NCBI RefSeq assembly: GCF_000150275.1
Contig: NW_002060953.1
Coordinates: 1,670,254-1,734,253 of the forward strand
Length of the DNA: 64,000 nucleotides
Direction of reading: 5' to 3'
From: Trichoplax adhaerens
Taxonomy: Eukaryota; Animalia; Placozoa
This document shows, piece by piece, positions 1-64,000 of the stretch (position 1 is the stretch's first letter; every line of letters starts with the position of its first letter). Under the pieces are notes generated by a model. It saw nothing but the letters and a program-made list of their open reading frames with translations. It was not told the origin of the DNA and did no database searches. The position numbers and the translations under genes were made by a program.

Positions 1-1281
1 ATCATAGTTGAAGGTCGATCATATCATCATAATAATATTCCAATTACAATTGATAGATTAATTTTATGATAACCCCTATCTTTTAACTTCTGATCTAATA
101 TAAAAAGATAATTATCATGCCATGTAACAGAATTAAAATATTCTCATAAGTACGTTGTTCAGTTAACAGGAAGTGAACCGATTTCATATATAGCAAAAAT
201 TTAAAAGAAGGGGTACGCTAGGGAGTTCGTCATAGTATACGTGTTACCACCTCAGAAGTATCGTGTAAAATTACGAATTGATTGTGCTATGAGATAGTAC
301 GGTTGCATATGTACTATAGTGACAGTTACCAAGTTAATATTAAATTGTAAGGAAAATAAATACAGAAATTGCTACGATATGCTAATATCGCACAGTATAA
401 TTAATTGTTAAATTTCGAATACTGTATATCTGAAATAGTATATTTTTATAAAATAGTTCTGTAATATCTTAAAATTGGTTTCCATCGTAACAACCCTACC
501 TAACATAATAAAACATATCTAGGCGTAGAATTTTCAATAGCAAAGTAAACAAAATTTTGCTCGTATAAGATCGTAGGATACAGGTTACGTTAAAATAATT
601 TAGAATATCAAAACTCAAAAGAACACGCTAAAACATCCAAGTTTGGCAAGGATTGATGAACTTCATCACTTGCTATAAGAACAAAGACTAGATATTAATA
701 AACATTATTAATTTATCGACGTAATTTTGCGGAAATAAATGCACGTCATAGAGGTGCAAATAAATGTCAACATTGCCATTATGTTCCATTATCCAATCGA
801 ACATCTTTCTACTTAATTGATCCATCCAAGTTCCATCTATTGGACTATCTCTTACAATGTCAGATGGTCGATACCAAATTATTGCGAGACAGACTGATAA
901 CCAAGAAGATTGTTTATTTTCTCATTATGTTATTCTAGTACAATATTGGATAAATAGAGATGAAATAAACCATTATCATTTATTATTTTTTTCCGAAAAT
1001 ATGTTACTCTAGGCTATTGATGCTATGTTAAATTTGGTTGTTTAAGGATTACAAAAGCGGTTGAACATCGGATCAAATCTAATTTTGACAATCCGTATCT
1101 CTCTAGAATTTATACAATTATTTTATTTCAATAAATTGATGGTGTTTCTTCTACTCAAAGTTATATAGATTGAAGATTTATTCTTTAAAACGTTTCTTCA
1201 GTCGTACAAACTGATTTTAAACCAATAAAATACCCAATTACGAACAAATTTTTCGTAACTCAACCTTCTTAAGAACACGAA

Positions 1282-4152
1282 ATGACATCCGCAGCTAGTT
1301 TAATGACCATCTTGTTGTTCATTTTGGCAATTACTAAAGGTTACCTACTTGATGAATCTCCATTATCAAGGCCTCCATCATCACCAACCCCATCATCTTT
1401 ACCTACCACGAGTAATACACCAATTATAAGCAGACAACTAGTCAGAATAGCTATGAAAGGTCAAGTTTCTTTTGGTGGCTTATTTTCAACTCATTCAAGT
1501 TTTGACCGCAATAGTAAGCGTTGCTTGAATATTGACTGGGAACAGTTGGTTAACTTACAAGGCATGATTTATGCTGTGGAGCTAATCAATAATAGCTCAT
1601 CGTTATTACCTAATGTAACGATTGGTTATGATATTCGAAATACTTGTGATAATCCTGATGTGGCAATGAAGCAGACATTAGATCTTTTACTTAAATTTCG
1701 TAGAAATGATTTATGCAACTCTCACCGAACCATAAGTAATAATAATCATTCTTTAAATCAACATCCTTTTTTGACTTCTCAGTTGGCGATGGATGACCAG
1801 CTCGTCGGAATTATCGGTGCTAAGAGTAGTAGAACAAGTTCAGATGTTCAAACGATTCTAAAGACGTTTACTATGCCTCAAATAAGTTATGCTGCATCTG
1901 ATACCAAGCTGACCAATCGCCATCGGTTTCCAACATTTTTCAGAACTGTACCGATCGATAACTACTTGGCTAGAATTATTGCCGCAATACTATTACGCTT
2001 GAACTGGAACTTTATATCTATCGTTACCTTGAAATCAGAATACAGCCAATCGATTCATCGAGAGATGATGGAAATAATTAAAAAAAAAAGGACATGTGTT
2101 GATGAAAATTTAGTGATACCGGCGAATCCATTAGAGATAAATAATGCAATATCGAAAATCAAATCGAGTAAAGCACCAGTGGTCGTTTTATTAGTAGAAG
2201 AAAATGCTTTGGCAGATTTATTGCTCAGGTTTCAAAATCGACATGTAACTGGTAAAACATTCCTAACATCATGCGAATGGAATCAGGAAATGTGGAAGTT
2301 AGATCGATATGTCATCGGTGGCATGATGGGCATAACACTTAAACGACGTCCAAGCTTGCAATTTCAACAATATCTTACTGAGGTCTCCATTTGTAACAAT
2401 ATCAATCCTTCACTATTACCCTTTTGGCTTATGTTTCATGGCATTCACAATTTTACCGATGATAATGCGCAGCAAGTATGCCAAGATTATGTAAAGTACA
2501 ATCCAGATAATGATGTTCGAAATCACCTACAACGCTTGTCTTATAACGCAGCTTATGTCATTGATGCAGTTTATGCCTTAGCTCATGCCCTTCATAAGAC
2601 ATTGCAATGTAATCAACACATTTGCCAAAAAACACCTAACGATCCGGAATTTCAATTAGCAAAAGTAATAGAAAATATGTATCGAATATCATTTCAAGGT
2701 ATGACTTCAAAGGATTTCGAATTTAATGAAAATGGCGGTCCACATGACGTTGTTTATAACATCGTCAATTTAAAATGGTCGACAAAGCATCGCGTATTAA
2801 GACCTGTTACTGTAGGTAATTGGACACTTGGTAATGTAGAATTGCTATCAATCAATGAAAGTAAAGCAGGCTTTGGTCCCTATAACAATATATCCCAGTT
2901 ACCTCAGATATGCGCAGCGACTTGTCAGCCCGGAGACTATTTCACCTATATCAGTAGACCGTTGTGCTGTTGGCAATGCCATGCATGTCCTTATAATACC
3001 TACAGTAATAAAACTAATGCTCCGGCTTGTAAGTCCTGTCCTTTAGGAAGTGCTAGCAGTAAAAATCAAACGACGTGTGAACTCATTAAACCCTTTGAAT
3101 TAACTTATTCAAGTATGCAAAATGTAATTATGCTGATTGCTTATAGCATTACAGCCGCAAGCACACTTTTTACATGGGCAGTTATAATCAAATATCGAAA
3201 TACTCCAGTGGTGAAAGCTTCCGATTTTGTTCTATCGCAAATGCTTCTTTTTGGTATTCTTATGTGCTTATCGGTCGCACCTTTATTTGGAGCTCCCATA
3301 AGTATATTTAATTGTACCATAACCCTATTTATATTTTGTATCTCGATAGCTTTTGTCATGTCTATCATATTGGTAAAAACCAATCGCATCTCTGCGATAT
3401 TCAAAACCGGCTTTATCAAGTCTCAAAAATCAAAAATGTTATTAGGAGATCGAGGACCAGCTATTTTGGCCATTTTATTAACCACCATTGAAGTTGTAGT
3501 CTGTGTTGTTGCCAGTATATACGATCCTATCAAGCTTCGAAGACAAGTAATATCAGAACAATTAGTTTATTTGAATTGCCGTTCAAAAACAAGACTTGGT
3601 TACATAGTTGCCGTTGGTTATTTTGCTTTATTATGTCTAACATGCGTCTATTTAGCCTTTAAAACCAGAAAATTACCGGAAAATTTCTGCGAAGCAAAGT
3701 ATATTAATTTCGCATCGATCACTATGCTGTTATCCTTAGCAACTATGACACCAGCCTATTTTGGCACGGTAGGACCCTTTCAAGCAGCTATTTCATCCTT
3801 TGGTATGATTATATTTGGTTCGTGTGTACTATGTTGCATGTTTGGGAAAAAACTCTATATAATTTTACTGCATCCTGAACTAAATACGAAAGAAAATGTC
3901 ATGTTAGATATTGCTGCATATTCCTTCAATTCAGGTAGCAACAATAATACATTACTCTCTCAAAACAGAGTTCATGTAGGAAGTATTGACGCAGATATGG
4001 TCCAGCGGCGATCCTCTGCTATGATAACCCGACCAGCCAGTTTAGATTTATCGTCAGGACATGTTAATGTAGGGTTTTCGGATATCGATAGGCGTAAATC
4101 ACTTCCTGAATCAGTTATTTTAAATATTACTAATAACACTGCGAGAGATTAA
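1282..4152 (+). CDS. Class C GPCR (mGluR/CaSR-like), intronless, 956 aa
   Basis: Signal peptide, Venus flytrap motifs (LLPNVTIGYDIRNTC, PQISYAAS, FFRTVPID), cysteine-rich domain (CCWQCHAC), 7TM with TPVVKAS, KTNRI and FKTRKLPENFCEAKYI. Confidence 0.95.
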   Translation: MTSAASLMTILLFILAITKGYLLDESPLSRPPSSPTPSSLPTTSNTPIISRQLVRIAMKGQVSFGGLFSTHSSFDRNSKRCLNIDWEQLVNLQGMIYAVELINNSSSLLPNVTIGYDIRNTCDNPDVAMKQTLDLLLKFRRNDLCNSHRTISNNNHSLNQHPFLTSQLAMDDQLVGIIGAKSSRTSSDVQTILKTFTMPQISYAASDTKLTNRHRFPTFFRTVPIDNYLARIIAAILLRLNWNFISIVTLKSEYSQSIHREMMEIIKKKRTCVDENLVIPANPLEINNAISKIKSSKAPVVVLLVEENALADLLLRFQNRHVTGKTFLTSCEWNQEMWKLDRYVIGGMMGITLKRRPSLQFQQYLTEVSICNNINPSLLPFWLMFHGIHNFTDDNAQQVCQDYVKYNPDNDVRNHLQRLSYNAAYVIDAVYALAHALHKTLQCNQHICQKTPNDPEFQLAKVIENMYRISFQGMTSKDFEFNENGGPHDVVYNIVNLKWSTKHRVLRPVTVGNWTLGNVELLSINESKAGFGPYNNISQLPQICAATCQPGDYFTYISRPLCCWQCHACPYNTYSNKTNAPACKSCPLGSASSKNQTTCELIKPFELTYSSMQNVIMLIAYSITAASTLFTWAVIIKYRNTPVVKASDFVLSQMLLFGILMCLSVAPLFGAPISIFNCTITLFIFCISIAFVMSIILVKTNRISAIFKTGFIKSQKSKMLLGDRGPAILAILLTTIEVVVCVVASIYDPIKLRRQVISEQLVYLNCRSKTRLGYIVAVGYFALLCLTCVYLAFKTRKLPENFCEAKYINFASITMLLSLATMTPAYFGTVGPFQAAISSFGMIIFGSCVLCCMFGKKLYIILLHPELNTKENVMLDIAAYSFNSGSNNNTLLSQNRVHVGSIDADMVQRRSSAMITRPASLDLSSGHVNVGFSDIDRRKSLPESVILNITNNTARD

Positions 4153-7100
4153 TGTCGCGTTATTAAGGACTAAGGCATGACAGTATTCAACCGTCAACAT
4201 TTATCCAAAGACACATAATAATATACTGATTAAGCGATTTGAATGGTACTTCCATCATCAAAGAAATTCAAGTAGCTCCACGCATTAGAAATGACACATG
4301 TTGAAATTTCGATGCTTTTTGAAAATAACTTAATGCCGAAGCTCTTATCATTTCATAAATTGGAATTTTCCTAGTCTTAAATAACCACCATTTTATTCCT
4401 ATACAAGATGCCAAGTTTGATTTAAACAGTGGAAAATGTTTGGTCTCGTTATCGAATATTATTATACCTGGATTGCTTTTCCATGTCAGCAAATGCAATG
4501 AAATACTGCTTATGTTGTTTTTCATATCTATTTTAGAAATTTTTTACGAGCAGATTCGAAACCAATATCCAGTAAATAGCAGCTGGTGATACAGACGACA
4601 GTTCTACAGTAATAATTATAATCAAACTCACTATTTTTTCAAAATATTTTAGAAGCAATGTATTACTTTCCAGGTTTAATATACAATCGTCATACTTTGT
4701 TTTACGTTTTTACCTGTAATATGATACGGAAATATGTGAGACCGTAACTTTCATGTAACTTTCTACAGATAGAGTTTGAAAACTATTACTGGTGGGTGCT
4801 TATTTGTCGTAATAGGATATGATTTAAAGGATTAAATAAATTTAAATATTAAAAATTAAAATGTAATACATTAATAGTCCCTACCGATGCATTAATATCT
4901 GCGATATTTTTACAGGATAGAAATGCCGATTGTTTGTGGATATGATGGAGGTTGTGTACAAAATAGCCAAATATTCATAAGCCATAATATTTATGTCAAT
5001 ACTTATGAATATAATATTAACTTGCATAAATAAGAAATATATGTAATTGGCCTAGAGATTGTTTATCAAGATAATAAATAGGAAATCGTTTCTTTGAATT
5101 TATCGTATCTATATTCCTACTTTTGCCGCAGTTGATTAAAATGCAGCATATCATTGAGAAAGACTGGCTTAGAAATATCATCGACTTGTTAATTTATAGT
5201 AATTAATAGCTATCAAGAATAATTTTATGATTACGCTTCAGTACTGATAGTTCATCCAAAAGTATAAGTAGATATCATATACACCTCTTGAAATTGTGAA
5301 GCAATTTACTGTCTACACGTTTTCAGCCATGAGATACACTAGAAATGAATAATTTTTCTAGCGAACACTTTTGGTTCTACAAAATTTATGACTATCAGGA
5401 TTTCAAGAAACCAATCTGTAATGATTCCAATGCCATTTGGGGATTCTTGATAACCTTCACATACGCGTAGTTGAGCTGTATATTATGATCTTGCAAATCG
5501 AGTCTGTTTAATCTAAATATTGGCATGATAAAATATAATATTAAATATCGTATACTTACCTGTAGTACCTTATTAGGTTATCGCTAGTGGATCTACGTAT
5601 TGAATTATAATTATCAAGATTAGTTTTAAAATTGGATATGATAACACTATCGACAAAATTTTCTTGAAAGCAAAATCACTGAAATTTAAGGTATGCATAC
5701 ATTTTTAAATAATTTTTCGTACTTTATATTGGAAGCAATGCACCTATACAAGCTATTGCTATTAAACGCAACTGTACTCAAATATTTCATGTTAGTTTAA
5801 TAGAATGAAGCTTGGATAGACTAATTAGCACGGTGAACAATATCAACGAAATAAGTAACGGCTAAAATTTAATTACAAAATTCTTACAAGTTTGTCACGT
5901 TGCAGTCCGTACAAATACAGATGAAATTGCTTTATCATGGATATAATCTAAGGCTGAAGGATTGCCATCTCTAGTATTAAGCGAAAAGGAGACCCAAAAG
6001 ATTTGAAATCAGCTAAAGATATTAATGTATATGTTCTATAGCTATTCTCTTACACCATAGACGATTCAGTCGTAATCTTCAATGATTGTTTGCATATTCA
6101 AAGCACTCAATTTAAACGAATTTTGTCGACAGTTTATGGTCATTTAGCAATTTGCCGAAAATCTTTGGATCAAATATATATGTAATCATAGATTATTCAT
6201 GTTAGCGATAACGATAGCATCTGATTTTTGGTATGCTCTTAGTCAACTGAAGCGAGATCGGCAGCTAAGCTTCCACGTGAATATCTACATTTATTCTGAT
6301 TTCTTACCACCTTATATACTGTACAATACAGTACCTATACTGATCTAGTACGGAACAGAACTAGTGCCGTTAAGCTCTGATAAGGTTGCAATACAACCGA
6401 TATGAATACAATACAAGAAATCATATAATTAGATACAGAGACGCTGGTAAATCCGTAACAATTCACATCCGAATTAGTATATATTTATGTTTATAGCAGA
6501 CATAATTGTTTGAAACAATAGAGTGTTACTATCATAACTACCATTCGTTTTACTTCAGACCATGCTTACCTAATCATGAAAAGTAAAAAGCCATTTGCTA
6601 CTTTAGGATGGATTCTTGCGCTACGGAAACTGATAAAGTATTTCTAATGAAATATGACCTTTGTGTAGAACTTATGTTTACAATGGCTTTGTGTAGACAT
6701 ACGTTAAATGGTTGAATACTGCTTTAATAAATAATCGAAATATACTGTAATATTCAGATTCCAAGGTACCGATATTTTGTAAACACTTCTTCTTTTTTGA
6801 CTTTGGTATGTAATGTTTACATGTCCCAATCATGGCGTCGGCTAAATTTGCTTTACTACTTTCAAAAGAATCAAAAGTTACAAATTGTGTATCTATAAGC
6901 AATATCTTTACTTTATAATTATATTAAGATTGGGGCTTGTTTACGCCAAATCTCGACATAAAGCGTTACCTTATCTTAGTATTGATCAATTCTGAACCAC
7001 TTGCTGCGAATAAATTTCTCTAAGAGAATTAATTGACAAGTTTACAGTTCAAAATTTTTATTAATTGTTTTACATGATTCTTTTATAAAGGCGTTCTTTA

Positions 7101-7998
7101 CTGTATCATTCCCTCTTAATGCAACTTATCAGTCTTAGTAAACGCGTAATTTGTAATGTAAATATAGAAGATGCATTGATAGATAAACAAAAAGTATCAA
7201 CTAGTTTAAAATTTGACATTGACATTTTTACCATATGTTCGCGAATATAATAATACAGGAATAATTATATTACGTCGCCCATCAATTTTCATCATTGGTC
7301 AGGCTCCTAGTGCTCTTATCATTATTGTTGTATTATAGTTTCGCAACGTAGTTGCATATGTCTTAACTACTGATTGCCCCAATAAATTTAGATTCTAAAT
7401 TCTTGTTCAATCTACTGGTAAATTACAAATTGTACTAGTTATAACTTTCAATCGTAATTTTAGCATTTGAAATCACAGACGCAATTATAATTACAGGCTT
7501 AAAAGTCAATTTTAAATCCCAGTTATTTTTGTATCTGAAATGCAATCTATTTAATGCTGAAATATCGTAGCGAATTGAAGGTGATATTAAGTGCAACCTT
7601 TTCTTACTTATATTACTAGCGGTTAAGAAGTTTTTTATTTGCTGTTCGTTACCGTACTAATTCCTTTGTATTTTAAAAGGATTTTATTCTCTTCTTAATC
7701 GTAAATGGACCCTATCACGATTACGATTATCGAGATTTACTAACTGAGGTTACAGAAGATTAAGGCAACAGTCGGACCTTTGTTTTACTTTATTAGTGTT
7801 ATTTCTAGGTCTTTTATTTTATTTTACTTATCTGGAAATAAAGACCAAACCTGCTCTTTATAGAATTGCAAGATTAGATTTAAGCAGTTACCTTTTATAA
7901 AGGCCTCAAGTTTAGTTTTCGGTTCATTGAACCCCAAATCACCACTTATTTATTGTTACGGGCTGTTTGATAACTTTTAATTCTCAATTTGGAATATC

Positions 7999-10797
7999 AT
8001 GGGCATCATAAGAATTTACTTGATATTTATTATGTACGCTTTCCTTCAGAAATCTGTTAATAGCCAAAGGGGATCCCTTTTACTTGAAAATTTAAATTAC
8101 ACCAATCAGACTATGGCATATCTACCAGGACATATTATGATTACCGGCCTATTTTCCGTTCACTACAATTATGATCCTTTCACTAGAAGCTGCCGCTATC
8201 TAAATGAGCAAAGTGTTCAATGGATTCAAGCGATGATTTATTCTATCGATCAAATAAATAACCGTAGCGATATTTTGCCTAATATTACCCTCGGTTACGA
8301 TATTCGAGATACTTGCGATAGTGCTAGTTTAGGTATATTGCAGGCAATTAGTCTTATTCATAATCGAATTCAATATGGAATCCATAATCCTAGTAATACT
8401 ATGCTATGCCAAAGTGCAAATTCATCGAAATTATACCAGCCGCAAGTAGTTGGCATTATTGGTGGTAAAAGAAGTCGTGTTAGCATCCCTGTTGCATCCT
8501 TAGTTGGTAATTTTGATTTGCCTCAAATAAGTTATTCGTCAACATCTCCAGTTTTAGCTGATCGTCGGCGGTATAAAACATTTTATCGTACAGTACCATC
8601 AGATACTTATCAAGTTTCCGCTTTGATCGATATTATTAAACATTTCGATTGGAATTATATATCTATTATTGCTATCGATGATAGTTATGGCCGCCAGGGT
8701 GTTAGCGAAATTAATAAGCAGACAAGGCATAATGAGATTTGTACAGCAGTGGTAGAATACATCAGCGATCCTAGTGATCGATCGACGATCAGCCGAATAC
8801 TGCAACGAATTGAACTATTTCCTAAGGCTAAAGCTATTATCCTATTTACAACTGAATTTGATGCGGTCAATATAATTCAGGAAGCAGAAAAGAGAAATTT
8901 AACGGGTCTTATTTTTATTGGCACCGATGCATGGAGTGATTCGTTAAAATTTACGCGACTTGATCCAAAGGTTATTGGAGGAATGCTAGGTGTATCTTTA
9001 GATGGTAAAAATGATCCCAAATTTGATCAGTATCTACGAAGTCGGGATTTATGCAATAATCGGATTAATCCTTGGTTTATCGAGATGTGGAAGAGTGAAC
9101 TTAGTCACTTAAATCTAGATACGAATGAAATTATGCAGCAATGTAATATTATTACAGAACTACATCAAAACTATACCCATGACTTTTATTATCGAACCTC
9201 CAAAGCGGCATATGTTATGGATGCGGTTAAAGCATTAGCTGTAGCTGTCCATAAAGCTCTCGGTTGCACAAATGATTCTTGTTCAGCTGAAAATTTAAGA
9301 GGAATAGATAAATTTCGCTTATTGGAAGAATTGGTCAATGTTTCATTCCATGGAATTAGTGTTCGAAAATTTCACTTTACTTCAACCGGTGATGGAGTAC
9401 CCAAGTATACGATAGTTAATTTACAGCCAGATAACGTAGACAAAAATCGCATGAAATTTGTTAAAATTGGCACCTGGAGTTTCCGACAACTATCTGAACA
9501 GCCGTCGTTGGAAATTAATGATTCTAAAATTATATGGAACGGCGATCGACCATGGTATGATATTCCTTCTTCCAATTGTTCCAATCATTGCCTGCCAGGA
9601 ACTGTACGAGTGATCAATTCTCGTGAAACATGCTGTTGGCAATGTTTTCCTTGCTCTAATCTATCCATTTCTAATGAAACCAATGCCAAAACATGCCATA
9701 CCTGCTCCAAATTTTATCACCCCAATATCAATCATACGGTATGCAACCCGAATCAGATAGAAAAGATTGAACCACTTTCAACATTGGCTATTTTCATCTA
9801 CTTTGTTGTAGTCATCGCCCTTTTGCTCACATTAATAACATGGGGATTATTCATAAAATATCGCAAAACAGCCATTGTAAAAGCTTCTAATTTTACTGTA
9901 TCCAATTTATTACTCTTTTCTATTTGCTATTGCTCACTGGTACCCATATTATTTTTACTTCCAAAATCAAGATTTACTTGTGAATTAGCGGTCATTGGAT
10001 TTGGAAGCTCATTAACTATAGTTATGCTAACGATTGTCTCCAAAACTAAAACGGTCGCAAAAGTATTTAATGGTGAACTGGGAAATACGAACGGCAAAAA
10101 GAAAACCTATAAATTACTTCAAGCTGTTTTACCAATTTCTATCACTATCGCGCAAATATGCGTTTGCTCTGTTGCCATCCATTTCGATCCGGTTAAGGTC
10201 ACCTTGATAGCAGTAACTCGCAACAGAATTCATTTACAATGTTCTTCAAAATATAAAATTGCTTTCCTATTAGCTTTCGCCTTTATTGCGCTTTCAAATC
10301 TAATTTGCATTTATTTAGCATTTAAAACTCGAAAATTGCCTGAAAATTTTAACGAAGCAAAGTACATCTGTTTCACTGCTTTAATCATGTTTTGTATCGT
10401 AGTTACTTTAATACCTAGTTTCTTTACCACAACAGGGCCTTTGCAAGATGCTATTGCAGCGTTTGGCTGTGCTGCATTCGCACTTGCTGCTTTATTTTGC
10501 ATTTTTGCTAATAAAATTTATGTCATGTTATTTCAACCTGACTTAAATTGCCGTGAACAAGTCATATTAAGTGTTACAAATTACGCCTTTACCAATGTCT
10601 CTCCCAGGTGTACACCGACAGCGACACCAAGAAATAATCGTAAGCGAGATAACTCCAGACTCAATGTTATTGAATCCTCATTTCATAATCCGGATTGCTC
10701 TTCATCGGATGCAGACCGATCAGGTTCAAGCTCAAATCGTTCATCCTTACGCGAAAAGATACATGTTATTAACACTGCTCAATTAACAGAGCGTTAA
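7999..10797 (+). CDS. Class C GPCR (mGluR/CaSR-like), intronless, 932 aa; tandem paralog
   Basis: ILPNITLGYDIRDTC, PQISYSSTS, FYRTVPSD, DDSYG, GTDAW, CCWQCFPC, 7TM with FKTRKLPENFNEAKYI. Confidence 0.95.
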   Translation: MGIIRIYLIFIMYAFLQKSVNSQRGSLLLENLNYTNQTMAYLPGHIMITGLFSVHYNYDPFTRSCRYLNEQSVQWIQAMIYSIDQINNRSDILPNITLGYDIRDTCDSASLGILQAISLIHNRIQYGIHNPSNTMLCQSANSSKLYQPQVVGIIGGKRSRVSIPVASLVGNFDLPQISYSSTSPVLADRRRYKTFYRTVPSDTYQVSALIDIIKHFDWNYISIIAIDDSYGRQGVSEINKQTRHNEICTAVVEYISDPSDRSTISRILQRIELFPKAKAIILFTTEFDAVNIIQEAEKRNLTGLIFIGTDAWSDSLKFTRLDPKVIGGMLGVSLDGKNDPKFDQYLRSRDLCNNRINPWFIEMWKSELSHLNLDTNEIMQQCNIITELHQNYTHDFYYRTSKAAYVMDAVKALAVAVHKALGCTNDSCSAENLRGIDKFRLLEELVNVSFHGISVRKFHFTSTGDGVPKYTIVNLQPDNVDKNRMKFVKIGTWSFRQLSEQPSLEINDSKIIWNGDRPWYDIPSSNCSNHCLPGTVRVINSRETCCWQCFPCSNLSISNETNAKTCHTCSKFYHPNINHTVCNPNQIEKIEPLSTLAIFIYFVVVIALLLTLITWGLFIKYRKTAIVKASNFTVSNLLLFSICYCSLVPILFLLPKSRFTCELAVIGFGSSLTIVMLTIVSKTKTVAKVFNGELGNTNGKKKTYKLLQAVLPISITIAQICVCSVAIHFDPVKVTLIAVTRNRIHLQCSSKYKIAFLLAFAFIALSNLICIYLAFKTRKLPENFNEAKYICFTALIMFCIVVTLIPSFFTTTGPLQDAIAAFGCAAFALAALFCIFANKIYVMLFQPDLNCREQVILSVTNYAFTNVSPRCTPTATPRNNRKRDNSRLNVIESSFHNPDCSSSDADRSGSSSNRSSLREKIHVINTAQLTER

Positions 10798-12000
10798 CTT
10801 TTGCTACTAAAGTATGACCATTATTCGATTAGCATCATCTCGGTACGACTAATCCAGTATAGACACGATTAATTATTGGCAATTTCTTCTTCAAATGAAA
10901 AAAATACCAATATATATAAAGTAAAAATGATATTATCTGGATGATGCCGCAAAATTAAATTATTTTGCATTGAATCTATTTACAGTAATGAAAATGGATA
11001 TTCCAGCTCCGATATATGTAATATAAATATATGTCTACAGAATGTAAATAAGTAATTGTATTGCAAATACTGACGCAATTTATAGGGCTTAGGTGCTCTA
11101 CTACGGGACAGTATGTTGACGTACTTGTTGTAATTGGTAATAATTAACAATTTTATATTAAATATTCAGAATTGTCTCTACAAATTATGTTACTTAAGCT
11201 TACCTATAAACAGTTAATAGTGATCTTGAAAATGTAAAGCTTAATAACCTTAAAACTTCGCCAAATATACCAAAAAATACAAGAAAGTAAATAAAATTTT
11301 ATCCTACACGGGTAACTTTGTTCGCAATACATTTTGTGTAGTATTGCTTTCCACCCATAAGCATAACGTTTGCTGTAACAGAAAATTTTAACCACTTCAA
11401 TGGGCAAATGAACAAACCATATTAATCAAAGAAATGAACATTTGATCAAACAAATATCAACCCCACATGCGACCTTAGCAACTTTATTGCTGATATGATG
11501 TGCGATACCTTCCTCAAGTTAAGACGTTTCAGAATCGAAATTATATTTTCAGCAGTTGGTTTTAGAGCAATTTACCATGATACAGACAAGATGTGCTATG
11601 AGGATCATCCCAGATTGGCAAAATTTTGAAATTATGGAATCTTATCTTCCGTCGAATTACGTACAGAGATCATTTACTAGACAAATGAATTGCATTACAT
11701 ATAAATCCTGAGTGTGTAATCTTCACATTACAGTTTTGTACTTTTAATTCTTCCGTAAGCTAAAAGTCTCGAAATAACACTGGACTAATTTGTACATTTC
11801 CAAGATACAGAAAATATATTTGCGTTTAATCAAATTCAGGATCAGCATATATGCATGGTAAATTAATCGCATAAAAGCAGCTCTAATATTTCATTTACAT
11901 AAACTTAATAAAGAAATTTAATTTTGAAAATAGATATATCTTAAAGATAACATGAAACATTATAATATAAATCAAAATCCCTTTATCATGCAGGAATTAA

Positions 12001-15000
12001 TTATAATTTTTGTGGAGACATTTTGATCAAATTCGTAGAAGTCATTATGATGTACTGGTTAAAATAAATTTTCTTGGCGGAGAATACAGGTACGTAGAAT
12101 GCTCGGAGTAGCTTATGCGACCTAAAGAAATACAATAGATTTGTTCAAAAAACAATTGCCGTTAGTATCGACTCGTCTGATATATAAATGCGCTTTAACC
12201 AGATACTACAACAATATTAGTTTCGTACCGGTTAGCATCTAAAAACGGATACGTTATGATACTTTTCCAGTTTGCCACGTCTTTGGAATAGGATGGTTCA
12301 AACGGTGTAGCAACTGAAGTTTCCAAATCTACCAAAATATGGCAGTTTTGTATCTTGAACTATAATTTTATAAGATGAAAAATTTTTGCGATTTCATTCT
12401 AGGTGAAAGAGGTGCATGCTGTTGTTGCGAATTAACGTTGATAGTTTTGTAAATTTGTTGTATACATAGCGACTAGGTTCTTCCTTATTTTGATCATTCA
12501 TGTCGGTTGGAATTATTCTAGTAGCCAATGGTTTAGCTTCGTACGGCTTTGGTAGTTGGCCACGGAATTCTGATTTCACAAATTGTAGTTGGCATCTTTA
12601 CCCAAATCGATGAGATGAAACGTCATTATTTATAATCAGATGTAGTTATTCAATTACCCAATTATTACTTAATATATACGTATACCTATTCGGAAGGAAA
12701 AAATTGCTAGGAAATCGATGCCATTCTTTTCCTACGCATACGTTGATATCTTGGAATTTGCTTATTGACTTATATTCCGAAACTAACGTAGGTAACTGTT
12801 TGTAAACCTCAATCGGTGCTTGATATCCTAGGGTAATTAATAAGTTTACCTAAAAATTTCTACGCCGATGAAATTAAAGTAATTTTAGATTATAGAATTT
12901 TAAAGCATACCTATGTGTAATACCATAGTTCGGGATAAGGACAGCAGCATATACAGGAGGAACGTCGATGCAACACCCAAACGAAAGAATGTTCGAATAA
13001 ACGAATGTGAATTTTTATATATATTCTCTACAAATGACTGGAGCATAAAGAACATGATTTCAGTTTACTGTATTTCACTATTCCAAAAAAGTGAGACTAA
13101 AATAATGCAATAAATCAATTACTTGACATTCAGAAAGAGCCATGGCTGCAGAACAAGCTATTAGAGGATATATAGGAAATAAGAATCGTTCTTCCTATAG
13201 TACAACAACAAAATTACATTCCTTCTCATACAAATGGAATAATAAATATTTTTTTTAACGTCGTTGCTACCTTGTGTGGTCTAGTAAAGAAAATTCCAAT
13301 CCATAGATACATGGGTGATAAAACCGTTAGCACTTTCACCACGTTATATCCTATAGTATAGCGTTTAGAAGGTGCAATTACCGCATACTTTATTTCATAA
13401 CTATCATGGCTGTAATGCATTCAAATTGATTATTAAAAGCACTTAGGGTTAACAGATATTCCAACTGATTAATATCAATAGACTTACCCCCACGAATATT
13501 GTAAAGCTTTCTTATGATAACAACTCCGATCTATTACCATTGATTATAGTAAAAGAGTTCAACATAACTGTGAATAATCAGCTATCATTCAAATTACCAG
13601 AATGCAATGGTATTGATTGGTTACATACCCAAATGGGTAAAGAACATATTGCCAGGACAAAAGCAACATTAAAATTTAAGAATCCATTAATAAAATAAAA
13701 TGTCCATGATTCCACACCTAATGGCCATCAATAAAGTACTTCAGAATTGGTCGTAATTACTTATCAATTCGTTAACGTTTTCAAGAATCATACCGTATAA
13801 TTCCGGACCTTTACCAGAAAGTACATTGTACATAACAATGTTCAATGGGGCGATAGTCAATTTTCCATAGTAGTATGAATCAATGGCTAATAATGGAGCC
13901 TATAGGGGATAAATTTTAAAAGAGACATTTCAATACTTTAGAGCTTTTGCTTGAATGGAAAAAATTTAGCAAAGAAGACTTTGCATAACTTGTAAAAAAT
14001 TACACTACAAGGTAAATCGATTCAGTAAAGAGAATGGTATCAGTAATACTCTCACCATAATAACGATGAGCCATATAAAGGTCCATTTTATGAAATAAGT
14101 AATCAGATTTTGGCATAACGCAATATAAACTGCTCCAGGAATTCTAGAATCCAATTTGTACATAATAAAATCTGTCATCACCATTTGACAAGTCCGAATT
14201 TCTAGAAGGGTTTACAAGATTTCACCGAAAATTTGTTGTTAAGCATACCCTAAGACAGCAACGAAAGGCCAACCCCACAAGGTTCCTAAGCCAATGGCAA
14301 ATATGAACATCTAGAATTGAAGTAGCAATAAACGACAAAACTTGAGGTTTGTCTCGTGTTGACGTGATTCTGATAGGATCAGCTAATATAAATTTTTCCG
14401 TCTTAAGGTATGAATAATATCTGTCGCAAGATTACCTTATAGTTTCCATGAAAGAGTGCACCATAAGCAGCCATGGTAGTCAACATAGTGAAACTGCTAG
14501 GCAAAAAAGCTAGAGAAACGGTAATAATGGTGAAGTTGCATATGCTTGCATAATTAGTTTGAAGTGCTGGGTTTTGTATGTTGAAGGCGAAATATAATTG
14601 GAAAGTAGATTATGAAGTTGTAACTGTGAAATACATGTCGATGACATAAGGTAACTGACTACACATTATAGAGGGTAGAATTTAACAGATAGTAAGGAAT
14701 ACGTGTATTTTCTGATAAGGTATATGACCATTTCATCATCACATTCGGTTTTAAACGTATTACAAGACAGGTAAAATTTCTCACCGGCGCTAGAAATATA
14801 CATTCCACTACCGATCAAGAGAAACACCAAAGTGTATCGACTCATTCTTGCGTCGAAAAATTTGCTAATTCCTCTGTAGAGAAGAAAAAATTACGATACT
14901 ATTAGTTGCATAGCTTTCGTTGCAAGGAGTCAAAATTGCTAGCTAATGAATGAATGGATTGTATGATAACTACTCAATATTTAGAAGCAAATATTAAGTT

Positions 15001-16462
15001 TACGAACGATAGATTAATCCTTCCCTGATACGATGGATAGTACACATGCGTAACGACTCTTAATACAGTTGGCCCAGGTTCTCAATGATATTTGAAAATC
15101 GTTACAAGAAATTACTGTATGTCGATATTTCATTGTGTAACATACTGTCGTGATTTCACATAATGCTAATAATGTAAAGCAAAGGATTCCGTAGCGTAGA
15201 ATAGTGGTAGTGCTGTATGAAGCAATTGTGGATGATGGTGGTATATTGAAATGTACACAGATTTTTTCATTTACAAGTAAATGATGCAGATATCGAAAGC
15301 TTATAAATGCTTATAGTTGTAAGAATGGCGCAAAGTCGTTTCTAGGATCAAATGCATGCTATAACTTGGACCATCCCATTCTACTCAAGCTGCTAAATCA
15401 CACTGATTCAGTAACTTTTTGCCTCATAAACCACAAATAGGGAAAAACACGCATTGTGGCATTTTACAGATTGTGATTATAATAATAATTAATTAAAACA
15501 ATAATCCTGCAAAGATTAAGAGTAACGGAACAGAAAGCTATCTTGTTGATACGCACCGGTAGAAATAAGCTTCTGAAACAGCACAGCAAACTCCTAGCCA
15601 TATTCTGACAAGATAAAAGGCATAAATCTATACGAGCCATAGAAGAAAAAGCACCTGTTCATTCAACAATCTTATATCTAGTAGTGTAGTACCAAAATGT
15701 GATTGGATGGATAAACCAACAAATTAATGTTATTATGTAGGATTCGATGTAATTTAAGATTATTTATCCATAAGATGATCTATCTTACCTTGTCTAATGA
15801 TAAGAATTGAACGGGCCATGCAAACACAGCGTGCAATAGCACATATGCATAAGATCGAATTGCAAATTGAGGCGAATATTCCCACGTTTGCAGTCCATTT
15901 CCATATAGCATATAATGCATCTAGCAAACCGATCAATGCATGAAGATGATCAATACACAGAATCATTTATCCCTCTCCTATACTGCATCACGACTCATTT
16001 TGGTCAATTTTTTACGACAACAACGTTTCGATATCGTTCGTTTTTTCGATAGAAAGAGACATACAGTACTCTTCAAACGGATTCATTTAGGTTATGCCTG
16101 TCTTATTGATTCTAGTGCTTTCATTGCTGCATCATACGTTTGACAACATGCCGAAGCCTACTGTTGTGCAATTTATCTCAACGATATCAACTACGATTGC
16201 AATCATGGCGGTCATCATCGACAGTCATTGAATGATAATGAAGACTTACCGGTTCCCAATAATTAAAAGTCTCATCACAATCAGTAACATGAACGGTTAA
16301 AGCTGCAATTATTCTAGCAAAGAGTAACAATTGCAAAGCTAAGAGAGCTCCAGGCCATTGCGATCGTTTCCTAGATACAGGTCTTTCTTCCTGCTGGTCA
16401 TCCACATGTTGCAGATATAGGCCATCACTTCGTTCACTCGTAAATCGATGGCGAATATCCAT
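12001..16462 (-). CDS. ALG9: Alpha-1,2-mannosyltransferase ALG9 (GT22), about 17 exons
   Basis: Manually spliced GT-AG exons: 16250-16462 (DCDETFNYWEP), 15789-15920 (GLQTWEYSPQFAIRSYAY), 15557-15627, 14785-14873, 14436-14509 (AFLPSSF), 14249-14310 (GWPF), 14056-14143, 13794-13899 (PLNIVMYNV), 13629-13717, 13488-13530, 13271-13350 and 13123-13194 (PHKEERFLFPIYP), ~12911-13025, ~12686-12827 (NVCVGKEWHRFPSNFFLP), ~12466-12595 (SEFRGQLPKP), ~12229-12359, and 12001-12121 ending in TAA. Confidence 0.93.
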
Positions 16463-16789
16463 TACGATGGCTGACAATGTTGCTCAACCTCTCAAAGAAG
16501 CCACAGGAAGTGCGATTTTCAACACTATCCACAATCACCGACTGCATCCACTTAGCAAGAGTGCTACTTTCCCAGGATTAGCGTTGATGAAATCGCTAGT
16601 AGAGCCTGAAGACGTGATGGCGCAGGCGTATCCTAGCCATCGCCACTAACGTCCTATACGCTAGTCTAGTGTCCCATTCAATCCTTTACTCCAAATCCTA
16701 TCGAGGATGTACTATGACGAGACGGTAACATGGCACACACCGTTAGCCTTTATATGGCAAGGGGCCAAACCTTCTAACATGGCGGCAAC

Positions 16790-17742
16790 CTTTCTGCTGT
16801 ACGTCTAGCAGCATATTCGCTGTTGGACCTTTCTACGTTTAACAGCAAATTAAAAGTTGGATAGTTCTACATCCAACAGCATATTAGCTGTTAGACCTTT
16901 CTACATACAACAGCATATTAGCTGTTGGACCTTTCTACGTTTAATAGCAAATTAAAAGTTGGATAGTTCTACGTCCAACAGCATATTAGCTGTTGGACCT
17001 TTCTACGTTTAACAGCAAATTAAAAGTTGGATATTTCTACGTCCAACAACATATTCAACAGCATATTAGCTGTTGGACCTTTCTACGTTTAATAGCAAAT
17101 TAAAAGTTGGATATTTCTACGTCCAACAACATATTCAACAGCATATTAGCTGTTGGACCTTTCTACGTTTAACAGCAAATTAAAAGTTGGATAGTTCTAC
17201 ATCCAACAGCATATTAGCTGTTAGACCTTTCTACATACAACAGCATATTAGCTGTTGGACCTTTCTACGTTTAACAGCAAATTAAAAGTTGGATATTTCT
17301 ACGTCCAACAACATATTCAACAGCATATTAGCTGTTGGGCCTTTCTACGTTTAACAGCAAATTAAAAGTTGGATATTTCTACATCCAACAGCATATTCAA
17401 CAGCATATTATCTGTTGGACCTTTCTACGTTTAACAGCAAATTAAAAGTTGGATAGTTCTACGTCCAACAGCATATTAGCTGTTAGACCTTTCCACGTCC
17501 AGCAGCATATTAACTGTAGGACCTTTCTACGCCTAGGAGCATATTAACAGTTGGACCTCTATCTATGTCCAGCCGCCTATTAACTGTTGTATCTTTCCAC
17601 GTCCAGCAGCATATTAGCTGTTGGACATTTCTACGTCCAGCAGCATACAGTATTCGCTGTTGGACTTTTCTACGTCCAGCAGCATATTAGCGGTTGGGCA
17701 TTTCTACGTCCACCAGAATAAAGTATTAGCTGTTAAACTTTT
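16790..17742. repeat. 34-bp minisatellite (about 27 units) with internal palindrome and alternating unit variants
   Basis: Period 34 (GCA at 16811, 16845, 16879, 16913). Variant A is CAGCATATTAGCTGTTGGACCTTTCTACGTTTAA and variant B is CAGCAAATTAAAAGTTGGATA(G/T)TTCTAC(A/G)TCCAA; some units carry an ~11-bp duplication. Confidence 0.95.
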
Positions 17743-18722
17743 CAATAAAATGAATAAATAAATTACAAGTGCATGAGATTGAGTTCTATACGCGTATGTT
17801 ATAGCATCTTTCATTGATGCTAGGCTGTCCTGTAAATAGGGAAGGATTAAGTGCATTCGATGGACCTAGGCTTTTTTTATTATACGATATCATACAAATA
17901 GACGAAATACTATGTCCATCGACGTAGTCATCATCTTTATGAGGCATACTACCACTGGACACTTCCTTGGACAAGACGATGGTCTAACTAGCAATACTGT
18001 GCAAAATAATAATATTATTAATGGTTTATTTCTAATACTCAATAGGAATAAATTACTGATTCAGAACGAGCCACTCTATTCTCGTGACTATTATTCTGAT
18101 GTGCTTTCAATATTCAGTGGCTTTAGTCTACAGTCAAAGCATGAGATGTATCCGCACTAAACCAGGCTTATTAGCAGTCGATGGCAACGATTTGAGCGGC
18201 TTCCTACTGTACTTCTTGAAGTGAAATGAGGCAAGATTGGTGCTAAAACATACGATTCAATTAGTAATTCCGATCGAGCTCTCTACTGTATTTTAATGAC
18301 TATAATTGTGAAGAGCTTTCAGTCTTGTCTAGCTCTCCATTGGATGCATAGTAGACTTGCAGTCCTCTACGTTTGCTCTCTGTTGCTATAAAATAGTGTA
18401 TTTGGACGCTAGTTTAAGTCCCATTTTTTCCATTTTTTTGGGTTAGAAAGACTAGAAACACTCATAGCTTCTATATAGTGTTTAGTCTGTACACTCTTAA
18501 TTGTACACTGAAACATTAGTCTATGGGCGGTCGATTGGTATCAACGAGTCGTAGCGTATGGATTATTGCAACACCAGCCCTTCTACTGTACTCGGTTGGC
18601 AGAGGCAGTGCACGAAGGAGAGCAGCTTGAATGCCTGGGTTGGAGATGCAGCATCAATATTGCTAGTGGATACCATTCCGATTTGGCAGGATATTGATAC
18701 ATTTTTAACGCTTGAATAGTGA

Positions 18723-21856
<3,134 letters not shown>

Positions 21857-23169
21857 CACAGGTTTTTGATAGATTTAGATAAATTTTATTGCAAGATATA
21901 CTATTTCATAAAATGCTTCAAATCCATGCATACTATTAAATTTGGAAGGAGTTGGTGTAGAGAGATTCCTCCAGGATATTTACGTGTAAATAAAATCGTC
22001 GACTACTATTTGCTGCTAATATTTGACTTGTATTTATGCTCGGCATATTACCTACTGGAAATACTGCTCGATGCAGATCTTTTTTTGACTTCGCTCGGTG
22101 AATCTCAATTGAGAAAAGTTTATATCGAAAAAATTATGTATAGTTTCCAACCATCGTTAAGTTTAATATTAAAAATAGAATCCAATCCAATCCACCAGTC
22201 TAGCAAATTTATATGCCAAAGTTAAAATTGTACTACTTAATAATGCATTCAGGAATAATTTAAAACTATCGATTTACAAGTATATTTCTTTATTGCATTT
22301 CACCCACTCACGGTATAATGGTGGTATGCCAGCTGCTGCTTCAACAGCAGATATCGACGATATTAATTTAGAAATATATATTGCAATGGAGTATTTGGAA
22401 TTATCCGTATTAAAGTTTAGCCTGTTTTATTCAGTGCTTTGCGGTGTAAGTATCGACCGTAAAGTTTTCTTTGATTATTTTATAAATTAGTGCTGTATAA
22501 TTTTTAAATCGAATAAATTTTACTATCTACAATTAATAATCAGTATTATTTCTTAATTGGAAAATGGGGAAATATAGACCTTACTTCTAGTTCCTGTATA
22601 AAAATCTAATGAGTACAAGAACCTCTTTAGATCACGAACCAACGTGATACATTTCGCAAGCATGCTATGAATTTCATATTAATGTCATGCTACTTCATAC
22701 TAACTTAAATTTTCCATAGCTGTCAACACTAGAAAGGAAAATTGTATTGGATTAAAAGAGTTACAATTAAAGAACTTACAGCAAGTTTGAAAGATGGAAT
22801 TAGCTAGAAATCGGCAAACTCATTCGACTGCCTTTAGAAAAATCGAAACTTTATAATTGCCCGGAAATTGCGTACTGTAGCTAATCCCATGATCTCTTTG
22901 CCTTAACCTTACCTAGTGAATTTTGCAGCTGAAAGACTTAAGATTATCAATTTATTTAAATTGGATCATTAATGATTGAACTATAATGGCTGAAACCAAT
23001 GGCGATGAAAACTCAAGATTTATGCAAGGAATTGCTGAGAACGTTTAATACACGATAATCCGATCAATGGGATTAATCTGTTCCGGTAAAGTAAAATCTT
23101 GAAATCTAAGGATTGAACGAGAATCATTGATGTCTACGCATTCATGAGAAGATCATTGGTTTGGAATGA

Positions 23170-23815
23170 AAAGTTTTAAATTCTATCAGATAGTTTCTTA
23201 CTTCTCCTATGGCAAACGTCGTTAACGACCATTCGACAGATATCATTCTACTGAGAGATGCGGTAATAGATAGAGAGTGCAGTACTCGCAGAGCCTAGTA
23301 ACTATTCCTATTGGTTTAACTTATTCTCAAGCTCCACCTTTCCAAACACAATATCGAAATAGGATTTCACGCAATATTCAATTTATTATTGACTAGATGA
23401 TACTGTAATTGGGATGCAGTCAAGCCTGCATCTCACAGAAATATTTCTTTTCCTTAGCCAGCCTAGCATCAATACGTGTAGAATAACAAAAAATGGAACA
23501 ATTTTGAATTTGTTTTTTACTCCGTATTTAACAATTCGCAAGAATTTTTGCCGATTAATTCTAATGCTGCTATTAACTTTGATATAATAATATCTGTTAC
23601 ATAATTTTGATATATTAATAACCTGCAAAAAGTCATCGAAATCCTAAGTTATGTTCAGTAGAAAGATTTAAGGATTGAAATTTTATAGAATACTTTGCAC
23701 AAATATCAACTTGTCTTCTACATAATTTTAACTAAAGTAGGAAATTTTGGCATCGCCTATGAGTACTATAGAAAGCAGGGCACTTGCATGAAGCTGTAGT
23801 AAATTTTGTTCTAAT
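23170..23815 (+). pseudogene. Decayed partial duplicate of EARS2 exons
   Basis: 23170-23265 (CTTACTTCTCCTATGGCAAACGTCGTTAACGACCAT...GGTAAT) resembles EARS2 20136-20233 (CCTACTTATCATATGGCAAATGTCGTGGACGATCAT...GGTAAT). 23769-23812 (GCATGAAGCTGTAGTAAATTTTGTT) resembles ~20661-20705 (GCCTGAGGCCGTGGTGAATTTTGTT). Same order and strand, frame disrupted. Confidence 0.7.
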
Positions 23816-24815
23816 GGTCGATTACTTAATCTACTTACTCTCTAGTCTGCGATATCGACTCTAATTCTGATAAAATATTTTAATGTTACTACTCGATAAT
23901 TTCACGTATAAAAATGATATCAACCAGCAATGACTTGTATGCAAGCCACAGGTTACATTTAAGCTACTTGAATTAAAGTACAGTAATACGACAAGGCTTC
24001 ATTTAAAACCTTGATCGAGGTTTTATGATAACTATGCAATCGTTTGAATAAAAATACACCAGTAACTACAGATCGTTGCGAGTTATGTGTAAAAGAAAAA
24101 CTCACATTGACATTTATCATAACAAAACCTATTTGCTCAGTATATACGCGCATGTTTGCAGTAATTCTAGATTTTGAAAGGCGTCTTTAAGTGATTCTAT
24201 GGATAGATTTATTTTTATAATGACTGTAGAACTACTTGATATTGTAACATAAAAGCATCTATATAGCGATAAGAGTTAAGAGTAAATAGGAAACTGTAAT
24301 TAGAAGCAGTTTACTTCATCAATCGGATTTAATTTTACCTAAGAAGATTGATGGCAAAATTTGTTGACCGAAAATACACAAGTATGTTTACAGTTAAGCT
24401 AGTTCTTTAATGACCTCTTTAAATGATTTTATGTCGTGATATAAGAATGCTTGTACGAGTATATAAGCAAATTGACTCCAATATGTATGAATTAGTTATC
24501 GTTCCGTGCTTAACATTACATAGTGTTAGAAAAAACATGACAAAAAAAAACAGCCAGCTTTATTGAAGTAAAATACTACAGCTTTAGTAGAAAATATGAT
24601 ACAGTTTTCAACTCTCTGATGCTGTAACTTCTTATTGGTGACAGAGTTTGTCCTTCAAGCATTAAAGGAATTAAAAAATCGTAATCGTATAGAACGTATT
24701 ACCAGTCTTTCAATACTTAATTCTATACGTAATATAGAACGCATATGTCAATCGTAGCAATCCTTCTTTACAATTGGAGCTAAAATTGCTTGCTAAGCTG
24801 GCGTTGGTGTATTTT

Positions 24816-26822
24816 CTAAATCTTTAAAGAATTCGCTAGCTCGTGGTGGATAGAGTCAACGATATTAACGAAGACCCTATATGCTTTAGATCCACATTCT
24901 GGTAAAATATCTAATAGAGCACTAAGTTTTCTATAAAGTGAGCGAAAAATAGTAAATTAGCAAGCGTAATTTATCTTCACGGAGGAGAAATTATTTCTGA
25001 ATTTGATAATCCAAATAATCCCTTAATTCAGTTTATAAAAGTACTTTGCTAAAATTTACGCAAAGCTCCTCATTTTATTGCTAAAGAGAAGTCTTTCTTA
25101 CTTTCGATGGGTTTTCTCCGCCAATATATCTGCTTTTTGTTCTGATGTGATAATTTTTTGGCAAAACAATTCATTTAAGACAGGTTCAACGCTGTATGAT
25201 AAATTCTCAAGTATATTAGTTCTGTTTTCCTGCAGACGCTCTCGATGTTTTTTTGACATACCTGTTATAGCTTTATTAAAAATCACCGGTAATATTACTA
25301 TACGAGATTATAATCAAAAATGAAATTTTTATCTACTATAACCAGTGCAATTTCTACAAAGTATTCGATCAGAGCTAATAAACTGATGGTAATTGACAAT
25401 GAATAAGGTATCTGTATCACAGAAGCATAGATAATTTCATCAGTATTTTAGCTAGTGGTTTATTTCATAAATAGCGATCGTTGATTATGACTAATCTTTT
25501 ACTGTAAAGACGATAATTTGTGCTGGAAGTGGTCAAGTGAACTGCAAAATTTACAATTAATCTACAGATTTTCTACTAAAGCTAAAGAAAATTTGACTCA
25601 ATCTACGGTATGTCTCGATTTAAAATGTAATGTCAAAAAACAGTTCTTCACAACAAACTGACATTAAGAGTAAAGTTCTAACGATTCTTTAATTATTCCA
25701 CTAAATAATATCCATTTGCTGACTTAGTTTAGCTATGTCTATATGATAAGGCTAATTTAATATTGAATTACTTTAGCTCAAGATAATCGTGCAGGTAAAA
25801 ATGTTTAACCATAACTATTGTCTGACATCATGTAAAAATATCAATACTGTATAAATATCTTAGTGCTATATAAGCTGAAAGCAGCAAGAATAGCTATTAG
25901 AGTAGAAGAGACCTAACTTATAGTACCAGTTTGCACTCTATGATTGGCTTTCTTTTAGAGCAAACACGCATGCAATTTTCTATAGCTTAAAATGTGCAAT
26001 TTGATTTAATCACCAGGTGTTTCTATATTTTTTACGGCTCCAACCCCATCATGTGAATCTTGGCCTTGGGCAGTTGAATCTATGATTTGATGTTAGATTA
26101 AAATATTATTAGAGATGTGGTTTAGAATTGCTATGCCTGCAATTATTTATGACGAAGGTAGGCAATATTTAATCTAAGGTATTCAAAAGCATTAAAATAT
26201 TCTCAATAATGTAAGAAATTTTTTATTTCGCTTTTAATATTGGATATTTACGTCAGTTTAAAGTACTCTTGTAGATATATGGCAATAAAATATTTTGAAA
26301 CCTCATCGTTGTAATCAATCTACTCATTCATGTATGAGCTCTTAATCAATTATCTTTATCGAGTAACCTACTAAATTATACATCATTCAAACTGCTGAAA
26401 AATATCAATGATCCATAATTAACATATTATCATTTTACAGCATCTACTAACGTGTACATTGCCAAAATTAATGTAAATTTGTTCTAATCTCGATTATTTT
26501 AGCTATCATTTTAAAATCATTAATTACCACCGCAAGCTTCATTTCTCAGTTTAAGACCTAAATTTTGAAGCGCTGAGGCTTGATTTCCTTGCAATACTTC
26601 ACAGAATTTATCAAAATCCCTATCTTCTTTTCGCTCCAGAAAACGAAGAAATTTCGCATTCTGTTTCTTTTCTGGTTTTATATCTTCCAGTTCATCCATT
26701 TCATCATAATTCAAGACTTTCTTAGTATTTAAATCAATTAAGAGGTGTTTGACAGATAAATCATTAGTAAGTTTCTCCCGATTATTATCGATTACTTTCT
26801 GAATATGATCACTTAAACCCAT
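24816..26822 (-). CDS. Putative CARD-linker-CARD protein (~211 aa); alternatively two separate CARD-only genes
   Basis: Exons 26528-26822 (CARD1, phase-1 donor), 26014-26079 (linker DSTAQGQDSHDGVGAVKNIETP), 25102-25261 (phase-1 acceptor directly before ATG) and 24816-24930. CARD2 reads MSKKHRERLQENRTNILENL...KKLSALLDILPECGSKAYRVFVNIVDSIHHELANSLKI*, which resembles the RAIDD CARD motif LLDILPSRGPKAF. Total 636 nt, in frame. Confidence 0.7.
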
Positions 26823-27807
26823 AGTAGCACTGTTGGTACACCTTTGGTTTAGCTTACAATAACTTGATGCAAGATCCTATTTAAATTATAATCTGAAAAA
26901 TTAATACGAATGCGAATTAATTGCGATAAAAATAAAAAATTGCTATAGATAATGATTTGAATCAAACCATGTTTGATTCTTGTTAGGCCAAGATCGACGA
27001 GATTACATTTAGTATAATTATATTTAGTATAATTAAGCCAATAATTTAGTCTATTTCCTAACAAAAGCGCGTGCTTGTTCAGCTTGATGATCTGAGAGGG
27101 TACAGGCATTTTCATAGTAGTACGCTGATACAATCTGTATATTTATCGCAGATAATTGTATTGCGCTACTAAAATATGGCCGGAAGAGAAAAACAAAGAT
27201 AAAAGGAAGGTGTTTCTAATACTTAATTAGACTGAATTTTACTATATTTTGTCTACATTACTCTATCATTAAGATGCTTTGCATTGCACGATGCTTTTTT
27301 ATTCTACATTCAACTTTGCTAATACAGGAAAATTAGTACTTTCGAAGGAGTAGATCTGATCACTAATTCTCTTCAGATTCAAGTTAAACAACCCTTTACA
27401 TCTAGATTTCATTATCTCGCATCTTTGAAGGTGTAGGCAATCAATGACACCTTACCATAGCATCTCCACTGTGTATTACAAACTTTCCTAGAATATAAAT
27501 GCTCCGATCTATTCTTATGTTAAATTCATATTTAAGGTATATTGGTATGAATTCAAGATAATACACTAAATAGCTTGCAGATATCGATTTGCATCTTAAT
27601 ATACTATAAATATAGGATTGTTACGATGCGTAAGCTCGTCCTAATTATAATTATTGAGTAATATTAAATATTGCTTGTGTGGATTGACGTTTTATTAATT
27701 GTCATTTCTTCATATAACTTGTTTAATCTTTGATTAATATGATAATGCACTGTTAGTGTTGTTGACAATTGATTTAATTAATTAATTATATCATTAAGGT
27801 GTTAAAT

Positions 27808-28298
27808 TGTCACCTCGTGTTTACTAGTTAATCTCTTTATTAATTTATTAATTAAATATCAGTTCTTAACAATAGAGGTTGTTAATTAATTATCTTATAT
27901 GAAGTCTTTAGTGGCAATATTCATAATAATTCCTATAACTTTAAAAGGATACTTTTATATTATATGCACCAGGAGTTTCTGACGAGACTATAAAAGGCTG
28001 ATGCCTGAAGATTCCTTTTTAGTTCGTTAGTCGGTTAGATAGTCAACTAGTTTTCAATTGATATTTAATTGTGAAGACTATAATCTTGGGTGCCAAGATT
28101 CCTTCATTAATAAATGATAGTAAATCTCTGACTATCTCGTCTACATCATCTGTGACGCTATAATTATACCATAGTATTCGGTTGTTGGAACTGAATTAGT
28201 TGGTGATATAACTAATCTCGCCTCTTTAAGTTAGTAAGTGGCGTTCTCCGCAAGGATTGGCGTGTGTAGACTACTTTGTCACTAGTGGTGTGTGACAA
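27808..28298 (-). mobile_element. ~490-bp interspersed element with TGTCAC...GTGACA termini (solo-LTR-like or MITE-like)
   Basis: 6-bp terminal inverted repeats (27808 and 28297) and AATAAA near the minus-strand 3' end. 27895-28298 recurs inverted at 46133-46536. No target-site duplication seen. Confidence 0.55.
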
Positions 28299-29639
28299 GG
28301 ATGTCATGGATTAAGTCTCTGCCGGTTGTTACGAACTATAATCAAACTCAACACTATATAGCGAAAGTAATTCAAGATGTAAACTTTAGTATTTATGAAA
28401 TGGATTGGATATCTGCTGGTAGTTGCAAACTATAATCAAGTTTTAGATTATATAGCAAAAGAACTAAGGATATAATCTTTTAGTAGTTATCCCATACAAT
28501 TTCACCGATAAGTATCCTCAGTAGGTAATGCTAGAGGACACGATTTTTATTCAATTAGCACATAGGTTTCTCTAAATAAGTATTTTAAATCTTAATAATT
28601 ATCTTTTGCTTCTAGGTCAAGCTTGGTGGTTGTTGTGCGTAAGAATCAATTAATGTTGCAATAACGTGGACAAATCTAATTTCTAGATCATATTACTTTA
28701 TAATTGAACAAGTATTCGTCGACAAGATGTTTCTGAGTTATTTTAAATTTGATGTATTATCCAATGTTAATCCTCGAAGAGTAACAAGCGATGGCAAAAG
28801 GCCATGTCTAAATACAGGTCTAGCATATCATGCGAGCAAATCACCAAGTCATGATAACTTGAATTTATGACTTTAATGTATCCTACTTTGCACCTTAGAT
28901 TAGATATTATATTACCTGATCACGTTTTAATAGTAATTAAAATTAGTAAGCTGTTAATTTTTAAAGTCTGAAGTGGACTGATCTCAATGCAAAGCCAATG
29001 CAGAATGTAGTATGAAATGTAAAACACGAAGGATGATGTAAAGAGCCCGTATAAGCAATTAAAAATTTTTTAAGTTTTAGGTGACAAATTTACTGTAGAT
29101 TAGGTGAATGGTTCTCTGGCGATGCTAATACATAAGAATGCAGCAATGTTAAAGCTATCTATAACAAAATGGTTATTCAATGTTGATACTTGAGAATTAG
29201 TAAATAGATCCTTCATTTAAGAATTAAATTACTGAGCAATTTATCGTTTTCATAATTTCCTTTAAAGTACGAAGCAATTTCCTTACCAGCACTTTAGTCT
29301 GGTACTCCAAGTACTTCCTTCCTTGCGAAATAATCCTTCGATAGCAAAGGTCTCTAGCACGATTTCGCATCTGAAACCTATACAAAGTCCAAAAGTTGCT
29401 TGTCCACTATACTATATGCTATCATTTTTGGCATGCGCTGTGGAAATTAGCAATTACTTTCCAAATCATTCTACTATAATAAAAAGCCTTGAGAAAATAG
29501 TATAAAATACTATAGAATTGTTTACTTAATTGACTTAGTACGTGGCGTCCATCTGTGCCACTTGCGAGTAGTGATAGAAATCATTGCAAACTATTCCAAA
29601 AGCGCATACAGTAATAACGACAGGAAGAAGTTATCGTAT

Positions 29640-30360
29640 CATTTTGGATAGCCAGCTATTGATTGATCTAACTTAAGTTCATTAGAATAATAAGAAAGCA
29701 GTGATCTAAATACTTTCTCGTATAGATGCTTGCAGGTCTATCTCATAATATTCACCATCAAAAGAAATAGTATGCAATACAGATGGAAGGGTGCTTCTCA
29801 AGAATACAGAATTAGATGAATGTAAAATTATAGTAAAGCCGCAAGATTACGTTAGGTCATATTGGATAGCAAATTAAAGATTGGTCTCATCCAAGATTAT
29901 TGTGAAAATAAGAAAATATTAATCTATGTAACTTTTTGCATAGATGCTTGCTGTTCTATCTCATCATGTGCACAATTAAAGTAGACAGTATCCAGTATAG
30001 ACGGAAGAGCGCTTCGTAAAAGCATGGAATGAGATGAAAATTAATTATCGTAAAATTGCAAGATCAAAGTAGGTTGTATAGCTTAACAAGCTAAAGATTG
30101 ATCTGATCAAAGCTCAATAAGATAATAGGGAAATAATGATTGGAATATCAGCTCTTATAAATATTTGTTATTCTATCTTACCACGTCTACAATCAAAATA
30201 GCTAAGAGTGCTTCCAAGAATATAGAGAGAGATGAATATTAAATACAGTAAAGCGGTAATATTATCCCATGTCTGATGGGACAGCAAACTACAGATTGAT
30301 CTGGTTCAAGCGTATATAGATACTTGCTATTCTATCTCATCACGTCTACTATCAAAGTAA
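29640..30360. repeat. Degenerate tandem repeat, ~160-220-bp unit, about 4 copies
   Basis: The motif TAGATGCTTGC..TCTATCTCAT recurs near 29723, 29941, 30160 and 30317, followed by shared GAGATGAA / AAAGATTGATCT blocks. Confidence 0.75.
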
Positions 30361-31285
30361 ATTGGAAGTAGTTCTGGGAAATGAATATATCTCCCTAATT
30401 CGTAGTGAGGATCAAAAATAACCTATTGGTTCTAAACTATAAATATCAGCGGTAGATAACCTGATCGCAAGGTTAGAATGTATCCTATTCCGCTGCTATT
30501 GATTATAGTAATGTTAAAAGCGAGTGTATAGCCCGCAAATATAATGAAAGAATTTTTACTTTACTATTTCGATAGCAATACACTATAAATCGCAATGTTG
30601 AAATGTAGACCTTGGAATCTAAAGTGTATCTACTTAAAAATATCGATGGATATTATTAGTTCTTATTAAACAATTTTACGTTGCTATTTAGATAGAAATA
30701 TACCACAAAGAGAATGGTGAAATCTAGACTTGGGATCTAAAGAATACATACTTCTAAATATTACTTGTAATTATTAATACCAATAATAAAATGCAATAAC
30801 AAGAAATATTCTAAGTTTGCCCAATCTTCTGAATTTGAAAGCGTTCTGTTACGGTGATTGCTGATGATAAATGTATAATTATCATAACAGAGTTTAAGAC
30901 TTGATTTATTGAGGTCATTAACCATAAATCAATATTGACGTTTTCAGCCATAAGCCTAACATGGCAACAATACTGCTGGCTCTATTAAGAGGGTGATACG
31001 ATTTAATTTATTATTTTATATAATGAAGCCGTTATCCACTAAGAATATTAAACAGTGATTGAAACTATTATGATAAAACGAGTAAAAATTATAAAGCATA
31101 CAGAAATTATTACTTCTAAAATGGGTTATCATACGCCTTTTAGAAGTACATATTCTGATAATAAAACTACTCTATAGTATAGCTAAGGATCCAAACAGGT
31201 AAGGACTCATTCAACAGTTAGAAAATAGTTAAAATTTTATTGGAATTGCTATCCTATTGAAATACTAAGAATATCCCAACTTCAA

Positions 31286-33332
31286 CTATGTATGAGTATA
31301 TTGAAGCTTTTCGACGATATCTTTTCTCCCTATCGCCAATAATACTGGTGCTACAGCTGATGCAGTAAATTTTGTCGGATGTCTCTGAGAAAATTGTTTG
31401 ATGACAGCAAATGCTCTATCAAATTCAGACGAATGATCTTTAGCAATAACATCGGTGTCTATGGCCATATCCAAAGCTAAGGCAAATTTCGCCCAGTCAG
31501 TTCCTATACTGCTTACAATCATCAGCACTAAATTTAGAACGATAAATTATAATATCAGCTGTAAAAATAATAGTCGAACTTAACGAAATGGAATCCCAAG
31601 TATGAATAACAATAAATTATTAGTATGCGCTTTGAGTAAAACTGCATCTTTTACAAGTCATGCTTTCTGAAGGTCATTCAGATGGTAACGAATTACTAAT
31701 GAATTATTTAAGATTAGGGATTGAATTCCTTAACAAAAATCGTAATCTCTGATAAATATCATGAATTACAACCAGCAGTCATGTCATTCACAGTCACCAC
31801 ATTTCTAATGCATATTAGAAGCATTGCCAGTGACAATGAACATAGAAAAGCAGGTGAGTTAAAAATGAAGCAATGAATTTTTGATGGCACTGAGTTTCTA
31901 AAATTATCACCTTGAGGCTGGAAAAGTTGATCAGGAGCCATTTGATTAGGATTCAGTGGCGCATCCACTAGTTATTGTGAATGCCAATAAATTAGAAATG
32001 TAATTTTAAATTTATGATCATAATTTATTCGATAAAATAGCTTCCATTTAACCAAAGCAACGCTTCAACTCATGATATATGAATATAGAAAATCTACCTT
32101 CATCTCCTGAATGCTTTCCTTTAGAAGAACCTATAATGAGCAATTCCAAATGTCTCATATTAGCTATATGTATGTAAAGGTGTTAAATAACACACAAATA
32201 TAGGGGATATAATTTCAAGTAAAAATAGCTAACTAAAGTCTATAATTTCATTTTCACATATGACATGATAATCCATTTAATGCGTAATGGACTAGAAAGT
32301 AAGTTATTCATTCGATAAAAATTTCTACTTTATAGCTCGATATGTTTCCTATAGTAAGATTTTAAACTTTATGCATAAATGCTGTATCTTAAAAATCAGC
32401 AATTCATTCAATATGGCTGAGTTTTATCCATAGAGTATCTTATATGATAATCTTTTATGCAATTAAAGGAGTTATTTGTTGAAGACAACTGGCATTTACT
32501 TTTATCGTCTGGATATAAAGAAACAATTCCACCACCTGCCGGATTGGGGTCTGATAATGAAGACTTACTAGCTTTTCCACCTTCCAGAACAAAAGAATAC
32601 ATGTCGATAATAATAATAATTGATATATAGATTAGTTTGTCAAGTCACTTTTATTAAGACGAAGAGCATAGAATTTATGACTAATTTGCTGGGTATATCT
32701 TGCAAAAATCTAGTTGGTTTTTACTATAATAAATCTATGATATTGCTCTAAAATGCTGTGTCTAGCACACAAACAACTAGGACAGTTTATGATTTTGATA
32801 ATTTAGGAATCTATCTAAATTTGAGCAATTACTAAAAACTATAATTTTTTCTGATTTGATATTAGTATTCAGGAATGAGTTACAAATTTCGGAGATAACA
32901 ATTCTAGGCTAATTATTTTTCTTTAGTCATATCATAATATCGTTTTAAGTTGGTCTATCTACAAGAATCTAATAGGTAGCCAAGGGTTACTACGTCGGTA
33001 AAACAAAAATTTGAATGAAACGCTTTATGTAATTAAGTATTCTTACTAAAACTTTCTTTTTCCATTAGTTTTCCTAATTCTTGAATTGCTGTGGCTTCCG
33101 ATCGTTGCAATAGATAGCAAAATTCAAGCCAGTTTTCATCTGATCGATTCTCTAAAATTCTTATAAACTGAAGGTTTAGACTTTTATCCTGTTGAATCAA
33201 ATATAGTTTATCTGATTCATCATAGGTAATAATTCCAATTAAGTCCGGCAAGATGGTCCTAACGTTTATTTCCTTCATAATCCGATCCCTATATTTAGTT
33301 AGAACTGCCCGGTTTTTATCGTTTAATCCCAT
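31286..33332 (-). CDS. CARD-linker-Death domain adaptor (RAIDD/CRADD-like architecture), ~232 aa
   Basis: Exons 33047-33332 (CARD), 32500-32580, 32098-32130, 31911-31967 and 31286-31527 (DD: IGTDWAKFALAL...LLAIGRKDIVEKL). All introns are phase 1 GT-AG, total 699 nt. The linker contains GDEVDAP. Confidence 0.85.
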
Positions 33333-36300
33333 GATAAAAAAATTTGCTATTACTGGATTTTTATTCCGAAATTCAAAATACGAGTTATTTGATCCAGAAC
33401 AGATTCTAGGTGGCGATGGTGAAATACAGATCAAGACTTGGCTTAATGTTTGTTGGTCTTTAAGGAGGTAACTTGTTAAAGAAATCAGCTAAAGTATCGT
33501 AGTAAAAAGATACATTTTAAAATTTGTTAGTGACAAAAGCAAATGTCAATCAAAGATATCAAGCGAGTAATTAACGACATAAGCCATTTATCTAATATTG
33601 CTTGCATTGTTCTTTTCTAGTAAAAATATTAATAGCTTCTGAAGTATAGTGAGAAAGGAATAAGTAGTCATTTTGTTCAATTAGAAATATCAAATAAAGA
33701 TCGTCAACAAATATATAGTAGCTCGTTCCAGTTACGTTCGTTCTTGTGTACTTTATAAGCCAAATATTGTGTAGATTATTATAGATGCAAAATAACTAGC
33801 TAATCATCAAAATTTTTCTTTAGACTAGTTAAGTTTACGTCTTTTAGGAAGGCTCATTGAATGTCTTTTTAATCTTTAATTGCTTAGCTCCAGTATTTCA
33901 TGATGTAAGGCAGTTAGGTAAATATAAGAATCTTATTAACTTAAACGATACAATGATTGTGGTAACGGAACTTTTATAGAAGATACCAAAAATATTTCCT
34001 TCTTAATTTATTTCTGAACTATTAAAATGAAACTAGACTGTTCAGAATCCAATGGATACTTTTACTCCTATTTATTAACAAACTTTGGAAAATTCCATGC
34101 TGCATGAGTTAAGATGTTACTTTAAACACCTTTTAGATCACGATATTAACCAAAAAATTGCTACAAGTAAAATAGGCATCATGAAGTAGCGAACAGATCA
34201 ATTTGAAGATAATTGCAATTGATGAATTTTTAATCCTGACCTAATGTTATGAGTACAGCTTGAGTATTATGTAATTTATTAATAGGCAAAATTATAAACC
34301 GTAAGAAATCCGCGAAGCAGAAGCAGTAAACCTATTGCTCATGAATGTATTTCTCTTCAGAAATTGGCATTTGGTTTCCAAAAGCTAGGGATTATTTCAT
34401 TAGCATAACGAAATAATTTTTTATACTTGAATGTTTTCTTGTGATTTAATCCCCATATTTACGTTATCTGAGCTAAGAATTATTGATAACGTTCTCTGAA
34501 GCAGGTAATAATGATATTTTAGATCTTGCAGATATTATAAATTAGGTATTATAGATTATAGATAAGTCCTAGAGGCTCGTAGAAAATAAAACTTTCCTCT
34601 TTTGATATTTAATATTTGAAATCAGAGCAGATTCATGATTAGCATGACTACATGCAACTTAGACAGTCTAACTGATTGAAAATCGTATCTTGCACAAATA
34701 AGTAAAAATAGGTTTCGTAATTCCACTACTAACTGAAGTATTGACTTCAAACTCATCAATGTCAAGTAAGATAATCATTAGATTAAAATATCGAACTAAC
34801 TAAACGTGTAAATTACCTTTAGCCAAATGGTACGCTTGCGGAGTTTATGCTAGTTCTAGATGAAGACAAACCTTCTGTACGACTTACGACGAGAGGAAAA
34901 AGATTTTATCTAATTTGTATCATTGCAGCCCCCAAATTTCCGGAGAATGAACAATTGGCGCTGTTGCTTTCAAATAATTGTAAATAGATCTAAAAAGGGC
35001 AAATGGCCGTCATAGCATTGCATCTAAATTATCTGGCCAATCAATTAAATGATACATTGTCGTATAATAATGAAGGGCAAGACAGCCTATTATTCAAATC
35101 GATATTGTGATAACAAAAAGGCAAATTTCTATATTTTATCGGCTGTACTAGAACATTCTATCTTAGGGAATGGAAGATGCTTTTATTAACTATAAAACTA
35201 TCGAGTATCTGCTTTTGATTATAAAAATATAAAAGACGATTTAAAAATTTGGGGGACATTGTGATAACATCAGCCCACCTGATACAACTTTAATGGATTC
35301 CGGAAAATAATCTTACTGAAGCAGAATAAAATGTGGCTAACTCTCTTAGAAAATTATTCATTATGAAGAATAATTAAATTATAGTAGGTCATAAATTCAC
35401 CTATACTGATTGCAAGTCCATTTTTTTCGATCATTATTATCTAATCTATTGGAATAGAATTTGTCTAAGTTTCATATACTCGCAATAGTAATGTGTAGTA
35501 TATCAGTTAGATGACGAATACACTTTTGCATTACGCTACACTTTTGCAATATAAGGTATTCCAAGTACTATTTTTAAATTGCAACTTGTAAGCCAATAAT
35601 TTCCTGTAAAATTAAATTTTGCAGTTGCTATAAGCGTAGTTAGAGCAACAAACATTTCAAAATTAGCCCTATAGTGGATAATGGAAACTAGTTCAATGTA
35701 AAGCCTTTATTAAATTTTTCACTGATGCTTTAACTTGAGCTAGAATTTTTGATTAACCAAATAAGAAAGTCATAATAAACACCTGTTATAGGCACTAAAG
35801 CTCATTATTAACGTACGCTTATTACGAAATTGTAGGCTTGTACTGCTTCAAAGATTATGGTAAGGAATCTGACACGAAAATCGTATTTTAACTTGCTCTT
35901 GTACGCGTAGGCCATTTTACTACTTTAATTTAGAAGGCTCTGTTATAGAATGCGAATATGATATTGAGAAATTATCACCTACTGAAGTCTTAGGTAACTA
36001 TTAAGAAGTAGTTCTAGGAAAAGGCTAGATATATCGTAATATGTGAACAGGTATACCATACGGCGATGTCATATAATATCTGTACAATACTACTGTTCAT
36101 TGCTAATTTTACTAACATCGAAGTAGATTTAGTACAAGTAATACATTTTTGTTTAATGCTTTGGAACAAATAATTACCAGTATAGTAGATAATTCTGCTT
36201 ATATCCAACATCTATTAGTTACTACAAGGGTACTTCTCATTTGCCATTTGTATATCCAAAAGTAATTTCCACAATACTTGTATAAATGCAGGAAATTAGA

Positions 36301-37500
36301 CCAACTGCGTCTTATTGATTAGCTGTGATTCATTAATAAGTTGAAACAACTTTGACATATTAGGTAGCCTATATGAAAGTAACTGTTTAGTTTATCAATA
36401 CTGTTCTTGTAACAAAGAGTTAGACTTCTAAAAATTATCGGATGCTATTGATACTATAAATTATATTTACCACTTCAAGGCTACTAAGAAAATTAGCTGG
36501 GTGGTCGATAGTTTAGACTGTTGGAAATAATGCAACTAATTAAGACAAAATTGCTTTATTTCAGCTTTTAATCAATCTTCAATTTTATAAAATAAAATTC
36601 CCTAGATCTTTACGGTAAAGTACTGGTTCTTGTCTTAGACTTAAACACAGTCCCACGAGTCATGATGCATCTACTATGAACCCTGTTAGACCTAAAGAGA
36701 TATCAATAAATTTCGTACATGATACTAATTCTTCCATTTCTTTGCCTATAAATGCTTATTGCGTTTTGTATTCATTTACGTACAATAAAGAAAACTTACT
36801 TTAACCGGATAGTAATTACTACTTAAAATATTTGCTATCTATATAAGGAGTAAAACTACTTCTACTACGCTCATACAAGACAATTATTATTTCAAAGGAG
36901 CAAATATTCTCTCCTACAGTAGAGTAAAACAATAGATATTTATATTGCCATAATGGCTCCTCATGCAATTACCGAAAATTGAAAGCATTTATAAAGGCTT
37001 TAAATGTTCTTTAACATGAATGTAAAACTATTTCCAATCTTACATGAAAGTTTAAAAAGCAATAGACTTTTTCATGCTCCTGGAAAGAAAGTAGTTCATT
37101 TCGAAACAGCTTACAAAGTAATATTACCCAGAAAAATACCGTACAAGTAACGAAAACAAGAATTACATTTATTTTGAATTATTAATCCTTCCTTTCCATC
37201 ATTAAAAGAATAGAAGATTAAGGTAAATTTGCACTTAAAAGTAATAACTTCAAAGATATATCTATCAGCTACCGTACATAATTCGATATTCTAATTCCGC
37301 ATATATTTTGATTACGTTAAAGTTATTACATTATAATTCTACCAGTCAGTGTACGCTGTAATTATTTCTTAATAATTAGTAGCTATAAAATGTTCCTATT
37401 TCAAGTTCTACTTATATTAAACTATTATCAGGTAATGAGTTTTCGCCCTTTAACCGAACATGGCTCATATTTACCCAGCGTTTAGTGTCAAATTTAGGAT

Positions 37501-39189
37501 TTACAATTTTCGTAATTCAACGGCTATATCATTTCTGTAAATGGTTCTTAGGGCACTTTCTAATACAGATATAGTGGCTTTAGTTGGATTTTTCTGACTC
37601 CAAATATCCAGGAATGCTTTTGTTTGATTAAATACAGAATGACCATGCTGATATATAATGGTATCTAAATTAATATCAGAATCAAGAAATGCTGCCAGTT
37701 TTGTCCAATCCAAGCCAATTTTATCACATACTATAAAGTACGCTTTCTTCATCTTCTCTTTTGCTAATCGTCAGAAGAAGTGAAAGTCATTATAAACTAA
37801 TTAAAAGTTGTCATGACTTTCTGTAATACTGCCGCTGTGACTTTGTAGCACATAAACTCATGGCTATTTTAACGTTAAAAAAAGATTCTAAGGCTTTAAC
37901 TGACCCAAAGTAAAAACTAATAGTCCATATAATTTACAAATTAGGCAGCTAATGAAGTGCAATAGAATGAAGGATAGCTTAAGACACTAATATAGCATTA
38001 TTTTTTAAATCCATATTAGCGAATAGTAGCATAATATGTATCTTGCTGGCATACTAAACTTAATCTATTTAATTATACAGTCATTAAATCCGATAACTGG
38101 CTATGCATAAAGTTAATCTTTACTTTGGGCTAACGTTAGGCGTAACTAACATTACTTAGTATCATTGCATTCGGCTGAAAGAGCACCATGATTTACGAGC
38201 GTGCTTAGTAATAGCCTAAAAATAGTTTTAAATGTTACAAAGCTATGTAACCCAAGACTTTTAACAAAGCAAATCTCACTATGGTACGTGCAAACCCTTA
38301 ATGTATGTTAATATAAAGTCGGTAATATTTAAGTGTAGAAAATTATGAATGAAACAGCAAGACTGTAGTAAGTAATAGCTATTAGTAATGAATGAAATTT
38401 GTTATCCTTTCTGTGGAATCTAATCTACCAACCTGCATCCTCATTTTCACCTCGATCAACTATGATTTCAAGCAAAGAGCAAGCAAAAATTAGTTATTAA
38501 TTTAGTGCTAAATGACTATCGTATATATTTATATAAGTATTGTAATCCATTAAAACATATCTAAACTACCCGAGGGAATTAAGACTAAAAGGCAAATTTG
38601 ATCAATTAATGTTTAGTCTTAAGCTTTACTCACCGACATCTTCGCTGTTACTACCTAAATGAGAACCTTCAAAATAGTCCAAAAAAAAATAGATGGTATC
38701 ATTCAAGAAAGACATTAGCATAAGCTGTTACATTGAAATGACTTGATCATCTATCAATATGATCATAAAATCATAGTAATATTAGCTGATAATCTCAATT
38801 TATTTCTATGTTTTGCAGTCTAGCAATAATAGCACCATGATTTTATTATTTCGTCCCTGTTATGATATTGCTTACTCGGCTAAATTTATACCTGAAATTT
38901 CTCTGACTTCTGCTTTTAATTTTTTGCCTAAACTTTGAACGGCCGACGCTTGATATTCGATCAATGATAGATAAAACTCTTTGAAATCTTTATCGTCTCT
39001 AGTCCTAAGTATTTTTACAAATTGAAAATTTTTTTCTTTCTTTGTTTTAAAGCCACTTAAAAAATCCACTTCATGTTCGCTTAACACTTTAACAGAATGT
39101 AAATCATATACTATATCGCTTATAGGTGTCTGTGCAATAATTTGCTTCAGATTATTCTCAAGTATGTTTTGATATTCCTTAGACAACAT
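37501..39189 (-). CDS. CARD-linker-Death domain adaptor, ~202 aa
   Basis: Exons 38892-39189 (CARD), 38634-38654, 38433-38459 and 37501-37763 (DD: IGLDWTKLAAFL...LRTIYRNDIAVEL). Phase-1 introns, total 609 nt. The linker contains SEDVVDRG. Confidence 0.85.
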
Positions 39190-42100
39190 GACCAGTGTTT
39201 ACTTGATTTTTAGCCCACGCTAGTAGTCTAAAAAATGTTACCTTAAATCCGCAAAGATAATAAAACCATAAAATTATATATTTATGAGTGATTTGAATTA
39301 GTAGCAACTTTAGCAATTTCATTTAAATTTTAACTGGTGGTTTTAATCGCTGGCAAAATACATTCAATAGTCTCATAGGCCATATGCTTTTCTACTCGTA
39401 ATAAATGATCAGAGCAAATTCTTGAGGCTACGATCCTAGATCAATGTTTGGAATTTAGCATGTACTGTACTATTGCTCAAATTTTGGGATACTGGACAAT
39501 GAACAGTAATTCAGATTTTGCCATATCCTGTTAGGGTTAGATTGATTATTAAGGAAATACCATGCAGTATATGCTTGATTATATTTTTTCATGATTCCCC
39601 AAGTAGTCAAATGCTCCTTTTTAGACTAACTTTTTACACTTTTATATAGAGTGCTTGATTCATATAATGCCAGTTCATTTTAGACCTATATTAATATAAT
39701 TCTGGTTGCTCGTATTAGATGTGCTCAATGAATAAAAGAAGCCCAGAACATAAACAGTTCGATGCTGTCGTACATTTGCTAGCAACTATACTTTCTACGT
39801 TACGATCAAACTTAATATCTTCAATCATAACTTAATTATTTACTAGCTAGAATTGATTTAGGGATCTATAATTAATGCCAAAATGTCGGCATTTCTATTT
39901 AAATTTGAAAACAATCGTAAAAATAGAATGTCAGTAAGAGCTTAATCATTTGCACCATACCTCATTGTGGTGGTGAAGAAAGTAATAATGCAGATAAGTG
40001 AAAACTGAATTTATACAACGTAAAATTCATAGATGCCTGATGTAATTAGATTAACACAGAAGTTAGATTAGATAACGTACCGATATCACCAATATTACGC
40101 TTTCGATTCAATTAAGTTATAAAAGTATTCTATTATATCATTTTATAAGGGTAGCTTCTAATTGAGAAAGCAGCAGTTAAGCCATGTTTACCTTCAGAAT
40201 AATTTGTGCAATTTAGTAGTGTGTATCTGATGTAGCATTACTTCTCCATTTACGCATGCTGGTGTTTAATGCTTAACAAAGTTTGATGATTTGTTTCACC
40301 ATATAAAAATACTGGCAGATACTAAAATTCTAATTTTAGGGATTATAAATCGATTTACTCTACATTAAACTTAAAACTAAATGGTAGCTAATTATGTCGG
40401 ATAAAAAATAAATGTATATATAGCAATAATTAGTCGTTCATTAAATTATTGTTATGAAATATTACTTAAAATTTTTCGCTTATATCAATAAGTAGGTTTC
40501 AATTAGGAGCACTCTGATTATTCATTATCACCTCCGTACAACATATCATTGATTATCTATACGAGCACTAGCACCATTTAATCATCAATAATTCTAGTAT
40601 CTCATGATTGTCAACAATCTTATGTTGAACTGCATGTTATAAAGTTACCCAGACACGCTATTACAAAAGAATCAGTTTCATCTTCCATAGGATAAAATCT
40701 CAGGTTTCAGATATTTAATCCCTCTGCTAAAATCAAGTCAAAGCTCATACAGTACAAGTAATCAATTTCAGCCTTATAGGGTGCCAATCTTACTTCGATA
40801 GTCTATTTATTAACGTAAATTTACCAGTCGCGATGACGTTTTTAAGCCTGCATTATGTCGATCTCAACTGGCTTAATATCCAAGAGTAATTGATTTCAGT
40901 TTGAAGATAAAAGTTCATTGTATCTCTTAATACGGTAATGTTGAGCTTCAAAGTGCTATAATCAACATTTAACTTCCTACTTACACGTTTGCAATCTTCG
41001 ATTTCCGGCTTTACTGTGTAAGACGTAGATGCAATTTTATCTAATCGACGGTGCTTCAAACAGGATTAGGGGAGGCTTTAACTGTTTGTCGGCTGGATTT
41101 TATATCCTTCCAGGTCGGTCAGCAATCACTGTCTAATTAAGTACCATCAGAGGACTGGCCGGGATAATCTACTTGACATGCCTAGTCCAGCTTTCAGTCA
41201 CGCTATCCCACCTCTAAACCATGATCAACATAGTAGACGGCAGCCGCCGCTAAGTCATGATCGCAAATGATGAATAAGATGAGTAGGGATCAGTCTATCC
41301 TATTGTGACGTCATAAAGGCCTACTGTGAAGACGGTAAATAAGCAAGATAATGACGTTAGATAAAATTAACATACTAGATAATGTTGGATGATGATAACT
41401 ACGGTTTGCTATCGACAATTTTATATTGTTTGGAGGGATTAGATGATCTAAACTTGGATTGAAAGTAGTCATGCTTGCATCATTCGATCTCTCACTGTAA
41501 AGTTGATTAGATTACGTGTTCAGTTTACTGGCAAAAATGGCTACTAGTGGAGATAAAAATGAGTAGCTCAACTTAAACTTAAATTTAAACGGTCACGAGA
41601 TGATCGTGTAATAGACTCTTGTTATTACTGTTCATTCACCTTCGAAACCAAAATTTGAGTTAATAAAATGTAGTAAATCTTGCATGTGACACACGAAGCT
41701 AGTCTCATACTAGAAATAATAAAAGTGTGCTGTTTAATTCTATTTGAATCATACTATTGCAATTAGCTGAAACTATGACACGTTGATACGCATCGATAAG
41801 CTGAAATTATTAGATAATGTTCGATGATGATAGCTATGACCCCTGCCTGTATATTAGATTGACTTAAAAAATGTTTTGACGATCTAAACTTGTTTTAAAA
41901 TATCTGTAAGACAAACAATTTTAACCGAAAAGCAACGTGAAGGAAATTTTCATCTGTACATGATATTAACCTACATGTAACATAGTATAGCAATCTCTGA
42001 TGAATGTTTGTAGCCATGTCGGGTTCGTCCTACTAAATTAGCTGCATCTTTACTGATGTAAGCAGAAGTAGGGACTTCTGGCTGCTCTGGATACAAGCTT

Positions 42101-43537
42101 GCATCTTTTGGTAAATTACTAACGTATTCATTAAATAAACAATTTACGTTCTATTTTAATCGAAACTAATCTCAAAAGTAATAGTACTTTACATAGTTGT
42201 AAATATGCAGGTCAGGAGATGGCAAATGTTTAAAGTAATGCTTCATACTTAACTTTTCTAGCTATATCTCATGCCACTGAAATTATTATCTTTATTGTTA
42301 CCTCATTTACTCAAAAATCCGTTATTTTACAAAATCACTAGGCGTTTTGTAAAACCACTACGTAAGTCTACAAAATCGATTTTAGAATAGTTAGAAACTG
42401 CTTCCAGTTATACTCAACTAAGCAGCATTGTAGAATTAAAATATTGTATTCCAATTACACCTATCCACTCATCACCTTGGAGTAAACGGAAAATGATCAA
42501 ACCTGTAAATACCGTATCTAACACTATGCTAATATGTTACAAAAATATGATAAAGTAAAATGATCTTAATCGTTTCCTCTATAAATGGTTGGATGAAACT
42601 TTCATTATTTCACATTTAAAAAAGATATCAAAATATTACGAAATGCTTTAAATCCATTTATTTAAAAGAGAGACAAGATAACAAAATTGATTGATAAAAT
42701 TATTGAGAGAATATTACCAAATCTAAGCAATTTTCGAAAAAAATTCGAACATTCTTTAGGGAGTTATGTAGGGGTATAAATAAAATAATTACCATTTCAA
42801 ATCATTGATATAGTATATTACATACTGGACTTTTGCAAAATGCATTCATTTATATAAATTATGTAATTTAAATATCGGCATTACTGCCGGAAGGGATGAG
42901 AACACGAGCGTTAAGCTCTAAAGGAAATAAAGCCGTCGAAATAAGAATAATAAGGAAGCTGACAAAGAAGACAGATTAAATAGGGTGGTTTAGTTTGCTG
43001 ATTAATACGATCATTCTTAATAAATGAGTGAAACTTCAAATACAATTAATCAATGAAAAGGAATTAATAAATGGTCAGCATAGTCTATTTTTTTTAGAAA
43101 AAATCGACTAATAACTTTCGAAAGGAAGTAATTACTGCTATACTTGGAGGTACCAGTTCAGGTTGGCATTCAAGATTCTATAATGTTACATTATAAGAAA
43201 AAATTACATCAGTAGCTTAAACAAAATTTTGAAACTGAGTAACGTATGAAGAGCTAACAATCTTAGTTATTTATCAATCATCTTTAGGCGTTAAAAAACC
43301 ATGGCCAATGATATATCGGTTGCTATTCGTTATATCTCTTAAAATTTAAACTTATAATTTATCGATTGCTGAAATTAGCAATTTGTTTAGTTAGCCAGTT
43401 ATAGCATGTACCGTATCACGAGTGAGAAAATGCACCGGTGAATTTTCTATATGAAAGGAGTACGTCAAAAATCAACATGAAATCTTTACATGATAAACTT
43501 ACTATGTATCCCATTTAAACCTTGAGTACTCGCCATT

Positions 43538-45080
43538 CTATTGTTTGTCGACTTTGAGGAAAAGAAGAATGATAGTTATAAATTAATTTTAGTGAATTAT
43601 ATAGTTGCATATGACAATTCATTCTGGATAACTTCAATACTTACCAACATCTGCTCCTAACTCTCCTATCACCATCGAATCATCGGAGATTACGATGGAA
43701 ATAAATTAAATGAAATTAATATTTAATATTTAATAAATCATTTAAAAGTCCATTTAAAAGATTTAGCTATCATTAGTAGTCTAGATATGATCCAGTATTG
43801 TTACAGGCAATTACCTCCTTTATTTCCTTCTGCAAGGGAAAGATTGTAAAGGAATTAGCAGATATTATTAATAAATTAAGTTACTTTAAGACCTTATATC
43901 TCGTAAATTTGTTGCAATCAAATACAAAATTTACACTGTTAGAGAAAAATTTGCCATATAAACCTCAATGCTATCTTATGTAAATACTGAAGTTTGATGA
44001 TGTTATCCTAACCTATAATCAGACATTTATTGCTTGAGTAGATACTGTAAACTTTTTATACAAAATAAGTATAAAGTGATTTAGCAGCAAGAATTACGTA
44101 GCAGCTTGCATCTAAAAAAATTTTAAATTTAAAATAATACTGATAGTATTATCCTACCTATATTTAGATATTTACCTAAAATGATCAGTTTAACAGCAAG
44201 AACAACTAAAGCCATGATATAACTACTGTAATTGCTCTAAAAATTTCTCAATGCAATCACCAGTTATTTTTATGTATAGTACTTCAAATGTAAGAATAAA
44301 AGCTCTACCTTGGAATAAATCTACATCAACTGAACGAGGGAGTTTTAATTTGCTACTGAAGGTGGGCTGTATAGAAAACTATTTGATTGGGATTTATTTA
44401 TACTTTAATTGTACAAATTATAAGAAATGGATAGCAGAAGTTATATTTGGGTCTACGAAGCTGTAGCATGATACATTATAACGATATTGCAGCCAACTGA
44501 AAGTGGTCAATTTTGTTTGATATTCCAGATATAAGTGTCTATTTTTGAGTTACTGTATTCCATTAAACCTGCTATTGTCATAGTCTATCGCGCTCATACC
44601 GGGAAAACTTATATTATTTCCGTAGATGTCTACATCAGGTAATGTTTTTGGATTTTCTATATGGTAGACGTCAAAATATATAAGATAGAAAAAGTTTCAT
44701 CATTATTGCTTGAAGCTGAATCATCAAAATCTGTGTCTAACGCTTCTAAACATCATTTTCTTATAACTACCAATATTTGCCTTACCTTCAGTGTCCAATT
44801 GCAGTTTTGCTCCGAAAGCTTTGACAACGTTGACATGGTGCTGTTTTAGCAAGCTACAGAAAGTATAGAAATCCTCATTTGAACGTTGTTCTTGTAAGAT
44901 TTCCAATAGCCTTCCGTTCATATCTTCAACATGAGTTAATTTTTCTATATCGATAATATCTCTACTACTTAGAATTTTTTTAACTTTCAATTTTGTAAAT
45001 AACTCTTTGATTGGAACAATTTTGATAAATTCTTCTGCGTATTTATCAAGATTAGCTTTAATAATGTCACTTAATTCCAT
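43538..45080 (-). CDS. CARD gene truncated after the linker (CARD-only product or pseudogene)
   Basis: Intact CARD exon 44786-45080, roughly two-thirds identical to the CARD at 61318-61609. Candidate phase-1 micro-exons 44600-44656, 43815-43829, 43645-43665 and 43521-43551; the last reads VDKQ* (TAG 43538-43540). No DD exon found downstream by eye. Confidence 0.6.
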
Positions 45081-45869
45081 ATTTTACTTGCAATTGTAAC
45101 TTCAAGACCGAAGATTTAATCTGTAAGAAAATATGTTTATAGCTATTACTTTTCTGAAATTAGTTTGCGGATATTTTCGAAATTAAATTAGATTGACGTA
45201 ACTAGGCTGCTTTAAATATAAAAATATAAGTAAAGCAATATTCTCAACAAGTATTGAAACTGTTAATAGAAAATTCTATCAAAAATAGGTACGCGCACAC
45301 TTTATTTTATGCAATAGACTTGAAATCTAAACGAGTAATGCGAATATTTAGTTATGAAATGAGTTACAAGACAACTTTTCTACAATTACATCTAGTTTCT
45401 CCCCATCAAAATATTCATCATATCTATAACTATATAACAAAGCTAAAGTTCATTCTGCCGAGTTTTAAGTAAAGAGATCGTTCTCACACTATCATAAACA
45501 GTCACTATAATAGTTAAAACTACATACAAGATATAATATAGCAATCTGATGTTAAGATAGAGATAAGATGAATTAGTAGAAGTATAAAAGAAATGTAGCG
45601 GAAGTAAGGTAGTTGTGAAACTTATATTCCTTTACTCTGAGTCTCTGATATTAATTTACTAGGTTATTCTGTTATAGTAATTTCATGAAAAGATTTTAAA
45701 TAGTCTAATTATGTCATCTGCTATCCATTATGAACGTAAAGTATTACAGTAGCAAGCCAGGTGAAAATCTTACTTAGGAAACAACCGGATTAAATTCTTT
45801 CTTGCTGCCGAATGTCTTGTACAGTTGAAAAATAGAAACCTGCGGCTCTTCTAAAAAACCACGGCCTTT

Positions 45870-46050
45870 TAGTGATGTAAGCGTCTGCGTAGACTTCATT
45901 AACAATAGATTGCGGTTTCTTTATTCTAAATAAGAGAAAATAACAATAATAAAGTATATAATAAAAGGTCGATGATAAGAATTGCAAGTAGAAGTTAGTA
46001 AAGGGGATCAATACAGTACTTATAAATTATTCATGAAGGACTGGCTGATG
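45870..46050. other. Upstream homology block shared with ~62755-62932
   Basis: TGCGTAGACTTCATTAACAATAG vs TGCGTAGTCTTTATTAACGATGG, and TAAATTATTCATGAAGGACTG vs TAAATTATTCATGAAGGATTG, both upstream of the two closest CARD paralogs. Confidence 0.6.
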
Positions 46051-46132
46051 AATTTACTTTAACCACCATTTGTCAATCATGTACAAATTTTATTGAGTTA
46101 CTTGAAGATTTAATTGTAAGATAGTTAAATGT

Positions 46133-46536
46133 TTGTCACACACCACTAGTGACAAAGTAGTCTACACACGCCAATCCTTGCGGAGAACGCCACTTACTAA
46201 CTTAAAGAGGCGAGATTAGCTATATCACCAAATAATTCAGTTCCAACGACCGAATACTATGGTATAATTATAGCGTCACAGATGATGTAGACGAGATAGT
46301 CAGAGATTTACTATCATTTATTACTGAAGGAATCTTGGCACCCAAGATTATAGTCTTTACAATTAAATATCAATTGAAAACTAGTTGACTATCTAACCGA
46401 CTAACGAACTAAAAAGGAATCTTCAGGCACCAGCCTTTTATAGTCTCGTCAGAAACTCCTGGTGCACATAATATAAAAGTATCCTTTTAAACTTATAGGA
46501 ATTATTATGAATATTGTCATTAAAGACTTCATATAA
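46133..46536 (+). mobile_element. Truncated second copy of the 27808-28298 element, opposite orientation
   Basis: Reverse complement of 27895-28298 with about 10 mismatches over 404 bp, counted by eye. Confidence 0.8.
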
Positions 46537-49500
46537 TGTTGTAAAACTAAATTTTCAGGATCCAAAACCCTACTATAAATCAGAGTATCTGTAACACTAA
46601 AAATCGGATTATGGTTTATTACGAAAGAAACCACAACGTAACTATATAGACAACTTGCACTTGGATCTGCAATAAATCAGACCATCTGAAATTATAAAAA
46701 TCGCAATAGTCTGATTTTTTGCGGATAATGAATTTTAGTTATACTAACATGCTTACACTCAAAGTTATTTTTTTTTAATTTTATAGTGATGTACCCATAT
46801 TTGATTATAAGGATAGCTATATTTGATAGAGTTAGGTTACTCTGAATAGATGTTATCGTGAAGCTATCATAAGATGATTGCTAGCTACTATATTAGAAAT
46901 TGTTGATGACCAATATCTGTCAGTTGACTAATTATGGTACAAGATTTAAGTGGCTAGAAAGTAGAAACACTTTAGTTGTTAAGATGCCCTTCGAAGAAAT
47001 GGGCTAGTCTTTAATAGAAGAGTAGTGACATCTTAAGTAGAATGATTTAGATTGTAGAAGATAATGATGTACTATTTAAGAAAAGTATTTTGTTTGATGA
47101 CTCATGTCTGATTGTAGACTAATCAAGTTGTCATAATTGGATTTAACGAAATGTATATGTTATATATAAGAAGTGTAGAGATGAGCTCACGATGAGAAGA
47201 AACTTCACTTCGCTATAAGCTCGGAATATTGCAGACTTTAGACTTAGATTCTTGTAGTTATTGTTGCTCTACTAGTCCTAAAATCTTGTAATAAGTGCCT
47301 TTTAGAAATACGATTTGACTAAGAAAGTTTTTGGAAGGCACTTTTATTACAAAGTTGTAGATACAGTTACAGTATTTTTAGAATTAAAGTTTAATTTTGT
47401 TTTACAATTTCAGATAGTCCAATTTGCTGAGGATTCTAAGTATAAAATTTAGATACAGCTGCAACGTGCTTTTATAATTTAAGATACAATTTATTTTAGA
47501 TCTATGCATAAGATGCTGATATAGTTGTATCTGGATTAGAAAAACAGATTTAGCTTTACTACAATAAAAACCAAACTATAACCGTATTTACAACTTACGT
47601 ATACTTAGAATCCCCAATAAATTAGACTATTTAAATTTATAGTGTATGTAAGCTTTATTACAATGGAAACTACGCTATATCTACAACAATTGACCAGCAA
47701 GAAAACAACCGATCTACTCGATTTGTGTACTTATAAACTCTGGCGCATTGCCTATTAAGTAGCTATAGTAACAAAATGATTATACACTTAATATACCTAT
47801 AAACGCTTCTATTCTCTAAGCACGAGTATTTATTTATCATATCTTATCGAAACACGGGAAACTAATCATGCTAAATTATGATTGTCATTAACAAGAATTT
47901 AACATAAATGCTAAACTCACGGTACTACAAATAAATTTCTAGTTTCAAGCTAACATCGTCGTTTTCAACTTTCCAATGAAATATAACCAACTTACTGGCA
48001 TAGAACAGAGTTTATTAATGGCCTGAAACATCATCGATATCCAGCACTCTAAAGAACCTATAGTAGGTACAATAATTTTCTAAATGAGGTTATTGATGAT
48101 TTGTATTTTAATCCAAGCATGTGTAAATTTCTGGTTTTAAGTTGAAATTATCGATTTCAATATCATACAAGTACCATCTGTTCTACTCCGGTGGCTTATA
48201 AAATAAATAAATCGATTGATGGCTTGAATTTTCTTCGTCATTCAATCACTTTGAATAACTAGTAGTGTTGGTAATAGTTAAATATACAGATGAGCTCATT
48301 AAAGATTTGAATTTAGCTCAGATAAATGCCAACTTCATCTTTCACTAAACCATTATAATAATTATCAACCTCAATTTAAAAAACTGAGCTACTCCTTGCG
48401 GTTACTTTTTTATGGCTGTCTATTTTTAAGCAACTCATTCAGTATCTAATTTTTGAATAAAAATATCCATATTCTTTTGCTTGAAAAAAGTTGTGGCTAA
48501 GCTTTATAGTTACATTTTTAAAGATATATTCATCCATTTCTATTTAAAAAGAAGTCTAATGTTGTACTTTTGTGCTAGTATTTTACCTACTAAATCTTAT
48601 TTCCTCTGGATAGTAAGTGCTACTTGTAATACTTAAGAATTTTAAGAACTATTCTAATGCCTGCATTTTGGTGCAAACAAACGTTAGTTCACTTTGGTTA
48701 CGTGTTTCAGGAACGCTTTTAATGCTTGGGATTAGAAATATTAATTTGAGATGAACGTTAAATCTATGATTCTGTGGGTAAACATTGAATTTTAGCTTTT
48801 CGATAATTCAGGATCTATGCAACTTACTATGCTGTGTATTTGAAGAAATTTATTACTGAGTTTAATTCAAATGAAAGCGAAATGTTAGATTAGATATGCT
48901 CTTGTCAACATTTGATCCGTCTAAGGATAAAGCTGATTATGGAGCTTAAATTTTTATGTTTGAATTCTTAGTACTTCAGTTTTATCTGCAAGAAAGCTCC
49001 ATTTCAATTCTTGTGCAATGTATCTTGATATAACTTTTTAATTTAATCACGAAAATTTCTAGCTAAAGCGAGATATATCAAGCCCTAATACCTTAATCCT
49101 TGCTATTATATTTACGAGACTGCATCTATGATGTTGAAATAAACCAGTAGGTAGCTTGCCAGTTTACATGTAGGGACTCAATGGAATAAAGTTCTAAAAT
49201 ATTTTCGTATACCTTAGCAAGCAGTTAAAATTAAACATTACCGGTCGAAAATGTTGGTATGTAAATTTTATGTATGCTTGAATGATTATCCCAACTAGTA
49301 ACAGTAATAAGAAAATGTTATTCCATGGACTAATATTGACTATTTTCTATTTGTATCTTTATTAATATTTTATTAAGTGAAAAAAGCTCCAAATTTTAAA
49401 GTCAAATTGTAGCAATCCTTCTGAAATTATTTATTAAGATGCCTGTAAATATACAAATTGCAAAATATAATGGAGTAAAAAAATCAAGATGTATCATAAT

Positions 49501-50533
49501 TCACATATTTAAATAATTATGTATGAACATGTTAACCTACAGTTGGATAGACAACGGATAAGGCTGAAAACTAAACCTGATAGCACCAACGATTTAGATA
49601 GACTACGGCAACATGAATAGATTTCTGCAATACTGTTACAGTGTTAAATACTATATTACAGTAGAAATAACTATGTTAGGATAATTCTGTTAGACTATCC
49701 TTATTTAGTTAACTTCTAATTTGGATATACTGTGTTTTAATATAGCACTGACTTTTTATGACAGTGACACTTATACACATACTGAAATTAATAGTTATAA
49801 TAGGGAATGCAAATCATCTGCTTACAGTTCCAATCATTGTGATTGTAATTTACTTATGGTAGACTGTAAGTTATCATGGAAATGTTCCGTGATAGGACAT
49901 ATCGTAATCTGACTATTCTGTATTAGTTATTACATGTCTATGTTGGTAAATACTGTTGTCTGCATTAAGGGAGCAGTAGCTAAAATTAATATCTAATTCA
50001 GTAAATGATTCTAATGTTAATTGTATTAACTATGACTCATGAACTATTGAGGAATAGTATATAAATGCAGTATATCGTGAAATAAAGATGAATTGTCCAA
50101 CTTAGTGTTTAACGTAAAATACGAGGCGTTTAAGTCTTTGTGTAGTCTGCTAGTAGAGCAAAAGTGTTTGTGATAGTGCAGATATCGTTCCTTGATACGT
50201 GGTTCAAGGAATTGACTTATTGATCGTAGATTAGGTTATCTTGTTGCAAAGCTGTTTTGTGACAAATACCTAACAAGATAGTTGATGAATCTGACTCTTG
50301 CAATTCACTAAAAAGTAAAGAACAATATAGGTTTGCATTAACGGTAATCGTTTCATTAGAGTTACTTATTATGATTACCAAAAAAATTGGTACAAGATCA
50401 TAACTGAAATGACTTAGTAAATCTAAGTTAGATTTCACTTCTGAAATGGTAGTTTCCTTTCTCAGTTATTACAATTTAAAAAATCCATAAATCTTACATC
50501 AACAAATTGACGAGGCTTCATATTTTAAGGTAT

Positions 50534-53500
50534 TTATGAATCATACATAAGAGTGACAATCTCTTTCCTTTCGATTTCAAAGAGGGCTTGCACTAGACGG
50601 GTTGTAGTAGCCTCAATACTTTCCATATTATGCCATTTCTTCAACATAGTTCTTGCCTGATCATACACTAATCTTTTTTCCTCTATTATGATATCAGTGT
50701 TAATTTTGTAATTTAGCTTTAAAGCTAGCTTAGTCCAATCAGTACCAATGTGATCCGCAACGATGAAAAAATAGTTTCTAACGTCAGTTGAAAGTTCTAT
50801 TATGAAATAAAAAGTTTTGTTCCTTGTTTAATTTGAAGTATTCTAGATAGTAACCTTAATTATTAATATAGCTAACGAACTGATACTTATTTACTATTTC
50901 AACATTTATTTTTAGAAATACACCGTATGTGTTAAGACTTATAAGACGTTATGATGCATCCAATATCTCTAAAATGGGTATTGCAAAAATCTATGCCTAT
51001 TACTGAACACTTCATTAGCTATATATATAGATCAGATATTATAAATAGTGTCTAATTGCGATAGTACCATTTTGTGAAGGATGTAAGATTAACTGTATTT
51101 CAAGAGTGATAATAGTTGTTAATAGATTGTTAACATTTTACTTCAAACTGTCCTTATTCAGTTATACTTTGTACGTCCTAATTGAAACCTTTTTCCTTAT
51201 CCGTAGTCGTTTTATTTGATTCAAAATTATTTAAAGCAAATAAAAGTAATTGTATGTTTAATGTATCTTTAAGTAATTTAGTCCATAAATACAGTCTAAC
51301 GTTTTGATGTGTAGTAAAAGATATGCATCTCTAATCGGTGAAAATAATTAACTTAGCAAAATTGCGGAAGCGATCAATAACATTTTTTAAATCATTGCTG
51401 TTACTTTATAACAACTTTACAATGTAATCATCCTTTGTTAAATACTGTCCAAAGCGCTGGGCTAAGTCTTATTCTTAGTTATTAAGTTAATAAGTCGTAA
51501 AATAAGAATATAGTTCACCTTTTACGTGAGCTTTGTTCGTAGTTTCATGATCCTGACAGTCGCTATCTTGTGATGTATTCTCATCGGGTGGTTTAGAATT
51601 GGCAGATTGAAAACCTTCATGATCTATGGTAGTTGTGGGATTTTTTTGCATTAATAGTTGATTTACGGGCAGATCTTCTACCGTTTGCTGAATGATGAAT
51701 TGATTTTGCTTCATGTTGGAAATGTCATATTGGATACAATCTAACTGCCGCTTTATGTCTTTTTGACATTTCAATGATTTATCTTGACTCATTTTTATCT
51801 CATCGGCCTTTTGAAGAAAAGCATTACTCTCTTGAAGAAGAGCGTTAATCGACTTCCAATAGCGTTGATCATTTGAGTTAGTTGAAATGAATTCTTCATC
51901 AGTGATCATGTTCTGAAACTTTGTAATCATCTTTTCCATATCGCTAAATCTCCTTTCATCTAAGCATTGATTAATCAAATCCTTAAACTGATCCATTTGA
52001 TCTTTAATTAAGTTTGAAATATTCTCTGTTAGTAATCTCGTGATTGTGCTTATTTGATCATCATTGATCGTAGCAGAGACTTCTTCTTTATCTTTCAGCA
52101 GAGCCGCATTTAAAACTTGTTGAGCGTAACTAATAAAGAATTCTCTATCGAGATTCCCGCTTAATTTGCTTTGATAATTGAACAGCATTTGGGGGCTGCT
52201 CATAATTTGCTGAGTAATATCGTTGAGGCCACAAATAAAGTCTCTACTGTTGCCATCATGGAAGAATGATAATTGTCGGAAGCCATAATGATCAGTTTTC
52301 TCATAACGTTTCAGGTCGTAATACTTGAAAGAATTATCTACCTCTATTCTAATCCCAGTATTCAAAACTAAGTCGGACGAATAAATTTTTGAAAGTTCTT
52401 CGTTTTCCTTCAAGGCGATTTTTAATTTACTTCCTTTCTTTCCTTTGTACCTACAACTGGATTATAATTCGAATAAACATTTAGTGTAGCATCGCCAAAT
52501 TATTGTCATTAAACAAGCCTGTTAGAAAACTTATTATTGTCAGCATGCTGTGTACAAGTAAATTAGATACCACTTAAAAATTATGTCTGATTGAGGGCTG
52601 TAGATAATAATAGGTAGAGATAACTTTATAATAAATCAAGTATATTGATTCAGCTTCGAAGAATGTAATACCAATGATACATATTCATTCTCATTCTCAA
52701 TTATATAAGTGTTGAGACTCGTTGTTTGCAATCAGTATGTTGTAAACAAGTCAGATAAGGTGTTAAACCTGCTATATTTTTCTGTGGTGACTGCTCTTAG
52801 TCCTTCTTTCTTATCATCTACTTTTGCAAGTTGTTTTCCTTGTCTGTCAGAGTTTGTTGTACTAATGCATAGTATATCTCAATCATTGAAGAATCATTTT
52901 AAAATTTATAATTGTAAAATTCTTCGTGTGATTTTCTCTCTGGGTAAAGTAAGTAGACATAATTTGTTACAATACAGCTAGCTTATAATTAGGCTATTAC
53001 CGTAGGCATGTATTATTCATTACTGACGAAATCCTTTTTGATAATGGTAGCTTTCGAAACCTAATATCTATCCACAACCCATTTAAATCCTATCTTTTGT
53101 AAGTAATCAATTAGTGAAATATTGATTTCGGTATAAGATCTGGCACTATTAAAAGATTGTGGGAACTTTCTAAGAGCATTTTTTCTAGTTAAAATGCTCT
53201 TCTAATAACTATTTCCGTTCTGACAGAATTGGTTCTAGTTTGCCTTTAATCTACAGATAACTTGTTCACCAACGCGTGAGATCTGCTTAGCCATAAAATT
53301 TGTTAGTTTCCTTCATTCCACTATAACTTAATTAATAAAGTAATTTTACACTTATACTCTGATATCTTCACATATTTAAATGTAGTTAAATATTGATTTC
53401 AACATAAGACACTATTAAAAATTTATAAGCGTACTATAAAAAGTATCTTCTCTAATTATTTACTTGAATAATTACAGGATAATGATACGAGATTGACCAA

Positions 53501-54128
53501 CGAAAAATTTTAATTTAATTTTAATTAACCTGTGCTTTATGACAAAATTTGGTTCAATAATGCATTTGCTGATAAATTTGGCAAAACTAAGTGGTTCTTT
53601 CGGTGGTTTATCTTTCTGCTCTATAATATAAGCGATGATGGCTTCGATCATATCTTCAGCCAGTTTCTTAATATAGTGATTATCGTATGCGTCAGAAATG
53701 ATAGATATTTGTTGCTCGTAGATTCTGACGAGATCGCAAGCTATCATCGATATAGCCAATTCAACGCGATCATTGTTGGGAGTTAGATGATCAATGATTT
53801 TCTTAATTGACCTACGATCATATCTTTCGGCAATTTCTGAAATTAAAGTTTGTATTAATGACATTCCTTGAACTAAATTAAACGGACCATCTGTAGGGAC
53901 AAATTGTAAGCACGATAGGATACCAGTCAAAAATTGTGTTGCAGTATTTGCAATCATCCCAGGCTTTAACTTAATTTCTTTTTCCAGGACTTGAGATAAA
54001 ACTTTTAATTTGATGGTAAACTTCTGAATAAAAGTGATTAAAAATTGTTTAATCTTTGGTCCGTTTTTGAATTGACTGATATTATCAAAGTCTTCTGGCC
54101 ATTCTTTCTTCTCTTGCATATTTGCCAT
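50534..54128 (-). CDS. ~628-aa protein: uncharacterised helical N-terminal domain, coiled coil, acidic linker, C-terminal Death domain
   Basis: Exons 53530-54128, 52769-52861, 51519-52450 and 50534-50796 (intron phases 2, 2, 1; total 1887 nt). The last exon is absent from the ORF track and reads ELSTDVRNYFFIVADHIGTDWTKLALKLNYKINTDIIIEEKRLVYDQARTMLKKWHNMESIEATTTRLVQALFEIERKEIVTLMYDS*, paralogous to the other DDs. Confidence 0.75.
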
Positions 54129-56649
54129 GTTAATATTGAAGAGCCTTGACTACGCGCAAATTAGAATCAAAATATTTTAAATCTCAGTATCGAGTGTTTA
54201 TTGCACCATTTCAGATTGACTTGAGACCAATTTCTCTTTAATCAATATTCTACATCCTTTCTCAGCAAATATTAAAGTAATCCAGTTTGTTGCTTATTTG
54301 AGAACCGATTTTATATCATGTCCAGCAAGATCCGTACGATACTGCTATCTTGAAGGTCTATTAACGATGGCATTTTCTTTTCCACATGTTTTGCTATCTT
54401 GAAGTTTGATATTAAAGATGACCAGAAAAATATTTCTCCTTATTTTAAAAAAACACTGCTTTTCCGATTCTTTGTAAGCTTAAATCTTTTAATAAGTTCG
54501 AGTTTTAATATAAAGGTAACATTTTAAAGAATTAAAATAGTAGATGAGAAAACTCTAGCGCACAGCACAGGTTTTAAGTTATAATAAGCGATGTAATACT
54601 ATCAGAGAACCGTTGCAAGAAAGCCCTAGCTTACAATTAGGGAAGTGAATTACTTTCGAGTTGACCTTTAGAATAGCCCCAAAAATGATTTGGAATGCAC
54701 ATATTTATTTAATGAACAAAATCCATATCAATTATCATAATTTTTAATGAACTATGCAAATATTGCTATATTTAATATGATAACATTGATATCGAGAAAT
54801 AACCAATCATTTTATAGCTGTATTTTAATCATTTTGATTTACTGTAAATCCGTGGTAATAAAATGCGAGTCATTTATTTTCAATAGCTGTTGAAAGACGA
54901 ATTGTTGATAACGTGGACTGGAGTTAGTAATTTATGTCAGATCAAAGCAATTAAAGTCTGTCGTTCCTCGAAAAGAGGATACATACTTCGAAAATTATGT
55001 TGTACTGTAAAAAGATAATCATTTTGTAAAATATTTGAAATTTGAATGAGCTCATAAGCCAGCTGCTCTATAAAAAATAAATATAGCTAAAGCTAAGACT
55101 GTAAGGTTGTCTAAATACGTGTTTGTGGAAGATAATTACAGAACGTATTATAGCAATTCCGTTGATATATTGTGTCATCATGCAAGGACATAAATAGATT
55201 GCACAAGAATATATGCTATGAGATTTATATTGTGTCAGTCTAATTAGAAGCACGAATTATGAACGAATTTTCCCCGTAAATTTAACTTTATCAGGCGACC
55301 TTATTGGCAAGATATGTTTATGCTCCTGATAATAATTTTGTAACAAAATGTATAATAATTATGTCGTTTGTAAGTTACGCAGTTGTAAACTGAAAAGAGC
55401 ACTTGGTAGTTGTATAACAAATTTAATTCACGTACTCAAGCAAAGTTTACAAGAAATAAGTTCTCGTGTATTATTTTGTAGACACATTATCACAAAAGCC
55501 TATGTAACATCTTACAAATTTTTAACATATCGCTCGATTGGCTGGCTTTTAATTAAGACGGAGTCAGGCTCTTTAATTAAATTAAAATATGTAAATTTAT
55601 TAGAATAAAAACAAGTTATAGTTGTTTATTGAAATTTAAGGTTCGTCAAGTTGGAGCAGAGTACTTAACTAACGTTGATATTGTTATGATACATTATGCT
55701 CGTAGTAAATCTAGGTTAATGCTATTTCTTACTCTGTAATGATAGCATCAGTTTACTGTGCTGTAGAATTTTGCACTGTAAAATTTGCATTCTACTCTGC
55801 TGTAGAATTCTACACTGTAAAGTTGTCCCTATTGTGCCACCGTAGGTGAACTTATAAAATTCTTATACAACGGACTTGATGTAGATGGTACCCAATTTGG
55901 AAGGTTACTAATCTTTTATTCTGACTTTATTTCTGCATTTTAATTTCAAATTATTCTCTCTTAATGATCAAACGTAAGGCAGTACTTATATTATATCAAA
56001 ATAAGTGAAAAAATATGCTAGTGAAAAAATTTAATGGTACTGCAGTTTTTAATGCTATAGCTGTAGTAGTTTCAATAGCTCGATTTCAACGCTTGCATAC
56101 AACTTGATAAAGCAGTATAATTGAGATAATTTTAGAGGCAAATTTAGAGATAAAAATCTCTGAAGGCCATTTAGTCTTTGGAACATAACTTCACGAATAA
56201 TCGACAGCCATTAAATCAATATTGCTCATATTTTACTTAGAAAACCATCATTCTTTACTCACTGTACATAATATTCAAAATCACTTCTATAATCATAGCC
56301 GTTCGGTTTGATACAGCTGTATTAATACTGATTTTATTAATAAAATCAAAGTAAGGCCTAGTGATTCAAATTCTATTAAATAATTATATATGGCTTTCGC
56401 GGCATTTATAAACCGAACAATCTTAGTTGGAGACTGATTTTAATGAGCATCATAAAATAAATGAAATGACAAAATCTACTTCTTTTACGCGATACTCTAT
56501 CAACTATCAATATAAATTAGTACTTTCAATTAAAGTGCAAGTCAAGTTAGTAATAGATACTCAGGATACTGAATTGAAATTTACAATATCTAAAATCACT
56601 AGTGTTACAATAGACATTATCATTGCTAGTAGTAGCCACTCTTTACTTT

Positions 56650-57400
56650 TCTTCTATGATTGGTTAGACGGAATATATATGCAGACAGATCTATAAAGTT
56701 TTTTACGTTTTATCGGTAGATATTATTCCGATCCAAAAATTTATTTCCATTAGTCTAAATCTCTTGCTCAAATTCCACTTACCCTCCCTTGAAATGAGCA
56801 GCGCGGGGGTATTTATACTACTGTTAAATGACTCTGATTATGGGTTCATTTCAATAGGTCAGTATAAGATTCTTACAGTACTTTTTACCTCAAGATTTCT
56901 TCATGTGAAACGAATAGCTCTAACGTAGTCATTTCTGCAGAGTACTGATCATTAAAATAGTATTCGTTTATATCGGTAAGGGTGGCCACTGGGCCTTTCA
57001 ATTTTGATTTTATGTAATATTCTGATGAAAATTGAATAAACATAGAATCTTTATAGAGTTTTCTACACAGCCATTTTGATTGTTGAATTTTCTTATAACA
57101 GTTGCTATCGACAGAGCAAGCTTTGCTTGCATACTCAAGCAATCCTTAGACACATTATCATGATTGGTATAGAATTAACCACTGTACTATGGACATTGTA
57201 CCGCACTGTCGATATCTTACAGTACCTGCTAATCTTAACTTGGCATGGCCATCACCATACATTAGTTATCATCATGTGCTTTGGATTATTAACTAATCTT
57301 AATATAGCATTTCATCCGTGAATGCATTCTTGAAAAGTAGTATTCTACAAGCTTAGCTGTGAATATAGTAGTGCCTGGCTATTACCGGGATATAAATAAT
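56650..57400 (-). pseudogene. Possible decayed Mab-21/cGAS-like nucleotidyltransferase remnant
   Basis: Broken minus-strand frames give GHAKLRL, KWLCRKLYKD..F, KGPVATLT...YSAEMTTL, KWNLS and RKKLYRSV, in the order of loosely similar Mab-21-family motifs. Many stops and frameshifts; weak. Confidence 0.25.
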
Positions 57401-57749
57401 GTCGAACGGTAATACTATCTGTTAATTATTAACAAATGAGTACATTATCGTAAACCTTCAGCAAAGCGACGTGAATTGTACTAGTATAAATTAAACCTAG
57501 CCTGAAGAACTAATGTTGGCCGAATTAGCCTAACCATTACAAATGATTCTTTACTAGCACATTTTGCATACGTAACCGCGTGTTGCAAATAGTCGATTGC
57601 ATGACATACAACTACTTCGTTGATAAGACGCTAAATGTCTCAAAGTCTAACATAGATACATAGGCGTCTATCCTAATAATCTGCCTATCTCATGATATTT
57701 TGTAACGAAACTAAGTATTGTGAAAATAGACTTTTAGTCACGTTAGTGA

Positions 57750-59140
57750 GATGTACGGAAGCATAACTTTCTATATCCATCTTAAGACGTATTTGGTAGC
57801 ATGGACGGTAATGGTAGATTCTATGCTATAGTACAGCTGACTATATATAGTAAGGTTTTGAGTTACTATTAAGGTTAGAGGTAAAAATAAAACTGTAATT
57901 CATATATTAGAATATGCTTAGTTTACCTTACTTTGGCTGCTAAGAATAATATTCAGGGCAATACTGTAGTTGTTTCCACATCGGGTTAATGATGATCTGC
58001 TGTAACTTCAACTTCTAGATTGTAATTCAAGCCTATACAAAGCTTTAATTTCCTCAGATGACTATCGATTTTCGCCCTTTCGAGGAACTTGTGCCAAATT
58101 AGCTATAGCATTATTTAATACATAACTTTATTAATGAATCTACTATACAAATGAATCTCAATTCTAGGGATTACTAAGCCTTAGCTTAGAAAAGTGAATT
58201 AACGTCACAATCCACATTTTACTTTTTAAAAATTCGTATAAGCTGTTATGGTAAATTGATCCACTTAATAACGTAATCATGGCCCTTTTACGCATAACGG
58301 AGGTCGGAACAACCTTAACTTAAACAGAATTAAATGGCCAAAAAGCTTGAAATACCCTAGGATATTAATTTTTATAAACCGTGTCGTAGAATTTAAAGTC
58401 GCTTTACTGAATTCTACCGAACAAAATCGTCATTTTGGATTAATGATATTTATGACTCGAAAAAATCCTTGTTTGGCTCTTTCTTAAACTGTAAATTCTT
58501 ACGTTGCAATATTTTACATTATTTGATTTATTTGTACTTAGCCAACTCATGCTAGAAATCATCCAAATCTAAATCTTTGAAAGAGATGGTTGGTGATATA
58601 CGAGAAGTATCATGTTTATAAGAAATAATATTAGCCAATCTATTGGAAATCTGAATCTTATACGATTAATATTAGTAAATATGATAATTCAAACCAATTA
58701 TACTGGCTACATTTTAATACATCTAATAAGTAATATAATACTTGATTTTGTATACAATGGTCTTATAAGTATTTGACGACTGTCCTAAGTTACCCTGAGT
58801 TACCAGCTTAGAGTTGCAATATGATATGATTAGGTATTTGTAATGTAACTAGTATTGTTATTGTAGACTGCTAGTCATGTTTAGTATAATGTACGGTAGA
58901 TATTATCCTAAGATATATTTGGTAGCTAGAACTATAGACTGTAGTGGTAGAGACTCTATGCTAGAGTACAGATGACTATATACAGTAAGCTGTTGAGTTA
59001 CTAATATAGCTATAGGTAAAAATAGAACTGTAAATCATATATTAGGATATGGTTAATTCATTATACTTTGGCTGGTGTGAATAATATCTACGTAAGTACT
59101 GTAGTCGTATCCATATTGGATTAATGATGGTCCGCAGTAG
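57750..59140. repeat. Dispersed direct repeat pair (~57750-58004 and ~58890-59140)
   Basis: Collinear blocks ATTTGGTAGC...CTATGCTA.AGTACAG.TGACTATATA.AGTAAG...GGTAAAAATA.AACTGTAA.TCATATATTAG...TTAATGATG in both copies, roughly 80% identical by eye. Confidence 0.8.
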
Positions 59141-60204
59141 AATAATCTTACTAAGAATAATTTAACTAAGTGTAAAATAAGGTAAAAGGTGCCATGCGGA
59201 TTGTAGCTGCGAATGCTACGAAAAGTATAAAAGCATGCAACTTTAGATTATTCTGTTAGTTCGTTCTAGAAGTCTTTAGTAGTAGTAATCGGCTAGAGTA
59301 GAGCTGTGTGTAGTTAATCTTTGTATAAGATTCAATAAAGTCCTTATTTTTCTAAATTTTGGAATTTCGTGATTGGGATATATCACAGTATTAAACTATA
59401 TTTTATATCCATTCCAAATATCAACAATACAATTATGAGTAGATTCATTTTATTACTACAGCAGAACAGAACCAAAGGATAATATTTGTCACTCAACCAA
59501 TATAAGAACGATAGCTAGAGTATTCTTCAAGGATTTTAAGGTAGTATTATCAAATATTTGTATGGGATAAACATAAACCATTAGCGCATTAAAACTTAAA
59601 ATATATTATAATTTAGAAGTCTTAAAATTATTTTAGTGATAGTGTTATTTAATCATTACAATTTAGAAAATAAAAAATTGCAATCAAGTTCGAACTAAGG
59701 GGTAATCCTTAAAAATTAATTTACAGCCAAAAATTAAAAGTAATACGAAAATAACTAAATTTGTTTCTTGAATGTCGTCATTTTATTTTGCTCAAGCTAT
59801 TTCCCGTCTGAGTAGATCTTGCTTGCAAAACTTGACGTATTGAATGATCTAATCGATTTATTACTTCGATAAAACCAATTAGAAATACTCCCGGATACAG
59901 AGTTCCTTTGATTTTATCAGTTTCTATTCGCTGATTGATTGTCCTTGGTTCCATTATTTGCCCCGAAAGAGAAATTTTCATTGATAATTTACCTAAACTA
60001 ATGAATAACATTTAAGAATATTTAAATCTACCAAGATGATTCTGTTGGTGTACTAAAAATCAATATAATGTCAAATTTTTATTCTTAATTTACAAAAATC
60101 TACTAGCACTTAAGTGGCCGTAACTTTCTTCAAAGTATGAAACTCAACTATTGCATTACAAGGAAGCGAATGTAAGGAAGGTAATTAGAAAACTAGAAAA
60201 TAAA

Positions 60205-61609
60205 TTACTTAACACTCACGAAATCTTTCACAATATCTTTCCTGTCAATTGCAATAAGCACTTTTACTAAAGCTTCAGTGGTTGCTTCATTACCGGACAT
60301 GTTATACCATTTGCTCAAGACCGCTTTTGCTCGATTGAAAACCACACTTTGCTCCTCTGCAATAACACCTACATCTATATTTTCGTTAAGCTTGCCCGCT
60401 AATCTAGTCCAGTCATTACCAATTTTGTCGGCGACAGTGTAAAAGTAGCCCTTCACATTAGCTAAAATTTCCATGAAATCATTTTGAAATAAGATTGGGT
60501 AAGATTAATTTCAATTAGATACTTTAGCGGTATTTCTAGAAGCAAGATTGAACAAATGTAGCTATCCCTTAAACTTGTCTAATTATATTATCAATCCTTA
60601 TATGTCTTGAATTTGCATGATTTCAGTGATAGAAGCTTAATACAGTAATTAATATTAAACATCGATACCAAAATCACTCAGATGTACTTGTTATCGTAAT
60701 CTAACCTGACAATGTTGATTCTACTTCCATCGGTGAGTCAACTGTATGAATAGAGATCATATTAAATTTAGATCACTTACTTGGAATTCATGTATGAACT
60801 GAACATTTTACGTTGTATATTGCTTAAATTTATAGTAGCGCTATAACTTAATTTCCTTGAAAGAAATACTAACCAACATCTTGTCCATTAGGATCTATGA
60901 TTAGTGAGATCGTTGATAGATTTTAATCCATATTTAACAAATCAGATCAGTATTAATAAATAGCTCATAGTATTTCTTTAGTAATTAGTATAATCTAGTA
61001 TTATCAGGGCTACAATAATCATTATACTTTCTATCAGTAGCTATCTCTAATATTACTTCCTTGCTTGCAAACAAGAAGGACAAGCTAGATTCAATAAATT
61101 AACTTACTTGTTCGGTGATCTTTCCGTACTAGCTTGATAGGCGTTCCTGCAATTATGAAATCAATTAGTTTAGGTATAGACCACTAATATATAAAATTGG
61201 CAATTCTAGTAATAAATATAGATCAATTTAATTAGGAAGGGTTAGAGTTCACTTATCAATATAGCACTATTATATTATTCATGCAATAATATTCACTTCA
61301 ATTGAAAGATTGTTTACCTTTAGCATCATCCTGTAGTTTAGCACCGAAAGATTTCACAACATTAACACCATTGCTTTTAAGTAAGTCACAAAACGTATAA
61401 AAATCCTCTTCTGCACGTTCTTCCATTAAGATTTCTAATAGCCTTCCATTCATATCTTCTGTGTGGGTTAAAGCTTTGATATCCGTCACTTGTCTTGTAC
61501 TCAATATCTTTTTCATTTTGAGCCTAGTAAACAATTCTTGGATAGGAACAATTTTAAGGAATTGATCACTATTTTTATCCAATGCAGCCTGAATGTCTGG
61601 ATTGTCCAT
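60205..61609 (-). CDS. CARD-linker-Death domain adaptor, ~214 aa
   Basis: Exons 61318-61609 (CARD), 61108-61146, 60874-60894, 60706-60741 and 60205-60461 (DD: IGNDWTRLAGKL...LIAIDRKDIVKDF). Phase-1 introns, total 645 nt. The linker contains GQDVVDSP. Confidence 0.87.
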
Positions 61610-61789
61610 GCTGGATCTATAACGATTACGTTTACTCCACGAAATTTTATCTGAGGTGAATGAAATAGAATTATTAACCACGATCAATATCAGTATGTCG
61701 AAAGCAAGATAAAGTTCTACATCTTTTCACTTTATTTTAAACGATAGAATCTTGACTTACTTAACTATTATTCGTTTCATTAGAGAATA

Positions 61790-62320
61790 TGATCAGATAA
61801 ACTAGGGTTAACTAAGTTGCTAACGCCATTCTTATTTTGTTTTGTGCAACAGGTTAATGATTCACTGCGATGCTTATGATGATGCCTAACATTGATTTTT
61901 ATTTTAAATCATTGAATCTTTATTTAATAAATGACTATTTGTTACTTTGAAATAATTTGATTCGATAAATTAGGGTATGATAAGTTACTAATGCTGTTGT
62001 TACTTCTCCTTGTACAACAGATTAATTTTTCGCTTCGATGCTTATTGGGCACTTACTTTACTTTAAACCACTGAATCTTTATTTATTAACTTAAACAATT
62101 GCATATTGCAATGAGAAGGTTACTCGATAAATTACGGTACTATAAGTTACTGATGAAGTTCTTGTATCTTTTTACGTTATTGCAAATCAATGAATCTTGA
62201 TTTAATTAACGGCCATCCCCACTATTACGAATGTGATTAGATAAACTAAGGTAAACTCTGCTGTTAATGTAGTTCTTACTTCTCTTTGCAATATAGATTG
62301 ATGGTTCATTTCAATGCCTA
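61790..62320. repeat. Degenerate tandem repeat (~4 copies) upstream of the last CARD-DD gene
   Basis: GATAAA(C/T)TA.GGT...TAAGTT.CT recurs near 61796, 61964, 62126 and 62240. Confidence 0.6.
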
Positions 62321-64000
62321 AAACGATAGCCATTATCATACTCATCGTAGTTAAACGTTGACTAAACATGCAGAAGATTAGCTTGAATATTTCCTAAAGG
62401 TTCATCATGCATCTTTCATAACTAGAATGATCATCGAGTAACGAAAAATATAATTTTGATCGAAATGCTTGCACTGCATTCAAGCAATAATCCAACCGAA
62501 AGTAAGCATAAAATTAGATCACTTCCAAAATTAGTTTACTAGCCCACCGAACCGCTAAAAAGGCATGACCATTTATGAAAGCCTTTCTAGCCCAACGAGA
62601 ACATCTTTGGTGATTGATTAGGATGAGTTCATGTTAGAAACAAGAAATAAAATCGCAATTCTGAATGATACTTACTGAATGCAAATCTCGATATCTCTTC
62701 CGGTTTGGCAACAAGATCAATGTGCGTCTTGCATCCACTGCTATTTTTAATGGAGTTTGCGTAGTCTTTATTAACGATGGCTTCCAGAGGCCTTTTTGAC
62801 GCGATAAAATGTCCTCTCTACTCTTTTTATAGCTAGTTACTACCTGTATGAAGCAATAGAGTAATGGAAACAAATGATTATTGAATAGAGATGAAGGAGG
62901 ATCTGCTCATAAATTATTCATGAAGGATTGACATAAGCAAGGGTGGTATAAACTTTCTATAGATTATTGATTCGCTGGACTAAAAAAAAGTTCAGGTAGA
63001 TCTTTATTCAAAGGCTAAGCAAAGAATTTCTTAGATACTTCACCTATCAATGCTAAAATTCTGGTGGATTCGATGATATTGCCTTCGAATGTGTAATATT
63101 GAAAACTGAATTTTGTAATGCTTATAACTACAGTAGATCTTAAAAGGCATGCTTATTCAAATATTATAATTTATGTACTGAAAATGCTCGTTCGCACTTT
63201 GCTAATTAAAATTTGAGCAAAGCATTTATGAAATTCGATCAGAACTCTTCCGTTACCTCTCATCTGCTATCTGAGAATCTGTTGTAACTGAGTTAGGCTC
63301 GGTAATTATTTCTTCTTAACATTTATCTAGAAAAAGCTAGTTTCATTCAATGAATAAACAGCCGTCACTAAACTATTTATTCCTTCTATTCCATAATTAT
63401 GCTGCATAATAATTCTTACAGTTTCCCGTATAATAACAGTTTGGTCTAATAGTAATATTTAAAGTACTCAATCTTAATAATCAATAAGTTTTTAAGCTAA
63501 GATTGTCTATCTTAAAATATCCCACTTCTGTTAAAATGGTAATTTAGCATGGACAGTATCTTTACGATCCTTGAATGTTATGGAATAAATTCAAGTTAAC
63601 CGAATAATTTACGGATAATCAAATAAAGAAATAGCTCTGGTTTGACTATGAAGTCTCTCTATTTTTTAAAAGTTAAAATTTAAATTTATAAGTGTGACAA
63701 TATATATATATTGTACGTTGTCGTAGGCAATATAATATATATTATCGGCATCGTAAGCTAACAAACTGAGGGGTACGAAAGTACAACAGAAGTATTACAC
63801 AACTATTCTATTTGATGTTATTCCCATAAAATAATTGTCTCAGGTAGAGAGAATTTTTTAATGGCTTTTTTAGTAGAGTTTAAAAATATTAAAGCCATAA
63901 TCAATTAGAAGAAAAATCTAGTTTAAAGAATCCTGAGCTCAGAAAAAGTAAAGCCTGGTCTCCAAGTACATCTTTGCAGTCTTAAATCCATGTTGTTAAA

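What the first reader, a model, noticed from the sequence alone, without database searches (positions are those of the whole stretch)
24816..61609. Tandem cluster of six co-oriented death-fold genes: an expanded RAIDD-like adaptor repertoire
Seen: 6 CARDs and 4 DDs in ~37 kb, all on the minus strand, forming three CARD-DD genes, one CARD-CARD, one truncated CARD and one X-DD. Most paralogs are strongly diverged but keep open frames. Established: CARD+DD is the architecture of RAIDD/CRADD, the single-copy PIDDosome adaptor that recruits caspase-2 in vertebrates. Inference: a lineage-specific, diversifying innate-immune or cell-death locus in which different CARD/DD pairs wire different sensors to different caspases.
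Basis: partly seen in the sequence, partly recalled or inferred. Interest (0 to 1): 0.8.

Follow-up and report, generated by a model that had tools for sequence, protein, structure and literature searches.

The report
Tandem CARD/Death adaptor genes in Trichoplax
A stretch of the placozoan Trichoplax adhaerens genome carries a real head-to-tail row of small genes built from CARD and Death domains; they copy the layout of the vertebrate adaptor RAIDD but are not its orthologues, so this is a lineage-specific, modular adaptor family of a kind known from other invertebrates.

Summary
The window is Trichoplax adhaerens scaffold C1404. Between 24816 and 61609, all on the minus strand, lie six CARD and four Death-domain (DD) exons.

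They form these genes:
- Three CARD-linker-DD genes: G1 (214 aa), G4 (206 aa) and G5 (243 aa). Independent H1 and H2 gene models support the exon joins.
- One CARD-only gene, G3.
- One gene, G2 (656 aa), with a helical head, a coiled coil and a DD.
- One CARD-plus-tail gene, G6.
- One unannotated split CARD, G7. It could be spliced to G6 to give CARD-CARD; the frame is open but the join is unproven.

Every mapped intron between modules is phase 1. The row continues about 80 kb past the window, reaching 12 CARD and 9 DD exons plus a CARD-TIR gene.

The genes are RAIDD-like in layout only:
- The DDs match ankyrin and FADD DDs, not CRADD's.
- The CARDs interleave with those of the expanded Apaf-1-like NB-ARC genes.
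- No non-placozoan CARD+DD protein was among the ten top hits checked.

Wiring to "different caspases" is not supported, because few caspases here carry a CARD. Old paralogues look constrained; young ones have dN/dS near 1. The scan had already noted related death-fold exon shuffling elsewhere in this genome.

The parts
60205..61609 (-). G1: CARD-linker-DD gene of 214 aa with 5 exons. Exons: CARD 61609-61318; micro-exons 61146-61108, 60894-60874 and 60741-60706; DD 60461-60205. All introns are phase 1.
   Evidence: The H2 orthologue model TrispH2_011164 (P0001) maps with 2 mismatches and GT-AG introns. On P0001, Pfam Death scores 40 bits and CARD 20 bits.
50217..54128 (-). G2: 'X-DD' gene, 656 aa in the H2 model. 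It has a helical head ORF (54128-53472), a coiled-coil-like ORF (52413-51487), a DD exon (50767-50543) and a terminal exon ending at 50217.
   Evidence: The H2 gene call of 656 aa carries PF00531, and its start and end map exactly to 54128 and 50217. The DD scores 45 bits. The head and coil have no Pfam family. About 10 head paralogues exist, some upstream of NB-ARC exons. I did not resolve the internal exon borders (timed out).
42868..45080 (-). G3: CARD-only gene of 133 aa. Exons: 45080-44786 (complete CARD), 44656-44600 and 42917-42868. Introns are phase 1. No DD.
   Evidence: TrispH2_011162 (P0002) maps with 1 mismatch. Pfam CARD scores 23.2-23.7 bits. No DD relic lies downstream.
37501..39189 (-). 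G4: CARD-linker-DD gene of 206 aa. Exons: 39189-38892 (CARD), 38666-38634, 38459-38433 and 37763-37501 (DD). Introns are phase 1.
   Evidence: The partial H1 model TRIADDRAFT_59576 (P0004) joins the CARD tail to the DD. Extending it to the ATG gives 206 aa, the length of the H2 call, which carries CARD (weak) plus Death. Pfam CARD scores 28.7 bits and Death 48.9 bits.
31286..33332 (-). G5: CARD-linker-DD gene of 243 aa. Exons: 33332-33047 (CARD), 32580-32500, 32163-32098, 31967-31911 and 31527-31286 (DD). Introns are phase 1.
   Evidence: TrispH2_011160 (P0006) maps with 0 mismatches. The AlphaFold model shows two helical bundles with pLDDT of 86 or more and a disordered linker at 103-154. Foldseek matches the N-terminal domain to the Apaf-1 CARD (TM 0.86) and the C-terminal domain to ankyrin and FADD DDs.
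26006..26822 (-). G6: CARD plus a short tail, 122 aa in the H1 model. Exons: 26822-26528 (CARD) and 26079-26006. The intron is phase 1. The tail exon holds an alternative phase-1 donor (G|GTGATT after 26014) just before its stop.
   Evidence: TRIADDRAFT_59574 (P0005) maps with 0 mismatches. Pfam CARD scores 34-35 bits. No gene is called here in H2.
24816..25261 (-). G7: unannotated split CARD of 90 aa. Exon A runs from the ATG at 25259 to 25102 (GTAAG donor, phase 2). Exon B runs from 24930 to the stop at 24818-24816. A phase-1 acceptor (AACAG|) ends at 25262, so a G6-G7 CARD-linker-CARD product of 211 aa is possible.
   Evidence: Pfam CARD scores 24.2 bits over profile positions 2-53 for exon A alone, and the array profile scores 42.6 bits. 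The sequence was read directly. The joined frames are open. The frames are also intact in H2. There is no annotation in H1 or H2.

Best explanation
This is the proximal third of a row of at least 13 co-oriented death-fold genes, about 117 kb long (C1404:1695069-1812302), in Trichoplax adhaerens. Its core is a placozoan family of small two-headed adaptors: a single-exon N-terminal CARD, a disordered linker made of two or three micro-exons, and a single-exon C-terminal Death domain. Because the introns between modules are phase 1, the modules are interchangeable. The same row also holds CARD-TIR, CARD-only, possibly CARD-CARD, and head/coiled-coil-DD genes.

Shown: the domains, the exon joins in the gene models, the array itself, the phases, and the non-orthology to CRADD.

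Inferred:
- The proteins act as homotypic bridges or regulators. Their DDs would dock on DD-tailed proteins such as the ROCO GTPases and the in-array X-DD protein.
- Their CARDs would dock on CARD-headed proteins, chiefly the many Apaf-1-like NB-ARC ATPases and the one or two CARD-caspases.
- The CARD-only members would act as competitors.

The family grew by old tandem duplication of whole genes, plus exchange of single domain exons with other death-fold genes.
For: - Domains: Pfam, profile and fold evidence.
- Joins: five CARD-DD gene models from two annotation projects map with GT-AG introns and 0-2 mismatches.
- Phases: all 15 introns between modules mapped in G1, G3, G4, G5, G6, TRIADDRAFT_59584 and the CARD-TIR gene are phase 1. 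The only others are the phase-0 intron inside the TIR and the phase-2 intron inside G7's CARD.
- Extent: a profile scan of the window plus 90 kb finds 12 CARD and 9 DD exons, all minus strand, plus one short CARD-like fragment on the plus strand.
- CARD-TIR member: TRIADDRAFT_59582 in the same row is CARD + TIR.
- Whole-gene duplication: the CARD and DD trees agree for genes a and b and for G1 and gene c. The DD of G2 groups with the DDs of its neighbour G1 and of gene c, starred 96/92.
- Exon exchange: keeping the array CARDs as one clade costs 28.5 lnL (p-AU 0.03), and NB-ARC-linked CARDs nest among them.
- DD partners: one of the closest non-array DDs follows a COR-A (ROCO) exon.
- Constraint: old pairs have dN/dS 0.10-0.35 with synonymous sites near saturation. 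All frames are intact in both H1 and H2. Several members have their own closest counterpart at 46-59% identity on unnamed AT-rich contigs.
- Lineage restriction.
Against: - No transcript or protein data were available. The joins rest on gene predictions.
- G6 and G7 have no H2 model.
- Young duplicates (a vs b; the DDs of G1 vs c) have dN/dS about 1.0-1.1. The H1-H2 comparison (13 nonsynonymous against 6 synonymous changes, ratio 0.55) cannot exclude neutrality.
- Relatedness of CARDs or DDs does not show that they bind each other. No interaction was tested.
- DD monophyly of the array is not rejected (p-AU 0.15), so exon exchange is shown only weakly, and for the CARDs alone.
- The 'counterparts' on unnamed contigs are domains, not proven orthologous genes. 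One of them lies 1.5 kb upstream of a P-loop exon.
Confidence: 0.65

Rival explanations
1. The genes are true CRADD/RAIDD homologues, multiplied. Each copy would bridge a PIDD-like DD protein to a caspase-2-like CARD-caspase, as in the PIDDosome.
For: - The layout and size match (CARD then DD, 206-243 aa).
- The RAIDD CARD is the third-best solved-structure match of the CARD profile at 25.7 bits.
- Two neighbouring caspase genes exist, one with a Pfam CARD match (below its cut-off) just upstream; Kamm et al. 2019 (PMC6321704) describe two CARD-caspases.
Against: - The CRADD DD is not matched by the DD profile at E<=1 or by P0001 at E<=0.1, while ankyrin and FADD DDs are. It is matched by another Trichoplax CARD-DD protein, P0142.
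- The RAIDD DD ranks 45th structurally.
- The CED-3 CARD (30.7 bits) scores above and the Apaf-1 CARD (23.6) about the same as the RAIDD CARD.
- No non-placozoan CARD+DD protein was found among the ten top hits I looked up.
- A separate candidate CARD-DD locus exists on C1408, which I could not fetch.
Confidence: 0.1
2. Most copies are functionless by-products of tandem duplication, drifting neutrally and not yet hit by stop codons.
For: - dN/dS is about 1 in the youngest pairs.
- The H1-H2 ratio of 0.55 rests on 19 changes and is not clearly different from 1.
- G6 and G7 are not called in H2.
- I found no transcript evidence, and no paper names these loci.
Against: - Paralogues with saturated synonymous sites still have open frames, intact splice sites and dN/dS of 0.10-0.35.
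- G5, the weakest by Pfam, folds with pLDDT above 90 in both domains.
- Several members have their own closest counterpart at about 50% identity in other AT-rich genomes.
Confidence: 0.12
3. The small proteins are mainly inhibitors, not bridges. CARD-only and CARD-DD proteins would cap or poison CARD and DD filaments, like the vertebrate CARD-only proteins, and so set thresholds for the many Apaf-1-like apoptosomes.
For: - There are two clear CARD-only genes (G3 and the gene at C1404:1748990), plus G6 and G7 if these are not spliced together. None has a DD relic.
- The CARDs belong to the same family as the NB-ARC-linked CARDs.
Against: Seven members keep both domains, with a conserved DD at 25-49 bits. 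A pure CARD decoy would not need a DD. No functional data exist either way.
Confidence: 0.13

Closest known systems
RAIDD/CRADD (PIDDosome adaptor)
   Same: It has an N-terminal CARD, a flexible linker and a C-terminal Death domain in a protein of about 200 aa with no other domain.
   Different: The DD here is not of the CRADD type by sequence or fold rank. The genes are multi-copy and tandem, not single-copy. No non-placozoan CARD+DD relative was seen among the ten top hits checked. Partners are unknown.
Other bipartite death-fold adaptors (FADD, ASC, MyD88)
   Same: Two homotypic interaction modules are joined by a linker. The array DDs match the FADD DD at 34 bits and TM 0.80.
   Different: The domain pair differs: CARD+DD rather than DED+DD, PYD+CARD or DD+TIR.
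Placozoan 'MyD88-like' CARD-TIR proteins and the Apaf-1 paralogue expansion (Kamm et al. 2019, PMC6321704)
   Same: - One member of this same row, TRIADDRAFT_59582 (H2 counterpart TrispH2_011522), is CARD+TIR. That is the architecture the paper describes for two H2 proteins.
- The array CARDs are of the family found upstream of NB-ARC exons.
   Different: The paper and its held supplements do not mention the CARD-DD genes or the array. I could not confirm that TrispH2_011522 is one of its two proteins, because the locus tags are only in a figure.
Lineage-specific expansions of death-fold genes in invertebrates
   Same: - The pattern of many diverged death-fold genes is the same.
- A 2007 comparative study reported that apoptosis-network genes single-copy in vertebrates have multiple paralogues in the cnidarian-bilaterian ancestor (PMC2246300, abstract only).
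- A 'CRADD-like' DD gene is listed as MAMP-induced in a sponge (PMC6208332).
- The expansions in amphioxus, sea urchin and cnidarians are cited from my own knowledge.
   Different: Here the expansion is a co-oriented tandem row with uniform phase-1 modularity and swapped C-terminal modules. The lineage is placozoan.
CARD-only proteins (ICEBERG/COP type; from my own knowledge)
   Same: G3, the gene at C1404:1748990, and G6 and G7 if unspliced, are CARD-only products.
   Different: There is no sequence kinship beyond the CARD fold. They derive from, or sit among, adaptor genes rather than caspase-1 duplicates.

Membership tests
Death domain (Pfam PF00531) | Score above the curated cut-off (22.6 bits) over most of the 86-position profile. 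| tested here: met
   All four window exons score 25-49 bits over profile positions 3-84. The full models P0001, P0006, P0003 and P0004 score 24-47 bits.
CARD (Pfam PF00619) / CARD fold | Profile score above 23.9 bits, or a six-helix CARD fold superposing on solved CARDs. | tested here: met
   G6 (35 bits), G4 (28.7) and G7 exon A (24.2) pass. G3 (23.7), G1 (21.6) and G5 (CARD_2 only, 19) do not. The G5 model superposes on the Apaf-1 CARD at TM 0.86 and rmsd 1.6 A over 94-95 columns. All six belong to one profile family at 43-123 bits.
CRADD/RAIDD orthologues | CARD followed by DD in one polypeptide of about 200 aa. | tested here: met
   G1, G4 and G5 are 214, 206 and 243 aa, by gene models of two projects. 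No cDNA evidence is available.
CRADD/RAIDD orthologues | The DD is closest to the CRADD DD among death domains. | tested here: not met
   The DD profile scores ankyrin-3 at 59 bits, FADD at 34 and PIDD at 20. The CRADD DD is absent at E<=1 and absent for P0001 at E<=0.1. The CRADD DD is in the library and is found by P0142. The RAIDD DD ranks 45th in Foldseek.
CRADD/RAIDD orthologues | The CARD is closest to the RAIDD CARD. | tested here: inconclusive
   Scores are CED-3 30.7, RAIDD 25.7, CARD8 24.5 and Apaf-1 23.6 bits. Structurally the Apaf-1 CARD is best.
CRADD/RAIDD orthologues | Recognisable full-length relatives in other animal phyla (a conserved orthologue group). | tested here: not met
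   In the profile search of 1.84 billion representatives, the three hits covering both CARD and DD in one stretch (P0013, P0020, P0142) are Trichoplax, as are two further CARD+DD hits (P0031, P0102). The non-placozoan hits I looked up are long death-domain proteins matched in the DD part of the profile. Only the best 150 of 609 hits were visible, and I looked up names for 30 of them.
CRADD/RAIDD orthologues | Binds the PIDD DD and the caspase-2 CARD. | not testable with these tools
   No interaction prediction or assay was available.
TIR adaptors (MyD88-like CARD-TIR) | A TIR domain in the same product as the CARD. | tested here: met
   This applies only to the array member outside the window, TRIADDRAFT_59582. 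TIR_2 scores 74 bits and CARD 26 bits, and the model maps to C1404:1763834-1765766. No window gene has a TIR.

The most novel reading that the evidence does not exclude
The row is a combinatorial 'switchboard'. One type of CARD exon is paired, through phase-1 introns, with interchangeable DD, TIR or CARD output exons. Each adaptor would couple a particular DD-tailed ROCO sensor, TIR protein or head/coiled-coil effector to a particular member of the dozen Apaf-1-like ATPases. This would give placozoans, which lack LRR-type NLRs and true TLRs, a specificity layer made of adaptors. Exon-level presence/absence differences between the H1 and H2 lineages would show it is still being rewired.
Probability: 0.2. 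Interest if true: 0.7.

Novelty: new member of a known kind. Interest (0 to 1): 0.42.

Why it matters
Placozoans are among the simplest animals. Kamm et al. 2019 report that they lack LRR-containing NLRs, true TLRs, RIG-I-like receptors and cGAS-STING, yet have a large Apaf-1-like expansion. A tandem family of at least 7 CARD-DD adaptors, sharing its CARD type with those ATPases and sitting beside CARD-TIR and effector-like X-DD genes, supplies candidate wiring between sensors and cell-death machinery.

It also shows that the RAIDD layout can be assembled independently by exon shuffling. 'CRADD-like' annotations in early-branching animals should therefore not be read as evidence of a PIDDosome. 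The finding is useful for annotation and for choosing proteins for interaction screens. It does not overturn current views.

Tried and rejected
- Length-only enumeration of exon chains for G5 gave 7 models. This was settled only when the 243-aa database protein was retrieved.
- The same enumeration for G2 timed out, so its internal exon borders are not given.
- X head: there was no Pfam family and no usable ESM Atlas hit. The single-sequence AlphaFold model was unusable at pLDDT 37, so no fold search was run on it.
- The G7 half-domain exons gave nothing informative against solved structures. 'RAIDD-like CARD' for G7 is therefore unsupported.
- I looked for DD relics after the CARD-only genes and for a CARD upstream of the DD at ext 83431. 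Neither was found.
- I tried to fetch the candidate CRADD-type locus on C1408, the CARD-caspase locus and the canonical Apaf-1 locus. I did not try another route.
- I treated best hits on unnamed Logan/ENA contigs as orthologues, then withdrew that. One such CARD (L077) lies upstream of a P-loop exon, and the counterpart of G6 (L074) shows no second CARD or DD within 2.5 kb.
- The first mixed MSA (A5) misaligned the DD-only rows and was not used.
- The literature holds no mention of these locus tags or of CRADD in Trichoplax.

My own joined models were only translated inside scripts to check frames: G4 (206 aa), G7 (90 aa) and the hypothetical G6+G7 fusion (211 aa). They were not searched as joined sequences. 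Searches were made exon by exon by reference, or with database proteins. Nothing in the window looked human.

Full report
**Source**

The window is G000:C1404:1670254-1734253, from a 105.6-Mb assembly of 1414 contigs with about 31% G+C. C1404 is 2,399,976 bp long. That is the same length as the contig carrying TRIADDRAFT_59574, 59576, 59582 and 59584 of Trichoplax adhaerens. The orthologous contig of Trichoplax sp. H2 (NOWV01000296.1) is colinear with the window and 99.1-99.6% identical. Nothing in the window looked human.

Pfam Death is above its cut-off on four minus-strand exons. Pfam CARD, or the family's own profile, finds six minus-strand CARD exons. Three of the CARDs fall at or below Pfam's cut-off. 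The weakest, G5, was modelled from a 42-row alignment:
- Residues 1-100 and 160-243 are helical bundles, with 10-residue block means of 92-97 in the first and 86-95 in the second.
- Residues 103-154 are disordered.

In the fold search the N-terminal bundle superposes on the Apaf-1 CARD (TM 0.86, rmsd 1.6 A). The C-terminal bundle superposes on ankyrin and FADD DDs (TM 0.74-0.80). From genome-wide densities (at least 118 DD and 71 CARD-type matches), about 0.07 such exons are expected in 37 kb, against ten seen.

**Gene models**

Database proteins from two independent annotations map onto the window with GT-AG introns:
- G1: 214 aa, TrispH2_011164.
- G3: 133 aa, TrispH2_011162. It has a CARD and no DD.
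- G4: 206 aa. The H2 call carries CARD(weak) plus Death, and the partial H1 model TRIADDRAFT_59576 joins the CARD tail to the DD.
- G5: 243 aa, TrispH2_011160.
- G6: 122 aa, TRIADDRAFT_59574. It has a CARD plus a short tail.
- G2: 656 aa in H2, with PF00531. Its ends map exactly to 54128 and 50217.

The refutation test 'CARD and DD exons are never joined' is therefore not met at the level of gene prediction. No cDNA evidence was available to me.

Downstream of G6 lies an unannotated but intact CARD, G7. It is split by a phase-2 intron and ends at 24816. A weak donor (G|GTGATT, of the same GTGAT type as the donor of G5's last intron) sits just before the stop of G6. A phase-1 acceptor sits just before G7. 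Together they allow an open 211-aa CARD-linker-CARD product. Against this join:
- H1 annotates the stop.
- H2 calls no gene there.
- The nearest foreign counterpart of the G6 CARD shows no second CARD within 2.5 kb.

I rate the CARD-CARD join at roughly even odds. My own joined models were only frame-checked inside scripts and were not searched as joined sequences.

**Architecture rule**

Every intron between modules that I could map is phase 1. This covers G1, G3, G4, G5, G6, TRIADDRAFT_59584 and the CARD-linker-TIR junctions of TRIADDRAFT_59582. The exceptions are both inside domains: a phase-0 intron in the TIR and the phase-2 intron in G7's CARD. The domains are otherwise single symmetrical exons, and the linkers are micro-exons of 7-27 aa.

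**Extent of the row**

A profile scan of the window plus 90 kb finds 12 CARD and 9 DD exons on the minus strand (one further short CARD-like fragment lies on the plus strand), ending at C1404:1812302. Beyond the window the row contains:
- four more CARD-DD genes;
- one CARD-only gene;
- one DD without a detected CARD;
- TRIADDRAFT_59582, which is CARD + TIR (TIR_2 at 74 bits).

CARD + TIR is the architecture that Kamm et al. 2019 call MyD88-like (PMC6321704). That paper and its held supplements do not mention the CARD-DD genes. No paper in the library names these loci or links CRADD to Trichoplax.

**Relation to RAIDD/CRADD**

The DD profile matches ankyrin-3, ankyrin-2 and ankyrin-1 DDs (59, 46 and 39 bits), FADD (34), NRADD, TRADD and PIDD (20). 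It does not match the CRADD DD at E<=1. The same holds for G1's H2 orthologue protein (P0001) alone. As a control, another Trichoplax CARD-DD protein from elsewhere in the genome (P0142) does find the CRADD DD. The CARD profile scores CED-3 at 30.7, the RAIDD CARD at 25.7 and Apaf-1 at 23.6 bits, which does not discriminate.

A profile of four full-length members was searched against 1.84 billion representatives and gave 609 hits. The three hits that cover both CARD and DD in one stretch are Trichoplax proteins. The named non-placozoan hits (amphioxus, Acanthaster, Stylophora, Holothuria) are long death-domain proteins matched in the DD part of the profile. I conclude that the genes share RAIDD's layout but are not members of the CRADD family. 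A candidate CRADD-type locus on C1408 could not be fetched.

**Kinship inside the genome**

The CARD type of the array has at least 71 matches genome-wide. At least 11 of them lie 0.7-5 kb upstream, on the same strand, of NB-ARC matches. These are the Apaf-1-like paralogues of Kamm et al.

In the CARD tree the array falls into two deep clades, both of which contain non-array CARDs, and a group of non-array CARDs that includes NB-ARC-linked ones nests among the array members. Forcing the array into one clade costs 28.5 lnL (p-AU 0.03). For the DDs, one clade is not rejected (p-AU 0.15).

The CARD and DD trees agree for genes a and b and for G1 and gene c, which indicates whole-gene duplication. 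The DD of G2 groups with the DDs of G1 and gene c (starred, 96/92), which suggests copying of a single exon. One of the closest non-array DDs follows a COR-A exon, so it belongs to a ROCO GTPase. This fits earlier scan notes on DD-tailed ROCO genes.

The head of G2 has about 10 paralogues. Some lie upstream of NB-ARC exons (C1332, C1363, C1381). One neighbouring pair on C1392 also has a DD between the copies. Its fold remains unknown.

**Selection**

| Comparison | Result |
|---|---|
| H1 vs H2, pooled over all window genes | 13 nonsynonymous and 6 synonymous changes; pN/pS 0.55; underpowered |
| Old pairs: CARDs of G1/G3, G1/c, G5/G6 | dN/dS 0.10-0.35 |
| Youngest pairs: a/b CARD and DD, G1/c DD | dN/dS 1.0-1.1 |

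This could reflect either relaxation or diversification after duplication. I cannot separate the two.

Several members have their own closest counterpart (46-59% identity) on unnamed contigs of 29-31% G+C from SRA runs. This suggests the domain lineages are old. Gene-level orthology is not shown, because one such CARD precedes a P-loop exon.

**Mechanism**

Shown: these are two-domain death-fold proteins with a disordered linker, arranged in a tandem, modular family.

Inferred:
- They act as homotypic bridges or competitors between DD-bearing proteins (ROCO tails, X-DD) and CARD-bearing proteins (Apaf-1-like ATPases, CARD-caspases).
- A CARD-TIR sibling links the row to TIR signalling.
There are only 11 Peptidase_C14 exon matches, at a handful of loci, and only one has a Pfam CARD match (below its cut-off) just upstream.

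**Verdict**

The finding is real and correctly described. Its interpretation needs two corrections: the genes are not CRADD homologues, and the likely CARD partners are NB-ARC proteins rather than many caspases. It is a new, unannotated-by-function member set of a known kind, the lineage-specific expansion of death-fold adaptors. It is of moderate interest.

Noticed in passing
window 1282-4152 (+) and 7999-10797 (+): Two intronless class C GPCR genes of 956 and 932 aa. Each carries ANF_receptor, NCD3G and 7tm_3. They are tandem and on the opposite strand to the death-fold row.
   Followed up: partly
window 18723-19115 (+) and 16187-16477 (-): The proximal border of the array is marked by housekeeping exons: a class I Glu/Gln tRNA-synthetase exon and an Alg9-like mannosyltransferase exon. 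The synthetase is also called in H2.
   Followed up: partly
G000:C1404:1763834-1765766 (L004:9581 to L005:1513), minus strand: TRIADDRAFT_59582 is a CARD-linker-TIR gene inside the same row. A second TIR copy, 65% identical, lies at C1404:1790906-1791944 (L007:6653-7691).
   Followed up: partly
G000:C1404:1805215-1812302 (L009) versus H2 locus L079: H1 and H2 differ in structure at the distal end of the row.
- H1 has two tandem CARD-DD copies, separated by a 2.2-kb assembly gap.
- H2 has one gene. Its CARD is 97% identical to the CARD of copy b, but its DD exon has no counterpart in the H1 stretch examined. The 470 bp holding H1 copy b's DD exon are absent from H2.
This may be real exon turnover or an assembly artefact.
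   Followed up: partly
window 46133-46535: An indel of about 400 bp separates H1 and H2 in the spacer between G2 and G3.
   Followed up: no
G000:C1408:4640602-4641213 (+) and G000:C1368:19825-20043 (+): A caspase-domain match lies inside an open frame reported as 14081 aa. A Death-domain match lies inside an open frame reported as 5795 aa. The fetched stretch around the C1368 match (L034) is open in all three frames for more than 500 codons, which looks like a masked or N run. These long frames may therefore be artefacts.
   Followed up: no
G000:C1412:5381549-5381929 (-) and 5386232-5386468 (-): A Peptidase_C14 exon has a Death-domain exon 4.3 kb upstream on the same strand. This could be a DD-caspase.
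   Followed up: no
G000:C1408:2458570-2460094 (-): A separate CARD (Pfam 30.6 bits) and DD (40 bits) pair lies 1 kb apart on the same strand. It is the best remaining candidate for a CRADD-type gene, but I could not fetch it.
   Followed up: no
L077:1757-2164 and 3670-3924 (Logan SRR30664515): On an unnamed contig of 31% G+C, a CARD 54% identical to G1's CARD lies 1.5 kb upstream of an exon with a Walker A motif (GMPGSGKT). The closest foreign relative of an adaptor CARD therefore seems to head an NB-ARC-type gene.
   Followed up: partly
G000:C1332:6585-14090 (-), C1363:12598-16867 (+), C1381:25313-29142 (-), C1392:319871-331019 (+): Paralogues of the G2 head (23-56% identical) lie upstream of NB-ARC exons on C1332, C1363 and C1381; C1332 also has a coil match. 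On C1392 two head-plus-coil copies have a DD match between them. The module seems to be an exchangeable N-terminal unit.
   Followed up: partly

What the first reader, a model, noticed from the sequence alone, without database searches (positions are those of the whole stretch)
31911..60894. Conserved DxxD caspase-type site built across a micro-exon junction in the CARD-DD linkers
Seen: after splicing, the divergent low-complexity linkers share a D-x-V-D motif whose Val codon is split by a phase-1 intron. The sites are GDEVD|AP (32098/31967), SEDVVD|RG (38634/38459), GADVVD|KQ (43645/43551) and GQDVVD|SP (60874/60741). Three of the upstream micro-exons are exactly 21 nt and end in GATGT(C/T)G. 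The CARD-CARD linker has DSHD|G and the large DD protein has DCQD|H. Established: DEVD/DxxD is the preferred caspase-3/7 recognition motif. Inference: these adaptors are built to be cut between their two death folds, either as feedback shut-off or to release active or decoy modules. Skipping one symmetric micro-exon would keep the frame and remove the site, giving a splice-controlled cleavability switch. I do not know of this being described for RAIDD-type adaptors.
Basis: partly seen in the sequence, partly recalled or inferred. Interest (0 to 1): 0.9.

Follow-up and report, generated by a model that had tools for sequence, protein, structure and literature searches.

The report
Conserved caspase-type motif in adaptor linkers
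A cluster of Trichoplax CARD-death-domain adaptor genes keeps a D-(E/V)-V-D motif in the linker between the two domains; it matches the likely self-processing sites of the animal's own caspases, so these adaptors are probably cut by caspases, though nobody has tested it.

Summary
All four junctions exist at the stated coordinates, with GT..AG borders and a Val codon split in phase 1. RNA contigs confirm the junctions of genes B and C. Annotated Trichoplax proteins confirm A, B and D.

Corrections:
- B's exon is 33 nt, not 21, in both RNA and annotation.
- Gene C has an in-frame TAG two codons after the motif and no death domain, so it is CARD-only.
- DSHD and DCQD are generic DxxD, at chance level.

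The core D-(E/V)-V-D is truly conserved. Its codons differ only at synonymous sites, apart from the E/V difference at P3. This holds between paralogues whose domains are at most about 40% identical or undetectable, and between C and D, whose introns no longer align. The same split-codon motif occurs in two contigs from other placozoan-like genomes. By contrast, 28 other CARD loci and 20 other death-domain loci lack it.

New support: five of six caspase genes examined carry Asp-P1 motifs of this type at the inter-subunit processing position (DNVD|G, DEVD|A, DIVD|SP and others).

Caspase cleavage of the linker is the best explanation (about 0.5) but is untested. Paralogues G and H lack the motif. 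No exon-skipping joint was seen, so the splice-switch idea is unsupported. My look-ups of this scan's notes found no earlier record of this motif.

The parts
33047..33331 (-). Gene A, CARD exon (ATG 33331, phase-1 donor after 33047)
   Evidence: Sequence; Pfam CARD_2 weak hit, E 0.0011; identical to TrispH2_011160 / P0035
32098..32163 (-).
   Evidence: P0035 peptide ..TNMRHLELLIIGSSKGKHSGDE|VDAP
31911..31967 (-). Gene A 57-nt exon starting TG GAT (completes Val, then P1 Asp, then APLNPN..)
   Evidence: P0035
31286..31527 (-). Gene A death-domain exon
   Evidence: Pfam Death 25.0 bits, above cut-off
38892..39189 (-). Gene B CARD exon
   Evidence: Pfam CARD 28.7 bits; joint 38892/38666 in X5
38634..38666 (-). 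Gene B 33-nt exon (GSHLGSNSEDV + G), not 21 nt; an internal AG at 38655 could give the 21-nt form
   Evidence: Joint 38664->38890 (cut +2) in X5; P0030 peptide
38433..38459 (-). Gene B 27-nt exon (completes Val, then DRGENEDA)
   Evidence: Joints 38459/38634 (X5) and 37763/38433 (X15, X5)
37501..37763 (-). Gene B death-domain exon
   Evidence: Pfam Death 48.9 bits; joint
44786..45080 (-). Gene C CARD exon (69% identical to D's CARD)
44600..44656 (-). Gene C 57-nt linker exon (ENPKTLPDVDIYGNNISFP)
   Evidence: present in P0002; its 3' end appears in the loose ends at 43667
43815..43829 (-). Gene C 15-nt micro-exon
   Evidence: Loose ends at 43667 in X15, X16 and X5 read through it
43645..43665 (-). 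Gene C 21-nt micro-exon (GELGADV + G)
   Evidence: Joint 43551/43645 in X16 and X5, and in X15 with a synonymous variant
43503..43551 (-). Gene C 49-nt exon: completes Val, then D K Q, then TAG at 43540-43538. The protein ends here, so it is CARD-only
   Evidence: Joints 43551/43645 and 43177/43503 in three runs; no DD by tblastn
61318..61609 (-). Gene D CARD exon
   Evidence: P0001 = TrispH2_011164, 99% identical
61108..61146 (-). Gene D 39-nt linker exon (GTPIKLVRKDHRT)
   Evidence: P0001
60874..60894 (-). Gene D 21-nt micro-exon (NPNGQDV + G)
   Evidence: P0001
60706..60741 (-). Gene D 36-nt exon (completes Val, then DSPMEVESTLS)
   Evidence: P0001
60205..60461 (-). Gene D death-domain exon
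   Evidence: Pfam Death 42.2 bits
26014..26079 (-). CARD-CARD gene, 66-nt linker exon containing DSHD|G (26059-26048), inside the exon and not at a junction
   Evidence: P0091
51550..51561 (-). DCQD in the large helical/coiled-coil death-domain protein, inside a 308-codon exon; generic DxxD

Best explanation
The window, from Trichoplax adhaerens, holds tandem RAIDD-like adaptor genes. A, B and D are CARD-linker-death domain; C is a CARD-only derivative. Their short linker carries a short linear motif, (G/S)-x-D-(E/V)-V-D, which has been kept by purifying selection while the rest of the linker diverged.

The most likely function is a caspase cleavage site. A caspase would cut after the second Asp and uncouple the CARD (caspase-recruiting end) from the death domain (platform-binding end). 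The caspase could be one recruited through the CARD or a downstream executioner. Cutting would either shut the platform off or leave single-domain fragments that cap it.

Shown: the junctions, their use in mRNA, the conservation, and the match to the caspases' own linker motifs. Inferred: that cleavage occurs, and what it does.

The intron splitting the Val codon is an inherited phase-1 intron position. It is not known to be functional.
For: 1. Junctions and reading frames were read directly. They are used in RNA contigs and present in annotated proteins.
2. Selection at the protein level. Codons for P4, P2 and P1 differ only at third positions: GTC/GTT/GTG for the split Val, GAT/GAC for P1, plus a synonymous strain variant in run X15.
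3. The genes carrying the motif are old duplicates. A and B CARDs are 32% identical. D's CARD and A's or B's give no tblastn hit. Death domains are 38-40% identical. Only the CARD exon of C still aligns with D at DNA level.
4. Two contigs from other placozoan-like genomes keep the same split codon. L048 reads SGDDV|VDSID upstream of a D-type death domain that is 46-48% identical. L085 reads KDE|VDTS downstream of a CARD that is 40% identical to A's.
5. Specificity. 28 other CARD loci show one D.VD in 41 kb downstream. 20 other death-domain loci show only background hits.
6. The genome has at least six caspase genes. At the position of the inter-subunit processing site after QACRG they carry DNVD|G, DHVD|G or DHID|G plus DEVD|A (L077-L079), DVPD|S plus DVTD|F (L080/L082), and DIVD|SP plus SAVD|K (L081/L083). 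These have the same form as the adaptor motif (DEVD|AP, DVVD|SP).
7. In paralogue E the old acceptor is lost. Both candidate new acceptors, 12 nt apart, restore x-V-D|S (MEVD|S or DVVD|S).
Against: - No cleavage data exist.
- P1' is Arg in B and Lys in C, which human caspase-3/7 disfavour (established knowledge, not tested here).
- In C the site lies two residues from the C-terminus, so cutting there would do little.
- Neighbouring CARD-DD paralogues G and H, and CARD-DD proteins P0074 and P0062, have no DxxD in the linker. The site is therefore not a general property of such adaptors.
- The exon models for L048, L085, E, G and H are my own predictions without RNA support.
- The single-sequence AlphaFold model was too poor (mean pLDDT 37.5) to show that the linker is disordered.
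- That the caspase-linker motifs are real processing sites is inferred only from their position relative to human caspase-3 IETD|S.
Confidence: 0.5

Rival explanations
1. The motif is a conserved short linear motif with a non-proteolytic role, for example a docking or regulatory contact for another death-fold protein, or an intramolecular contact that sets CARD-DD geometry. Its likeness to caspase sites would then be coincidental.
For: Conservation alone shows constraint, not cleavage. B and C have Arg/Lys at P1', which is poor for known caspases. C keeps the motif although nothing lies downstream to be released.
Against: I know of no other motif class that fits D-(E/V)-V-D. The same genome's caspases carry the same form at their processing position. 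Paralogue E keeps a V-D|S with either candidate acceptor, which fits a requirement for Asp at P1.
Confidence: 0.2
2. The conserved bases serve splicing. The 3' end of a very short exon and the start of the next act as exon-definition signals, and the encoded residues are a by-product.
For: The conserved stretch straddles an intron next to 15-33-nt exons, which need strong definition signals. GATGTYG recurs in B, C, D, E and L048.
Against: The variable positions are exactly the synonymous third bases. A and L085 have GAA instead of GTN yet still encode an acceptable P3. The first bases of the downstream exon (T-N-G-A-Y) vary only synonymously. An RNA signal would not respect codon positions.
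Confidence: 0.08
3. The motif is simple inheritance without function. The genes are tandem duplicates and the motif has not yet decayed.
For: D and E are 73% identical across the whole locus, introns included, so that pair is uninformative. All carriers lie in one cluster on one contig.
Against: A, B and the D group have diverged until CARD similarity is barely or not detectable, and their linkers are otherwise unalignable. The 5' half of the micro-exon is completely different between C and D while the 3' part is kept. Two other genomes keep the motif.
Confidence: 0.1
4. One reading: regulated skipping of the symmetric upstream exon removes P4/P3 and makes the adaptor uncleavable, acting as a splice switch. 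This could hold in addition to the best explanation.
For: All linker exons are phase 1-1, so skipping keeps the frame. Skipping would remove the P4 Asp in B and D (my reading of the sequence). The principle is known elsewhere, for example a huntingtin isoform lacking a caspase site (PMC9536263, abstract seen).
Against: No joint skipping the exon was reported in four runs, whereas constitutive joints and intron-retaining contigs were. These were contigs, so rare isoforms would be missed. In the annotated model of A, skipping would recreate a DxxD (DKMD). P0002, the only model that skips C's micro-exons, is not matched by any RNA joint seen.
Confidence: 0.1

Closest known systems
RAIDD/CRADD, the CARD-death-domain adaptor of the PIDDosome (mammals)
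   Same: It has the same two-domain architecture: an N-terminal CARD, a short linker and a C-terminal death domain. Its expected role is to bridge a death-domain platform to a CARD caspase.
   Different: Orthology was not tested. Trichoplax has a family of such genes, not one. A long caspase-2 review (PMC7290664) and a full-text search gave no report of RAIDD being a caspase substrate. From memory, the human linker has no DxxD (untested).
Caspase substrates cut in an inter-domain linker (PARP1 DEVD|G, BID, RIPK1, Drosophila IMD cut by Dredd)
   Same: They have a P4 Asp / P1 Asp motif in a short linker between folded modules of a cell-death or immune signalling protein. Cleavage separates the modules.
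   Different: Cleavage is not demonstrated here. P1' is basic in two of the genes. No conserved IAP-binding neo-N-terminus appears after the cut (A, R, K, S, S, T).
Caspase inter-subunit linker processing sites (human caspase-3 IETD|S, caspase-7 IQAD|S)
   Same: Trichoplax caspases carry motifs of the same form as the adaptor motif at the equivalent place after QACRG.
   Different: Those sites lie within proteases and drive activation. In the adaptors the cut would separate two interaction domains.
CARD-only proteins (ICEBERG/CARD18, COP/CARD16, INCA/CARD17)
   Same: Gene C encodes a CARD plus a short tail and nothing else. It arose by duplication of a longer CARD gene, as the mammalian decoys did.
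   Different: C ends two residues after the conserved Asp, so it resembles the predicted N-terminal cleavage product of a D-type adaptor. Any decoy function is untested.
Splice isoforms that lose a caspase site (huntingtin exon-12 truncation, PMC9536263 and PMC4444280)
   Same: They set the precedent for the proposed splice-controlled cleavability.
   Different: No skipping isoform has been seen here.

Membership tests
RAIDD/CRADD-type adaptor | N-terminal CARD | tested here: met
   Pfam CARD scores (cut-off 23.9 bits): B 28.7, above; C 23.7 and D 21.6, just below. A hits CARD_2 at 19.4 bits, E 0.0011. Mutual tblastn hits link them.
RAIDD/CRADD-type adaptor | C-terminal death domain in the same protein | tested here: met
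   Pfam Death scores are above cut-off for A (25.0), B (48.9) and D (42.2). The domains are joined in RNA contigs (B) and in annotated proteins (A, B, D). Gene C does not meet this feature: a stop follows VVDKQ and no DD is present.
RAIDD/CRADD-type adaptor | Orthology to CRADD; binds PIDD death domain and caspase-2 CARD | not testable with these tools
Caspase substrate site | Asp at P1 and Asp at P4, with a non-acidic, non-aromatic P2 | tested here: met
   DEVD (A) and DVVD (B, C, D). The motif matches the caspases' own linker motifs.
Caspase substrate site | Small P1' residue (Gly/Ser/Ala) | tested here: inconclusive
   P1' is Ala in A and Ser in D and L048, but Arg in B, Lys in C and Thr in L085. 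One Trichoplax caspase linker motif itself has Lys at P1' (SAVD|K).
Caspase substrate site | Site lies in an exposed, flexible region | tested here: inconclusive
   The site lies between the Pfam CARD and Death boundaries in a 20-67-residue linker. The AlphaFold single-sequence model was uninformative, with mean pLDDT 37.5.
Caspase substrate site | Actual cleavage after the P1 Asp | not testable with these tools
   This needs biochemistry or N-terminomics.
Alternatively spliced micro-exon cassette | Very short exon (about 30 nt or less) included in mRNA | tested here: met
   C's 15-nt and 21-nt exons appear in RNA contigs. D's 21-nt exon is in the annotated protein. B's exon is 33 nt and A's is 33 or 66 nt, so they are not micro-exons in the strict sense.
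Alternatively spliced micro-exon cassette | Isoforms that skip the exon | tested here: inconclusive
   No skipping joint was reported in four runs, but only contigs were available and they drop rare variants.
CARD-only decoy protein (gene C) | CARD with no other domain, expressed | tested here: met
   The spliced transcript path, with the stop, appears in three runs. No DD lies downstream. Decoy activity was not tested.

The most novel reading that the evidence does not exclude
Placozoan RAIDD-like adaptors are obligate caspase substrates. The caspase they recruit cuts the linker at a motif identical in form to the caspase's own activation site, giving an ancient self-limiting platform. Gene C is then a genomically fixed mimic of the N-terminal cleavage product, acting as a built-in decoy. 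Alternative use of the phase-1 linker exons or acceptors (B 33 vs 21 nt; E's two acceptors 12 nt apart) would tune cleavability.
Probability: 0.12. Interest if true: 0.7.

Novelty: new variant of a known kind. Interest (0 to 1): 0.5.

Why it matters
If the motif is cut, a feedback step would be wired into a caspase-activating adaptor of one of the earliest-branching animals: the adaptor is destroyed by the protease it recruits. That step is not described for mammalian RAIDD.

The finding also gives a cheap, precise experiment: three small proteins, one Asp each, and a handful of Trichoplax caspases. In addition, the caspases' own linker motifs yield a first sequence-based guess at placozoan caspase specificity (D-x-V-D).

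It is not a new principle. Caspase sites in inter-domain linkers of signalling proteins are common.

Tried and rejected
1. Orthologue search. The search for homologous proteins with D's CARD ORF, P0035 and P0030 returned only Trichoplax H1/H2 proteins. The one representative search gave mostly exon-sized fragments.
2. Contigs fetched for those fragments were mostly other architectures or too short. L044 and L046 are CARD-NB-ARC, L053 is TPR-DD, and L050, L054 and L056 are too short or lack the motif. Only L048 and L085 were informative, and the far domain is off-contig in both.
3. The idea that the motif belongs to a general death-domain exon cassette was rejected. 20 other DD loci lack it, and the neighbouring large DD protein has no such exon.
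4. An IAP-binding neo-N-terminus after cleavage was rejected, because P1' is not conserved.
5. TRAF- or CK2-type motifs around the site were rejected, because they are not conserved between paralogues (my reading).
6. Regex hits in L040 and L041 (DA|VD) were rejected. The putative downstream exon runs into a stop, and the better model gives GADA|DSSKSD.
7. An AlphaFold single-sequence model of P0001 was uninformative.
10. I could not find the CARD exons of the C1402 caspases within the fetched flanks.
Searches used single exons by reference or database proteins.
Full report
**What is in the window**

The window is AT-rich (about 31% G+C). It is Trichoplax adhaerens contig C1404, bases 1670254-1734253. 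An annotated T. adhaerens protein, TRIADDRAFT_59576, is identical to gene B. This confirms the organism named in earlier scan notes.

On the minus strand lie four CARD exons and three death-domain exons (Pfam; tblastn). They form four genes:
- A: 33331-31286
- B: 39189-37501
- C: 45080 to about 42652
- D: 61609-60205

A CARD-CARD gene (26822-24816) and a large helical death-domain protein (54128-50555) sit beside them.

**Checking the observation**

Each has a GT donor, an AG acceptor and a Val codon split after its first base.

Contigs from four runs, laid on 37701-43700, give the whole spliced path of B and the 3' part of C:
- Gene B: 38892>38666, 38634>38459 and 38433>37763. X5 has all three joints; X15 also has the last one.
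- Gene C: 43645>43551 and 43503>43177, seen in X15, X16 and X5. Loose ends at 43667 read back through a 15-nt exon into a 57-nt exon.

Database proteins from the H1 and H2 annotations contain the spliced peptides of D (P0001), A (P0035) and B (P0030).

Three corrections are needed.
1. B's exon is 33 nt (38666-38634, peptide GSHLGSNSEDV) in both RNA and annotation. The 21-nt form would need the internal AG at 38655.
2. A's exon is homologous to B's: both are 33 nt from the GTTCT start, and 19 of 33 bases are identical. The annotated model starts it further upstream (66 nt) and adds an 81-nt exon.
3. Gene C ends at an in-frame TAG two codons after the motif (..GADVVDKQ*) and has no death domain, so it is a CARD-only gene. 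The annotated model P0002 avoids the stop by skipping the micro-exons, but none of the RNA joints match it.

The two additional sites, DSHD|G and DCQD|H, exist. They lie inside exons and lack Val at P2. They belong to the generic DxxD class, which occurs at about 0.5% per residue, so they carry no weight.

**Is it more than chance?**

The split-codon pattern (GAY NNN G gt..ag TN GAY) occurs about once per 14-30 kb in controls. It is present in all four CARD-downstream intervals of about 1-1.5 kb.

D.VD occurs at about 5e-4 per residue. Downstream of 28 other CARD exons of this genome I found one D.VD in 41 kb, counting all three frames. Upstream of 20 other death-domain exons I found only background hits. 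The motif is therefore specific to this adaptor cluster.

Common descent explains its presence. The real question is whether selection kept it, and the evidence says yes.
- The four codons differ between genes only at synonymous third positions. The split Val is GTG, GTT or GTC; P1 is GAT or GAC; and one RNA run carries a further synonymous variant. The single exception is P3, which is Glu in A and Val in the others.
- The genes are old duplicates. A and B CARDs are 32% identical. D's CARD does not hit A's or B's by tblastn. Death domains are 38-40% identical.
- Only the CARD exon of C still aligns with D at DNA level.
- Within the 21-nt exon, the first 8 bases of C and D all differ, while 11 of the last 13 agree.
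- D and its neighbour-cluster copy E are recent duplicates (73% identical over introns) and count as one lineage.

**Other genomes**

Protein searches found no full-length orthologues outside Trichoplax H1/H2. Two genomic contigs from other, more distant placozoan-like organisms were informative.

- L048 is an ENA metagenome contig. Its death domain is 46-48% identical to the D-type domains. It has an 18-nt exon ending GATGTTG|gt and a next exon starting TTGAT, which reads SGDDV|VDSID.
- L085 is a Logan contig. Its CARD is 40% identical to A's and 56% identical to the CARD-CARD gene's first CARD. It has two open phase-1 exons of 54 and 51 nt that read ..YKDE|VDTS...

Both exon models are my own predictions without RNA, and in both the partner domain is off the contig.

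**Paralogues without the motif**

- G (C1404:1757326-1758498) has no DxxD in my best models.
- H (C1404, near 1807562) also has none.
- The CARD-DD proteins P0074 and P0062 have none either.
- E has lost the ancestral acceptor. Its two candidate acceptors, 12 nt apart and in frame, would give ..NDV|AMEVD|S or ..NDV|VD|S. A Glu-to-Asp change relative to D makes either version end in V-D|S. That looks like site turnover under a requirement for Asp, but it is inference.

**A link to the genome's own caspases**

Pfam Peptidase_C14 finds about six caspase genes. I read the exon ORFs after the QACRG active site. This is the place where human caspase-3 is processed at IETD|S (established knowledge).

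| Caspase genes | Motifs after QACRG |
|---|---|
| L077-L079 | DNVD|G, DHVD|G or DHID|G, then DEVD|A |
| L080/L082 | DVPD|S and DVTD|F |
| L081/L083 | DIVD|SP and SAVD|K |
| L084 | none in the linker, but KDVVD|C in the large subunit |

The probable processing sites of Trichoplax caspases therefore have the form D-x-V-D with a variable P1'.

**Mechanism and its limits**

Best explanation (about 0.5): a caspase cuts after the second Asp and separates the CARD from the death domain. That would end adaptor function or create capping fragments. C, which stops two residues after the Asp, resembles the N-terminal product.

The junctions, their use in mRNA, the conservation and the motif match are shown. 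Cleavage and its consequence are inferred.

The main rivals are a non-proteolytic linear motif (0.2), inheritance without function (0.1) and a splicing signal (0.08). The splicing signal is disfavoured because variation follows codon positions.

The splice-switch extension (0.1) has no support. No skipping joint was reported, although contigs cannot exclude rare isoforms. The phase-1 intron is the family-wide pattern noted by earlier scan notes, and nothing indicates it is functional.

**Literature**

- A placozoan immunity paper reports many Apaf-1 paralogues and two neighbouring CARD-caspase genes, but says nothing on these adaptors (PMC6321704).
- A large caspase-2 review describes RAIDD at length without any cleavage of it (PMC7290664).
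- A full-text search for RAIDD plus caspase cleavage plus linker gave nothing relevant.
- Splice isoforms that drop a caspase site are known for huntingtin (PMC9536263).

I searched exons by reference and used database proteins.

**Verdict**

This is a real, conserved and specific D-(E/V)-V-D linker motif in a placozoan RAIDD-like adaptor subfamily. It is plausibly a caspase site and is a new variant of a known kind. Interest 0.5.

Noticed in passing
window 42652-45080 (minus strand): Gene C is a transcribed CARD-only gene with 57-, 15-, 21- and 49-nt exons, a stop 35 nt before the last exon junction and a long 3' exon. The database model P0002 (133 aa) has a different C-terminus that none of the RNA joints match.
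   Followed up: partly
window 39237-41103 (minus strand): Gene B has a 1743-nt intron in its 5' UTR (joint 39237/40981 in three runs), with a first exon near 40981-41103. Contigs retaining the 225-nt intron after the CARD exon are also present (X16 record 16, X5 record 22).
   Followed up: no
L077-L084 (G000:C1408:4596367-4642713 and C1402:1307141-1316797): Five of six caspase genes carry two Asp-P1 motifs, mostly D-x-V-D, in the inter-subunit linker. The sixth (L084) lacks them but has an insertion with KDVVD in the large subunit. This offers a sequence-based guess at placozoan caspase specificity.
   Followed up: partly
L031 (G000:C1404:1797300-1799500, minus strand): Paralogue E is a recent copy of D (73% identical over 1.55 kb, introns included). 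It has lost the acceptor before the V-D exon and has two candidate replacement acceptors 12 nt apart. A Glu-to-Asp change keeps a V-D|S with either one.
   Followed up: partly
L044 and L046/L047 (Logan and ENA contigs): In other placozoan-like genomes, D-type CARD exons (46-52% identical) are followed by an NB-ARC P-loop exon. The same CARD type therefore serves both Apaf-1-like ATPases and CARD-DD adaptors.
   Followed up: no
L053 (ENA contig): A B-type death-domain exon (51% identical) follows a TPR-repeat exon. This is a different architecture using the same death-domain type.
   Followed up: no
P0062 (RDD35994.1, Trichoplax sp. H2): This protein is named 'Caspase-2, partial' by its source, but the 351-residue sequence reads as death domain - CARD - death domain with no protease domain visible. 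The name looks misleading.
   Followed up: no
window 39888-42605: Run X11 covers this stretch with overlapping unspliced contigs (gaps near 40323-40767, 41924-41973 and 42163-42414) and has almost no depth on gene B's or C's exons laid here. It is probably DNA or an unrelated transcript.
   Followed up: no
G000:C1404:1745500-1749300 (L032) and 1756900-1812500: The CARD/DD cluster continues beyond the window on the same contig: F (CARD-only, P0003), G, H and its near-copy (L041), plus L015.
   Followed up: partly
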